This document shows positions 1 through 64,000 of a DNA stretch of 64,000 bases, one piece after another. This DNA comes from Blasia pusilla (Eukaryota). The notes under the pieces are model-generated. The model was not told where the DNA came from. It made no database searches and was given only the letters and a program-made list of their open reading frames with translations. The number at the start of each line of letters is the position of its first letter. Position 1 is the first letter of the stretch. The stretch covers positions 7,998,001-8,062,000 of the forward strand of contig CM114271.1 in assembly GCA_050084515.1 (NCBI GenBank), in the 5' to 3' direction. Both the position numbers and the translations under genes were made by a program.

Positions 1-617
1 TTGATGCAAGAAAGAGGACCAGAGAAGTTGTGATCGAGCTTGGCCAAGATTCCAAACCTGGACAAGCACTGGATGAAGGCGATAGAGGCAATACATCACT
101 TCAAGACATTGGGAAACACCAGAGGAAATCCAACCACACCAATTCTTACTCTCCATTTTCTCGTACCAATCTGTCTTTATCAGATATGAATAGGAACTTT
201 GATGATGCATTTGTGAAGATTTTCATGCGCCCTGTAGGAAACAAGGCACCTAAATCTCATAAGGGAACATTTTCAGAGTTGCAAGAGTTGTCAACCAGGT
301 TGAAAGTAATCTCAGATGTTTGCATTACAATGGAGTCTATTGTGAAGGGATTTCAGAATCAACAAATTTTGCTAGGCAAGCTAGAAAGTTACCGTTTAGA
401 AAAAACCATTGATGGTTTGCCGGAAATCATTGAGAAGTTTGTGTTACAAGTGAAAGCTCTTTTGACAGATGAGAGTATCGTACAATTGATGATGGAAAAC
501 AGCGAGGTTTTGCAATGTTTAGATCAGAATGGTAGTGCTTGGGAATTTCTACGAGCTCGGATTTCCTTTGATCTTTGCCCCAAGAAGTTTAGGCATCCAG
601 TTCTTCATCAATCTTGA
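1..617 (+). CDS. Partial ORF of unknown function, open from the window edge (possibly the last exon of a host or TE gene)
   Basis: About 200 uninterrupted codons in frame 3 ending ...PKKFRHPVLHQS*; no recognisable motif. Confidence 0.3.
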   Translation, partial: DARKRTREVVIELGQDSKPGQALDEGDRGNTSLQDIGKHQRKSNHTNSYSPFSRTNLSLSDMNRNFDDAFVKIFMRPVGNKAPKSHKGTFSELQELSTRLKVISDVCITMESIVKGFQNQQILLGKLESYRLEKTIDGLPEIIEKFVLQVKALLTDESIVQLMMENSEVLQCLDQNGSAWEFLRARISFDLCPKKFRHPVLHQS

Positions 618-829
618 ATCCAGATTATCTCAGACAACATTTATTTGAGCTTTATTTTGGTTGTAGGCTTGGCATACTTGGGAGATGATCTTATGTATCT
701 ATCTGTCACACAGATATTCTAATAACTTTATGATCAGAAATCAATTACAGAATCGTGTGTTTTCATGATATTTCCTTTATCATATCCTATTCATGGTCTG
801 CTAAGTCTGTATTGAAATACACCTACACA

Positions 830-1400
830 TGCACTATACACACTATGCTTTTAGCTGAAAGCACTGAACATGTTGAAGATGATTGCATAATGCCTTCCCT
901 TCCATAAATTCCAAGTTGTTGGAGTACTTTATATTGCATACCATAATGGATCCAAAAAACATCGTGACACGTTAGATTTAGATAGCTAATCTCTTGAATA
1001 GTTTGGGTAAATTTGAGGATCTGCCCAACACATAGTCCAAATTGTATGAGCAAAATATTTACATGGCTTGAAAAGATAAATATTTTATGTATAAAAGGAT
1101 TGATCACTAGCAGGTTTTTTGACATACAATGTCAGAATACTTTCTGTTTTATACTTGCAATTGGAAATCCCATCTTCCAAGTGTTACATCCATCAAACCA
1201 TCTTGCCCATATCACATATGGGACCGCCACTAAGAATATACGAAGCATATAAGTATTTCCTCAATGGGAATGCTATAATGCTTTCTTTCTCATGCCAAAA
1301 TAATATGCGTCTGTGAGTTTGTGGCAAAGGTGGAATGTTCTTGTGTTCTTTAACATGTTTGCCAGATATAACCATTCTTTATAAAATTGCTTCATTTCAT
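830..1400 (-). pseudogene. Possible degenerate hAT-type transposase C-terminal fragment
   Basis: Minus-strand peptides VFWIHYGMQYKVLQQLGI...QSSST resemble the hAT dimerisation motif (WW..YG...LQ.LA...SSS), and LSGGPICDMGKMV resembles DG..P.MG.VY. Many stops and frameshifts. Confidence 0.35.
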
Positions 1401-2729
1401 GCTTGGTATATCACATAAGGAATGCCTACCAAATGGTCAGAACTTTATCCAATGTCAATTTAGGAAGTATATGACATAATATGAATCACAAGGACATTCA
1501 CTCTTCAACTTAAGAGTTAACCCTCTCTCAAGCAGTAGTACTTTTTACTACGTACTACATCATTCTCCTAGACTACACTGACAAAATCTACAATTTCTTG
1601 TAATATGCCTAATTTTGGCGACCAAACCTTAATATTCCGCCATCTTTCCTCCTCCTCGTCAATTTTCTTCTTGTATCTGGAAAGTTGTTCTTCCCACTGA
1701 TTTTCCATACACCATGCTAGAGCTTTAGCCTCTCTTTCTCCTCTTCCTCATCAATTGCACATTCGATGTAGAACTTGGCAACTTCCTCTGCAAATTGTTT
1801 TAACTCTTATTCCAATTCCTCAATTTTTTCCAGCTCTATCTCTTCCTCTATACTAGCTCTTCTAATTCTCACTGGGGGGACTTTGTAGCCAAATTTTTTT
1901 CATCTGATTCACTTGGAGGCATACGCCTTCAGTAGGTACCCTTCATTGACAACATAAACAACACAAGTTAAAATATCACCACCACTCAGTTAAAGCAAGT
2001 TTCAAGGTCTATAATGTATTTGAAGCAATTATCAAAAGAACAAATAATAGGATGATCAATTTTGACTTCATCAGCAACACTGGTGGTGTACATAGAAAAT
2101 GGTTTGATTATAAACTAGTCCACTTCTAATAAATTACATTTGCCTCAATAGTATCTACACCATCACAAGGAATACATTCCAGCTATCTAAGTGATTGTTC
2201 ACTCTAAATAACCTTCTCATAGGGTCGCCATGTGAGGGCTATCTCCTCATTCACGGACATCGTATTTTTTGTGAATGCTTCTCTTTCTTATGAGAACATA
2301 TGAAGTAAAATCTAGTATTTGAGATAATATATCTCAACCTGCTTGATCATACCTGACGAATGTGTTTGTCGACACATTCTTTCCAAAGTGGCTCTGCCTT
2401 CTCCTTAAAAATGATATATAACATTTACAATATTCACTCAATTGTACGTTACATACATATAGATCATTTTATTCAAACATCACACATGATAGCTTAATAC
2501 GCATAAGCATCTACCATTCAGAAAATCCTCTCTCATGAAATCGAAAGCATTATGATAGCCCCAAATTCCGATAGATCAGAAAGCACACCTCTTGCAACAT
2601 GGTCACTTTTGGCATCCACACCCAACCCAAACAACTCAACAGATAACATAAGTTGACATCCTCTACAATGGCTCTTGACTTCCCGTGATGAAAAAACTCA
2701 GCTAACAACGGAAGTAACATGATCAATTT

Positions 2730-5700
2730 ATTGAACCCATGACTTGTATACGCATCGGTGGGGAGGGATCAACATGTTCATAAATACGTTTGTCTTGTTC
2801 TGATGTTCACAAATATATTGAACCCATGACTTGTAAATTTTCGTGGAAAGCATTACAACATTGTCTAATGGGATACTCGCAAGGCTTTGCACTTCAAATT
2901 AACTATGAACCAAAATCTCCCCACGACATACCAGGAGAATGATTCCATTCACAGGGTTGAAGGAATGAATATGGACTAGACCATGCACAATGACACCCAA
3001 TGAATAGAAAAGCCCATCGCATGCCAACCTTGAAAATGGAAAGAATTCGGACTCTGTTCATGGAAAGCATTCTAACATTGTCTAATGGGATACTCGCAAG
3101 GCTTTGCACTTCAAATTAACTATGAACCGAAATCTCCCCACGACATACCTAGAGAATGATTCCATTCACAAGGTTGAAGGAATGAATATGGACTAGACCA
3201 TGCACAATGGCACCCAATGAATAGAAAAGCCCATCGCATGCCAACCTTGAAAATGGAAAGCATACGGACTCTATTCATGGAAAGCATTCCGACATTGTCT
3301 AATGGGATAATCGCAAGGCTTTGCACTTCAAATTAACTATTAACCGAAATCTCTCCACGACATACCAAGATTATGATTCCCTTCATAGGGTTGAAGGAAT
3401 GAATATGGACTAGACCATGCACAATGGCACCCAATGAATAGAAAAGCCCATCGCATGCCAACCTTGAAAATGGAAAGCATTCAGACCCTTTTCATGGAAA
3501 GGATTCGGACATTGTCTAATGGGATATTCGCAGGGCTTTGCACTTCAAATTAACTATGAACCGAAATCTCCCCACGACATACCAGGAGAATGATTCCATT
3601 CACAGGGTTGAAGGAATGAATATGGACTAGACCATGCACAATGACAACTAATGAATTGAAAATCCCATCGCATGCCAATCTTGAAAATGGAAAGAATTCG
3701 GACTCTGTTCATGGAAAGCATTCCGACATTGTTTAATGGGATAATCGCAAGGCTTTGCACTTCAAATTAACTATTAACCGAAATCTCCCCACGACATACC
3801 AAGAGAATGATTCCATTCACAGGGTTGAAGGAATGAATATGGACTAGACCATGCACAATGGCACCCAATGAATAGAAAAGCCCATCGCATGCCAATCTTG
3901 AAATTGGAAAGAATTCGGACTCTGTTCATAGAAAGCATTCGGACTCTGTTCATGGAAAGCATTCCGACATTGTCTAATGGGATAATCGCAAGGCTTTGCA
4001 CTTCAAATTAACTATTAACCGAAATCTCTCCACAACATACCAGGATTATGATTCCATTCACAAGGTTGAAGGAATGAATATGGACTAGACCATGCACAAT
4101 GACACCTAATGAATAGAAAATGCCATCGCATGCCAACCTTGAAAATGGAAAGAATTCGGACTCTGTTCATGGAAAGCATTCCGACATTGTCTAATGGGAT
4201 AATCGCAAGGCTTTGCACTTCAAATTAACTATTAACCGAAATCTCCCCACGACATACCAAGAGAATGATTCCATTCACAGGGTTGAAGGAATGAATATGG
4301 ACTAGACCATGCACAATGGCACCCAATGAATAGAAAAGCCCATCGCATGCCAATCTTGAAATTGGAAAGAATTCGGACTCTGTTCATAGAAAGCATTCGG
4401 ACTCTGTTCATGGAAAGCATTCCGACATTGTCTAATGGGATAATCGCAAGGCTTTGCACTTCAAATGAACTATTAACCGAAATCTCTCCACGACATACCA
4501 GGATTATGATTCCATTCACAGGGTTGAAGGAATGAATATGGACTAGACCATGCACAATGGCACCCAATGAATAGAAAATCCCATCGCATGCCAACCTTGA
4601 AAATGGAAAGCATTCAGACCCTTTTCATGGAAAGGATTCGGACATTGTCTAATGGGATATTCGCAGGGCTTTGCACTTCAAATTAACTATGAACCAAAAT
4701 CTCTTCACGACATACCAGGAGAATGATTCCATTCACAGGGTTGAAGGAATGAATATGGACTAGACCATGCACAATGGCACCCAATGAATAGAAAAGCCCA
4801 TCGCATGCCAACCTTGAAAATGGAAAGCATTCTAGCTCTGTCAAAACCAAGAGCGGCTCAATCGACCCTAAATTCGTGCGCTGCTAATTATGCTTATGGA
4901 AGGCATTCCGGACTCGCAGTAAGTATTGGAGCCCTGGCTGTCAACCTCGGGCCAAAAAAACCTGCGTGGGTTTATTACAGGAGGTACCTTGTACACCTTT
5001 GAAATGATTGAACCCGTCTATGGGTAATACACATCGGTGGGAAGAAATGAACGTCTTCATACACACGTTCGTCTTGATCTGATGTTCACAAATGTATTGA
5101 ACCCATTACTTATAAATTTTCATGGAAAGCATGCCGGCATTGTGTAATGGGATACTCGCAAGGCTTTGCACTTCATATTAACTATGAACCAAAATCTCTC
5201 CACGACATACCAGGATAATGATTCCATTCACAGGATTGAAAGAATGAATATGGACTAGACCATGCACAATGGCACCCAATGAATAGAAAAGCCCATTGCA
5301 TGCCAACCTTGAAAATGGAAAGCATTCTAGCTCTGTCAAAACCAAGAGCGCCTCAATCGACCCTAAATTCGTGCGCTGCCAATTGTGCTTATGGAAGGCA
5401 TTCCGGACTCGCAGTAAGTATTGGAGCCCCGGCTGTCAACCTTGGGCCAAAAAAACCTTCATGGGTTTATCACAGGAGGTACCTTATACATATGTGAAAT
5501 GATTGAACCCGTCTATGGGTAACACACATCGGTGGGGAGAAATGAACGTCTTCATACACACGTTCGTCTTGATCTGATGTTCACAAATGTATTGAACCCA
5601 TTACTTATAAATTTTCATGGAAAGCATGCCGGCATTGTGTAATGGGATACTCGCAAGGCTTTGCACTTCAAATTAACTATGAACCAAAATCTCTCCACGA

Positions 5701-6760
5701 CATACCAGGATAATGATTCCATTCACAGGGTTGAAGGAATGAATATGGACTAGACCATGCACAATGGCACCCAATGAATAGAAAATCCCATCGCATGCCA
5801 ACCTTGAAATGGAAAGCATTCTAGCTCTGTCAAAACCAAGAGCGCCTCAATCGACCCTAAATTCGTGCGCTGCCAATTGTGCTTATGGAAGGCATTCCGG
5901 ACTCGCGGTAAGTATTGGAGCCCTGGCTGTGAACATCGGGCCAAAATCTTCGTGGGTTTATCACAGGAGGTACGTAATACACCTGCGCAATTCTATCTAC
6001 TTACCCATCTAGTTACCTACCTGATACAGTCTGTGCAATGACGAGCATGTTCATAAAATGTACACAAACCTCACCTTCACGTTGAGATAGAAGGAGGAGA
6101 TTCAAAAATACATTTGAAGCCAATACGAAGCAATCCCACTCATGCCAAGAAGGAATAGGACCATGAACGGAACGAAGCTGGATCAACAATACAGAGCCAA
6201 CATGACCATGAACGAAGAAGTGGCATTTTGAATTTGACCAATGAACATCCATATTAGAAAAGAAAACACCAATGGCTACATCTCTAAATAATATGCTAAC
6301 GCGCGGAACCTATTACACTCGGACGAGAATCGGATGAATAAAACAGTTGATCCAAATCCCCTTAAAGCACGCAAATTGACCCTAAATTCATGCGCTGCCA
6401 AATGTGCTTATGTAAGGCATTCCAGACTCGCAGTAAGTATTGGAGCCGCGGGTGTCAACATCGGGCCAAAATCTTCGTGGGTTTATCCCTGGAGGTACGT
6501 AATACACCTGTGCAATGATTGAACCCTTCCTCTTGTTCTCATGTTCGTAAAATGTACACAAACCTCTCCTTCACGGACGGACAAAGGAGAATCAACAATG
6601 TTCGTATTGAAGCCGATACGAACGATCCCACTCGAGCCAATAATGAATAGGACCACGAACGAAGCAAGATCATCAATACAGAGCCAACAGGACCATGAAC
6701 GAAGAAGCCAAAACGTTCAGAAATTAGCGCCTGTTGAAAATGCAAATACGGAGCAGGTTG
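2730..6760. repeat. Tandem satellite-like array: 217-bp monomer with 241-bp variants, grading into a 495-bp unit
   Basis: Anchor (a/g)ggctttgcacttca recurs at 2881, 3098, 3315, 3532, 3749, 3990, 4207, 4448, 4665, 5160, 5655 (spacings 217x4, 241, 217, 241, 217, 495, 495). More diverged ~500-bp-spaced segments occur at 5851/6376 and 6047/6541. Confidence 0.95.
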
Positions 6761-7882
6761 AGGCAACATGACCACGAATGAATTGCAAACAAGCTCCCTC
6801 AGGCCTCAACGAACGAGTTCCATACAAAATCCCTCAGGGCAGGCGGGGTCACTACCTCTCCAATGCGCCAGCAATACGAACATAGCGGGGTCACTTTCCA
6901 ACATGGAAGGCTGGAATGAAATTTGCCCAGAGTCTTGCTACTGATTTATAGCGTAGTACATTTGAATTTCAAATCTGTCACGGTGCGATGGCATGCACTC
7001 ACCATCCGCATGCCATTTACATGCGTATGAGACCCTGCCATCCCACATAAGAACGGATATCCATCTTCGGATATCTGGTGCCGACCCTGAATAGTGCCGC
7101 CGCCGGAAAGTTTTACCACGGGCATTACTAGAGACGATCCCGATTCCGAGCAGGCAATACGGGGTGAAAGGACCCGTCACTCATACACGGCCCACGAGGC
7201 AGCAATAACACCTCTGATCTCTCGGACTATCGTGAGGGGCCTTCTTCGATTTAGACAAGGGGAGCTACAGTCGAGCTAGACATTAATATGTCGTATTTAC
7301 CAATGCGCGCATGAAAGTCTGCATCTGCCAGGAAAGGTGTCACGGAACCCTTGTGCACACCAACATCCCGCCGGAATTTATGCCGACAAAGATCAGTACT
7401 CTAATACTCTTAAAGCACATTATAGTTTGGTTTAACGAAAACGGCGTCACCTAAACGAGCCACCTGCTTGTGTAGCTGCGTCACCAGTCAATTCCAATGT
7501 TATCGGATGAAACGTCGCTTTCATCTCGCTTATCCGGTCTTGACACAGCCTGTCAGTGCCATGGCTCCGGAATAATAACCCGTCGCTGACATAGAAGTGA
7601 ATATGGACTCAGAATTCTCGACAGGAATGTGAAATTTGAAAGGAGAATTCACAAACTGATACTCATTAGATACGGAAAACCACACATTCGCATCCCACAG
7701 CAACCGATATTTCCGTGGTCCTCCCAGATGAAATTCGCCTACGTCAGTAGAGGCCCGACTGCAATGGCCTCCTCTCTCGCTAGCACGCCGAAGATTGTTG
7801 AAACTTCGCACGACGTCTTCACGAATGTTGCAAAGGTGCAACTACAGCTATGTTACTAAACTGATAGGATACCCCAGGAATG

Positions 7883-10317
7883 TCACTCGCTCTCGTTATA
7901 AGCCTTCGCTACGGCCCTTCCTTTTTCGAGGATGGGTGCAGGTACGGTCGCCAGAAGCCTGCACACAGACGAGGACGTCAGCCGAGACTTCAAACAAGGA
8001 CCAGCTGAGATTTTATACTTCTGGCCGATCGTTTCATTGTGTAAAGAGCGAAGCAGAAGAGTTTCGCGCGATGTCATTTCTTATTTTAAATACCTGTCCA
8101 AAGCTGTGACAGCTGCTACAACACTCTGCTTCATCTTTTCGACCGGTGCTGACTGCGACCTTGACGCTTGAAACAAAAGTGAATCCAAATCCTCCAAGGC
8201 ACTGCCGTGGACAACCAGAGCCACCAGTGAACAACCATTTTGCGATCACTTTTACCAGTCTCTCCTTCCAGAACATGTCAACGGGCCAACTCATGGCCCC
8301 GTATTTGCCAAAACCCTCACCATCGCCGTGCTCGAAATTGAAGCCCATATTCATGGCAAAAAGCTTCCAACAGCAAAGAGTAATCACGTACGTCCACACT
8401 ATCAGAGAAGAGTTTCAAGTCCCGCACTTTTGACACGAATCAAATTTACAGCCAGTGGTTGAACCACGATACCTGAGACACTGATCTACAGCTGCAGTCG
8501 CACCACCATCATTCCCCGCTTCTGCAGCGTATTGGGCAACCTACAAAGAGATTCACTCCGTAACTAAGCCACGGCTGCACGACCAAGAGCGAAAAGGGAA
8601 GTAACCATCTGGTCAAAAGACTCTCCCAATACACCCCTTTAGCAGATGCAGTGTACAGTTCCTGCTTGAAAAAAGAAAGTTGGAGAACAAGGCCCAGCCA
8701 CGTGTTCCCGGAGGCAGCCTCATAATAGTGTCCCAATCAAATCACAGGACAGATGGTAAAGTAACAGTAAGCCTTGCTAACTTACAGCTCGTATGTCTGT
8801 GCGCAGAGAAGCTGCGGGTCCATTGCGCAGCAAAGATCGAGCATCTGCAAATTTCGAACTCTCGCCTTCAAGCTTGCCATCTATTCCACATGCTCAATTG
8901 ATCAGAGGAGGAGAGAAGCCACGGATCCCCTGCGAAAGACGACAGGAAGAGCAGCTAGGGAAAGAAAGGTGCAGGAGCGGGTAGGCGATCCTCACCAACT
9001 TCTTGAATTTGTGATTGGGCCAGGAGGATAGTCGGAACATATGTCTCTAGCGGATCCAGTTTCTTCCTGGAAATCCCATGCGAAAGGGTACAACCGCGCA
9101 TCAGAGTCATTGCTTAAAAACACGACATTTAGACGCCGGTCGCATTCAACTGCGGAGGGGTAGTAGAATGGGCACCGGCATGCCACCACAGCCTACTTTC
9201 CAACTTGCACTTTGCGCAGTCGTTTAGAACTCACTAAGTAGAATCCATCGCAATCGAAGTACCTGCTCTCGAGGTAAGACAACTGGACCTTAATAACACG
9301 TTCCAAACACATACCAAACGACCGACACGTAGTCTACCTTCGCATTATATTTCAGGCAGTAGAGACAGCGATATCAACAAGAGTAACTACAACTGCCACG
9401 TCTGATGGTAAAAGCAGAACCTGAACAAAAAGTTGTCGTTTGCACCTCTTTATGTACTTTTCCAAAGGCCCCAAACCTTGAGCAGCCTTTGCCTCTACAT
9501 TCAGATACGGCAACAATCAAGTCAATTAAGCTGGTCAGCTTCTTCATCCCATGTATAATTCTGACGAAGTACAGGTGAAAGTGGAGAAAGTGGCGTTGCC
9601 CATCGTTAGACCATCCCACACATAAACTCCAAACAGGCACTTGTGAAGAGTAACTTCGAAATTCAACTTGCAAATTATGTAAACCTTCTGCCTTTCTTTA
9701 TGTGAGAATTCCTGAAAGTGAAGTCAATTTATCCAGCTGCAACAAATTGTGATCAACTAGCAACCCAAGCAAGGTTTATCCCACGCCAAGGCTGCTCGAA
9801 ACTGATTCGACGCACGGAGCGAGAACTACTCCCGACAGATGTATGGATAAACAATCACTTCACGGCTTTTCCGCAAATGTCACGCTCACCCTGTTGATTC
9901 GCGAAAGAGAACAGGAAAAACTCCCACCCATCCCATTCCAGATAAGATGGAGAAACAAGAATTTCATAGCATTTCCAAGAAGGCCATCGTACCACGTTGA
10001 TTCGAGACATAGATCAGCAAAGTTCCCACCAATGCCATTCCAGCTAGCCTCCTCCCGCATTCACGGCCAATAGCAATTTCCGACGACTCGCTTGACTCTT
10101 GAACCACGCAGCGAGCAGCTCTAGTCTCAAAAACATTACTCCGTCCTTTTCTCCGCAGCCGACTCCCCATTATTCGCAGCTGAACCTTGCGCAACGCGGC
10201 ACCTTTCATGCCCGCAGACATGGACAAATTCCCGGAGGAAATCGGAGATTTTTCCCGCTGACAGATTTCAATTCGGCACTCGCGTTGTGGAGAGAAGCTA
10301 CTCCTCAAGCACGCCAT
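7883..10317 (-). CDS. Conserved plant chloroplast protein, probably thylakoid-lumen (Tat-targeted), function unknown; 7 exons, 263 aa
   Basis: Manually spliced exons 10317-9993, 9494-9446, 9066-8996, 8880-8786, 8540-8473, 8201-8094, 7958-7883; all introns GT-AG, phases consistent, 792 nt in total. Ser/Arg-rich transit peptide, then GRRLAGMALVGTLLIY...EAKA, then LEKYIKRKKLDPLETYVP...RSLLRNGPAASLRTDIRAVAQYA...VDQCLSALEDLDSLL...LLATVP..ILEKGRAVAKAY, which I recognise as a conserved land-plant uncharacterised family. Confidence 0.9.
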
Positions 10318-10319
10318 TC

Positions 10320-10810
10320 TGGCAACCCCTCTCTCGCTTCCCTTCCACTCTCAGAATTGGCGAAACGTCCTCTCAAATCAATCTACTCTCGTTCCACTCA
10401 GAACCCGTCCATCTCCTTATTATTCCGTTGGAAACACTTCCGAGTCTTTCGGCAGTCCTTTCACGATATATCCATACCTTCTTCTCTCGGCCGTACGCGC
10501 AACCATCCTATTCCACGGGAAAACCACCCCAATCCACCTCTCGCTCTATCGCGCGGTCCTTCTCATAACTCAATCTTCCGAAGGCCTGTCACACGCGAGA
10601 GGCAGAAGAGAGGGAAGAGAGAGAGAGAGAGGATAAGGAAGAAACGGGGTTTCTTCTCGGCTACGGCGGACGGAGAAACATGCGGGATACGTCCGGCTAC
10701 AAACGCGCACATTGCCGTCTTGACTTTTACCGCATTTCCGTCTTGACGTTTACGGCTCGACCTTCGAGTGCTTCCTTCCTTATCTCCCACGTCAACTGCC
10801 AAATTTTTTC
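10320..10810 (-). promoter_or_regulatory. Probable 5'UTR/promoter of the plastid-protein gene (CpG-rich, CT-repeat tract)
   Basis: High CpG density compared with flanking TE DNA; (GA)n at ~10607-10632 reads as a pyrimidine tract on the transcribed strand, typical of plant 5'UTRs. Confidence 0.45.
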
Positions 10811-12147
10811 CGCCAAACTAAGATCCCATGGGATCAACGAGAATGAAAACAACATTAAATTTTAATAGAAATTTTGTTGGAAAACCATCGCGATACAAAG
10901 GAGGGGGGCATAGAGAGCAAAAAACCTGCGGACCAAAATCGGCCCTAAGAGACAAAGGGGGTCTTCCCTCCCAGGACCAAACTCACCAACATCAGAAATT
11001 ATATTAGCACCACCTAAAGAACTATGGCTACTACTAAGCGGGTCTCTAGCATTGACGTCTTCAATTGCCTGAGCCTGCCGCCAAAGCTCATTTTCCTGGG
11101 CACGCTGCAAAGTTATGGAGACATGTTGCATACAATAAAGAATCGCACTGGCTAAAGAAAACTCATTTCTCGAGTGGCGCAATCCGTAAGGAACGAGTCA
11201 AACCTCTCCCCCATAGCCCTGTACATCTCAATGGCTAGGGGGGTAAATCGATGTATGTCATGCATCAGAGCAATATGCATTAGTTGCCATCTACGTCGCT
11301 TATCCATTACCAGTGGGCAACCCATGTCATGCACAAGAATTATGTTGTGCACAAATTATTTATTTTTATTATATGTAAAGGGGGAAACATCTTCTTGTTG
11401 TCTGGTTGCCACATGCCAAGTAAAGAGGTGTTTGCAAATCAAGAAGGCACTCTCCAATAATAATTTAAATTGACGGTTAAAACATGGAGATTGAGGCTTT
11501 AGAGATTGTTGGCGGGGGTATATGTGAACAGCGTTGCTGAAGGTGAATATGGTGGAATGTTCTATATATAACATTGTGGAGAGCCTTCTTTGTTTGAAGA
11601 GTTGCACTCCAAGTGTGGATGCGCAAATGATGTCATTACTAGATTTGCGCAAGAAATTTTGATTTTAAACTACATGCCTTGTTAGAAGCAATAGAAGGAA
11701 ATGACATATACTCAAGGTCATAATTGTCGCGCGCATACACATCGCTACACAACCCATATCGTTGGTCACATCTACACACACACAACACCGATCTTCCCAA
11801 CACACGGCTCGATCCATCCATAAACCAAACAACTCACACATATACATCAAGACCCCACAACAAAAAAAATAAGAGTAAAAATGGCACACCCGGCCTAAAA
11901 CTCCACTCCTAGATCTACATTGGCATATTGAGCCTCTTCCATCATGTGCTATCAAGGAATTCAGACACTAGCACCCTGGTCCTATCTCACACATGAACAA
12001 GAAAGGTGCTCCAACGGCCCAACATGGGAAAGATGGCTTGGGAAAGCCATCTCCTGAAAATAGCAATCCTCTTGGTAACTTGCACGTACAAGTTACCAAG
12101 GGCGGGTGATCTGCTCAACAAGTCACCCGGTTATGAAAGACCCAAAC

Positions 12148-12990
12148 TATCGTGCACCTACTCTCCTTAAACGTAAATCTTTAATGTTGCAGAAGCATGC
12201 TTTCAATTGGACACACTCTCAATCTTGATCTGCACCCAAACACGCACTCACGTTAATCAAGTATGGGTCAATCAGTGTTCTAACTTTCCAAGTCCTCGAC
12301 TCGGCCTCTTATCAAGCTCAACCTTCCTAGTTTCGCGGTTTACAATGCATGCAAGTCTTTCAAGACTTGGGACACACTTTTTGATCAGTTCACGGACCTC
12401 AAATAGCGTTTGCACGCATGGCGGTCCCAACTGTCCAATGGACATTTGATGAGTCCCTAACCCCGACTTACAAAATTGATTTGCGGGTTGGAATCCAAGT
12501 GTGGCTTACAAAATCCACTCCCTTAGATCAGGTTTGGGTTTCGAGTTCCAACGCCAAATTCCCGTTCCATCCCGTGCCCTTGAGACGCCTTTTGGCACTC
12601 AAAGTGTGGTTTGGGTTCCAAGAATCCTTAGAGACACTCCCCCTTACTATCACTTCTGGGGATCTCCGCCCTCTCCTAAATTTAGGGAAAGCAAGTCGGG
12701 CCCCTCAATTTGGCCCCTAAACGCTAGTCGCGTTCCAAATCTGGTTATCACCTCTTTAGCAACTAACCTTCCTAGACTCAACTCATTTCAAGTCTTGGTT
12801 CACTTTTGGTCTAGATTTCTTGGTCACGACCATAAATGCATGAAAGACACAAAATCTCTTGCGTGTTTCGTCTCTTGGACTTTTCCAAGAGACTTCTCCA
12901 AAGCACAATCATCGTAGCGTGAGCACACTAAAGTTCTAATGTTTTGCTTGGCGTCTGTTTCGTGTTTTTTTGGATATGAATGTCACGACA
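12148..12990 (-). mobile_element. Solo LTR, family X
   Basis: Homologous to 22489-23514, 34748-35517 and 59614-60044; ends ...CACGACA; 5-bp TSD CAAAC/TAAAC; the empty site is visible in the sister repeat at ~18301-18312. Confidence 0.85.
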
Positions 12991-13389
12991 TAAACAAGAA
13001 AGTTTCCAAACATGACATTCCTAACACAACGGATCTATCCTCGACCTCATCTAACACCTCGGGATGAAGGTACACTCAAGACAGTCTGTTGGCTCTCTAT
13101 GTCGTCGCCACGATAGATCTCTACCTATCGGCTACTAAGATGCGATCGTTTTTGTGCGCATACACATCACTACATAACCCACATTTCTGGTCACATCTAC
13201 GCACCACACAACACCGATCTTCCCAACACACGGGTCGATCCATCCATGAACCAAACAACTCACACATATACATTGAGATCTCACAATTGTCCTCCTAGTT
13301 GGCACTTGGGTCCCCCCAACTCCAGATAGCACACACATATGTACCCGACATGATCTACTATCTTATACACATCTAGCACTATTGATGCC

Positions 13390-16200
13390 ATCGTCCCCGC
13401 AACACTGCAAATACATGTCATGTTGATCCCTCCGAAGAGATCTAACACTCTCGTACCCTGCTCCAAACGCTGCCACATAACACGTGTGGTACCCAAAGAT
13501 ATCAATTCTCTACTCCAAGACCACAACCATCATATGACTCTATCTGGTCCAAGACACAGGCACGGCTCCACACCTGCCTCACAAGCTCATCTACACTCCA
13601 TGCAACTCAACGCTCATCCCCAACAACAATAAAGAAGCTCCAAACCATGGGAAGAGACACCCACTTTGGCATGTCTCTCCATGGGACTATCCAGTATGGG
13701 AATATCCTCCGCATGTGTGCTCCTCTCCTCAAACTCTCCTGATCAGCTAACAACACCTGTGAATGCTGCTAACGTGGTCACCGTATCTTCATGTGGTCGA
13801 CCACCATTACCCCAGCAAATAGCACCAGTAGATATGTGGCTCACCCATCCATCACGTGATCCCCACCCTGGCCGATAAGAAATTGTCTCCTCCCAAAAAT
13901 CCAAGATTAAAACAAGGGGATACAACACCGTACTCCCTACCAACATATCATATGACTCTATCAATGTCATAATCGCCCGAGTGCACATCGTCGCACTATC
14001 CGTCTCATGCTCTAGTTGGAATCTAACCACAAACTCATGTTGAGTCATATATTGCATGGGTAATACGCCCCCAATAGAGGTCTATATCTAAAAGGGACAA
14101 CGCTTGACGTAGTCTTTCCGTAACCCCAACGCAAAACATGCCACCTTCCCTAACATCAAAAGTTGCGCTCCCGAATCAGGTAGGACGCGGTGCGGGTGGT
14201 ACACTGTACCTGTGGGACTAACCAAGCAAAACACTCATGCTTGATTATCCAACAACACCATACCTGGTGTGATCATGGCTTGCTCTATCGCTGGCCTAAG
14301 TGGCATATCTACCTACTTTTCCGCCGCCACATGCCATGACTCAGTGGGGAACGTCCCGAGTACCAATTCCGAGGGTAAGTCCACCACCTTGTCAACTACC
14401 TCTGAACGAGAAGCAATCACCTCTCCACGCTCACACAACGTGGTGGCCAGCCAGAACACCTCCACTGGTCTGACTTCCAACATCGCCAACTCCTTGGTAG
14501 AAAACAACCGAGTCTGGCTCATCCTAGTGGCCACCTCCAACAACGTGATTGACACTAGCTCCACCCGAGCCGGCATGGAGTTGTCTCTCCAACTCCTCGT
14601 GACGTCGACACACTTGCCTAACCCGTAGGCACTACTCGTCATAGAGGCACCATTGACGGTGTATGAAGTGCCTCTAACAACGTGAATGATTGGGGAACCC
14701 TGACCTACCGCCCATCGGTCCACTTCTGTGGGTCAATCTCAACCCCACCTCTCGATGGCTCGGTTACTCTCATAGCACCCTGATTCACCACCGCAGCAGC
14801 CTCAACCTAAGCCGCACTACACATAAATCCCATACCACAAGAATCCTAGAGGCATAGAGCCGAGAGTAAGTAGTGTGGCTCCTGGCATAAATCCCATACC
14901 ACAAGGCAGGAGCCATACTACCTACTCTCGGCTTTGTGCATGTCCCTAGCTGCATTAGGATCATGGGAGCAATCCTCTGCTCCAACTGATCGATGAGAGT
15001 AAGGAGTGATGCATCAGGAGCACGTCCTTCATCTCCTATGAGTGGTGATTGAACTCTACCACCACAATCATTCACTACTCAATCTCCACCAACTCTCTCG
15101 CCCCCATATCCTCTACCTACCTCTAGACATACCTCTTGGCAAAGATCTAAACACCTATCCCTAGTGTGACCATATCGATGACAATGATCACATTGCAACT
15201 GTGGTGGGGCCATCCGAGATGGCTCCTCACTAATCAGAGGCGCCCTCGGTCCTCTACCATGTTGTGGGCAGTCCCTCTGCCTATGTGGCCCGCCACACAT
15301 CCAAAAAGCCAACCCTCATCCCTTCTAGGTAACATATGTCGGTACGGGCCCTTGCCTCATCGGCTCACGATATCCACCCTGCTCTCTCACCCCACCGGCC
15401 CACTCCTATGGTACTGGTGCATGCTAGGGCACATGTGGGGCTACTCCTACTCACAAACCCATTGAATCCCATGAAAATCCCGTGGTCACCACCTGCTCCT
15501 CAATCATGTTGAGCTCTACCCGCTCAGACAACTCAAAGACCACCTTCAGTATGGGCTTTGCTGTGTGAAGCAAAATCGCATCCCAAACTCTCCTCCGTAG
15601 CTCTTGGTCCGCCTCCTTGTACCAATATTGAACTGATTGTGCCTCAGTCATCCCATATGTCGTAAAGATCAACCTCAGCATGCTCGTGAATTGCCTCTCT
15701 CAGACTCTCACCCGATTGTCACTGAAACTCTTGTAGACTCTTCAACGTGTCGGTCCGCACGCCCTGGTAGCTCCTCCCCAACTGTCGGAAGAACTTCATT
15801 ATAGGACTAAAACTAGGTGGCCTTTTATCACTAGAGGTCTTTGCCACCTCACCACCCTCAGTGCCATCCTCTCCATCTAGTCCCTGAGCTGATGGTGTGG
15901 GCCTCTCTGCTCTCTCTATTCCATCATACGCCTCGCAACCACTAGTGGATACATACCCCGGAGCCCGATACATCCTCCAGGCATCGATCTCTACTGAGTG
16001 TAGCAATTACAACTCCATGTAATCATCCATCGGACGACCCTCCAAGTGTTGGAACAAACCCTTCCATGCCATAAAAGGGTTGAACCGTATAGGGGTCCAT
16101 ATCTCCTGGAAGTCGCACCATGTGTCAAACTCTTGGATGAAGTCTTCTAAATTGATGGTGCCCACTGTACCCGACCCGAGAAAAGACATATGCCCCCATG
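13390..16200 (-). pseudogene. Degenerate gag (two zinc knuckles) - aspartic protease - start of C5 DNA methyltransferase
   Basis: LEDFIQEFDTWCD (gag-like, ~16100-16150); WMCGGPHRQRDC and CDHCHRYGHTRDRC (15150-15305); RVLPDSGAQLLMLGK (~14150-14190); RVLDLFGGI (13425-13451). Confidence 0.75.
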
Positions 16201-19162
16201 GCCCATGTCATCCATCTCCTGCCAAGTGAGATTGCATGCCTCCGTTTGCAATCTCATCACCAGACCCGCTATCTAGTGATGACGATCCAGCCACGGATGG
16301 AAGTCGAGGTAGCTCCTCACTCAAAGCCCCTTGGTATCTCACTTCACTCTGTGTTACACCACCACTACTGCCCAAACTACCCCGTTCTTCCCAATGTCAT
16401 CGTGACAACCCTGTCTCACCCGCTCAAGCACTCAAACTCACCAAGAGTCTCCCACACTCCTCACTAGCTCACTTACACTAATGGTAATCCCATGACAACA
16501 CACTCGGCCTCATGCACACTCAACATTTGGGCTTACCCTAAGCCTCCTGACTAACTCTCACACACAAACATACTCTCGGGTCATAGACACGACCCCTACT
16601 CGGCAACCGCTGTATATCCACCAACATGCTACACATGAAAGGAGTCTATACTCGTCACCATAACTATACGCATCTAGCACCAACTACTACGTACCCGATA
16701 CCCAACACCCTCAATGACACGAGACAAGTGCGGAAAAAGGGACTCGAATAGGTAACCTGAATATACCTACCAATCTACTGCTCCGTCAACACTCACTGCT
16801 CCATGTGGCTCGGAAACCTCCATAGCACAGTCATCTCCTCACACAACACATCAACTCTCCTGTCAACGCATGTAGACCACCCGTCAGCATCGGCGTGTGT
16901 ATCTCCATCACAACCCTTGCAAACCATCTCCAACTAGGCAGACAATGACTCACGCATGGGCTGCCACAACGCCCTATGTGTTCGCGACCATAGGAGCTCA
17001 CCCGACTCCCTCCTACTTCCTCCTTATGCCGCTCTCTCGCCATTACGTACACCTTGGAGCGTTGGCTTAACTTTGCTCTAGGGCACATGGCCCTATGCCA
17101 GCTCCCCACAACCTCATATCTCCCTCTCTTCTCCTCCGTCTTGATGCCCTATGTACCTCCTTTGGCTCCCTCCCTTTGGACATGTGTTCCTATGGACATG
17201 ACTTTCCCTTTGCTACATCCCGCCCTACGATTGCTTCCATGGGGCTGCGGGTGCGACCCCCTCACGCTCTCTCTCTGTCTCTCCATACATACTTGACTCC
17301 TCCTTCCCTTCATAGTCCTGCCGCGCCTATCCTTGATGCTTTTTACTGTACCGTCTTGTTCCCACACTCCATTTGACACACGCGGCCGTATTTATCCCGA
17401 GCAAGCATCCCTATGGATGAGAGCCCCGCCTTAATGAGATCCCCAGGTCCCATGTACTTGACAGGCACACCTATGAGTCCCACTTAGCCTTCTCTCCGCC
17501 CATGCATGTCTCTCCCTTTCTTGGATGTGCTTTCACCTCATTCGTGCCATGGAACTCCCTCGTACTCTATTTTTTCTTTAGGCGCGTACGCTTTCACTTT
17601 CGACCAACCGTGCCTCCTCTCTACCGCGCCTTTAGCTACATACTCTGTTCTTGAAGTCTCCTACAATTTCATCATAATCTGTGAGCCTCCTGTAGGGCAG
17701 GGTCGCTACAAGATCTAAACATGTTGTTTTCTTTCTCGACATTCCCATTGTTTGACGATGCCACCCTTGCCGCCATCCTTCGTGCTACACTTGGTTGCTT
17801 GCTCTTGTCAATCTGCACTGACGAAATCTTTAAAAAAATAGACACCGCTTCTACGCACGGCCTTTTGAATGAAAAATAGACACCCAAACGCCAACCAACG
17901 TCTCTAGGGGCTCCCAACCCGAGGCAACTCGCTTGCCTACCTGCAAACAACAAAGTCCCCCTTCCCCCTTCATCTTTCTTATGCAAAAATAAGGGTAAAA
18001 ATGGCACACCTGACCTAAAACTCCACTTCTCAATCTACATTGGCATATCAACCCTCGTCCACCCTATGCTATCAGGGAATCCGGACGCTAGCACCTTGCT
18101 CCTATCTCACACACAAACAAGAGAGGTGATCCAACGGCCTAACATGAGAAAGATGGCTTGGGAAAGCCATCTCTCTCCCTTATATAGATGTGGGAATACC
18201 CAAAAGGCTCTTCCCCTAAAAATAGCAATCCTCATGGTAACTTGCGGGCATAGGTTACTAGGGGTGGATGACCTGCTCAACAAGTCATCCGGTTGTGAAA
18301 GACCCAAACAGGAAAGTCGTTAGAAATGACGTTCCTAACAAAACGGACCTATTCTCAACCTCGTTGGACACCTCGAGACGAAGCTATACTCAAGACAATC
18401 CGCTGGCTCTATATGACATTGTCACGATAGATCTCTACCTATCGGCTACTAAGACGTAACATAATGATCATCCATATACAATATTCAGGAATACACTAGT
18501 ATCACAATTTTCCTTAAAACAAAGATAATAAGTGTAGGTACATGTAGTGAAGCAAGTGGCTACTCCAAACGATATGCAAAATCCCATGAAAGGATGGGGA
18601 AACAAAGTTCCACATGAAAAAAATACAGTAGGACATTCAAAAAATTGAATATATGAACATTTTTTAGGAGGAAGATGTTGCAATACCAACAACTGCTAAC
18701 AATGATGTATGTGAGTCTGTCATTGCTTGAGATCTATAATTATACTAATTAGGCGTTAAGTCATTGCATATGATTTGTTGAATAGAAAATATTTGTGTAG
18801 TCGTCACCAGAAAAAATTGAGTCTCAAGAAATGCATTGCATGAAGTGTAGTATAGTACAATCAGAAAAAATTAATTCACTTGTCAAATAAAAGTGAATTA
18901 ATTAAGTGATTACAGCCTTGTGAGAAATATGAGGTAAGGACCTCTTGAGTCTAGAAATTCGAAGAGATGGAAGCACATTCCTTGTGTAGGTTTGAAAAAA
19001 ATAGTAAAGTGGTTATCCCTAAATTGTAGTGACAAATGAAAAAGTAATTGTATAAGTCAGTATGATAACTACAAAGAGTGGGGGCCATATAAGATGTGTT
19101 CACACCCTTGTGCCAACATGATGCCTGAGTACATATTGAATAGAAAATTCAGAAAGCTAATA

Positions 19163-19308
19163 TGTCGTGCACATACACATCACTACACAACATACATCGT
19201 TGTTGCCAAACACACACACAAACTTACAAGATCCCATGCTAACTCATGACATCCAAACATCGAGACGAGAAGTACCAAAATATCTCAAATAAATCAAGTA
19301 GATTTCAC

Positions 19309-19393
<85 letters not shown>

Positions 19394-20138
19394 AAACCAA
19401 CCCACTCTTCTAATGAGAGGTCTGGGTTACACACATAAGGCAAGGAGGCCATAGCTCCGCCGCCTCATGCCAAGAAGTTAAACAAAGAGAGAATGAGCTC
19501 TCGAGCTCTCTCTCTTTGAGGTATATCCCCTTCCCTCTCCCAAGCTCTCTCCACGATAACCTATGCTTGCAGGTCACCTCCTTGGCTCTTAACTTTCTCT
19601 AGCAGGTCAAGGATCACTTCCCAAAGTGTAAACCCAACTATACTCAATATGGAAACTTACCTAAAATAATAAGTTTCTCTGTATGGCTCCAAATGAGGTG
19701 AAATGAAGGGGAAACTTGCTCTCTCAGGTTACTTGTGACCTCAATAGGTCATCCTCGACCTCTCAAAGCTCTCCTCGAGTATCTCTAAAGGCGTTCTACT
19801 AGATCTCATGGATCCAATCTAAAAGAGATGACAGTTGTCATGTGCATACACATCGCTACACAATATACATTGTTGTACCAAACACACATACAAAGACGCA
19901 CGATCACATACTAACTCATGGCATCCAAACATCGAGACAAAAGGACCAAAATATGTCTAATCACCCCCTAGTTGCTGGTTAGGTCCCTCTAACTCCATAT
20001 AGTCATCTATCCCTACCTACCATAATATACATCTCTAGGACGCTAACAAAAAAAAGGTCGGGTGCTCATGCGGCCCCATCATTAGTCGTTTTCTTGTCAT
20101 CCATATCACAAACATAAGTTGAAATCTATAATAACCTA

Positions 20139-20174
<36 letters not shown>

Positions 20175-21365
20175 GGCACATCCATCGTCCCCAAGGAACC
20201 CTAGTGAGAAGTGGCGTCAGACATGCCATATGTCATCCTTTCGAACATCCATCACATACTAGCATAGTGGTTGTACCACAAGCGGAACCACACAACATAG
20301 ATCAAAAGCCTACAAGAACTAATATTAAGCTCAGATCAACTGTACCTTTAATGTTAGGAAGGTGATATGGCGCAAAATCACACACGTGGTCCTTCCAAAT
20401 CATACCATTTAGTCCCTCCAATAAGAGAACACCATATGGCAAAACCTCCCATACTCTCAAGACGTTGGATGTGACTACATGGCGCATTGTTTTGAGAGTA
20501 TGGGAGGTTTTGCCATATGTTATTCTCTTATTGGAGGGACACAATGGTATGATTTGGAAGGACCACGTGTGTGATTGTGCGCCATATCACCTTCCTAACA
20601 TTAAAGGTATAGTTGATCTGAGCTTAATATTAGTTCTTGTAGGCTTTTGATCTATGTTGTGTGGTTCCGCTAGTGGTGCAACCATTATGCAAGGTTTCAT
20701 CAAGGAGACTATGTTTACTTGCATTAGACGTAGTCTCCTTGATGAAACCTCTGGATAGTTGGTCCATAACCACCTCCCCAAATATTCGCATACCTCAAGA
20801 TATCCCGATGTTACACAATCGCCAAGTTCTCAAATGCCATGTGTATCATTCTCTAAAACAACTTATAACTCTCAAAATATGCTCACATCCATACATCAGG
20901 ATCATCAAGGTTCAATACCTCACCAACATTTCAAGAAATGGCCACAAGTAAATTTGGATCTCGACCATAAAGCAAAAAATACATTAAGAAAGACATTAAG
21001 GATGCTTGCATGCTGAATCTGTACCCCATTGCCAACCACGGAAAATTGAGGTTCCAATCTCCTAGATGACCTCTCTACAAGCCATACTTATGTTCACCTC
21101 TCTTCACTGTCTGCGCAACTCTCTCTGCTAGTCCATACGCCTTAAGATGATTTCGTGAAGTGGTGTGGTGGTCGATTAGCGCCTAATCACACAAGGCCTG
21201 AAACTCCCAACAAAACTTGGTACCCTGGTCTGTCAGCACCTCAACTGGTGTGCCATAATGACTCAACACTCGATCTAGGAAGGCATACCCTACTCCTCCA
21301 CTCGCTTTGTCAGGAAATGCAATCAACTCTATCCACTTTGAGAAATGCTCGACCATCATCAACAT
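19163..21365 (-). mobile_element. 3' part of a related Ty3/gypsy-like element: integrase core, C-terminal PHD finger, PPT, terminal repeat
   Basis: EHFSKWIELIAFPDK...VLTDQGTKF (rve, 21183-21365); MLCGSACGTTTMLVCDGCSKG*HMACLTPLLTRVPWGRWMC (PHD, ~20175-20300); PPT AACTAGGGGGTGA (19961-19973); TGTCG(19163)..TGACA(19833) repeat plus a second copy of its first ~125 bp at 19836-19960. Confidence 0.8.
19313..19390. repeat. (TC)n microsatellite, ~39 units, inside the terminal repeat
   Basis: Directly visible. Confidence 0.98.
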
Positions 21366-22488
21366 AGGGCTGATATTCTGGCAAGAGAGAGTAAGAGTGG
21401 AGACGAAGAGATGAAGAGAGGAGAATCTCTCTTAAATAAAAAGGACAAAATCCTTAATCTCTTTTCCAAACTTTCTTCTATTTTTTAAGATTCTCCTCTA
21501 CTTCAATTGCAATAAATGTTTAGAAGAGAGATCTAAGTGAACTAGATTGGTGCACAAACTAACCTTATTTTTTCATACCAAGATGTGAAGTTGGAAACGT
21601 GAAGCTTGCTTCGGACATGCTCGAATCCTCTATGTGCAAGAAAGATTAGGGACTGAAGGGTATAAGAGCTCTTACTAAACTATCTCTGTAAGCCATATTT
21701 ACGATTAGACAAGGAGACAAGGATCAATCTTCTCAATAGATGAAAAGATTTTGGGTTCTTAATGCAAGACTCCCAACCTCATTCCCAACACTTTGTCATA
21801 ATTCAACAACCAGTCATGACAATCTTGGAGATAAAGGAACTCAAAAAGAGGAGAGGAGATTTGTTGATAGACTTATTCACAAACTCCATTACAGTTTTTT
21901 GGAAATCAAAATGTTGCAAGAAATGGATACTAAAGATGCACTTGGAAGCACAGGATACACAGAGAAGTTTGCAACCTCTTAGAAAAACAGATGCTATAGA
22001 AGATTAGTTTGAAGTGAATGGAAGAACCAGAGGAAAAAACATAAGAATTTTTCCATGAAACTTGTAAGAATCCGATAGGTTGCATGACATGACTAGAAGA
22101 GCTAGAGTTGTAAGATATGACTAATCAGAGATAAGGAAAAAAAAATGAGAGGAAAGACATGACCATTGAAATACCAAAGGAAATAACATGACCTACATGT
22201 GAAGATACGACAAGAAACTCGCACATTCCATTCTGATCAGATTTGAGAAAAAAGAAAGAGCAACTGAAATTAATAGGAGGAAATCATCTAGTAGAGGAAG
22301 AGTTGGAAGATATGAGTCATCAGAGATAAGGAAAAAAAAAAAAAAACAACCTATCATCTATGTGGAAATATGATAGGAAACCCACACGTTTAGATCAGAG
22401 ATTAGGAAAAAAAAAAGAGCGACTCAAGTCACCCAAACATGCAACTTGTCAAAATCCGAGAGGTTGCATGATAGCATGTAAACAAAAA

Positions 22489-23514
22489 TGTCGTGCGCCT
22501 ACTCCCCTCGAACGTCAATCTTAGAGTTGCGGAAGTGTACGTTCAGTAGGGCACGCTCTCATCACCGACTTGCATCCAAATGGACTCACGATAGCCTAGT
22601 TTGGTTCAAGCAGCCTTCCAACCCACCGAGTCCTTGACTCGGCACCTCATCAAGCTGAACCTTCCCTTATTCCTAGGTTCCCAACATAGGCTTGTCTTGC
22701 GAGACTTGGGAACAGACTTTCTGGTTAGTCCAGGTACCTAAAACGGTGTTTGCGTGCCTAGTGGTCCCAATCGTCCAATGGGCCTCGCATGAGCCCCCTA
22801 ACAAAGACTCACCAAGTGAGTCGCGGGTTGGAGTCCAATAGGGAACTCAAAAATCCTCTCTATTGGACTTAGTTTGGGTTTCTGATCCCAACGCCAAAAC
22901 TCCCGATCCATTCCGTGCCCTTAAGTCGCCCCGCCGCGCCCAAAGTGGGCATTGAGTCTCAAGCACCCTTGGAGACCTTCCCCCTTACTATTAATTTTGG
23001 GGATTCCCGGACTCCCTCTATCTTTGGGGAAGGGACATCCGGGCCCCTCTTTTTGGCCCTTAATCCCACTCCCTATACGGTTAGTTTTGCCCCATATCTT
23101 AGCCTCTACTTAAGCATTTGCCAAGATCTTTGGTGCGATGGAACCATCTTTGCATAAGCTTTCCAATTCTACCTTAATTTTTCCAAATTCATCTTGTGAC
23201 TAAAATTTATGGTCAAAAGTACAGTTGAAAACTCCAAACGCTAGCCACGTCCCAAGTCTGGTTCTCACCCCTTGGCCACGTCTCCTCCACAACTCGACTT
23301 CTCTTGAGTCCGAGTTCCGCGTTTGGTTTTAGTTTCCTTAGTTACAACTATAAACGCACGAAAAACTTAGAACGCTCACCTTGCTTGCATCTCGTACTTG
23401 TGTTTCTTAACGTGTCTCGTCTTGAGACCTCTCCAAAGCGCAAACCATCCTAGTGTGAGCCCGCTAGAGTTTGGATGTTCCGCTTGGCGCTTGTTTGGTT
23501 ATGAGGGTCACCAA
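22489..23514 (-). mobile_element. Solo LTR, family X, inserted in MULE copy 1
   Basis: Starts TGTCGTGCGCCTACTC; full-length similarity to 12148-12990; A-rich flanks on both sides. Confidence 0.8.
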
Positions 23515-24403
23515 GAAAAAGGTATGAGAATGATTTTTCATCCATATGAATAAATGTTAGGAAACACAAGTTCCATTAAGACCTTCAACCCGTCGGAATC
23601 TGACAGGTTGCAAGACATGACAACATGAGGAAAAGTTTAGAGACACAACTCCCAAGGGAAAGATAAAAAAAGATAAGGAAAACATTGATACCACTTGCAA
23701 CCTGTCGGAATCCGACAGGTTGCAAGCAATGTCTTTGATTTCTTTATCTTGCAACCCGTCAGAGTCAACGGGTTGCAAGACACTACCATAAACCATAAGA
23801 GGTTATTTGAGACCTCTTATACAAGTTTGAACCTATCAAAAACCAAAATCTCACAGATCACATCCCCAATCAGATATGTGACATGTTCAGAATCCTATGG
23901 GTTGCGAGGCACTACAATCGTCTAGTAGAGTCCAAGAGAGACCAGACACACCACAAAAAAAAAGAGCATAAATTATAGTTTGAACCTGTCAGAATCCGAC
24001 ATGTTGAAGGTTGCAAGCAACGTAGAAAAGCAAAAAGTAAGAAACCGCTTGACTATTGAGACAAGCAACTCGTCAAAATCCGATGAATTTCACGTCAAAG
24101 GCAATGAAAAAATGCATATACGGTTTAAAAAACCAACTCATCATTCAGTCATGCAACTCGTGTAATCCTCTAGAATCCTACTAGTTGCAAGATATCCCAT
24201 CATTCCAAATGACGCTCCTAGAGAAAACCAAACAATAGCCATGCATGGAAGAGTATCAATTCAACTTTGAACTTGTTGGAATTTGACATAAAAAAAAACA
24301 ACACGCCATTCAAATCAAGAGAAGAATTGAATGAAAATAAAGTCCCTTATTACAATCTGATTGCAACTTTGAAATTTACAATTTATTTCCTAAACTAGAA
24401 AGT

Positions 24404-27400
24404 CTAGTCTATGATCTCTTCTACCTCATCATCTACAAAAATGCTCCTAACTCTCCTTGGTTCCTGCACAATAGACTTCTCTTGATATACAAGTGGCTCC
24501 TCTGTCCGATTGTAGATGGGGATTAAGAAAGAAGGGGAATTCGAAAGCCTTGCCCCCTAGGTACGCCATATCGGTCCCATGTCATCGGAGAAAAGTTCCA
24601 ATGCCTATCCCAACAAATATTCTTGCATGCTCTGCAAGGTGACCCTCATCCAATATCAATACGTGCTATGCCGCTTGAAACTACTACCTCCAAAATTCTT
24701 GAATTGATTAAACCCGATAAATCAATTTGACTCATTCGTCATCATCCGAGAGCTCTTCCAAACTGATTTCTGACTTTTCTCGCCCGATTTTAGGAAATAC
24801 ATGTAATGATGATGGTGTCACTACCAATGGCTCTACTGTAGGTGCATTTTGCCTTGGAGGAAATTTGTAGACTCCCACCAATCTTTCGTAATCCGCCATT
24901 TCCTCTTGGAAAAGGTCAAATAGCTGCCTCCTTGCCTCAAGGCAGAGTACTCCACTCTGATAGGCGGCTCTAATACTTATCCTTAATAACCCAACCAAAT
25001 CCAAGACCAAGTCACCTCGCCTTGAGCAGAGCTCCATGAGCGTCTGAATTAGGGTCGGGGACTTCTCCCTTCCTCCAAGCAGCGGCCTACCTTCCTCCAT
25101 GTAAATTCCTGGGGGTGAATTGTACATGTTGTCTAATGTGTATCCATCGGAGGCTGGATCAACTAGATCCTGGATCTGAAACATCTACAATCCGTCAAAA
25201 TCTCACGGGTTGCTTTGCAGTTTGCAAAGAACTTCGATTGCAACCCTTCAGGTTCAGACGGGTTGCAAGGGTTACATATGTGCAGAGCGACCCATCAAAA
25301 TCCAACGGGTTACTCTCTAATATTCATGAAATTGGAACTGCAACCCTTTGGGTTGTAAATCCTATTTTCTGGATCTATGTACAACTCATCAGATTTCGAC
25401 AGGTTGCACTTAAGCTCACAAAATAACTTCTTGCAACCCGTCGGAATACGACGGGTTGCTCTCCAATATTCATGAAACTGGAACTGCAACCCTTTGGGTT
25501 GCAAATCTTGTTTTCTAGATCTATGTGCAACTCGTCAGATTCCGATAGGTTGCGTTTAAGCACACAAAATAACTTCTTGCAACCCATCAGAATACGACGG
25601 GTTGCAAATAGACCAAAATTTTCAAAACAAAATCATATGGAATAGTAGCATAATTTTGTAGAACTAACCTGGAGTTGATTTTTTGGAGATCTCAACGTAT
25701 ATTCATTCTTGATCACCCAAGATTGCATCGTCTGCCACTTCAGAGATCTTTTCATGCAGTGAAGGTTGAAGAGCTTGTAACGACTGGATCATAGAACGCT
25801 CGTAGGGTTTGCTTGTTTAGCTCTTATGGGTCGTTGACGCCCAACCAGAGCGGACAATTCAACACTTCTCAGTCACTTGTATCTTGCGCCATCTCCATGT
25901 CGTACATGGAGAATGCGTCTCCATCTGGAAGAGAAGCCTACAATTTGTATGCGCCAAGATACTTGCTCCACAAACCTGCATTCACACAAGAGATAGGGAA
26001 CCTGTACACTATCCGTTGAGCAACTCATTGCCACGATAACACCCCTGCTTGTTCTAGAAGATCTCTCTTCTTTTTTGGAAAATCCCATTTTTTGGGTCGC
26101 CTGTGTCATCATCCAGATCCCCTAGTGGAAAAATTTGCTTTTCAAACATCGTCATAAATCAGGGGTTTTTTGCTTGCTTATCACGGATGTCATCCAGCCA
26201 TAGTTTGTAGTCCTCAGCCAACTCTACGCTAGCCTCCTCTGGAACAGGCTCAATCTTCTTGAGCTCGATCTGAAGACTCGCAATTATCCACTTCCCGAGC
26301 ACCCGCAATGCATCCTAGAAGGACCATTCTCTCAGCCCGTGAGAAAAAACAAGGTCCGAAAACCCGGGCGGATGGTGTGCCACCCTCTATTGGGCCTTCA
26401 TCCCTTCAAGATTGATTTTCATCTGTCTAATCCACCTGAATTCTAAGACTCCAAAAAGGAAAAACCTTTGGATGCAATTGAGAGACACCTTCTCTCCTAT
26501 TCGCCTCTGGGAATCGATCTTCATCCCTCTTTTGTTGGCGTTTAATAATCGCCTTCAACGTCTTGTAGAAATACTTACCAAGTTTAGGGTTTAGCAGAGC
26601 GATGTAATATTGCATCTTGCTCGTTGTGTACTTTGTTCGCTGCCGACATAGAAGCCTAGATAAACTTGGCTCTCTCCGAAGTTGAAACCTATTCCCTGCG
26701 CTCCAGCTCCAATGTTGCACTTCTCTTTGCGGCCTAGATTTTTTACCAACACAAAAGGGTGACAGTTGCATCTTGGGAAATTTATGTATTTGCCCAAGTC
26801 TTGTTCTTAATCTATGCTCCTTTGGTGAGTATCTCATCCACCAAGTCCTCTCCCATAAATCCTTTATACTGCAAAGGGTGCGTTGTAAGCACCTTCTTAA
26901 CTTTGTCGCATTCCTGGATTTAATGATGGGTGACGTTCCCTTTCAAGACAATCCTACAATGTTGAACCCATTGTTAGAATTCTGATCTTATGCAACGCGT
27001 CGGATTTCAATGAGTTGCACACAAAGAGACTCATATCCATAAGATGGATCATCTCAGAGGTTGCATATCCATAAGATGGATCATTTCTAGGACCCATCTT
27101 ATGGATATGCAACCTCTCAGACTACGACGAGTTGCATATCCATAAGATGTCTGAGAGGTTGCATATCCATAAGATGGGTCCTAGAGTGGTGCAAACCGTC
27201 GGAGTGCGACGGGTTGCAATCAATCCCCGAAAGCCTAAAATTCACACCATTATTTGGGTTAAGCTAAAACGTGTCACACAACCTTTTTGCAACCTGTCGG
27301 AGTCTAAGAGGTTGCCATTTCATCATAAAATTCACGACAAAAGCTTGATCCGTGACCCTTTTGCAACCCATCGAAGTCCAACAGACTGCAATTCACTCCT

Positions 27401-28790
27401 ATCATCCATGTCTATGGCTACAACTTTGGACCCTCCTACAACCCTTTGGAGTCCAAAGGGTTGCAATTCCATCTTATCATCAATCTCCATGGCTAAAACT
27501 TGGACTTTTCCGCAAGTTGTCGGAGTCCAAAGGGTTGCAAAATCCCCTGGCATCCAACTTTCTGGCATAAGGGTGGACCCTTATGCAACCCGTTGGAGTC
27601 CAACGGGTTCCCTTTGAATCTATCCACACTAACCAAGAATCCTTCACAAGTATACACTACAACCCGTCGCACTCCAACGACTTGCATTTTTTCCAATGAA
27701 CTAGACTTGGAATTCATATATTTGCAACATGTATGACTCAACGGGTTACCACTTTTTGTCTCCCCTACTTCAAGACATTGTTTCTTTTGGACTTAAGAGC
27801 AACCTGTCGGACTCAACGGGTTCCCACTTTTGTCTCCCCTACTTCCAGACATTGTTTCTTTTGGACTTAAGAGCAACCCGTTGGAATTGGATGGGTTGGA
27901 TGCACAAGCAAAATCATTTTTGCGTGAGGATGGCTTCCCTCACGCAAAAATGCGCCTCCAATGAATTTTGGCGCTCCTCTAAAATTTGGAATTTGGCCAT
28001 GAATGTATGGTTCCCATCCCAATTGTAGAAGTACAAGTTATGCATCCACTTGTACTATGTTCGTGCCATCCCTTTCCTGAACTCCACATCCCTCATTCTC
28101 CAAAACACATCCAAGTTCTCCATATCTTCTTTAGTGACCAGGGACAACATTCTATGTTCATTACAAGGCTGAACATACAAGGGAGGGAAGTTATCCACGT
28201 TTGAAGGTGTTGCAACCGACTTCTTCAACTTGGCAATGCCTTCGTCCGACTGAATTTCTTGAATGTATTCCATAGTTTGAAGTTAGCACAGATGAATCCC
28301 TGGTCCTTCGGGCCATCCATCACCGCCATGTGTTTTACAACCTACGAGAATTTCAACAATGTCAATTAGTTGCAATTTTCTTCAAAGCACGGCTTTTAAA
28401 TGCTCTGTAACAATTTTCAAAGATTGCTTACCCTCTTGAAGATTGGGTCGTTGTCGAGGCCGGCGAGTTTCTCTAGAGCATGAGGAGGCAACTCTAGTGG
28501 ATATTCATCATCGCATAAGAGGTCAATTTCTTCCACTGGACTAAAGGAAGAAGACGTTTTTCCTCTTCCTTTGGGGATGTCCACCATCTCCACACTTTTG
28601 ATCCTCTTCACCTCCTCATTGCTCTTCGAAATATTTTCATTGTTATTTTCATTCATAGTACCGCTTGACTTCCAAGAGGAGACATCCTCCATTTCAACGC
28701 TATCTGTGGTACGTGCGGGGATATCTTCATCCATGACGACAACCTTCTCCTCCCTCACTTTCGCCAATTGAGCTCTCCTGGTGGTGGCAT
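24404..28790 (-). pseudogene. Amino-methyltransferase-like cargo gene, copy 1 (motif IV region deleted at ~25790)
   Basis: GGREKSPTLIQTLMELCSRRGDLVLDLVGLLRISIRAAYQSG (24732-25184); upstream exons homologous to 43.8-46.7 kb. Confidence 0.75.
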
Positions 28791-29211
28791 TGTGACGTCA
28801 AGAGGTCATTACAAGTCGTCGGATTTTGAGAGCGAATGACCCATTGCATACTCTTCCCAAAAAATGTGGTTATGCTGCAACCAGTGGGAATCAAACGGGT
28901 TGCAACCTGTCGGATTTCGACGGGTGCATTGACCTCGTGAATGGTCCAACCCAGGCAAGCTAGACTCTGTCATAAAAAATCAACATGTCAAAATCCAACG
29001 GGTTGCATTTTAGGAATATTCCTCTTCTCTTGGTCAATTAGCTATCGATAGTAAAACCTAACAACCAATTGCAGGTTAGATAAATTTTGTGAGAATATAA
29101 ACGGTCACTATTTACTATAAATTCAACATTCTCATTCTTATTCTTGCCCTGTTAGAATCATTGTTGTAGTCATCTGCAAATGGAAAATTATGTTTAGCTT
29201 TCATGTGGCAG

Positions 29212-32200
29212 TCATCTAGCGGCCCTTCCTCAATCGAAGATAATTGGAGCGCAATCTAGTGATTCTTATGTACTAGTGGAAGAAAATTTCCTTTCACTCT
29301 GATTTCTTCTCCAAATTCGAACCATCTTTGTCTCCGAGAATGTCACGGTGGATGGAATGGAGGATGTTATAGGGGAAATAGTCTAGGCCAAGATTGGACC
29401 TCTACAATAGTTTTCTTTCGTCTCTACCCTTGAAAATGTTCAATCGCATTCTTGTGGATAAGTTGTGTGCCACATATGATGGGAGGTATAGTTTTGAATT
29501 GCCTCCACTTATTGGCCCAACTCAAAATAAAGATGGAGGATGCTTGAAGGGTATGGACATAAATTTTGACTATCATCGATGGTGCAGACTACAACGGACT
29601 AGTGCTTCAATCCTAAGTGGTCCTTGGATTTTTTCCTCACTGCCAACGCATTGGAGCCATGGACTGTAGAATTGCACAAACTCCTTATGCCTTTACCTGG
29701 GGGTAAAGGAATAAGGAGTTTACCTGTTGATCATACCGCCAGGTGGTCATCAATGTCTTCATTTTCAAGCCTCCCTTTTTTTCATTGGAGCATGTCCTAC
29801 TTATATTTTTTTCATAGTGCATGACTATAATTCTACGTTCGAGTACACTAGGCTAACAGTTCATCTTGGGTCTCACACTCATCTTGTCACTGGTACAATT
29901 GAGAGACACATCAAGGAAGATGTGGTCGAGAAAGTGGCGGAGGTATATAAAAACTCTTCGTGATCAAATCTTGGACTGAGCAAATTGAAAATGGCATCAT
30001 AAATTTGTGACCAACCGTTGGGAATCCCTGGCCAAGTGGAGATCATGGTAGTTGAGGAGAAACAACTCTCAGAAAATTTGGCATTTACGGTTGATCTTGA
30101 ATGCTTCACAAACTTACTACATCAAATACAAATACTTGATGGAAAGACCGCTCAAATGGATGCCATCGCCAGGATCAATGCTAACTCCACATTTCCATTT
30201 ATTGAGAGATTGCAATTCATGGGCCAAGGAGGCAAGGGATCCTAAGCTTATGTCTTCAAAATGTCTACTATAGAGCCGTCGAGTGGCCTTGATCTTATTG
30301 ATAGAATGAGGGAAGGATCGAGAAAATATCTTTGGGAGTTAGATAAGCTTTGAGATTTGCTACAGGGTTTTGAATGGATGGTTGACCATGGGTGCACACG
30401 TTTACAACCATGTGAAGAAGGGACTCAAAACCATCTTTGTTTGAAAGGATAAGGTAGAGGAAGTTGGAAACTTGAAGATGTGATGGTTACTTCTATTGGA
30501 GGTGGCAAAGGAAAACAAAAGGCTATCCCCTGAAATTTATGGGTTCATGGCAGAAAATGCACAATCGGGATGGATTGCTATTCGGGAGGTGTTATGGGGA
30601 GGCAAAGCTGAATTGGAAAGGGAAAGGTAGGATGGTTTTCATTGGAAACAAACAAAAGCATCCTACCTTTCCAATGCTTTTGTGGCTCGCTACACGAAAT
30701 CTTGCATCAAGGAGAATAAGAGAATAGAGCATGTTGCTCTACTACAACGTTGCAAGGATAGCAAAACCTTGAAACAAGCCATGGAGTGCCAAGAAGAACT
30801 TCATGTATGGTGGAGAAAGCATGGAATTGAGTGGAAATATGAAGAGTTGTGTTCTTGGCTCAATTGGTGGACTATACGTATGAGGGAATGGGGAAACTTT
30901 ATGCGGCAGGTGAGTTCAACATTTTCTCCTTTCCAACTCACATCTAGAAATTCTTGCAAAATAAATATGGTCAAAATATTTAGTTGTAACCCTTCAGAAT
31001 CCAAAATATTCCAAAACTCAGAGGTTAAGCAATCCGTCATAATTGATACTTTGCAACAATGTGCAATCTGTCAGATTCCGACAGGTTGCAAAAACAATCA
31101 AGTCCAAATATCTATTTTGTGCAATGCATAGGAATCTGACAAGTTCCGAGCCTTATTTTGTCCAAAAATCTACTTGCAACCCGTCGAAATATGATGGGTT
31201 GCATATGTCTAAATCTTGTGAGATTCGGGCGGGTTCCAAGATGTTATTTTCGACAAAATTCTACTTGCAACCCGTTGGAATCCGATAGATTGCACGAAAA
31301 AGAGCTCAATCCATCGGAGTCTAAAAACTTGCCTTCTACTTGCAACCCCGTCGGATTCCGACGAGTTGCAATACGAGGTTCCTGGGTATTGCAACCTGTC
31401 GGATTTCTACAAGTTGCCATATTCTTTGCTTTAACATTATATTTTTCTAGCTCAATTGATAATTTGGTCCATGCACGGATTGAACATTTATAAAAATTCC
31501 CTCTGACCAAACATAAGTGGAGTCAATAATGTTGATTCCTCTCGAAGGTCATCACAAGCATGCCAAAAAAATTCATTTGTGGAGGCATGCTAACAAGACC
31601 AGGCAAGAGCAAAGCTACAATGTGCAGCATACTATATATTCCTCAAAAAAGGTATAACCAAGGGAAAGGGCCCTTCAATTTACGAGCTATGTATAAGGAA
31701 CGTTGTGAGATGTGGTGATGAGAAAATATATGTGGCAGCCTTCAATTGGTTCGTAGCCGGAACTATTCTCAAGAAAGATGTCTTCATTGGTGGGGACATT
31801 CGTGGGCGTGTTTCAAGACGTACCATAGAGATGGTGGTAGAGCAATCTAAGCGAGACTCCTTGAGACTAGATAAACACCTTGACTTCAAGCAAGTCAAGC
31901 GTCAACATCGAGGAACGAACCCGATGATTGATGTGTAGGATGAAATAATCCCACCTAGGTCTTCGCGACACCATATAGCTCCCGAATTCGAGTTAAAGTA
32001 ACTTCTGCAAAATCAGTGAATGTCTTATTTCATAATTCTTACATTCTTTGGGACTTCCCAACATCAGTCTTGAAATTTGTTAAAAAACATGACATTCTGG
32101 TCATTGAGGTGGATTGCAACCTCAAGAGGTGGCATATTTCTCGAAACACCGTGGATCCACTTGGAGGGCAGGATCAGATGGAATAAGGTGAGCATGCAGG

Positions 32201-33382
32201 ACTTTCTTGAATAAGAATTGTAGAAGGGTTGGGCGACCACTACAATTTTGATCGTCCTTGTGAAACGATCAAAATTTTGTCAACCCGAGAAGCCTGGTAG
32301 TGGTCGCCCAACCCTTCTACAGTTCTTATTCAAGAAAGTCCTGCATACTCGCCTTATTCCATCCGATCCTGCCCTCCAAGTGGATCCACGGTGTTTCGAG
32401 AAATATGCCACCTCTTAAGGTTGCAATCCACCTCAATGACCAGAATGCCATGTTTTTAACATCCCCCAAGACTGGATGTTGGGAAGTCCCAGCAACAGAA
32501 GAATTATGAAATAAGACATTCACTGATTTTGTAGAAGTTACTTTAACTCGAATTCGGGAGCTATATGGTGTCTGCGAAGACCTAGGTGGGATTATTTCAT
32601 CATACACATCAATCACCGGGTTCGTTCCTTGATGTTGACGCTTGATTTGCTTGAAGTCAAGGTGTTTATCTAGTCTCAAGGAGTCTCGCTTAAATTGCTC
32701 TACCACCATCTCTATGGTACGTCTTGAAACACGCCCATGAATGTCCCCACCAATGAAGACATCTTTCTTGAGAAGAGTTCCGGCTACGAACCACTACAAA
32801 AATGGGCCAAATATCCCCATAATTTGGCCCATTGTTGTAGGGACCATTTGCATACTAGAGGAAGTGGACAATCTTCCAAGTGGAGGGTTCAAACTCATAG
32901 ACGGAGGGAGTTTGGAACATGTTTGCATTATAGAGACATCCTAAACCCTTTGGATCCAATCTAAGATTGATGTCAACTTGTATCCGGAGAAGGTGGATGA
33001 TCTCAATCCATTATTTTTGTTCGAGTCAAGAAATGGGATGAAGAGAAAGAGAATGTGTGGGCCAACGATGGAGAGAGCAAAGCGAATTGCATCAACTTAG
33101 GAGGCCAACATGGAAATCATTGCCACAAATGACGTTCATAGTGGGAATGGAATAGGAAGGATGTATTGTGAATGCAAGTGTTTCTAGGATGTATGTTGTA
33201 CATATTTTTTGCTTTCCCATATGTTCTTGTGATAACTTTGTCTAAAGAGAGACAAGTGGGAAAAGTCATTTCCCTTGTAAGCACGTGAACTGTGTTTTGC
33301 TTGTAGCTTTAAGAGAGTCAAAGCTAGGAGTAGGAATCCACCAACCAAAGAAGTTCAAAGTATCCTAAACAAGCCACTTTGA
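29212..33382 (+). pseudogene. MULE-type DDE transposase with SWIM finger, copy 1
   Basis: YGFMAENA, R*DGFHW, WLNWWTIRMREWG; donor CAG|GTGAG at 30909; CSCDNF...FPCKH SWIM at ~33220-33285; many stops; internal inverted duplication. Confidence 0.8.
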
Positions 33383-33539
33383 GGATGCAACATTAGGTTT
33401 GACAGTAGTTTGGAAATGCCAAACTATTCAGTGCAATATGGAACTTTCATCAATGTGCTTAAATGAATTTTTTTTCAGACCTTGAATGGAAAAAGGGATT
33501 TGTTCCACATTTGTGCTTCAATGATTTTTCCAATTTTAT

Positions 33540-34747
33540 AACTATGTGTTGAGAAATGACTGGATGGAGGATTGTATATAAGAAAGTTCTTTATGAGTAG
33601 TGAGGACTTTAAGGATTCGTGGGAAGGTCCTTGGAGAGGGCAGTGAGATCAAAAAATCAAGGAATTGCATTGGAGGAGTAGAAAATGGAGAAGCGGAGTA
33701 GAAGAGAAAAGAATGAAGACCTTTTTTGTCTTTTTAAGGAAGACTAGCAAAGACTACAAAGCATAGAACATCCAAGTACTTTATAACAAAATAAGAAGAA
33801 GAAGGTGATGAAGTACTTTGTGGAGAAGTACAGCACACTTGTACAAAAGACAACGAGCGAAGCATTTCATAGTCAAGGAAGTAACGAGGACTAAAAGGAC
33901 TTCGCAACCAAAATATTTTTTTTAATGATTTCAAGAGGCGCGCCATTAGAGTAGTTAGGCTTGGAAGAGACGTATAATTTCAAGACAGATAGAAAGGTAT
34001 GACAATTAGAGCCACAAAATTTGTGGGGATCATAGGTAAAGTAAAGAGGAACTTAGATTAAAGTAGTTAAAGAGATTTCAACAGATTCCTACCTATCAAG
34101 AAGCATTTCAGATCTCAAGAACTACTACCATTCGAGATAGTATTTAAACACTACCAGAGTAGTTCGTGTCATCATTCTTTTAAGACGTCACTGTGTTGTA
34201 GGAATAGTCCGAGAAAGAGAGAGTACCCTCATGAGGTTGTAACTACACTGAAGCTTTCTTGTCTTTGATGGGGTAATGGAACCTCTTCTCTTCAGTTTGA
34301 TGTGCGATGTTTATGCATAATTTGATTGGGTGTGCAGAGTGAGGAGAGGCTTTTGATGGAACTCATTCAAGAAAGAATAGTTAGTACGATAGATGTATGA
34401 AACATGTTTGACAGAGAGTAACTTGGCATGACAGATTCAGTTTTGATAGTAGGATGAGCCATCCAACTACTAAGTTCTCTAAGAGGTTCTTTTATATTTC
34501 AGCGGGGTCCTAAACAGAGAAATCTTTCTTATTCCATTAGAGAATACATTTTGAAGGAAGCGATGGCACTTGGTACCGGGAGAAAGCTGTGATTGCTATA
34601 TTTGTCCTAACGTCAAGCACATCTTCATATTTTACTTGTGTTATTAACCATTTAACTCTCTTTTCAAATAACTGTAATCTTCTTGGGGAACAAACTGCAT
34701 AGTATTTATTGAAAGATCATTTTTTTAACATTCCTTTGTACATTACA
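33540..34747. mobile_element. Truncated LTR, family Y
   Basis: Colinear with ~52010-53219, same end TGTACATTACA. Confidence 0.75.
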
Positions 34748-37700
34748 CAAATTTGGAACGCAACTGGAATTTGGGGTTTTGACTCTATTTTGGACCATAA
34801 CGTTAAGTTCCAAGATGAATTTGGGAAAATTAAGGTGCTTTGGAAACCTTATGCAAATCCAGTTCCACCGCACCAAAGATCTTAGCAAACGAATCAGCAA
34901 AAGCTGAGATATATGCCGAAAAAAACTCTATGAGGAATTTGGTTGAGGGCCAAAATGAGGGGCTCGACTGTCTTTCACCAAAATTAGGGGGAGGGAGGAG
35001 ATTCTTAGAAGTACCAGTCAAGGGGAGTATCTCCAAGAATTCTAGGGACCCAAACCCCACTTTGGGCGCCAAAAGGCGGCTCAAGGGCACGGGATGGAAC
35101 GGGAGTTTGGCATTGGGACTCAAAACCCAAACTTGATCCAAGGGAATGGATTTCGAAAGCCACACTTGGATTCCAACCCGCAACTCATTTTAGTGAGTCT
35201 TGATTGGGGACTCATTGGAGGTCCATTTGGAAAGTTGGGACCGCCAAGCGTGCAAACGGCGTTTGAGGTTCCTAAACCGATCAGAGCGTCTGTCCCAAGT
35301 CTTGAGAGACTTGCCTATGTTGTAAAGTGAGAAACTAGGAAGGTTGAGCTGGATGAGAGGCCGAGTTGAGAACTCGGAGAGTTGGAGTGTTGATTGATCT
35401 AGACCCGACTAATATGAGTGTCTGTTTGGATGCGGATCAACATTGAGAGCGTGTCCTACTGAACGCACGCTTCCGCAACACTAAAGATTTACATTCAAGG
35501 AGAGTAGGCGCATGACAAGTGGTATTAGAGCTTATCCCTGGTGAGCGTGAACTTGGGGTCGTGGGAGATCTAGACGTTTGAGAAAAACTCAATGTAGCAG
35601 GGAGACCTCTAGGCTTGGGGAGGAACACAAGAGACAAGGAGGAGATTTGAGAAGGTGAGGACTCGAAAATGGCGATCAAGGGCGAAGAACCAAGGAAGTC
35701 GCGAGTAAAAAAAAATCCAAGAGACAAACCAATGATTGATCGCGAGCCAAAGGAGGAGACAGCAACTCCCAAAGCGCCGAGCCCAAGACATAAGGATGTC
35801 CCAACCGCAAATCTTTCTGCAGGGCCTTCGGCTCCAAACTCAAGTGACCCGGCCTTCTATGTCCAAATGATGGACTTGATGACTAAGTAGATGACCCAAC
35901 AGAGCAAGAGCATCATTTAGCTCGAGTAGGAGAGAGCTTCTACCTCCGCCAAGAAGGTTTGTAAAAAAAAAATCCGACGCGATTCACTAGAATGGGGAGA
36001 TCTCGAAAAGTGAACGAGTTCTTGATCGACGGAGTCGGCGCAAATGTAGAGGAGTAGGATAAGGTGAGTATAGTTGTCACGTTCCTAAAGGATCAACCAC
36101 TTTAGTGTTGGATCGCTCATTGCAAAGAACATGTAGGCCTTGGAATAGCTTTGAGTTGGGAAGAGTTCAAGGTGTTGATTGGCAACTGATTCACTCCGGT
36201 GTCACAAGAGTTTTGCAATGGCAGGGAGTTTGTACGTTTACGGAAAAGTGGGTCCCTTAGCGATTATGCATGAGAGTTTAGTGAAAGAATGAACTTGATC
36301 CCAAAAATTACAGAGTTTGCAAAGAAGGTGATTTTCTTAAGTGGACTAAAGTCGAGCACTGAAGAGGTCCTCTTCCGGATGCTAGAGATATCAAAGACGT
36401 GTGCAGAAACTTTGAAGTTGGCCGAGGGGATAGGGATGATGAGGTCCAAGTCCAGAAACCCTTAGAGCCTAATTTTTTTTTGAAGTTACTGAAAAGTAAG
36501 GGGGCATCCAAGAGGGTTTGGAGTGGGGATGAGCGCAACCACGGAGGGTCTCTTACCCCTATAGCAAAACAAGTGTAACTCAACCCAAATCCAAAAGGGG
36601 CGCCTTACCCAAAGCCAGTGAACGCAAAAGTGATTTGCTACAATTGTGGTGAATGCGAGCATATGGGTAAGGAATATTTGAAGCCCAAGGTTAGTAAACC
36701 GAGTATGATTGCGTATTTTCTGCTTAGCACTTATCGGCGAGAGGTCTAGAGACATCTCTCCAAGTCACCAAGAGGACGCCCAATTTGGTGTACCTAAGAT
36801 CCAAGATCGTTGATCGCCATGTAATGTTGCTCGTTGATATAGGTGCTTTGCACCCCTTCTTGAGCCCGAGAATTGTGAAGGCGTTGGGGTTATCGACCAT
36901 TGAGGCAGAAAAACCCATTAAGTTGTGTTTCATAGGAGGCAAGTGTCACCAGACCTCAAAGTTGGTTCAAGGGCTTGTTGTGGGATGCGGAGTATTTGAG
37001 TTGAAGGAGAACTTCACGGTATGCGACATGCACAAAATTGATGGAGTCTTGGGGAACACGTTCTTGGATGCATATGAGGTGGAACTGAGGGGAAGATCTT
37101 TGAGGTTGAACAACTTGGTAAAAGGCAAACGGTAGCAAGTGAGGTTGGTTGGTGAGGTTCCTATGGAGACGGAGTTGGTAAATGCCATTACAAGGACAAG
37201 TTTGACTGAGCTAGAGGATGGGTTTCTCTGCTTGATAAGACAAGTTGAGGACGATGTAAGGGCAAGATGTAGAGATTAGGACTTAGCTTCAAGGGCAATC
37301 CCTGAAACACTCAAGAGAGTTGTGAAGGAATTTGGTGATGTCTTGACGAAAGAACTTATGACTGAGTTTCCAAAAAATAGGACGGTTGATCATAAGATAT
37401 AGGTGAAACTGGGGTCTCAACCACCTTCAAAGGCACCATACATGTGAAATCAAGAGGAACTTGTAGAGTTGAAGAAACAATTAGGTGAACTCCTAGGGAG
37501 GGATTACATCCAAACTAGCAAGTCACCTTATGGAATGCTCGTACTCTTTGTGAAGAAGAAAGATGGAAAGTTGAGACTCTGTGTTGATTAGGGGAGGGGT
37601 AAGAGGAGAGGAGAGAGGAGAGAGGAGAGAGGAAGAGAGGAAGAGAGGAAACTACCTTCAACCCAAAGAGATACTATTTTTTGAAGAGAGTTTCCTATGA

Positions 37701-38020
37701 TTTGAAGAGAGTTTCCGTTGGGTTGAAGAGAGGAAACTTTTTGTGTGATTTTTTTTGCACTTTTGTTCTCACTGCTTAGGCACTCCCACACTTTTTTTTT
37801 CCTCTTCCACATTTTGGCAACCCGTCAGAATCCCACCAGTTGCAATTTGCACAAATTTTAAAAAATTTAAAATTCATTGGAATCATAAATGTGGAACAAA
37901 TCACTTTTTCCATCCAAGGTCTGGAAAAAATCTATCATTTGCCCTGGGCTTAAGAGAGTTCAAGCTCAAAGTGAAGGTTCTAGCAAATTAAAATAAAATC
38001 TAAGACCTCATTTTGCATCC

Positions 38021-41000
38021 TCAAAGTGGTTTGTTTAAAATACTTCGCACTTCTTTGAGGGACGGAATTATTTGGTGGATTCCTACTCCTACCTCCGACT
38101 CTCTTGAAACTACAAGCAATACATAGTGCTTCCAAGGGAAATACCTTTTCCCACTTGTCTCTCTTTGGACATAGTCATGATAGGAACATGTGAGAAAGCA
38201 ACAGATGTGCACCACATACACCCCTGTGACACTTGAATTTACAATGTTATTCGTGACCCAATACATCCTTCTTATTCCATTGCCACTCTGGACATCTTTT
38301 GTGGCGATGATTTCCATGTTTGCCTCCCGAGCTGATGTGATTCGCTTTGCTCTCTCCACCGTTGGCCTACACATTCTGTTTCTCTTCACCCCATTTCTAG
38401 ACTCCAACAAAAATAGTGGATTGAGATCATTTAGCTTCTTCGGGTACATGTTGACATCAATCTTGGGTTAAATACAAAATGCAAACCTCTCTGTAATGCG
38501 AACATGCTCCGAACTTCCTCCGTCTACGAGTCTGAAACCAACACTTGTAAGATTATCCACTTCGTCCTGTGTGCAATTCGTACCTGCGGAAATGGGCCAA
38601 ATCATGGGGGTATTCCCTAGAGCTCCAATGGCAGCCGGATAACACTTTCAAAAAGCACAGAATTCATTTGGGTAGAAGAAGTACTTCAATTGATCCCCGG
38701 TCCTCATGAGTCCCCAAAATCCAGGCCGTGGTCGTCTAGTCCTTGTACAGTTCTTATTTAGGAAAGTGCCGCATGCTCTCTTAATGCCATCAGATCTTGC
38801 CCTGCAAGTGGGTCCACATCCAGGGTTGCTCTGAGATATATGCCATCTTTTGAGGTTGCAATCCACCTCAATGACCGGAATCCCATACTGTTGAACCACC
38901 CCAGCGACCGGATGTTGCGAACTTCCAGCAACGGAGGGCTTTTGAAATAAAACATTCACGGATTTGGGAGCAATCCGGGGTCTCCGGCATAATTTCTTCA
39001 TCCACATCAATCACCGGGCTTGGTCCTTGATGCTGCCTCTTCACTTGCCTGAAGTCAAGATACTTATCTGGTCTCCACGAGTCTCGCTCGGACTGCTCTA
39101 CCACCATCTGTATGGGACGTCTTGAAACACGCCCAAAAATGTCCCCACCAATGTGGACATCTTGCTCCAGGGGGGTTCCTGCTATGCACCGATTGAGGGC
39201 TTCCACATAGAGTTTTTCATCATCAGATCTCACAGCCGCCCTGACATAGAGCTCGTAAATCAAAGGCCCCCTTCCTTTTGATATGCCTTTTGTGAGGAAG
39301 ATATTGGATGTTGCAGATTGTAGCGTTGCTCTTGCATGGTCTTGTTGGCATGCCTCCACAAGTGAAATTCTTTGGCATGCTTGTAGCAACCTCTAGGAGG
39401 AATGAAAAATTTTTGCTCCACTTGTGTTGGGGCAGAGGGCATTTTCATGAAAGTTCAATCCCTACAACGACGGCAATGTGAGAAGGGAACAAAAATAGCA
39501 CTATGAGCAAAGAAAAAAGCTACATGTCGGATCCAGACAAGTTGCAAGTCAAAGGCATCCCATGAATGACTCTATGACCCGTCGGATTCAGACGAGTTGC
39601 AAGTAACTTTGGCCACTCCGGGCCGGAAGATCCAAGTGCAAGTCATCGAAATCCAACAGGTCGCACATGGATTTTCTAGCCTCCGACTTGAAATGGGTTG
39701 CAAGTCGGAGACATCCCTGGAATGTCCCAGTAAGCTTTTACTGCAACCTAAGACCTAGGAACCTGCTACTGCAACCCGTCAAAATCGGACGGGTTGTGAG
39801 AAGCAGGCCGGTCCGGTCTCGAAAATCCTTGTGCAACCTGTCGGATTCCGTTGGCTTGCAAGAAGTATCCACACACGAAGCTTTGAAACTATTGGAATTC
39901 GACGGGTTCCAGTTAACTTGAATTGATGCAGCGTGTTTGGATGCGACTTGGAGACAACCACAACCTGTTAGAATGCAAGGAGTTGCATACATACGCAGAC
40001 ACGTTGCAGACACACGCAAGTTGTCGCAATCCGACGGGTTGCAGACGGAGTTAACTCGCAGCCTTGCAGCTTGCAACCCATCCGGGTCGAACCATTTGCA
40101 GGCCTTGTATACATGCAACTTGCAACCCGTCGGGATTCGACATGTTGCACACTCATGCAACCAATCGGGTTCCGACAGATTGCACAAACATTCCTCGTGC
40201 ATGATGTCGCGCTCCGACGGGTAACACAAATATTCTTGATGCAACCTGTTGGTTTCCAACTAGTTGCACACTTAGGAAACCCGTCGCATCCGACGGGTTG
40301 CTTGGTTTCTTCGGTTTGAAATCCCTATAATGCCCACGCTTCTCAACTTGAGCTGCAACTTTTCAAAAAATTCTCAGCATGAGCTAGATTGGACGAAATA
40401 CTGAACTCACCTGCCGCATGAAGTTTCCCCATTGTCTCATTCGTACAGTCCACCAACTGAGCCAAGAGCAAAACTCTTTGTACTTCCCCTCAATCGTATG
40501 CTTCTTCCACCACCCATGTAGTTCTTCTTGGCACTCCATGGCCTGTTTCAAGGTTTTGTTGTCCTTGCAACGTTGGAGTAGAGTGACATGCTTTGTCCTC
40601 TTATTCTCCTTGATGCAGGATTTGGTGTACCGGGTCAAAGACTTTTGCCAATGGAAAGCATCCGACCTTTCCCTCTCTAGTTGAACCTGTCCACTCGAAA
40701 ACACTTCCTTGATAGCAATCCACCCAGGTTGTGCATTGTCCGCCATGAATCCATAAATTTCCGAAGGTGGCCTTTTGTTTTCCTTCACCACCTCCAATAA
40801 GAGTAACCAACACATCTTCAAACTGCCAACGTCTTCTGCTTTAACTTCATAGAAAAATATAGTTTTGAGTCCCTTCTCCACATGGTCATAAACGTGAGTA
40901 CCCATGGTCAACCATCCATTCAGCACTCTGTAGCAAATATCAAAGCTTGCCCAGCTGCCGTAAAGATCTTCCCCTTCTCTCATTCGATCTATAAGATCGA

Positions 41001-42375
41001 GGCCACTCGACGGCCCTGTCGTTGACATTTTGAAGACATAAGCCCTGGATCCTTTGCCTCCATAGCCCATGAACTGCCATCTGTGAATAAATGGAAATCT
41101 AGAGTTGGCCTAGATTTTGGCAATGGCATCCATTTTGGTCGTCTTTCCATCTAGTACCCGTATTTGACGCATCAAATTCCGGAAGCATTCAGGATCAGCG
41201 AGAAATGCGAGATTTTCCCATAGTTGTTTCTCCTCAGTATCCGTGATCTCACCCTGCCCAGGGATTCCAAGCAATTGTTCACAAATTTGTGATGTTGTTG
41301 TTAACTTGATCACACCGGGCTTTGATCCCAGAGAGTTTCTATATACTATGGCCACTTTCTTTGCCACATCCTTCTCGATGTGTCTTTGAATTGCACCGAT
41401 AATAAGATGAATGTCGGAGCCAACATGAACTGCCAGCCTTGTGTACTCGGACGTAGAACTAAAGTCGTGCATAATGAAAAATATGTGTGCAGGACACACT
41501 CCAACGCAGAAAGGGGATGTCTGACAATGAGAACATCGATGACCTCTCGGCGGTATGGTCGCACCGACCTCATATGGAGTTTGTGCATTCTTAGGGGGGA
41601 ATTGCAACGTATTGACTTGCCCATTGCGCTCTAGATACGAGCATGTTGGACTTCTACGCTCCAGGGCTCCAACGCATTGGCGGCGAGAAACAATCCAAGG
41701 ACCATCTGGAATTGAAGCCTGCACCATCGATGACAATGAGACTTTCTTTTCATACCCCTCAAGCGTCCTCCATCTTTCTTTTAAGCAGGACCAGCAAGTG
41801 GAGGCAACTCAAAAATGCAATTACCATCGTACGTGGGCGGAAACTTGTCCACAAGAATGTGCTTGAGCATTTTAAAGGGCAGAGAAGACAACAAACTATT
41901 TCCTGATACTCGCAAGAGGAATGAGTAGGGAGACAGAGGACCCGGTTGGTGTCCGACAGTTCCATTGAGGTTGACGACATCCGTAATATCTTCATGAAGT
42001 ACAACATTATTACAAATGTGTGAAGTTGGAGTCGATGCCGGATCTATTGAGCTTGGAGTGGCAAATGTAGAGCTCGGTGCACTAGGAAATTCCACACCGT
42101 CTACTTGGGAAACAGAGGAATTCAGAGGCAAGCCATAAACTCTGTATTGACCATTTTTTAGAGGTAGGAGATTCCATACTTTACGGTCTGCTATCACTGG
42201 TTGGACTATCTCACCTACAACATCCTCCATACCGTCCACCCTAACATCCTTGGAAACAAAGATTATTCCAATTTAGAGAAGAAATTGCACTGAGAGGAAA
42301 ATTTCATCACCTGGTATGAAAGATTCACGAGTTTGCGGTCGAACTATTTCTGATTGAGGAAGGGCCGCTAGATGA
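38021..42375 (-). pseudogene. MULE-type transposase: Cys/His-rich N-terminal domain, DDE core, SWIM finger; one ~950-bp intron
   Basis: CVGALE..SPTC...RCSHCQTSPFCVGVCP...AVHVGSD.H; SFDICYRV (D1), GFMADNA (D2), RSDAFHW ((C/D)xxH); donor at 40410; TQVE candidate E near 39420; TCSYHD...FPWKH (decayed CxC..CxH SWIM). A few stops and frameshifts. Confidence 0.85.
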
Positions 42376-42929
42376 CTGCCACAAGTGAGTTTCACATAAT
42401 TATCCATTCCTAGATGATTCCAACGGGTGGAGAATCAAAATAAGAATAAGAATAAGAATGAGAATGGGAATGTTTAATTTATAGTGAATAGTGACCGTTA
42501 TTCTCCTAATAGAATTCAACTGACAAGATGTTGTTTGGTAGATGAGATTTTCTGACGCAATGGATTCAATCCTGTTGCAACCTGTCGGAGTCCGACGAGT
42601 TGCAAAATTTGGGACTCAGACATGTGGGTTGCAAAGCCACAAAGTACCAGCTTCTGTAAGGGTCCGAGTGCAACTTGCAACCTGTCGGAGTCCCTTGGGT
42701 TGGTACCCCCTGCCTGTCTGACCTTTGTGATTGGAGTCGGGATTTGCTAACATTGAGACACGAGACATCGCATGGATTTGCAACGGCAACCCATTAGGGA
42801 CTGCGAAAGGCACCTAACCTCGCTTTTCCTTTTGCATCTCGCATCGATTTCTCTTGTCTAATGAACCGTGCAAATTATGAGTGCAGTTTTTCCGTATGGT
42901 GGGAAGTGTCCAACCCAGGGTAGACCTTA

Positions 42930-43440
42930 TAACTCGTCGGAGGGCAACGGATTGCCTCGGGATTATGCTTTGTCGCATTGTTACCCAAGGACAAGGAAAG
43001 CGTGCAACCCGTCGATCTCCGAGGGTTTGCCCGGGTACCTCACCTTGTTATCTCAAGATGAGGGAAGCGCGCAACCGATCGGTCCCCGACAGGTTGCGCG
43101 GGTACCTCGCCGTGTTATCCCAAGACAAGGGAAGCGTGCAACCCGCTGGTTTCCAACGGGTTGCACTTGTACCTCGCCTTGTTACCCCAAGACGGGGGAA
43201 GCGTGCAACCCGTCGGTCTCTGACTGGTTGCGCAGGTTCCTCGCCTTGTTACCCCAAGATGGGGGAAGCGTGCAACCCATCGGTCTCCGATGGGTTGCCA
43301 AGGTATCTTGCCTTGATACTCGAGGACGAGGGATGCGTGCAACCCGTTGGTCTTGGACACGTTGCCTCGGTAATTCGCCCTGCATCCCCAAGACGAGGGA
43401 AGCCTTCAACCCATCGAAGACCGACAGGTTGCCCGGGTTC
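42930..43440. repeat. 67-bp tandem array, each unit carrying one 29-bp palindrome
   Basis: cgtgcaacc-like anchor at 43001, 43068, 43135, 43202, 43269, 43336, 43403. Confidence 0.9.
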
Positions 43441-43803
43441 CCACGTGCAAAGTTCCATAACGGCCAACACGTCGCCGTTAGTACGACCCAACGACCCAAC
43501 GGCCAGTTCAACGGCTTGAAAAGTATAAAAGTCTGAGGTTTCGATCATTTCAATTTTTCATTTCACGATTTCATGTGCTCTTCCTCGCAGCAGCTGACGT
43601 TACCTTTCCGTTGCCAAACTCGGTTACATCACCACTTCGCTGGAAGGTTACAATGATCCAGCACCCGACGCTTTGAGGGTTTGATTTTGGCAAGCCCATC
43701 TGCTGGAGGGTCACAGCGCTTCATCATGAAACGCTTCGAGGGATCCATTGTGCACAGGAGCAGATTAGACTGTCGAGGAGGAAGAATTGACCCAACGTGC
43801 ACC

Positions 43804-46800
43804 ATGACGAGAAAGAAAACACAAGCAACCAAGGTAGAGAGCATCACTCACAAGTCCATCAGGACTCCGACGTCACCATCTCCAGGTCCTCGTTCGGCAA
43901 ATAAGATAAGGCAACAAGAAATACAGGAGTGGGAAAGGGAAGCAGATATGCACAGGCATGAGGTTCTAGCAAAACGTGTTCTGGAGGAGCTCGCTAAGCA
44001 AAACGCCGAGCTTGAGGCCTTGAAGAAAAGAGTCACGGATGAGAAACGCGAGAAAAAACGTCTTGACGCCTTTGTGAGGAGAGCAAAATTGGCGAAAGCT
44101 TGAAGGGAAAAAACAATCTCCATTGAAGAAAGTCGTGCCCAACAAAGAGTGTTGAGATGCAAGAAATGTCTCCAATGAGGTGTTGGGACACCATGAATCT
44201 AAAAGCGGTTGAGGAAACGGCCAAAGTTCAAGTGACAGACAATGAGGTCATGAGGACAGCAAGTGTGGAGATGGTGGACATATCTGAAGAAGTAGGAGAA
44301 GAGTCATTGTCGTCTTTGAGCGCTTTGGAAGAAATCGACCTTTATCGGATCGATGAGTTTCCCGTGGACTTGCCAGCTGCTGTCCGAGAGCAGTTGACGG
44401 GCCAGGACACCGACCCAATCTTTGAGTGGGTAAGAAAAAATTAAGTTATATGAAGGCTCATTATGCAATTAATTGGCAAAACACTGTATTTTATTGACTT
44501 GGTCCCCATTGTGGCAGGTTGTTAAGCAGATGGCACTGATGGAGGGCTAGAACACCCCGAGAATTCCACTCTGTCGATTGCGGAAAATGGAGTACGCCAC
44601 GAAATTCAGTCAGAGGAGGACATTGCAAAACTCAAACAGCCGATAGCAACTGCATCCTACGTCGACAGCTTCCCTCCGTTCTATGTTCAGCCTTACGATG
44701 AACATGGAACCCAAGCCCTGGTGACGGAAGAGGACTTGGAGGCGCTCGATACTTTCTGGAGGATGAGAGATCAGGAGTTCAGAAGAGCGATCGAAGGAAC
44801 CAAAATTAGTTGGATGTGGAACCTTTACTTCTTCATCTAGGATGGAAACCACATGTACATGGCGTGGACGTAGTTTGCAGAGGAGCGCCCAAATTCATTG
44901 GAGGTGCATTTTTGCGTGAAGGCAGTCGTGCTCCATCTATTTCCTCATCACATGGCAATGGTGGAAATCGCAATGCATGCGATGAATACGTAAGTCTCCT
45001 CTTCCTTAAGTTTGACTACTTCAACCCGTCGGAGTCAGACAGGTTGAATAAATGGAAAGCTTAAAGATGGGCAAGAATGATTTGAGTCTCTTGCCACCAT
45101 CCTATTTTTTACAAGGCATTGCGCAACTCGTCGGACTCTGACGGGTTGATATGTGTAGTTTTTTTCGGGAAACCTGTCTCCGAATTGAAGTCATTCTACA
45201 ACCCATCGGAGTCTGACGAGTTGTAACCAATGACTAAATCGGTTGGACCACAAAGTCACGAAAAGAGAGTGCAACCCGTCGGGCTCCGATGGGTTGCAAT
45301 TCTCTCTAAAAATTTCAAGAGTGTTGCAATAAGTGTAACACAAAGATATGTGTTGCGACCCGTCGGACTTCGACAGGTTGCAACATTTATCTGTGTGCTA
45401 CCATTTAGACCCCCATGGGTTGACAGAATTGCAACCCGTCAAAGTCTGACGGATTGTAGGGACTGGATAGCTTGCAATATTCTTACCTTTTGTTTGGATA
45501 TGCAGGATTGTATCCGAGGGGAACGTCACCCACCACTGGATCCAGGATTGCGACAGGGTGAAGAAGGTGCTTACGACGGACCCGACAGAGTACAAGGGAT
45601 TCTTGGGCAACAGTCTAGTAAATGAGATGCTGGTGAAGGAAGCTCAAATAAAAAAGAAGACTGGGCAAATACCTTCATTTCCCAAAATTCCGCCATCACA
45701 ATCCTAGGTTGGTCCAAGATCCACGCCGCCAAGAAGAGTGCTTCGTTGGAACTAGAGCGAAGTGAGAACGTGTCAGCGTCAGAACATGCAAAGTTTATTT
45801 AGGTTGTCGTATCTGCAGCTACAAAGTACAGTGCAAGCAAGATGCAAGATTACATTGCAATTCTCAACCCCAAACTTGGCCCAAAGTCTTACAAGGAGCT
45901 CAAGGCGATAATCAAGCGCCAACGGAAGAGAGACGAAGATCCACAAGGTCGGATCGGCGAGAAAGTGTCTCTAGACTACGTGCACAAATTTGCGCTGTTT
46001 GGGATATCCGAGTTTAGGCAAATTCGACTCATGAAAATCACTCCCGAGGGCACAGATGCCCTAAAGCGGGCGGCGGGCGACACACCATCCTCCGGGAGTT
46101 TCAGATCCAGTGATCTCCCATTGGCTATGGGAATGGTCCTTCTGGGACGCGTTACGCCTTCAGGGGAAGTCCATGCTCGTGGGTCTTCAAGCTGAGCTGA
46201 AGAAGATTGAGCCAATTCTAGAGGAAGCAAACCTAGAGGTTGCAGAAGATTTTGAACTATGGCTTGATGACATCAGAGATAAGCCCACGAAAAACCCATG
46301 ATTCAGGATGATGTTCAAGAATAACATCCTCCCTCAAGCACACCTCGATGAGGAAATAGATGCCAAAAAACGGGATTTTCCAAAGAAGAAGCGAGATCTT
46401 CAAGACCAGGCGGCCGAGTCATCTCGACAAAGAGCTACCCAGCGGATGGTGTACAGGTACCTCATCAATTGTAAGAATGCAGGTACCTGGCGAAAATTAC
46501 TTGCAGCCTGCAAATTGTGGGCTTCTCCGCCTGATGGAGAGGCATTCTCCATGTACGACATGGAGATGGGACAGGTCAGGTCCGACTGGGAGGTTATCAA
46601 GTGTCCAATCTGGCTGGACTTCAATGATCCAGAGGATATTACACAAAAAAATCTACGCGTGGTGTATGATGCAGTGATTGCACGTAGGGACGAAATTCCA
46701 AACTTCCTGCAACCTGACGATTTTTTCAAAGGAGATGCGGAGGAGCAAGCCCTTGAGACAGCGGAGTTGGTGGGCAAGGTTGTCATCGACAAAGACAAAT

Positions 46801-49025
46801 CCACAGCGTGTTTGAGGAAGGCGAGGGGATCAAGGAAGTCCGAGGCGGAGTCTTCCAGAAAAGAGGTTGAGTCGTCAAGGCGAGAGGCAAAATCGTCCGG
46901 GCGAGCGGGGCAAGGGGACCACACTAGGTCCTTGTCCAAGAAAACTCTTGTGGAGTCTGAGGTAACAGAGACTCCGACAAGCCGACAGCAGACTCGAGAG
47001 AAGCGGAAGCGGGAGGCACCTGGTTTGTCCGAGGGAAGAGATAAGGATGTGGAATACACTCCATCATCCTTGGGCAGGCATAGGGAAACAACCACCAAGA
47101 AAAATGTCCTTGTTCACTTGACTCATCTTGTCGACGAGCTACAGAGTTTCAGTTCTCAGGAGTCGACACCTGCCATCGACAAATTGACCATGTTGGGATG
47201 AAAACTCCTTTGAAACGGGCACGCACCCTGGATAGTTCATGGGGGTATTGAGGAGGTGGCGGTGGACCTCCTCATTGCGGATTTTCCTTCTGGGTTTTTC
47301 TTGTGGGACAAAAATCCGTCTAACACTGTCCCATAGTGGAATGTCATGCTTTCATACGACCACATCGCGGTGTTGTTTTCTTTTGCCAACGCGTATCTGA
47401 GTGATAAGGGTTCTTTCTTGGTTCTCACCAGAGGGAGTGGAGACAAGCTCTTCAACCTTCAATGCGTGAAGAGGTCACTGAAGTGGAGGACGGCGCAATC
47501 ATGGATAATTAAAAATGAGTATCCACTCCGATCGGCTACGAGTCAAGTCCGGGTAAGTCCTCTTATTAAACGAATTTAGTTGAACAAAAATTCAACCCGT
47601 TTGGCTCCGACAGGTTGCATCTGTGCATGCAACCCGTCAGATCCCAATTGCTTGTGTGTGCGATGTTGCAATTGGTCTGAAACCGACCCGTTGCAAATTC
47701 ACCAACAAGTCTCCATTGACCGCAACCCGTCGAAACCCGACGAGTTACAAGTAGCACTGCTTTTCCCCATGTTTCAGGATTGATGCAACCCGTCTGAAAG
47801 TGACGGGTTGCTCTTATATTAGGAACTTCTCAACTCTGAACAATTGTATTAAGTTGAAAGCCAACCATCGCACTCGAAACGGTGGAGGTTCCGTCCAGCA
47901 AGATGAGCAACCTGTCGGCTTCCGACGGGTTGCTCATGGCCAAAAAGAGGTCTTAGAGTTGTAAGACAACCCGTCGGACTCCGACATGTTGTTTTGTCAG
48001 GCCTATAGGCCAAGTTTGGACGAGTTGGTAATTAGTATGGACTAGTATGACGGGTTGAAAAGCAACTCGTCGGATCCCGACTGTTTGCACATTGTGTCAG
48101 TTTATGGAGAGTAGATCAGCGGTCTACTAGCTTTTTTTCTTTTTGCTGACATTATTTTTACGTGCATGTTTACACATGGACCACTCATTTTTCTACTGCT
48201 TTGTAAGGCCCGAGCACAACTTCCAAGTGTTCCAAAATCCCGGATCCAGTGGATCCATGCTCCGATGGGTAAAACTTAGATAGTCTCTACAATTCCCCCC
48301 GAGAATTTACATGCAAGACAAGACCCCCTTACTTGGAGGAAGGGAAAAGTCACCTTCCTTGATGCAAATGCTCATCGAGCTCTATTCGAGGCCGGGCCTA
48401 TCAGGAGCGAGTATCAAAAGTGCTTGGCATAGTGGCAAGAACATTCTCTACCTTGAGGGAAGGCCGGAACTTTTTGACCTTTGCAAAGAGGCAAAGGCGG
48501 ATTACGAGAGGCTAGTGGGAGTATACAAATCTCTTCCAAAGCCAACAGCTTCGGTTTCAGAACCACCATTGATAGTGACACCATCGTCACTTCCTACAAT
48601 TCCGAAAATCGGGAGGGCAAAGCCGAGAGTAATTCTGGAAGAGCTATCAGACGATGACGAGTGAGTTCAAAGATTTATTGGACCCAGCTTGACTGAAGCA
48701 TTTTGGAGTAGGGATTTAGTGCTTTCCAAGGACGGAGCACATATTCATACTGGATGGGTGTCACCTTCCAGAGCATACAAGATTTACTGCCGAGGAAGGC
48801 GTTGGGACTCAAATCACCATAACGGTCCCTTATATGGGACCGTTATGGTGTACCTAGGGGGAGGGAGGGGGGAGGGGAGGGCTCTCGAATTCCCCGACAT
48901 TTTTTATCCCCGTCTACAATCGGCTAGAGGAGCCACTTGTATCCCAAGACATTCCTTTTGTACAGGAATCTAGGAGAGTTCGGAGTAAATTTGTAGATGA
49001 CGAGGCTGAAAAGATCATAGACTAG
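43804..49025 (+). pseudogene. Multi-exon cargo gene: long unknown/coiled-coil N-terminus plus beta-class N6A/N4C DNA methyltransferase-like domain, copy 2
   Basis: TATAAAA at 43524, ATG 43804; GT-AG introns (e.g. 44430-44518, donor 47553); VDLLIADFPSG (47262-47294), AYLSDKGSFLVL, GGREKSPSLMQMLIELYSRPG[24-nt deletion]LSGASIKSAWHSGKNILYLE. Exon boundaries are approximate. Confidence 0.8.
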
Positions 49026-51843
49026 ATCAAATGTACATTTCCGAGCTTTGCTCGGATGTAATAAAGGACACAAAGTTTTGGAACTATGATGGTTTTTGTA
49101 AACTTATGCTAAATTGTTTTTTATTCTTGTCGATTGTGTTGGTCTATCTACTCGAGGATGTTTATTTTGCAACCTGTTGGATTTCGTAGGGTTGCAACTT
49201 GTCACAATATTTTAAACCCCTTGCAGGCAACTTGTTGGATTCCGACAAGTTGGCTGCTTGAGTGATCCCACTTTTTTCTTGTTAGTCCAACTTTTCAGGC
49301 ACTTTGGCAAGCTTCTTCACTTTTGCCTCATTCCCCCATTATCGTCACACCATTCTTCTCAAACACGGTATTTTAGAGACGTTTACACCATTCCGCAATT
49401 TGTTGTGGTGTGCTTGCTTGCAAGGGGTGCAACCCATCGGATTTCGACGGGTTGGAAGGGGTGCAACCTGCCGGATTCTGACATTTAGGGTCTGAATGAA
49501 GGGACATGGATGCATCAGTTCCTCTTTACTCTTGATAGCTATCAACCTTTTGGTTCAATTGTTCTCTCAGTCTCATCACATTTTCTTCTTGATGCATACA
49601 TTTCTTAGTGGCTGAGAGAATGGTGAAACCAAATTGTCAAACGCATAGCACTCCATGGTATACTTTATGCACCCATTCATGAGCCAACATCATCCAATGC
49701 TATCATGAAAGTCTTTGGCTACCATCAGTGATGAGTGATTTGTTCTCTTTTGGAAAAAACCCCTCATGGATGAGTATTGATTGGATGGGATATTTAATGC
49801 AAGAAGAGTCAACAATCCATAATGTTAACCACATCTTCAGAGAAGTTAAACCTTGAAGGGCATAGGAGTCTATTGAGACCATAGTTAGAGTCTTTATTTG
49901 AACCTTTCATTGTTATGAAATTGCTACTTCGGGTCAAATTATTTGCCGATGGTCCTCCCACATTAATACCCCTCATCCCGACTTACTGTAGAGCTGGCTT
50001 AGACAGGCAATGTGAAGAAAATTGGGCTCACATGGAGAGTGATGGAAGGATGTTTTTAGTGGTCTTATGATGTCTACTTGTTCTTGCAAGCCTGGAAAAA
50101 AAAGGTTACTTTAGGCCCGAATGTGATCCACTTACTACTCTCTTCTAAAGATTTCATGAATTTGAAAGAATTTATTTTTTTTCAAAAATGTCAAAAAGTT
50201 TTGAAGAGAGGAGGCGGATTTTGCCCTTTTTTTTAAGAGAGACTCTCCTCTCTTCCTCTCTCCTACCAGAATACCATTTTTGTTGATTATCAGGCACTGA
50301 ATAAAGTGATGGTAAGGAACAACTATCCTCTTCCGAGGATGGATGACCTCTTTGATCGATTGTCACATGCCAAGTATTTCAATAGGATTGACCAGAAGTC
50401 AGGAGATTATCACATTTGGATTGCCAAAGCGGATGTGGAGAAGATTGTTTGTAGGATGAGATATGGTATGTTCAAGTTTGTGGTAATGCCTTTCGGTCTC
50501 TGAAATGAACCTCCAACATTCACCACTTTGATGAAATCCATCTTTCATAAGGAGATGGATGAGTATGTGATCATCTACATAGATGACATATTGATCTATT
50601 GAAAGTCACTAGAGGAGCACGCTTAACATTTGAGGACGGTGTTTACAAAACTTAGGGCGAACAATCTGTATGCGAATGTGGGAAAAAGTGAGATTGGTTT
50701 GACCAAGATCAAGTTCTTGGGTCATGTGGTTAGTGCAGATGCAGTGAGTCCAGACATGAAGAAGGTAAGCACGATTGCCGAATGGGAACCGCCTTCCACC
50801 GTGAAGGGCATGAGGAGGTTCATCGGAGCAGTCCAATTTTACCAAACTTGCGTGAAGAAAATTTTGCAAATAGCAAAAGCGCTCACAGGTTGGATTGCAA
50901 AGTTTTCCAACACTATATGGACCCAAGGGATGGATAAGGCATTCAATTGAGTCAAGGAGATCCTCTCGCATGAACTAGTTTTGAAGCTTCTAGAGTTCGA
51001 CAAACCGTTCGAGATGCATATTGATGCTAGTGATTTCACGATTGCAAAAATGTTAGTGCAAGAAGGGAGACTTGTAGCATACGAGAGCAAGAGGCTTAGC
51101 AACACCAAAAGAAGATGGCGCACTCACAAGAAAGAGTTTTTTGCGGTGGTTCGTTGTTTGAGGAAGTGGCGTCACTATTTGGGACTTCACAAGACTCGAG
51201 TATGCACTTATAACATTTTGCTCAAGTATTTTGAGACCAAGGATCGCGTGACACCGAAGAAACTCTTATGGCATGATACCTTGGCGTTGATGAATGTGGA
51301 GCTAATCCACAAGCCTCGGAAAGAAAATGTCATACCAAATGCATTGAGTCGTAGGGATGAGCATATGCCATCGACAACACGAGTCTTGAGAGCAATGTTC
51401 CCAAAAGAAACAGGCCTAGAGAGAAGGATTCGTGAAGGATGCATAAGCGAGTGAGTACTTAAGGAGGTTGAAGTAGGGCGAGAAGGTGGCCAACATAAGT
51501 TTGAGGCATGGTTTGCTAAGGTTTAAGTAGAGCACGATCCAAGGCAAGCTACGGACTAAAGTGTTAGTGGAATGTCATGACGGACCTTTGGCATGACACA
51601 AAGGGGAGAAATCCACGCTTGTTGTTTTGACCAAGAAGTTCTTCTGGCCCAACATGAAAGAAGATATCGCTCAGTATGTGAAGACTTGCGTGACCTATTA
51701 GGCAAACAGAGTTTCTTATGCGAAGAAATGTATAAGGCATACTTTGTTCTTTTCCGATTCTAGAGGAACCCTTGCAGAGTGTAAGCATGGATTTCATTAC
51801 GAGTCTTCCGGAATCTGAGGGATACAAAACTATACTTGTGATA

Positions 51844-53219
51844 TGTAATACCCACTATTTTGATTTTTTTTTATTTTTAAGCTTTTGTTGCATAGAATCG
51901 AGTTCTATACAACAAAATCCGTTTATTCTATGGACGAAGCTTGAGGATTTCCAATTTGGTGAAAACTGTGTATCTGTAAAGGAACAAAGATATTTTTCCA
52001 AATATGGAGTATTATGGTGTGTTGACAATTGATTGGAGAGAAGTTCTAATGAGGGAAAAAAGGAGGTTGGAAGATCGGGGACTTGTTTTGAAGAACGAAA
52101 ATTTTTGGAAAGAGTAGATTAAGTAAAGAAATAAATGCCGCGCTCCGTAACGAAGACCTTTTGTTCTCGCGGTGAAGGCCTGTCAAGCAAGAACTGCCAA
52201 CGAAGACTGTGAAAGACTGCAAAGCTTATCAAAAGTCAAAGCGCTTCCTAACAAGATAAGAAGAAGAAGAAGAAGAGGACGAAGTACTTTGCAGCGAAGC
52301 AGTTATGCACAAGACAAAGAGCAAAGCACTTCGCTACCCCATAACAACACAAGTTGGAAACAAATTCATAGAAAAGGAAGACCTTCCAAGAATCCAAGGG
52401 CACGCTGTTAGAGTAGTTAGGCTCAAAAGAGACGTATCGTTTTAGGACATATAGGAGGGTATGATTGTTAGAGCCAGCGGATTCATAGGGATGATAGACA
52501 AAGCAAACAAAAGCGTAGATTAAGTAGTTATAGGGCTTTGAACATATATCGATAAAGAAAGAAGCGCTTCACATCTCAAGAACCTCTGAACCTTGGAGCA
52601 ATATTTAAAGAACACGAGAGTAGATAGAGGTATCATTCTCCTATGACGTTTCTATTTTGTAGGAATGGTCCAAGCGAGAGAGAGTACCCTCTTGCACTTA
52701 TAACTCTACTGAAGCCCCCTGATCTTTGATGGAATAACGGATTCGATTTTCTTCATTCTCATGTGCAGTGTCTATGCATGGTTCTATTGGGTCTGCAGAG
52801 TGAAGAGAGACTTATGGTGGACTCACTCAAGAAAGAATGGTCAGTAGGATAGATGTATGAAATGTGTTTGACAAAGAGTAACCTACCTTGATGGATTAAT
52901 TCCGATAGTAGGATGAGCCATCCATTTTCTGAGTTCTCTCTGAGGTTCTTCCGTGTTTCATTGAGGTCCCAAGCAAAGAATTCTTTCTTACTCCACTAGA
53001 GAAGATACTTCAAAGGAAGCAATTGTATTTGGTAGTGAGAGAAAGTTATGATTGTTAATCCATATTCCAAACTCAAGGACAATTTCATTGTTTATTCACG
53101 TAAGTTACCATTTGATTCTCTTTTAAAAAAAAATTGAACCTTATGGTTGCTCTTGTTGGGGAACGAGCTATATACTATTCACTCAAAAGATAAAAATTTC
53201 TATTTGATTGTACATTACA
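51844..53219. mobile_element. Solo LTR, family Y (1376 bp), inserted in the gypsy integrase
   Basis: TGTAAT...ATTACA termini, 5-bp TSD TGATA/TGATA; integrase frame resumes after it. Confidence 0.92.
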
Positions 53220-56200
53220 TGATAGTTGATTGGCTTAGCAAGTTGAGGAGGTTTGTGCCAACAATAGATTCCGGGACGGCCTACACGAGTTCTTGAGTGT
53301 TCCTAGATGGATGGTGGCAAGCTCATGGGTTGCCTAGGAGCATTGTATCTGACCAAGATCCAAAGTTCACCAATGCCTTTTGGAAACACCTATTCAAAAG
53401 GTTCAGGACCAAACTGAGCTTTAGTTCCGCCTTCCATCCTCAAACGAATGGGCAAACGGAAAGAGTAAACTTGGACATTAACCAACTTTTAAGGAATTAT
53501 GTGAATGCGGACCAGCAAGATTGGGCAAGTTGGCTAAGCATGACTGAGTATTGTTACAACTCGACCAAGCATTATGCAATTGGAGAATCTCTGTTTCTTC
53601 GGGCGTTTAATTGATAACTAGAAAGGCCTCTTGACTTGGCCCTTTTGAGGGGTGCCACATCAGCACACACGCGTCAAGCAATGGCATAAAGTATGTTAGT
53701 GGAGATGCAAGAATGACAAGAATAAGCGAGTAGATACCAAATCAATCTTAGTCTTTCCAAGGCTCAACCAAGATACGTTAAGCATGCTAACAAGAGTCGA
53801 CGCCAAGAATATTGGATTATATATGATCAAGGCAAAGCTATTTGAGGATGTGCATACATTGGAGTTTCTAGAAGAGTTCAAGATTCACCCGACTTTCCAT
53901 ATGTCATTATTGAAGAAGTGTCTTCAAGACAATGTGCGTCTGGAGTGGAGAATGGTGTTGAGACTACAACTTGTCATCATGAATGAGGAACCAGAGAGGT
54001 GGAAACCATTTTGCATTCCAGACGTATAGAGGTGGATCAACCCCACCAAGCACTATAGGTGTTACTGGGAGTGGACCAAGGGAGAAGGAAGGGAGTCTTG
54101 TAAGTTAAATCTCCTTATGTTTGTATTATTTTACTACATTAGAATGTTTGTAATTGCATTGAGAGCTTCTCATAATACGATGTATTGACTCTCCTTGGTT
54201 TGTATGTATGAAAACTAGTAGGAAGTAGATGCAACAATAGGTTGGAGGACTAAAGAGCTGGAACAAGAAACAACAGCAACGAGTGAGAGCCTTTTCATGG
54301 GGGCTGGTATTCTGGCACGAGAGAGGAAGAGAGGAAAGGAGAGTCTCTCTTAAAAAAAAGGGGCCAAATCCTTAACCTCTCTTCAAAACTTTCTTCAATA
54401 TTTGAGGTTCAAACCCTACTTCAAATGCAAGAAATTTTTAAAAGAGAGTAAGAAGTGCATAACTTTGGGGGAAAAATATCCATATTTTTTCAAACCAAGA
54501 TGTGACAATGGAAATGTTAACATCAACAATCAATCATGAAAGTCAATGAGAGCTCATCATCCCTTTCCAACTAGAGAGACCAACCACCCATTATCAATGA
54601 ATTTATAGGTGGACTTTCGGATTTGTAGGGAAAAATAGGGAAGATGAAGTATGACAGAGCAAACAAAGTAAAGGTGATTTGTGGCAACATACTCACAGAA
54701 ATAAGCAGAGTTCGCTTACTCATATGAGAAGAGGTATGTGATATGTCAACAAGTAGTCATGAACTTAAAGGAACTCGGGTGCACTTGGCCATGGAGGCGA
54801 CTAGTAAACTCCTAGTTGCTCTCTCGTAATCTGCCTGTGCCTCCTCGTAGAGTGCAAATAGTTTTTTCCTCTTCCCCTTTAATGGAAAAATGTTTCTTCC
54901 ACTCTGCCATACCGCTCTAACATTCGCCCAATAAAGTTTTATTCTCATAATCTAGAGAGGCCTATTCTCATAATAGTTGGTGGCTTCTGCTCCGACGGGT
55001 TGCATCAACATTTGTTCAGAAACCTCTTCTCGTATGAGTTGGTGGCCCTCAGATGTAGTCCTTCCCAGGCTTCCTCCAAACATGCAACCCATTGGAAATC
55101 GACGAGTTGCAATAGCAGGAAATCATCTGGACTAGCTACATATCAGATATCGATAGGTTGCATGAGAGAATTGAGATTCATAAGGATAAAAGAATAATAA
55201 AAGAATAAATTATCAAGACGTTCCATGTTTCAAAATTGCTCTTACTCGTGACATAACGTTGGTAGGTACGAACAAATTGAAAGAGTGAAGTCATATGAAA
55301 TTCACAACAGTGAGTAATCTGGACCTGCAACTTTTTGGAATCCGACAAGTTGAATGACATCATGAAAACAAAAAAGGCTCTGGAGGAGACCTCCATTGGT
55401 TGCATCCAGACAAGCAATCCATAAAAAATTGACGGGTTGCAATAGCAGGCAATCATCCAGACCTGCAACATGTTGGATTGTGACAAGTTGCATGATAGGA
55501 TCGAGATTAAGGGTTAAAAAAAAGGCATGTTATGAAGACCTATCTTGTTTCAAGAGAGTTTTCACTCGTGACATAACCTAGGTACGAAAAAAGATATAGA
55601 GGGAAGGGTCCCAAAAATTCATAATAGTCAGTCCTCACATGCAAATTATCGGAATCCGACAGTTTGAATCACATCAAGAAATAAAAAAGGGCTAAAAAGG
55701 AGAGCTTCACAAGCTGCATCGAGAAATGCAACGTGTCGGAATCCGACGAGTTGTAGGACACGTCAACATCGCTAGAGGAGAAGTGCCTATCATCCCGTTG
55801 TAAATATCGCAAGACATGAGAATTTATGTCAAGGTCTGCAAATATCGCAAGACATGCAAATTTTTGCATACATCTTCAGTCATCCAAGTTCCATTTTTGG
55901 CTTGCAACCTGTTGAAGTCCGACCGGTTGTAAGATGAAAAAAAATATCCATTAGAGATTACCAGAACAAAGGAGAAATAAAAACACGGACCATTCAAGTC
56001 AATTAGGAAAACATTACAGAAAAATCCGAGGGGGAAGAAATAAGAAGAGAATAAACAATGTCAACTCTTACAACCTGTCGGAATCCGACAAGTTGCAAAC
56101 TTGGTCCCTGGTTTGCAACCCGTCTGAATCTGACAGTTTGAAAACTTGGTCCCTAATTTGCAATCCGCTAGAATCTGATGGGGAATCAAAATGAAGACCG

Positions 56201-56348
56201 TCCAGTAGAGAAATCAAGAAAGAATCAAGAACGAGCTTGACCAAACACAAAAGCACCAAAATTGAGAAAACACTTTAGGAACCATCGGTGTTCAGAAACT
56301 ATAAGTCCTTTACTACATCCGAGGGAAACTCATAAATTTACATTTGAT

Positions 56349-59300
56349 CTAGTCTATGATTTCTTCATCCTCATCATCTACAAATTTACTCCTAACTCTC
56401 CTGGGTTCCTATACAAAAGGAATGTCTTGGGATACAAGTGGCTCCTCTAGCCAATTGTAGATGGGGAATGTAGGGGAATTCGAGAGCCCAACCATCCCCC
56501 TAAGTACACCATATTGGTCCCATGTGTGATGATTTGTGTCCAAACACCTTCCCTCACAATAAATCTTGTATGTTGTGCAAGGTGACACCCATCCAATATC
56601 AATATGAGCTTCGCCGTTGAAACCACTAAATCCCAACTCCAAAATGCTTCAATCAATTAAACCCGATAAATCTTTTCAACTCACTTGTCGTCGCTCAAGA
56701 GCCCTTCCAAAATAACTTTCGGCCTTGCCCTCATGATTTTCAGAATTGCAGGAAGTGATGATGGTTTCATTGCCAATGGCACTGTTGGTAGAGCACTTGG
56801 ATTTGGAGGCGAGTTGTAGACTCCCACCAGCCTCTCGTAATCTGCCTTTGCCTCTTTGCAAAGGTCAAAAATTTCAGGCCTTCCCTCAAGGTAGAGAATG
56901 TTCTTGCTACTCTGCCAAGCGCCGTTGATACTTGCCCCTAGTAGGCCTACCAAGTCTAAGACCAAGTCACCCGGCCTTGAGCAGAACTTCATGAGCGTCT
57001 GCATCAGGGCAGGTGACTTCTCCCTTCCTCCAAGTAAGGGGATCCCTTCCTGCATGAAAATTCCCAAGGGAGGGGGGGATTATAAAGACAATCTAATGTG
57101 TACCCACTCGAGCATGGATCAACTGGATCCGGGATCTCAAACACTTGGAAGTTGCACTCCGGTCCCACAAAGCAGTAGACATATGAGTGCTCCATCTGTG
57201 AACAAGACAGGTGCAAAACATTGTCAGCTTAAAGGTGGAATAATCCTACAATCTCCTGGAAACCGATGGGTTGCTCTCCAAATAGTGATACAATCTATAG
57301 AGCTCGCTGATTGCTCATTAGCCTAGAAAGAAGAGCAACCCGTCGAAGTTTGACATGTTGCTCTACAACTTAGACAAAAACTTGCATGCAACCCGTCGGA
57401 ACCCGATGGGTTGCAAGTAGAATTGTGCCTTACCTATAAGAAACCCGTTGCTCTTTGACGGGTTGCACTTCATGTCACTACTGTCATTATCTATCTCCGC
57501 TGACATGCAATCCCTCAGAATCCGACAAGTTGCATGCCTGAACTTACTGTCTAAAATATGGAAAAAAAATCCAAAACCAACAACTTGGAACTTACCCGGA
57601 CTTGATTTGTAGCCGATCTCAATGGTTACCCATTTTTTATCACTTATAATTGTGCCGTTTGCCACTTGAGCGACCTCTTCACGCATTGAAGGTTGAACAA
57701 CTTGTCTTTTATCACTTCAATCATCACCAAGAAACACCCCCTGTCACGTAGATATGCGTCCACAAAAGAAAACATGAGAGCGATCTGGTCATAGGAAAGT
57801 GGGATATTCTAGTCTCGGACAATGTCAGCTGGATTGTCGTCCCACAAAAAAAATCCATAAGGCAAATCTGCAATGAGGAGGTCCACCGCCACCGCCTCAA
57901 CAACCCCATGGACCGTCCATGGGATGTGCCCATTTTGGAGAAGTTTACGCCCTAGCACGGTCAACTTCTCAATGGCGATTGTCAACTCATGCGTAGAAAA
58001 ACTCTACAATTCATCCACAAGATAAGTCTCGTGGAGAAGGACACTTATCTTGCTTGTTGTTTCCCAATGCTTGCCCAAGGATGATGGAGTGTATTCCACA
58101 TCCTTATGTCCTCCCTCGGACAATCTTGGCGCCTCCCGCTTTTGCTTCTCGCGAGTTTGTTGTCTACTTGTTGGTGTCTTGGTTACCTCATACTCCACAG
58201 GCATTTTCTTGGACGAGGACCTTATCCATCCCTCTTGCCTTGAAGACTCGACCTCGGAATGCCTTGACCCCTTCGCATTGGCTTTCGAGCCCACAGTCAT
58301 TTTTTTCCTTTGTGGTGATTACCTTGGACACCAACGTAGCTATCACGATGGCTTGCTCCTCCGCATCTCCTTCGAAATATTTGTCACTCTTCACAATTTT
58401 GGGGATGTCGTCCCTGCTAGCGACGACTCCATCATACACCACATGCAAGTTCCTGTCTATCATGTCCTCCAAGTTGTTGGAGTCCAACCAGATTGGACAA
58501 TTCAAGACCTCCCACTCGGAAATATCATGCCCCATCTCCATGTCGTACATGAAGAAGCCCAAAATTTTCCCACAATTTGCCAGGGAGAAGCCCACAATTT
58601 GCATGCTGTCGGATATTTGCCCCAGGTTTGTGCATTCACACAATAGATGAGCTACCTGTATACCATCCGCTGGGCAGCTCTTTGCCGGGATGACTCGGCC
58701 GCCTATTTCTGAAGATCCCGCTTCTTCTTTGTAAAATCCCATTTTCTCGCATCTATTTCTTCGTCCATATCGGCATGTGGGAGGATGTGATTCTTGAACA
58801 TCCTCCGAAAGCTTGGGTTTTTCACCAACTTATCCTTGATGTCATCAAGCCACAATTCATAATCTTGTGCAGCCTCCAAGTTGGCCTCTTCTGGAGCTGG
58901 CTCAATCTTTTTGAGCTCCGCTTGTAGACCCACAATCATTGACTTCCTGAGAAGCCATAGTGCATCCGAGAAGGACCATTCTCTAAGCCAATGGGAGATA
59001 ACTAGGTCTCATACTCCCGGAGGGTGGTGTGCCGCCCGCTTCTGCGCCTGAGTCCCCTCGAGACTGATTATCATCAGTCGGATCCGCCTAAACTCGGATA
59101 TCCCGGTAAGCGCAATCCAGCAAGACTTTCTCTCCAAGTCGACCCTGTAGGTATTCATCCCTCTTCCGCTGGCATTGGAGTATCGCCTTCAACTCCTTGT
59201 AGAACTCTTGGCCAAGTTTGGGGTTGAGGATTGCAATGTAGCATTGTATCTTGCTCGTAGTGTACTTTGTGGCTACAGACACGACAGCCTGAATGAAATT

Positions 59301-59420
59301 TGCCCGCTCCGACGCCGAGACATTTTCCCTTTGCTCCAGTTCCAATGTGGTGCTCTTCTTGCTTGCTTGGTTCTTGGACCATGAGAGAATCGTGACCACT
59401 GCATCTTGGGAGATTAAGGT
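56349..59420 (-). pseudogene. Amino-methyltransferase-like cargo gene, copy 3 (5' part deleted; best-preserved MTase motifs)
   Basis: VDLLIADLPYG (57886-57854); GGREKSPALMQTLMKFCSRPGDLVLDLVGLLGASINGAWQSSKNILYLEGRPEIFDLC (56681-57067). Confidence 0.82.
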
Positions 59421-59613
59421 ATTCACCGAGGACTCGTTTGAGAACGAAAAGCTCCAACTGAAATCACGGAATGAAAAAAATAATGAGCACAAGTTGTGCC
59501 TTATATAGTTTTTGAGTTGTTGAGATTATCGCCAACACTTGACACGTATAAGATATCTCAACACCAAACTCTCATTTGAGATATTTGTATAAGATATCTC
59601 AAAAACTCCATCA

Positions 59614-60044
59614 GGCACGGGATGGAACGAGAGTTTGGTGTTGGAACTTGAAACCCAAACGTGATCCAAGGGAGTGGACTTTGTTCGCCACACTTGGATT
59701 CCGACCCGAGATTCACTTTATGTGAGTCTCAGTTAGGGACTCATTGGATGTCCATTGGACAGTTGGAATTGCCAGGCGCAAAATGCCGTTTGAGGTCCCT
59801 CAACCGACCAAAAAGTATGTCCCAAGTCTTTCGAGACTTGCTCGTGTTGTAAACCGCGAAATAAGGAAGGTTGAGCTTGATGAGAGACCAAGACGAGAAC
59901 TCGGAAAGTTAGCTTGCTTATTGATCCAAGACCCGACTAACCAAAGTGCGTGTTTGGATGCAGATCAACGTTCAGAGCATGACCTATTGAACGCAAGCTT
60001 CCGCTACAACAAGATTAACGTTCAAGGAGAGTAGGCGCATGACA
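59614..60044 (+). mobile_element. Partial LTR, family X, in MULE copy 3
   Basis: Matches ~35085-35517, ends GAGTAGGCGCATGACA; no PBS follows. Confidence 0.85.
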
Positions 60045-61476
60045 GTTACGGTGCTTTGCACATGGGAAATGAATGCAAGGTCCCCACGCAACCTGTCGAA
60101 GTCTGATGGGTTATACTATTCCCTCATCATAGGAAGACGATACAAGGTGTCCGTGCAACTCATCGGAGTCTGATGGCTTGCACATTTCCCTCATCATAGG
60201 AAGATGATGCGAGGTCGCCGTGCAACCTGTCAAAGTCTGACAGGTTGCAAGGAAGAAGCGGCCATCATGCAACCTGACGGAACCAGATGGGTTGCACGGG
60301 CAAGGGGTTTGGACCAAGAATCCCCTGCAACACGACACACTCCAACATTTAGCACGGGGTCCATGGATCCTAGAGGGCCATCATCGTCGTATAACCTGTC
60401 GAACTCCAACGGGTTGCAAGCACGAAGGTGGCCAACAAATTGCACGTTGTCGGATTTGGACGGGTTGTTGTCATCGTCAAGACTTCCTGAGACCCCATGC
60501 AACCCTTCGGACTCTGAAGGATTGCAGAAGGGTCAAGATCAGACTGGGCCATCCTCGGGGTCGGCGAGGAACATAAGGAGGGGTTGCGACAGAGAAACCC
60601 ACCCCGGCTATCCGCGTGCAACTTGTCGGACTCCGACGGATTGCACTAAGGAAATCTTCTTCACTTTCTCACCCACCATTATGAATGCTACCACTAGTTT
60701 GAACCCACTCAGATTGCAACCTGACAGAACCCGACAGGTAACATCCAGACGGATTCCAAAATTTTGCAACCTGTCGGACTTCAAAAGCTTGCAACTTGTC
60801 GGAGCCATAAAATTTGCATGTAGACGGATTCGAAAATTTGCAACCAAACGGATTCTCAGGATTTGCAACCTGTCGGACTCTAATGGGTTATAACTTGGCG
60901 GAGTCAATCAATTTGCAAGTAGACGGATTCCGAAAATTTGCAACTTGGTGGATTCTTAGGGTTTGCAACCTATCGGAATTCGACGGGTTGCAACTTGGCA
61001 CAGTCAGAAAATTTGCAAGTAGACAGATTCCAAGAATTTGCAACCAAACGGATTTCAAGGGTTTGCATCTTGTCGGACTCTGACGGGTTGCAACTTGTCA
61101 AAATCCAACAAGTTGCAACCATAAGGATTCCCAAAATTTGAAACATGTCGAACTCTGACGGGTTGCAATTAGTCGGAATCCGACGGGTTGAACTACCCTC
61201 ATGAATGGCCAAACTGAGGAAATCAAAACAATCGAAAAAAATTCAACGTGTTTAATCCCAAGGGTAATTTATTTATAATGCACTTTCATTGGTCCAGACA
61301 GCGATAAAAATTTCACCTACCAACCAACAACTTGTCAAAAAATTTATGTCAAAAGTTTAACGATCACTATTCACTATAAATTAAACATTCTCATTCTTAT
61401 TCTTATTCTCCTACCAATGGAATCATTGCTTCTATCATCTCCAAATGGATAATTATGTGAAACTCACATATGGCAG

Positions 61477-64000
61477 TCATCTAGCGGTCCTTCCTCAATC
61501 ATAAATAATTCAACCACAAGCTCGTGATTCTTATGTACAAGTGAATGAAAATTTCCTCTCACTCTGATTTCTTCTCCAAATTGGAATATTTTTGTTTCTA
61601 AGGATGTAAGGATGGATGGAACAGAGGACGTCGTAGGTGAGACAGTCGAGCCAGGGATTGGAGATTCCAAAGTATGGAATCTCCTACCTTACACAAATGG
61701 ACAATATATAGTGTATGGCTTGCCTATAGAGCCTTCTGTTTCTCAAGTTGACGGTCTATAATTTCCTAATGCACCGAGCTCCACGTTTTCCACTCGTGCC
61801 TCTAGAGATCCAACATCGACTCCAACTTCAAACGTTTGTGATAATATTGTACTTCCTGAAGAGATTTTGGATGTCGTCGACCTCACGGGATCTATTGGAC
61901 ACCAACCGGACCCTACCTCTGCCTACTCATTCGTGTTGCGAGTTTCGGGCAATAGTTTGTTGTCGTCTTTGCCCTTGAAATTTTTGAAGCACATTCTTGT
62001 TGACAAGCTGCCGCCCACGTATGATGGAAATTGTATTTTCGAGTTGCCTCCTCTTGCAGGTCCCGCTCAAAAGAAAGATGGAGGAGGCTTGAAGGGTATG
62101 GACAAAAAGTCTGACTATCATCGATGGTGCAGGCTACAACGGACTAGTGCTTCAATTCCAGGTGGTGCTTGGATTGTTTCTTGCCGCCAATGCATTGGAG
62201 CCCTGGACTGTAGAAGTTATGGCTACTCGTTTCTCGAGCGCAATGAGCGAGTAAATACGTCGCAATTCCCCCCAAAAAATGTAGAAACTCCATATGAGGT
62301 TGGTGCGACCATAACGCCAGGAGGCCATCGATGTCCTTATTGTCAGGCCTCCCCTTTCTACATTAGAATGTGTCCAACATACACTTTTTTCATTGTGCAC
62401 AACTATAATTCTACGTCTGAGTACACAAGGCTTGCACTTCATGTTGAGTCCCACACTCATCCTATTTTTGGTGCAATTCACATACACATCAAGGAGGATA
62501 TGGCAAAGAAAGTGGCTGAGGTATATAGAAATTCTCCGTGATCAAAGCCCGGAGTGATCAAATTGACAACGTCACAAATTTGTGAACAATTTCTTTGAAT
62601 CCTTGGCCAGGGCAAGATCACGGTTGCCGAGGAGAAAAATTGGCATTTCTCGTTGATCCCGAATGCTTCAGAAACTTGCTACGTCACATACGAGTACTTG
62701 ATGAAATGGATGCCATCACCAGGATCAAGGCTAACTCCATGTTTTCATTTATTCAAAGATGGAAATTCATGGGCCAAGGAGGAAAGGGATCTAGAGCTTA
62801 TATCTTAAAAATGTCTACGACAGAGCCGTCCGCTGGCCTCAATCTTCTTCATAGAATGAGGGAAGGAGAAGATCTTTATAGCAGTTGGGTAAGCTTTGAT
62901 ATTTGTTACAGGGTGTTGAATGGACGGTTGACCATGGGTGCACACATTTACGACCATGTGAAGAAGGGACTCAAAACCATTTTTGTTTATGAGGTAAAAG
63001 CAGAAGACTTTGGAAGTTTGAAGATGTGCTGGTTATTCTTATTAGAGGTGGTGAAACAAAACAAAAGAGCACCTTTTGAAATTTATGGGTTCATGGCGGA
63101 CAATGCACAACCGAGATGGATTGCTATTAGAGAAGTGTTATGGGGTGGAGAAGTTCAACCAGAGAGAGAAAGGTCGGATGTTTTCCATTGGGAAGAGTCT
63201 GTGACTTGGTGCACCAAATCTTGCATCAAGGAGAATAAGAGAATAGAGCATGTTGCTCTACTCCAACGCTGCAAGGACAGAAAAACCTTAAAACAAGCCA
63301 TGGAGTGTCAAGAAGAACTTCATGGATGGTGGTGGAAGCATGCAATTGAGGGGAAATACAACGAGTTTAGTTCTTGGCTCAGTTGGTGGATCGTACGTAT
63401 GAGACAATGGGGAAACTTCATACGGCATGTGAGTTCAACATTTTCTCCTTTCTAGCTCACATGAAGAAATTGTTGAAAAAAATATGGTTGAAATCCAAGG
63501 TTGAAATCCATGAGAATGAAAGGGATTCCAAACTCTGAATCCAAGAAACCCATCGAAAATGACTGGTTGCCTTATTGTGCAACCCGTAAGAACCCGAAGA
63601 GTTGCATCACTCTGCAACCCGTTGGAAATCCGACGGGTTGCAAGTTGCAAGAAAGTATACTAAGTCAGCAAACCTCCGTTTTTCGACGAGTTGCAAGGTG
63701 TGTCTACCTACAATCCGTAAAATTCTGACAGGTTGCATCAGTTTGCAAGTCGTCAGATCCCGACGGCTTGCAAGTTCCAAGTGCGCAAGTTTACTCAGTC
63801 TGCAACTCGTCAGATTCCGACAGGTTGCATTAGTCTACAACCCGTCAGATCTTGACGGGTTGCAAGTTCCAAGTGTGCAAGTTTACTCAATTTGCAACCC
63901 CTCAGATTTTGCCAGTTTGCAAGTTTTTCCCTGTTGACACTTCTTGCAACTTGTCGAAATCCAACGGGTTCAAAGTCTGAAATTTGGTGAAAAAAATTCT
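61477..64000 (+). pseudogene. MULE-type transposase, copy 3 (first large exon plus palindrome-rich intron)
   Basis: ORFs 61867-62541 and 62595-63455: CIGALDC..RCPYCQASP..HVESHTHP; SFDICYRV, GFMADNA, RSDVFHW; donor GTGAGT at 63429. Confidence 0.87.

Follow-up and report, generated by a model that had tools for sequence, protein, structure and literature searches.

Three old copies of one Mutator-type element in a 64-kb window (the whole stretch of Blasia pusilla DNA that was analysed) carry arrays of a 29-bp palindrome, TGCAACCCGTCGGA-N-TCCGACGGGTTGCA, confined to their non-coding DNA. Tentatively, we read these dense arrays as putative symmetric double-stranded DNA sites for an element-encoded protein, which would serve self-recognition similar to that of VANDAL/VANC or Spm/TnpA.

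A palindrome confined to one element family in the window

The degenerate pattern of the original prediction, scanned over the window with at most 3 mismatches, matched 23 times (0.00 in 100 shuffles). A symmetrised PWM trained on these matches, which are the best 23 copies, found 121 palindromes at a cut-off of at least 8 bits (0.03 expected, the mean of 30 first-order Markov simulations), 108 of them reaching at least 16 bits. Beyond the 121 lie a few variants that are short or carry indels (at 23750, 63613, 25339 and 25485). The many dozens of degenerate copies originally claimed are real and more numerous than noted; of the named examples, one is perfect (see table), while those at 57387-57415 and 60964-60992 have 2 mismatches each. 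Information per position is 0.67–1.76 bits inside the palindrome, drops to 0.02 at its centre and does not exceed 0.18 in the flanks: conservation covers 29 bp exactly, the palindrome itself. Half-site spacing is fixed, with outer arms exactly 13 nt apart in 51 of 66 pairs, and all three element copies share one consensus, in which methylatable cytosines are dense (8 CG and 4 CHG positions of 28).

By self-BLAST, copies A, B and C are 68–80% identical. No TIR was found and no TSD established for them, and their ends are approximate. They have five syntenic non-coding zones in common, which differ in palindrome counts and repeat periods (25, 35, 67, 74, 92, 100 and 146 bp across zones). Spacers are mostly unrelated in zone 3 of copy A, and their identity is at random level (0.275) in zone 3 of copy B. 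In zone 4, two of the 3 palindromes of copy A have a TGCA in common, copy B includes a 67-bp x 7 array that has a centre variant of its own, and copy C combines a 67-bp array with a 25/50/100-bp array whose neighbours overlap by TGCA.

All 121 matches lie within 22056-63973, and all fall in the element DNA that is not conserved (14,407 bp), of which palindromes make up about 24%. None lies in the 19,929 bp of (coding) blocks conserved between copies, where conservation means BLAST alignability, which arrays tend to disrupt, and none in the 29,664 bp outside the three copies (gypsy, satellite, other-repeat and host-like DNA). Two foreign repeat insertions within zones are likewise free of them (22486-23238, which splits zone 1 of copy A and is an unrelated repeat, and 59614-60057). 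For this count, the transposase block of each copy was cut back at its edge by a single palindrome (31062, 40240 and 63578), all three intronic. Within the window, the palindrome is confined to one element family, where it occupies an intron, intragenic non-coding zones, a divergent spacer and one flank, as predicted; every cluster named earlier exists, and the reported absence from exons, gypsy elements and the host gene agrees with the empty coding blocks and the empty gypsy and host-like DNA.

Table. Positions of the element copies, their palindrome zones and their gene parts in the window
Feature	Position	Strand	Palindromes	Basis
Element copy A (accessory gene 2 minus, transposase plus)	21367..33541	+	32	self-BLAST blocks
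Zone 1, copy A (flank past gene 2 3' end)	22056..24092	.	6	PWM
Perfect 29-bp palindrome, T..A variant at positions 8/22	23696..23724	.		pattern scan
C-terminal exon, accessory gene 2, copy A	24735..25184	-		profile comparison
Zone 2, copy A (within gene 2), 146-bp tandem repeat	25186..25606	.	7	PWM
Zone 3, copy A (within gene 2), ~74-bp spacing	26991..27900	.	10	PWM
Zone 4, copy A (divergent spacer between two genes)	28876..29007	.	3	PWM
Zone 5, copy A (transposase intron)	31062..31418	.	6	PWM
Element copy B, in opposite orientation to A	37816..50276	-	42	self-BLAST blocks
Lone palindrome, transposase-side end of copy B	37816..37844	.	1	PWM
Zone 5, copy B (transposase intron)	39464..40409	-	13 PWM matches + degenerate copies	sequence reading
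Transposase first exon, copy B (IS256/Mutator DDE type, GCM/WRKY-like zinc-finger region)	40387..42272	-
Zone 4, copy B (divergent spacer)	42576..43433	.	10	PWM
Zone 3, copy B, 73-84 bp spacing	45020..45458	.	6	PWM
Central ORF, accessory gene 2, copy B (orphan)	46302..47198	+		database searches
Zone 2, copy B	47591..48089	.	8	PWM
C-terminal exon equivalent, accessory gene 2, copy B	48284-48661	+
Zone 1, copy B	49168..49490	.	4	PWM
Element copy C, truncated by window end	54301..64000	+	47	self-BLAST blocks
Zone 1, copy C	55083..56142	.	10	PWM
C-terminal exon equivalent, accessory gene 2, copy C	56684-57079	-
Zone 2, copy C	57247..57534	.	5	PWM
Zone 4, copy C, zone 3 merged in	60087..61192	.	24	PWM
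Transposase exon, copy C, two ORFs	61762..63452	+
Zone 5, copy C (transposase intron, cut by window end)	63578..63973	.	8	PWM

Turnover and decay of the arrays

Palindromes within zones have 63–76% pairwise identity, and 220 of 261 spacer pairs are without similarity. Palindromes exceed spacers in identity in two arrays (0.73 vs 0.36 and 0.74 vs 0.275), and between copies, palindrome columns are 69–76% identical and gap-free vs 50–60% with many gaps for other non-coding columns. These contrasts are inflated by the aligner, MAFFT, which anchors any palindrome on any other. Turnover of the arrays is fast, with an anatomy like that given for VANC21 targets in the available text of PMC5735166, and the likeness originally drawn to these motifs holds to this extent. 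In the youngest duplications, palindromes are no better preserved than spacers (0.83 vs 0.90; 0.79 vs 0.875), so constraint is arguable only for an older, active phase. After the three copies split, divergence of the palindromes kept roughly the pace of neutral DNA; one orthologous trio (31062/40240/63578) is roughly 72% identical, and divergence from the consensus is 5.7 of 28 positions. Between copies, dN/dS lies at 0.13–0.34 for 8 of the 9 segments and at 0.76 for the remaining one (dS 0.33–1.9), which indicates that the copies were mostly working lineages while they diverged.

The two arms of the palindrome decay independently, and there is no meaningful compensatory change. Paired positions per palindrome amount to 9.56 of 14 vs 9.50 +/- 0.10 with arms re-dealt (Watson-Crick count), and a pair-counting tool gave 77.2% pairing vs 76.5 +/- 0.5% re-dealt, a level reached by 33 of 500 shuffles. 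No position has an excess of double changes between arms. The covariation score was 0.179 vs 0.161 (reached by 5 of 500 shuffles), an excess so small that kinship alone can yield it, in a test of low power if most changes came after silencing. Arm symmetry beyond the shared consensus, one of the points on which the original prediction had offered to be refuted, is not preserved; independent change is expected of a duplex site read twice, not of a hairpin. Most of the decay is C-to-T change in CG and CHG contexts (24.9% and 21.9% transitions, vs 6.9% for CHH and 3.5% for A/T positions). With the pair under test excluded from selection, the mismatch profile is mirror-symmetric (r = 0.95). It is uneven at non-methylatable positions (1–5% at 4-5/25-26 vs 15–25% at 1/29 and 14/16; chi-square 67), a pattern that would fit position-specific reading.

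It seems rather unlikely that the palindrome is a functionless by-product, prone to recombination or slippage, which was seeded a few times in an ancestral element, spread by replication slippage, unequal exchange and short ectopic conversion, and was tolerated only where coding constraint is absent. Many copies do lie within tandem repeats, some arrays have their own variants (e.g. the GGTCTCC centre of the 67-bp array), and such an origin agrees with the absence of extra conservation in young units, the near-neutral decay since the copy split and the independence of the arms. However, exactly 29 bp would have had to move without flanks into five zones, given the low flank information and the mostly unrelated spacers, and such an origin would explain neither the uneven, mirror-symmetric conservation of non-methylatable positions nor why foreign insertions and neighbouring repeats are free of the palindrome.

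A role as hairpin or cruciform is improbable. In RNA, hairpins in introns or UTRs would feed small-RNA pathways or affect splicing; in single-stranded DNA, a structure-specific nuclease would recognise them, in the manner of bacterial REP/RAYT or of IS200/IS605 ends. The arms could form a perfect 14-bp stem, several zones including the intron are transcribed, any two copies are complementary to each other and the very small covariation excess points the same way, but pairing is near the re-dealt level in both counts, the 1-nt centre is too short for a loop, no ORF has an HUH or Y1 domain, and there is no Rfam match. Bacterial REPs are short imperfect palindromes multiplied in non-coding DNA and tied to RAYT transposases (one nuclease family); the REPs act as hairpins and are dispersed through the intergenic DNA of the genome. 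The palindromes described here are similarly short, imperfect and multiplied in non-coding DNA; unlike REPs, they lack compensatory pairing and an HUH protein, and are confined to the element itself.

We also give little credence to a host-directed site, read by a host factor (a transcription factor, or a protein that silences or targets methylation) and not by an element protein: the dense CG and CHG positions and their heavy deamination would suit it, but sites that attract silencing should be lost, yet they were kept in five zones of lineages under purifying selection. Very unlikely is a miniature palindrome that moves on its own, like a MITE or foldback element, and prefers this element for insertion; it would account for the exact unit with unrelated flanks and for the TGCA common to neighbours in two arrays, as from repeated insertion into TGCA targets, but neither the 29.7 kb of adjacent DNA nor the two foreign insertions within zones contain it, no target-site duplication of 2–10 bp was found at any assumed boundary of the 121 copies (at 4 bp, a nominal bump of 0.329 vs 0.266 +/- 0.020 has exact cases in only 1 of 121), and we know of no autonomous or non-autonomous mobile unit as small as 29 bp. 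In the duplication test, TGCA is indistinguishable from the palindrome's own sequence.

Candidate reader proteins

The predicted transposase fold matches an IS256/Mutator-type transposase with a GCM-like DNA-binding domain. Its family model matches the ISCth4 transposase (E 4.4e-5) and a DNA-bound GCM domain (probability 0.99, TM 0.50 on target). There is no Pfam match, and the transposase is of a rare, Pfam-negative lineage; the Mutator (MULE) call is upheld by fold and Atlas look-alikes, and not by Pfam. In copy B, the first exon is split into three ORFs by one in-frame stop and a frame change, and the intron borders read CAG/GTGAGT and, after a pyrimidine tract, TGTAG/G. Conservation ends directly after R-x-V-S (GTxAGy read through) in 8 of 8 transposase relatives.

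Accessory gene 2, the supposed MTase cargo, has no Pfam match and no (D/N/S)PP(Y/F/W/H) motif. A sub-threshold likeness to the AdoMet-binding region of DNA methyltransferases is limited to the C-terminal exon, and the sole trace is the best PDB profile match, M.RsrI, at a non-significant E of 0.43. The central ORF has 1 marginal match among 1.84 billion representatives and no Atlas match, with a dN/dS of 0.28 between copies B and C; the gene is an orphan. Taken as a whole, the original interpretation keeps its confinement, placement, array turnover and Mutator superfamily; its arm symmetry and MTase cargo are not supported.

If the arrays serve self-recognition, each palindrome would be a cis-acting double-stranded DNA site, with two 14-bp half-sites flanking one free base. 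Active ancestors would have kept dense arrays all through the element's non-coding DNA: in the spacer with the bidirectional promoter, in the intron of the transposase, in two non-coding zones within the accessory gene and in one of the flanks. We infer the binding, the binder and the consequence of binding: the reader would be a symmetric (dimeric) element-encoded DNA-binding protein, the first candidate being the transposase, via its GCM/WRKY-like zinc-finger region, and the second the orphan accessory protein. Half-sites of 14 bp are long for a single domain of GCM/WRKY type, which counts against this reading. The high site density would let the reader locate its own family and act on no other, possibly by activating transcription, opposing silencing or recruiting the transposase. 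With only one transposase-side end site in copy B and none in copy A, the layout is unlike classical paired terminal transposase sites. Arrays would have gained and lost units through tandem duplication, and after silencing of the copies, sites would have eroded as methylated cytosines in CG and CHG contexts were deaminated.

Comparison with known systems

Like VANDAL21/VANC21 of Arabidopsis, as portrayed in the available text of PMC5735166 and PMC10398659, the element is of the Mutator superfamily and has accessory genes. According to the available part of Hosaka 2017 (PMC5735166), VANC21 motifs occupy introns as well as intergenic and terminal non-coding DNA, where they form tandem repeats whose units are gained and lost; the family-specific motif, the high-density tandem repeats and the units gained or lost between related copies recur here. 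The VANC21 motif is 9 bp, non-palindromic and in one orientation in arrays, as given in the accessible portions of PMC5735166 and Sasaki et al. 2023 (PMC10398659), whereas the unit here, known from sequence alone, spans 29 bp, is palindromic and keeps its half-sites at a fixed distance. Unlike in VANDAL21, the transposase belongs to a separate Pfam-negative lineage, and no VANC relative is detectable in the element.

In En/Spm, TnpA binds repeated 12-bp subterminal motifs, some in inverted pairs, and this binding is tied to DNA methylation and element reactivation. The many short repeats and the putative element-encoded regulator resemble this TnpA system (see also bioRxiv 10.64898/2026.08.24.746577). 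Spm, however, is a CACTA element with subterminal sites, whereas the element here has a Mutator/IS256-type transposase and its palindromes fill internal non-coding DNA, including an intron. SIRC (short interrupted repeat cassettes) of Arabidopsis likewise consist of short repeats interrupted by diverse spacers and are tied to mobile elements, in the available text of PMC10342631; they are a descriptive direct-repeat class with no assigned reader, while here one long palindrome is confined, in the 64-kb window, to one autonomous element family.

For AtMu1, a transposase with TIRs on either side is described, and the accessible part of that account mentions no internal palindrome arrays, with 'palindrom' at 0 occurrences (bioRxiv 10.64898/2026.08.24.746577). 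In the same text, the Mutator transposase alone activates cognate AtMu1 copies in a sequence-specific manner, a precedent by which a Mutator transposase alone could read family-specific sites.

Palindrome arrays in the non-coding DNA of a Mutator-type element

The 29-bp palindrome TGCAACC(C/T)GTCGGA-N-TCCGAC(G/A)GGTTGCA recurs in three diverged copies (A, B and C) of one Mutator-type transposon. Searched with up to three mismatches, this pattern gives 23 matches in the window and none in 100 shuffles. A symmetrised matrix derived from these 23 matches finds 121 copies at a score of at least 8 bits, ranging from 22056 to 63973, where 0.03 are expected (30 Markov simulations), not counting a few forms that are short or carry indels. 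Inside the 29 bp, each position has 0.67-1.76 bits of information, apart from the central base with 0.02 bits; the 20 bp on either side do not exceed 0.18 bits. Because the information stops at the 29-bp edges, the conserved unit is exactly the palindrome. A gap of 13 nt separates the outer arms in 51 of the 66 pairs, and half-sites outside the 121 number 40 at 10 bits (about 12 expected), several of them being indel variants.

The copies are colinear over blocks of 68-80% identity, and each carries two divergently placed genes, one encoding the transposase and the other a multi-block accessory gene. Separating the copies are gypsy fragments that match protease, RT-RNase H and Tf2 SH3; two parts of these fragments, 33932-34671 and 52395-53131, have 74% identity to each other. 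The clustering of three DNA elements of one family amid gypsy pieces hints at reinsertion nearby or at a target preference common to them. The original prediction had placed the motif in the element's non-coding DNA, and within the window this holds throughout: all 121 palindromes fall in the portion of element DNA without conservation between copies (14,407 bp, of which they make up 24%, at about one per 119 bp). The conserved blocks (19,929 bp) and the sequence outside the elements (29,664 bp) contain none. For this count, the edge of the transposase block was trimmed by one palindrome per copy, all three being intronic. The palindromes occupy five syntenic zones, namely the 3′ flank of the accessory gene, two stretches within this gene, the spacer that separates the starts of both genes, and the intron of the transposase. 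An unrelated repeat has inserted twice within these zones (22486-23238 and 59614-60057), and both insertions are free of palindromes. This dispersed repeat, 450-750 bp long with copies 71-82% identical, two of them inside the palindrome zones of A and C, is a candidate solo LTR or non-autonomous element. Rfam gives no matches at gathering thresholds, and literature searches with the motif sequence itself return unrelated primer-type matches only. Among the publications listed on palindromes, introns and transposase binding in Mutator elements, none describes such arrays.

Feature coordinates in the window, with strand in brackets where assigned
Feature	Coordinates	Remarks
Tandem satellite	2748-6707	Period ~217 bp, units 88-96% identical (self-BLAST offsets); units degenerate towards 6707
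GC-rich stretch	12000-18000	GC 0.47-0.52, C-over-G skew -0.25 to -0.35; its ORFs of at least 85 aa lack any Pfam match
Internal repeat of GC-rich stretch	11865-12147 / 17985-18309	
Unrelated dispersed repeat, four copies	12136-12720; 22485-23238; 34770-35517 (-); 59614-60057 (-)	
Copy A	~21367-33541	Self-alignment blocks
Copy B	~37816-50276	Inverted; self-alignment blocks
Copy C	from ~54301	Cut by window end; self-alignment blocks
~200-bp GA-tract block	21367-21603 (A); 50093-50276 (-) (B); 54301-54520 (C)	
Gypsy-type fragments	33542-37815; 50277-54300	Separate the element copies
Aspartyl protease match	36728-37132	In gypsy-type fragment
RT-RNase H match	50951-51451	In gypsy-type fragment
Tf2 SH3 match	53700-54026	In gypsy-type fragment
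Transposase first exon, copy B	40387-42272 (-)	
67-bp array of copy B	43003-43433	5 of 7 units have GGTCTCC at the center in place of GGA-N-TCC
ORFs through palindrome arrays	42865-43533 (+); 60174-60890 (+); 39741-40259 (-)	173-239 aa

The ends of the element are approximate, which leaves 8-11 bp target-site duplications of the Mutator type unreadable. Among the best 25 of 97 inverted-repeat pairs by length in copy B, there are only palindromes and no terminal inverted repeats, and the end regions show no similarity when BLASTed against each other. No long terminal inverted repeats of the Mutator type were found by these comparisons; non-TIR MULEs exist. A block of about 200 bp in all three copies starts with GGCTG(G/A)TATTCTGG, continues into a GA-rich tract, and sits 450-560 bp beyond the outermost palindromes, while a (GAGAGGA)n tract is located at the opposite end of copy B (37606-37649). 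Block and tract may be the true, low-complexity element ends. Copy A also contains an inverted duplication, as 31477-32240 and 32284-32792 both match copy B at 38712-39461, in opposite orientations.

Predicted binding sites and competing readings

We tentatively favor a reading in which a protein encoded by the element binds the palindromes as symmetric sites in duplex DNA, packed into dense arrays. It is rated most likely because the anatomy matches that of VANC21 targets and because a Mutator transposase alone is reported to activate copies. The VANC21 study describes the targets as family-specific motifs, densely placed in introns as well as in intergenic and terminal non-coding DNA, that form fast-changing tandem repeats (Hosaka 2017, PMC5735166), and a 2026 preprint reports that a Mutator transposase alone activates its cognate copies (bioRxiv 10.64898/2026.08.24.746577). 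The likeness to VANDAL/VANC lies in a motif confined to the element's own non-coding DNA, here within the 64-kb window, and in tandem-repeat motifs that gain and lose units between related copies.

Functionless palindromes that are merely prone to slippage are a possible but more doubtful explanation. The arrays do turn over: Tandem Repeats Finder returns 17 rows with periods between 25 and 201 bp (25, 35, 45, 50, 67, 74-75, 92, 100, 146 and 201 bp; two non-palindrome repeats left out), the number of palindromes per syntenic zone differs between copies, and neighbors in two arrays overlap via their terminal TGCA. The 67-bp array of copy B, in which most units carry the same variant center, shows that whole arrays grow from one variant unit. 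In the youngest duplications, the palindrome is no better kept than the spacer (0.83 vs 0.90, and 0.79 vs 0.875). ORFs running through the arrays, which encode repeated CNPS/QPVG-like peptides, are no evidence of genes, since the repeats keep the frames open.

Within zones, the palindromes are 63-76% identical, and spacers are similar in only 41 of 261 pairs, 21 of which come from one 67-bp array. Two regular arrays of about 74-75 bp have palindrome identities of 0.73 and 0.74, compared with spacer identities of 0.36 and 0.275. Between copies, palindrome columns are gap-free with 69-76% identity, and the remaining non-coding columns reach 50-60% and contain many gaps, although the aligner anchors any palindrome on any other. 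The palindrome consensus is identical in all three copies, and the intron arrays are partly orthologous between copies, with alignable spacers. The genes have dN/dS values of 0.13-0.34 between copies in eight of nine comparisons (0.76 in the other), so that much of the divergence arose with both genes under purifying selection. Taken together, the shared consensus, the partly orthologous intron arrays and this divergence under selection lead us to infer an ancestor that already had arrays of near-consensus palindromes with unrelated spacers. There are only two routes to near-consensus palindromes among unrelated spacers: constraint on the 29 bp, or placing of exactly 29 bp without flanks. As for the genes, the transposase has a dS of 0.33-0.71 and the accessory gene one of about 1-1.9, two to three times as high for the same copy pairs. 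This excess may come from recombination between lineages, from an accessory gene that evolves faster, or from errors in aligning short segments.

The palindromes differ from their consensus at a mean of 5.7 of 28 positions. Transitions affect 24.9% of CG positions, 21.9% of CHG positions (the outer C of CCG), 6.9% of CHH positions and 3.5% of A/T positions, with transversions at 6.5-9.2% in all position classes and a CpG observed/expected ratio of 0.59-0.71 across the window. Judged from its base changes, this decay spectrum is the signature of CG and CHG cytosine methylation, and it would point to a plant-like host. Leaving the tested pair out of the selection gives a mismatch profile with mirror symmetry (r = 0.95), and mismatches at non-methylatable positions are uneven, at 1-5% vs 15-25% (chi-square 67, p 8e-14).

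A function as a hairpin is unlikely. Repeats recognized as hairpins, of the REP/RAYT or IS200/IS605-like kind, would call for compensatory stem changes, yet Watson-Crick pairs number 9.56 of 14 per palindrome, against 9.50 +/- 0.10 with right arms re-dealt among copies, with no excess of double changes at any position. With a pair-counting tool that scores G-U as paired, 77.2% of cells are paired (76.5 +/- 0.5% shuffled; reached by 33 of 500 shuffles), two-sided changes number 66 (55.9 +/- 7.3; 32 of 500) and the covariation score is 0.179 (0.161; 5 of 500), an excess so small that it is attainable from relatedness alone, many units being tandem duplicates. The covariation of arms that the original prediction looked for is thus not borne out, pairing being within 0.7 percentage points of re-dealt arms, in a test whose power is low if most changes postdate silencing. 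As the pairing is close to that of re-dealt arms and the excess is explicable by relatedness, the symmetry of the arms would be inherited from a symmetric founder rather than kept by compensation. The ORFs scanned also lack an HUH/Y1 nuclease domain. Reading of the site by a host factor, instead of an element-encoded protein, appears just as unlikely as the hairpin. More improbable still is a miniature mobile palindrome (MITE or foldback), which would have been placed as such: target-site duplications give the placement route no support, with none found across six assumed boundaries and eight lengths, and within the window no copy lies outside the element.

The transposase and the accessory gene

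The first exon of the transposase ends at a textbook CAG/GTGAGT junction, and the intron behind it in copy B is 946 bp long and closes with a pyrimidine tract and TGTAG/G. Database relatives are just eight among 5.8 billion clusters (P0001-P0003 and P0005-P0009), all unnamed and without a Pfam domain. Conservation is lost directly past R-x-V-S in all eight, which corresponds to a splice donor that is read through, and since every ORF reads into this same donor, the relatives apparently come from intron-containing genomic contigs. For copy B, whose read-through has an in-frame stop, the stop-free ORF was taken instead. The MULE and Transposase_mut models (Pfam PF10551 and PF00872) have no match at E <= 0.01 in 150 of 153 ORFs of at least 85 aa, none at E <= 5 in the transposase ORFs, and none at E <= 1 in P0001-P0003; a phmmer search of the PDB with the transposase is likewise without a match.

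Structure prediction goes further. An AF2 model of P0001, built from a 12-sequence alignment with a mean pLDDT of 69, has the ISCth4 transposase as its best PDB match (E 4.4e-5, probability 1.00, TM only 0.12/0.23). ISCth4 belongs to IS256, which is treated as Mutator-related (PMC7780238, PMC3942029). Look-alikes in the Atlas have MULE or ZSWIM1-3 RNaseH-like domains (score 0.94), which we take as a lead only. The transposase is accordingly modeled with an IS256/Mutator-type RNase H-like DDE catalytic fold. The P0001 model also resembles the DNA-bound GCM domain 1odh_A (probability 0.99, TM 0.50 on target, E 0.033; no sequence-model match), Cys/His columns are kept in the family alignment, and the family has an N-terminal beta-rich domain (residues 44-121 of P0001, pLDDT ~80). 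The model supports a Mutator/IS256-type enzyme with a predicted WRKY-GCM1-like DNA-binding region.

The accessory gene had originally been taken for methyltransferase cargo, a label not supported beyond one match below threshold. N6_N4_Mtase or any other Pfam model has no match at E <= 5 in the 13 main ORFs, nor at E <= 0.1 in 78 ORFs of 45-84 aa from the accessory-gene regions. The catalytic motif of beta-class N6/N4 methyltransferases, (D/N/S)PP(Y/F/W/H), is absent from the three forward frames of the gene region in all three copies. The label comes down to the C-terminal exon, whose three-copy profile has residues 226-276 of M.RsrI, in the AdoMet-binding region, as best PDB match, at a non-significant E of 0.43. 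That region is marked by motif X and FxGxG, and the glycine pattern is altered in the exon. The AF2 model of this exon (pLDDT 41) is too poor for use, and the exon has no homologues among longer proteins. A single-sequence phmmer search of the PDB with the accessory gene is empty, the Atlas gives no match, and 1.84 billion representatives give one marginal match, whose own Pfam matches are irrelevant. By these comparisons, the accessory gene is an orphan.

It is very improbable that the gene descends, with much divergence, from the kin of beta-class adenine methyltransferases and has the GA-N-TC center of the palindrome as its target. GA-N-TC is the site of the CcrM/HinfI group, which are beta-class adenine methyltransferases, and this consensus center, with its free middle base, is intact in 42 of 121 palindromes. 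If this were true, the element would write an adenine mark at the centers of hundreds of its own sites, or merely read it if the protein is catalytically dead. A eukaryotic transposon would then carry a 'self' label of its own, taken over from the modification systems of bacteria, with the larger palindrome around GA-N-TC providing family specificity.

Implications for transposon self-recognition

To our knowledge, experiments have established that transposons recognize themselves sequence-specifically in very few families, chiefly VANDAL/VANC and Spm/TnpA. In the present case, an unrelated and unannotated branch of the Mutator superfamily shows a VANDAL/Spm-like anatomy in an extreme form that is unusually easy to read: about a quarter of the non-coding DNA consists of a single site that is long and symmetric and has exact edges and a fixed spacing. 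Should binding of an element-encoded protein not be confirmed, the spread of a 29-bp unit without its flanks would still need explaining. If binding is confirmed, the family would offer a second independent system for the co-evolution of elements and their recognition sites, a defined 29-bp operator and a candidate reader domain for structural work, and possibly a tool for sequence-specific chromatin targeting.

Follow-up and report, generated by a model that had tools for sequence, protein, structure and literature searches.

A Probable Mutator-Like Transposon Family of Blasia pusilla with an Accessory Gene Apparently Derived from Beta-Class Amino-Methyltransferases

We describe a family of mobile elements found in a stretch of 64,000 nucleotides of Blasia pusilla (contig CM114271.1), referred to as the window. 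From its sequence, the family is taken to be a high-copy cut-and-paste DNA transposon of a land plant, about 12.7 kb long, with an 8-bp target duplication. As a whole, we consider it likely that this is a probable Mutator (MULE) family carrying an accessory gene under selection, whose product has a diverged amino-methyltransferase fold and would act as a palindrome-binding regulator. Such an accessory gene has no earlier description for elements of this kind.

Copies, Boundaries, and Layout of the Element

Self-BLAST of the window returned three colinear copies, A (21407-33541), B (37590-50280), and C (from 54305 to beyond the window end), which are 67–80% identical to one another in pairwise DNA comparisons; A and C lie in the opposite orientation to B.

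21407..33541: copy A, inverted relative to B, far end undefined (self-match)
37582..37589, plus strand: left target-site duplication TGTTGATT, the same 8 bp standing at 50281-50288
37590..50280: copy B, complete element of 12,691 bp (8-bp duplication and restored RT frame; colinear with A and C)
42973..43441: 67-bp tandem array, intergenic, with a palindrome in each unit (self-matches offset by 67 bp)
50281..50288, plus strand: right target-site duplication TGTTGATT, direct repeat of the left 8 bp
54305..64000: copy C, truncated by the window edge (self-match)

Two observations fix the boundaries of B: the target-site duplication, and the intact retrotransposon RT motif, its reading frame restored, that is left when B is excised together with one copy of the repeat. 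The original prediction had placed the element at 37591-50280; the end is right, but the start lies at 37590. The ends of the element are short, imperfect, and GA-rich, and no long terminal inverted repeats were found at the copies’ ends. The two genes of B stand head-to-head, with the transposase frames at 42272-38024 (minus strand) and the accessory gene at 43657-48664 (plus strand), and diverge from a repeat-bearing central region that parts them; these opposed frames and the colinear self-BLAST matches bear out the fixed layout of a transposase and a spliced gene that had been proposed for the three copies. A, B, and C are dead relics, every copy being broken.

WGS depth, counted at a likeness of at least 90%, is 45–900 over the element versus about 0.7–1.4 in the lowest bins. 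It is 5–10x higher over the transposase part than over the accessory gene; thus, many relatives may lack the accessory gene or carry a version that is less than 90% alike.

Transposase and Superfamily Assignment

38024..42272, minus strand: copy B transposase remnant (frames 42272-40387 and 39392-38871; degenerate SWIM region 38467-38024)
61762..63455, plus strand: copy C transposase frames of 259 and 289 aa, with one frameshift between them (ESM features; IS256 alignment)
33222..33284, plus strand: copy A SWIM-like CxCx16CxH, with one internal stop (direct reading; Pfam SWIM sub-threshold)

The transposase had been announced as being of the DDE/SWIM type. Its DDE motifs are read directly in copy B as FDICY, FMADNAQP, and SDAFHW (D, D, and D..H), but the SWIM finger fares less well: the CxCx16CxH pattern is seen only in A, where it is interrupted by a stop and stays under the cut-off of Pfam SWIM (E = 0.28, 11.2 bits), and the region is degenerate in B.

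Assigning the element to a superfamily calls for weighing several traits. An 8-bp duplication is what hAT and Zisupton elements typically leave, and it lies at the lower edge for MULEs; this duplication and the lack of long terminal inverted repeats would suit a different DDE superfamily marked by SWIM fingers or 8-bp duplications (hAT, P, or a Zisupton/KDZ-like group, for instance), as would the Pfam search of the transposase, with no match above cut-off for MULE, SWIM, Transposase_mut, or DBD_Tnp_Mut, and the low score of the hhalign match to IS256 (26.3, E 0.018). We, however, regard such a placement as unlikely. Indeed, the ten best Pfam-bearing matches to the ESM features of the C transposase all belong to the MULE/ZSWIM1-3 RNaseH-like family or clan (top score 0.95); the IS256 alignment, weak as it is, brings the second D and the D..H into register; the C-terminal finger points the same way; Pfam gave no match for hAT dimerisation, BED, THAP, or KDZ; and an 8-bp target duplication is on record for the MULE clade Spectre, according to PMC6446971. 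The element, thus, probably belongs to the Mutator superfamily, and the predicted “Mutator-like” label, less secure than announced, is kept on the ESM clusters, the SWIM-like motif, the D..H, and the duplication, with Pfam MULE and SWIM matches and long inverted repeats missing.

Structure and Decay of the Accessory Gene

43657..48664, plus strand: copy B accessory gene, multi-exon, about 1,200 aa if intact (conserved frames; tblastn)
47097..47558, plus strand: copy B methyltransferase-like domain, N-terminal half, with a DFPSG motif IV-like site, P.WN, and an L.D.G strand (donor GT at 47559)
47559..48175, plus strand: copy B intron, packed with palindrome copies (donor/acceptor comparison, palindrome scan)
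48176..48664, plus strand: copy B last coding exon (GGREKSP..., motif X/I/II-like), with a 24-bp deletion and a +1 frameshift near 48234
24732..25184, minus strand: copy A last coding exon, a 150-aa open frame (GGREKSPTLIQTLMELCSRRGDLVLDLVG...) with uninterrupted translation
57596..58000, minus strand: copy C methyltransferase-like domain, N-terminal half (VDLLIADLPYG), with 3 in-frame stops
56681..57195, minus strand: copy C last coding exon, with an AG/ATGGAG acceptor and a 5-nt insertion causing a frameshift near 57075

That the gene is spliced, as was first supposed, is confirmed by the conserved GT donor at 47559 in B, by the AG/ATGGAG acceptor in C, and by RNA reads that fit exactly from 48176, the predicted acceptor boundary of the last exon of B. 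RNA reads do not contain the extra base found at 48234-48236 (the copy B frameshift), and those over the last exon run upstream into letters absent from the window, so that expressed mRNAs may not hold the methyltransferase-like domain in full. Strand bias of the RNA reads is opposite on the transposase and on the accessory gene.

The peptides quoted in the original prediction were mostly located: VDLLIAD occurs in B (VDLLIADFPSG, 47262-47294, plus strand) and in C (VDLLIADLPYG, 57886-57854, minus strand), and REKSP in all three copies (48341 in B, 57025 in C, 25070 in A), but GDLVLDLVG is present only in C and A, the site being hit by the 24-bp deletion in B. LSDKGS lies at 47397-47414 in B. 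The large exon of B (46071-47552) has four in-frame stops, and this copy further shows the +1 frameshift, the 24-bp deletion, and the loss of the acceptor AG; C has four stops within 58120-57590 and the 5-nt insertion; in A, the stretch with the VDLLIAD motif is deleted.

Kinship with Beta-Class Amino-Methyltransferases

Profile comparisons and a structural model support the view that the C-terminal ~270 aa are a much-diverged relative of beta-class N6/N4 amino-methyltransferases (PF01555), the family to which this last part of the protein was aligned. Using a set of 48 bacterial PF01555 sequences seeded with E. coli YhdJ, hhalign gave 93.6% (E 2.2e-7, 178 colinear columns) for the whole family, 96.8% (E 2.4e-10, 207 columns) for the window sequences alone, and 48% (E 1.8e-4, 194 columns) for Riccia and Adiantum alone. 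Scores of the controls remained between 10 and 19 overall, with 16.3 for the reversed alignment, at most 18.5 for 20/20 column shuffles, and 11.7–18.7 for the MT-A70, Dam, and IS256 profiles; the accessory domain and MT-A70 score similarly against PF01555 (56 and 56.5), which makes them similarly distant from it. In a search with the family HMM among 193 ORFs, 38 of them methyltransferases, the latter took 16 of the 20 top ranks. As in YhdJ and other PF01555 enzymes, the order is permuted, with the catalytic loop (motif IV) followed by motif X (..KP..L...I), motif I (GD.VLD..G..G), and the acid of motif II. M.PvuII and M.RsrI are beta-class N6-adenine/N4-cytosine DNA methyltransferases of this sort, and the predicted kinship with them, motif IV preceding motif I, is supported.

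One has to consider that the resemblance of motifs might be due to chance, the domain being unrelated to methyltransferases. Pfam matched no family in the accessory gene, and the proposed N6_N4_Mtase check gave nothing, PF01555 matching none of the exon translations or homologues even at E up to 1–10; a PDB sequence search gave nothing significant, its best match being the DpnA-type adenine methyltransferase 5hek (E = 1.9), nor did a profile search. The structural check gave a divided answer: the AlphaFold model of the fern homologue P0006 is poor (mean pLDDT 40.3) and Foldseek found no match with it, but, in the ESM Atlas model of residues 385-656 of the same protein, whose own confidence is low (whole-protein pLDDT 0.42), 10/10 structure rows are PF01555 clusters (TM 0.58–0.64), so that the predicted fold matches that of these enzymes. 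In addition, 17 of 30 ESM feature matches belong to the set that carries PF01555 (score 0.91). With hhalign exceeding the reversed, shuffled, and unrelated-family controls and with methyltransferases enriched in the reverse HMM search, chance seems extremely improbable.

Selection and Homologues

Full-length homologues of the accessory protein are found in the liverworts Riccia sorocarpa and R. fluitans and in the ferns Adiantum capillus-veneris and A. nelumboides; by tblastn, these proteins map in B to 44619-44867, 46083-46772, and 47214-47558. They share N-terminal regions, multi-exon architecture, and an intron position, with several paralogues per genome. Between the copies of the window, dN/dS is 0.23–0.52 for the accessory gene (0.25 over the methyltransferase-like domain) and 0.29–0.31 for the transposase, against 0.65–1.26 for off-frame controls. 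The likeness of the accessory values to those of the transposase argues for a long-kept gene rather than a one-off capture, and the accessory gene is, thus, supported as a component of the element that is old and under selection, at least as judged from sequence comparison.

A host fragment captured in the Pack-MULE style and passively carried, of no function for the element and with a methyltransferase likeness that is only a relic, would fit the pseudogene state of all three copies and the lower WGS depth over the accessory gene. This is very improbable given the dN/dS values, a gene that is colinear in 3/3 well-diverged copies (about 20–32% differences), and an architecture conserved as a whole, intron position and paralogues included, with Riccia and Adiantum. 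The stable cargo foreseen in the original prediction is, therefore, upheld, including by the dN/dS comparison that it had called for.

Catalytic Motifs

Whether the domain still transfers methyl groups is another matter. At the position of motif IV, the family reads D-[LFI]-P-[YSTK]-G versus the canonical (D/N/S)PP(Y/F/W): the first proline is replaced by L, F, or I in all sequences, and the aromatic residue by S, T, or K in six of the seven covering the site, Y being present only in copy C. Motif I, the SAM loop, is degenerate (DLVGLLGAS or EMGCSTAP versus DPFxGSGTT), and the H and K of HPxxKP are lost. The altered DPPY and the degenerate SAM loop make methyl transfer by the accessory domain doubtful, as far as motifs can tell, and the suggestion that it writes 6mA/4mC finds no backing in these motifs, in the Pfam search for PF01555, or in three pseudogene copies.

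Residual or altered methyl-transfer activity is, nevertheless, the main alternative to a DNA-binding role. KsgA/Erm enzymes work with NLPY/NIPY; since neither D nor the second P of motif IV varies, and DLPYG stands in copy C, activity may persist. D405, P407, N422, D442, and G444 are invariant in 8/8 aligned sequences, the glycine of L.D.G among them, and, in the window copies, GD.VLD...G..GAS is retained and YLE supplies an acidic residue where motif II is expected. The full-length PF01555 homology in beta-class order, the strong purifying selection on the domain, and palindromes resembling type II recognition sites would also suit an active SAM-dependent amino-methyltransferase writing 6mA/4mC on the element, for example at the palindromes, and thereby countering 5mC silencing or timing transposition; host N4C methyltransferases of bacterial origin are functional in bdelloids and Marchantia (PMC8885841; bioRxiv 10.1101/2021.02.12.428880). 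Set against the motif changes listed above and the unmatched PF01555, an active enzyme is a tentative possibility.

Palindromes and Proposed Role

23585..63863: 27-nt palindrome GCAACCCGTCGGA-n-TCCGACGGGTTGC, 50 distinct sites (14 in A, 20 in B, 16 in C) (motif scan)

Allowing at most 3 mismatches, a scan of the two strands gave 86 palindrome matches versus 0.00 expected (100 shuffles). All sites lie within the copies, in their non-coding parts, and none was found in the ~29.5 kb outside them; four belong to the 67-bp array of B (43004, 43138, 43205, 43272). Intron columns inside the motif are 65–66% identical between copies versus 42–53% in the rest of the intron. The palindrome is the likely target of the accessory protein.

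We favor a DNA-binding accessory role, and infer it as follows. The methyltransferase-derived domain, presumably no longer a canonical DNA amino-methyltransferase, would serve as a DNA-recognition module binding the 27-nt palindromes across the introns, the intergenic region, and the subterminal parts of the element; this binding may regulate silencing or transposition, with an anti-silencing or other regulatory effect, by a logic akin to that of the VANC proteins of VANDAL elements and of the inactive partner METTL14.

Comparison with Known Systems

Compared with PF01555 enzymes, the accessory domain remains under the Pfam threshold, has its DPPY and motif I altered, and is fused behind ~900 aa of conserved N-terminal sequence, in an intron-bearing gene located in a eukaryotic transposon. 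METTL14-type pseudo-methyltransferases combine a selected fold and a degenerate catalytic tetrapeptide with a use in nucleic-acid binding. The accessory domain shares the first two traits, and binding is proposed for it; METTL14, however, is of the MT-A70 family, to which the domain has no specific similarity (profile scores 11.7–18.7).

As in MuDR/MULE and VANDAL elements, a Mutator-type transposase would stand beside an element-specific accessory gene. According to PMC5735166 and PMC12730594, the VANDAL protein VANC binds short motifs repeated in the non-coding DNA of its element and lifts silencing; here too, a short motif is multiplied in non-coding parts, partly in tandem arrays. The accessory protein of our element, however, has a methyltransferase-derived domain, and the motif is a 27-nt palindrome whose binding is putative.

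Long-term keeping of a DNA-modification gene by a mobile element has other examples, such as the C5 cytosine methyltransferases that retrotransposons carry in dinoflagellates and charophytes (PMC5890265) and the TET/JBP dioxygenases of DNA transposons in fungi (PMC12730594); in our case, the fold is that of an amino-methyltransferase, the element type and host lineage are different, and activity is doubtful. PF01555-type folds also exist in eukaryotes as host genes of bacterial origin whose motifs are canonical and whose 4mC activity has been demonstrated, namely bdelloid N4CMT (PMC8885841) and, in a liverwort, Marchantia MpDN4MT1a/b (bioRxiv 10.1101/2021.02.12.428880). These are single or duplicated host genes, whereas the accessory gene is multi-copy and transposon-borne, with non-canonical motifs.

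Three copies of one transposon

Self-comparison of the window delimits three colinear copies of a single element, which share 67-80% of their DNA sequence in pairwise comparisons.

Table. Copies of the element found by self-comparison of the window
Copy A: 21407 to ~33541, same orientation as C
Copy B: 37590-50280, inverted relative to A and C
Copy C: 54305 to the window end, same orientation as A

Copy B interrupts the reverse-transcriptase (RT) gene of a retrotransposon and is bordered by two occurrences of the 8-bp sequence TGTTGATT, at 37582-37589 and 50281-50288. As excising B together with one of these repeats restores the RT frame, B is a genuine insertion that produced an 8-bp target duplication, a length that lies in the 8-11 bp range of Mutator-like elements (MULEs); it is the sole copy for which this can be tested. 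Segmental duplication, instead of transposition, as the source of the three copies was rejected on this target duplication within the RT gene and on the high depth of whole-genome shotgun (WGS) reads over the element. Long terminal inverted repeats were not found in the copies, whose ends show only inverted GA-rich matches of 16-22 nt and a common GGGG..GGTA start. The right terminus of B (50277-50280) begins with AAAA where the homologous end of C (54300-54310) and the left end of B (37590-37600) have GGGG; C-to-T decay of a methylated end may account for this.

The region around the copies is a nest of transposons, with B lying inside one RT gene. Pieces of LTR retrotransposons, whose frames resemble protease and RT/RNase H, flank the copies at 33932-34671, 36728-37589, 50281-51454 and 52395-53131. 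A separate repeat of ~570-750 bp (71-82% identity) occurs four times, at 12136-12720, 22485-23238, 34770-35517 and 59614-60057; two of these occurrences are within A and C, B having no counterpart at that place, and they probably reflect nested insertion, either of a small element or of a solo LTR. At 2748-5984, ~3 kb is taken up by a tandem satellite whose ~217-bp units are 89-96% identical.

Assignment of the transposase

Translations of the transposase have no Pfam match to the MULE-type DDE domains (PF10551 / PF00872), and a Pfam search of 26 translations in all gave nothing above threshold, the sole weak rows being SWIM (E=0.28, short of the cut-off) and DDE_Tnp_ISL3 (E=0.36). Embedding-based comparison (ESM features) placed MULE / ZSWIM RNaseH-like clusters first, with a score of 0.95, and the ten best family-bearing matches share that family or clan. 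The protein carries the motifs FDICY, FMADNAQP and SDAFHW, that is, a D, D, D..H series. A C/D-x-x-H motif after the second catalytic D is the rule in Mutator-like transposases, and it is present in all three copies (FMADNAQP...SDAFHW in B, SDVFHW in C, DGFHW in A). A SWIM-like finger, CSCx16CKH (CxCx16CxH), can be read at 33222 of copy A, where a stop interrupts it, and is degenerate in B; finally, profile-profile alignment (hhalign) to bacterial IS256 is weak (score 26.3, E 0.018), with the second D and the D..H in register. Taken together, the ESM features, the D/D/D..H motifs, the finger of copy A and the weak in-register IS256 match suggest that the transposase is probably Mutator-like.

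An accessory gene retained under selection

The original prediction described a transposase gene lying head-to-head with a spliced gene in each copy; this layout is confirmed, and all the peptide strings it quoted were found at the expected positions. The spliced, accessory gene is broken in all three copies. Copy B has four in-frame stops in the large exon, has lost DLVLDLVG through a 24-bp deletion as well as an acceptor AG, and carries a +1 frameshift; copy C carries a 5-nt insertion in addition to four stops; the stretch that holds the VDLLIAD motif is missing from copy A, whose last exon is still open over 150 aa.

A word-index protein search with the last exon of C and the C transposase ORF as queries returned no match. 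An exhaustive search of 1.84 billion proteins with the large exon of B (stops replaced by X) returned five at E <= 0.001, all hypothetical proteins, from Riccia sorocarpa (two), Riccia fluitans, Adiantum capillus-veneris and Adiantum nelumboides; querying with the C-terminal part of the fern protein added two further A. nelumboides paralogues. The Riccia gene models stop exactly at the end of the window exon (...RSATKQFK|), so Riccia and the window copies have this intron position in common. When the Riccia and Adiantum proteins were aligned to the window by tblastn, upstream exons were matched as well (44.6 and 46.1-46.8 kb), which indicates that the whole architecture of the accessory gene is conserved, beyond its last domain.

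One has to consider whether such a gene could be a Pack-MULE passenger, i.e., an unconstrained and lineage-restricted fragment captured once. Comparison of the copies in the true frame gave dN/dS values of 0.28 for the large exon (B vs C), 0.25 for the N-terminal half of the methyltransferase-like domain, 0.23-0.52 for the last exon and 0.29-0.31 for the transposase, against 0.65-1.26 in the two wrong frames used as controls. Much of the divergence thus arose under selection on both genes, and a one-off capture is ruled out. The Pack-MULE reading was rejected on these values (0.23-0.52), on the presence of the gene in all three copies and on the architecture kept in Riccia and Adiantum; the view that the gene is stable cargo of the transposon is well supported.

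Copy number and expression

Reads from a WGS run carrying the same species label as the window were placed at >= 90% likeness. The DDE part of the transposase is covered at a depth of ~250-900 and the accessory gene at 45-180, compared with 0.7-1.4 in the lowest bins; the family is thus high-copy, with transposase-bearing relatives outnumbering B-like accessory genes. In three RNA runs with the same species label, first mates map to the plus strand over the transposase region and to the minus strand over 48176-49338, an opposite bias that fits the two gene directions. The predicted acceptor, 48176, is exactly the point from which RNA reads fit (14, 12 and 20 reads in the three runs), and these reads lack the extra base of B at 48234-48236. 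Their upstream part forms a 30-letter consensus for which no counterpart was found in the window at up to 3 mismatches; the exon that precedes 48176 in the expressed relatives may belong to a diverged subfamily with another in-frame donor, or to a different gene sharing the last exon.

A very distant relative of beta-class amino-methyltransferases

The methyltransferase homology proposed for the C-terminal domain was not recovered by standard searches. Pfam PF01555 (N6_N4_Mtase) matched none of the exon translations of A, B and C and none of the five outside homologues (P0002-P0006), neither at the curated threshold nor at E up to 1-10; PDB sequence searches gave nothing significant, with one sub-threshold DpnA-type methyltransferase row (E=1.9) at the expected place. 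We, thus, turned to profile-profile comparison. The reference profile was an alignment of 48 bacterial PF01555 sequences, drawn from YhdJ relatives and genome matches to the Pfam model; the family alignment combined window composites, with X at every break, and the five outside proteins. This combined alignment was made in scripts, as MAFFT could not place the last-exon rows with the first-half rows.

Table. hhalign comparison of the family with PF01555
All family rows: probability 93.6%, E 2.2e-7, score 56.0, 178 colinear columns
Window rows only: probability 96.8%, E 2.4e-10, score 73.0, 207 colinear columns
Riccia and Adiantum rows only: probability 48%, E 1.8e-4, score 36.2, 194 colinear columns

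The alignment begins at the DPPY position and extends, by way of RvLkpgG, iiW.K and HPtqKP..L..lI...S..GD.VLDPF.GSGTT, as far as the G.E strand, i.e., in the permuted order of the beta class (motif IV before X, I and II), with controls scoring 10-19. Among these, the reversed family alignment reached 16.3, all 20 column shuffles stayed at or below 18.5, and the family scored 11.7-18.7 against bacterial MT-A70, Dam (alpha class) and IS256 profiles. As positive controls, PF01555 scored 56.5 against MT-A70 and 43.1 against Dam. In the reverse direction, a family HMM was run against 193 bacterial ORFs, 38 of which are methyltransferases, and 16 of its top 20 were methyltransferases.

An AlphaFold2 model of the fern protein P0006 (8-row alignment) had a mean pLDDT of 40.3 and gave no Foldseek match in the PDB at E <= 0.001; it was discarded as uninformative. 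The ESM Atlas model of the same protein (residues 385-656), itself of low confidence, shows the methyltransferase fold, with all ten structure rows being PF01555 clusters (TM 0.58-0.64, 192-216 residues aligned), and 17 of 30 matches by ESM features fall within the PF01555-bearing set. With hhalign, the reverse HMM ranking and the ESM Atlas rows in agreement, the homology is well supported: as judged from these comparisons, the C-terminal domain is genuinely, though very distantly, related to beta-class amino-methyltransferases, at an estimated distance from PF01555 about equal to that between MT-A70 and PF01555.

Catalytic motifs

Five residues (D405, P407, N422, D442 and G444 in P0006 numbering) are invariant in all eight aligned sequences. 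At the motif IV position, we read DLPY in C, DFPS in B, DLPT, DLPK and DIPT in Riccia, and DFPT in Adiantum, for a consensus D-[LFI]-P-[YSTK]; the D and the second P do not vary, no sequence has the first P, and an aromatic residue follows in one sequence of seven, copy C only. The canonical catalytic tetrapeptide, (D/N/S)-P-P-(Y/F/W), is absent. The motif I/II region reads GDLVLDLVGLLGAS...NILYLE in the window copies and GLALEMGCSTAP...FSFDID in Adiantum. An acidic residue is kept there at the motif II position, and the glycine loop of motif I (DPFxGSGTT) is only partly kept, alignments differing in detail; motif I itself is DLVGLLGAS in the window copies, the fern having EMGCSTAP in its place. 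The family has retained neither the H nor the K of HPxxKP.

Such a motif pattern is typical of inactive methyltransferase folds, for example METTL14; N-L/I-P-Y is active in KsgA/Erm enzymes. Given the D-[LFI]-P-[YSTK] tetrapeptide, the only partly kept motif I and the loss of H and K from HPxxKP, the enzymatic role originally proposed for the cargo is not well supported, and going by these motifs we would put methyltransferase activity of the domain at roughly one chance in four.

A palindrome multiplied within the element

With a tolerance of 3 mismatches, a 27-nt palindrome, GCAACCCGTCGGA-n-TCCGACGGGTTGC, occurs at 50 distinct sites of the window, all of them inside the copies (14 in A, 20 in B and 16 in C); none was found in the 29.5 kb of window outside the copies, nor in shuffled sequence. 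Introns, the intergenic region and the parts near the ends hold these sites, those in the intergenic region of B forming a 67-bp tandem array. In an intron shared by the copies, the motif columns are 65-66% identical between copies versus 42-53% for other columns, in an alignment that is biased toward the motif. This palindrome is a concrete candidate target of the accessory protein.

In B, a palindrome-rich stretch of 427 bp (39648-40074) is skipped by 88 WGS reads, with 3 other letters between; many genomic copies are without it.

A bolder reading is that the protein encoded by intact family members is a functional DNA amino-methyltransferase of non-canonical kind, with a D-L-P-Y type active site, which would place 6mA or 4mC on the 27-nt palindromes of its own element. 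We hold this to be improbable, and a little more so than activity as such. If true, it would make the element a land-plant transposon with a self-written epigenetic mark, shielding it from host 5mC silencing or competing with it, and a possible evolutionary source of the bryophyte host amino-methyltransferases.

Known parallels

Transposons with their own tools for chromatin or DNA modification illustrate the contest between mobile DNA and silencing. These comprise C5 methyltransferases carried by retrotransposons (PMC5890265), the TET/JBP genes of fungal DNA transposons and the SET genes that MuDR and Harbinger elements carry in oomycetes (PMC12730594), and the VANC protein of VANDAL elements, which binds motifs multiplied in the non-coding DNA of its own element (PMC5735166). 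Host N4C methyltransferases of bdelloids (PMC8885841) and Marchantia (bioRxiv 10.1101/2021.02.12.428880) are a known parallel on the host side. The main text of a survey of MULE diversity does not contain the word "methyltransferase" (PMC6446971), and searches of the open-access literature turned up no transposon with a PF01555-type gene; an earlier listing is possible in Repbase Reports, subscription journals or supplementary TE annotations of bryophytes and ferns. A probably Mutator-like family keeping an amino-methyltransferase-derived protein across liverworts, ferns and Blasia pusilla is a new class on the list of C5 methyltransferases, TET/JBP and VANC. It makes two questions testable: whether plant transposons write or read 6mA or 4mC, and by which route a methyltransferase fold becomes a DNA-binding accessory factor.

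The likeness to VANDAL lies in the palindrome, which is multiplied in the non-coding DNA of the element and would mirror the VANC target motifs, binding here being predicted. The intergenic region of C (60742-61194) has a tandem array of its own, with a period of ~99 bp, at the place corresponding to the 67-bp array of B; this difference in repeat structure between copies (99 vs 67 bp) resembles the description of VANC target arrays.
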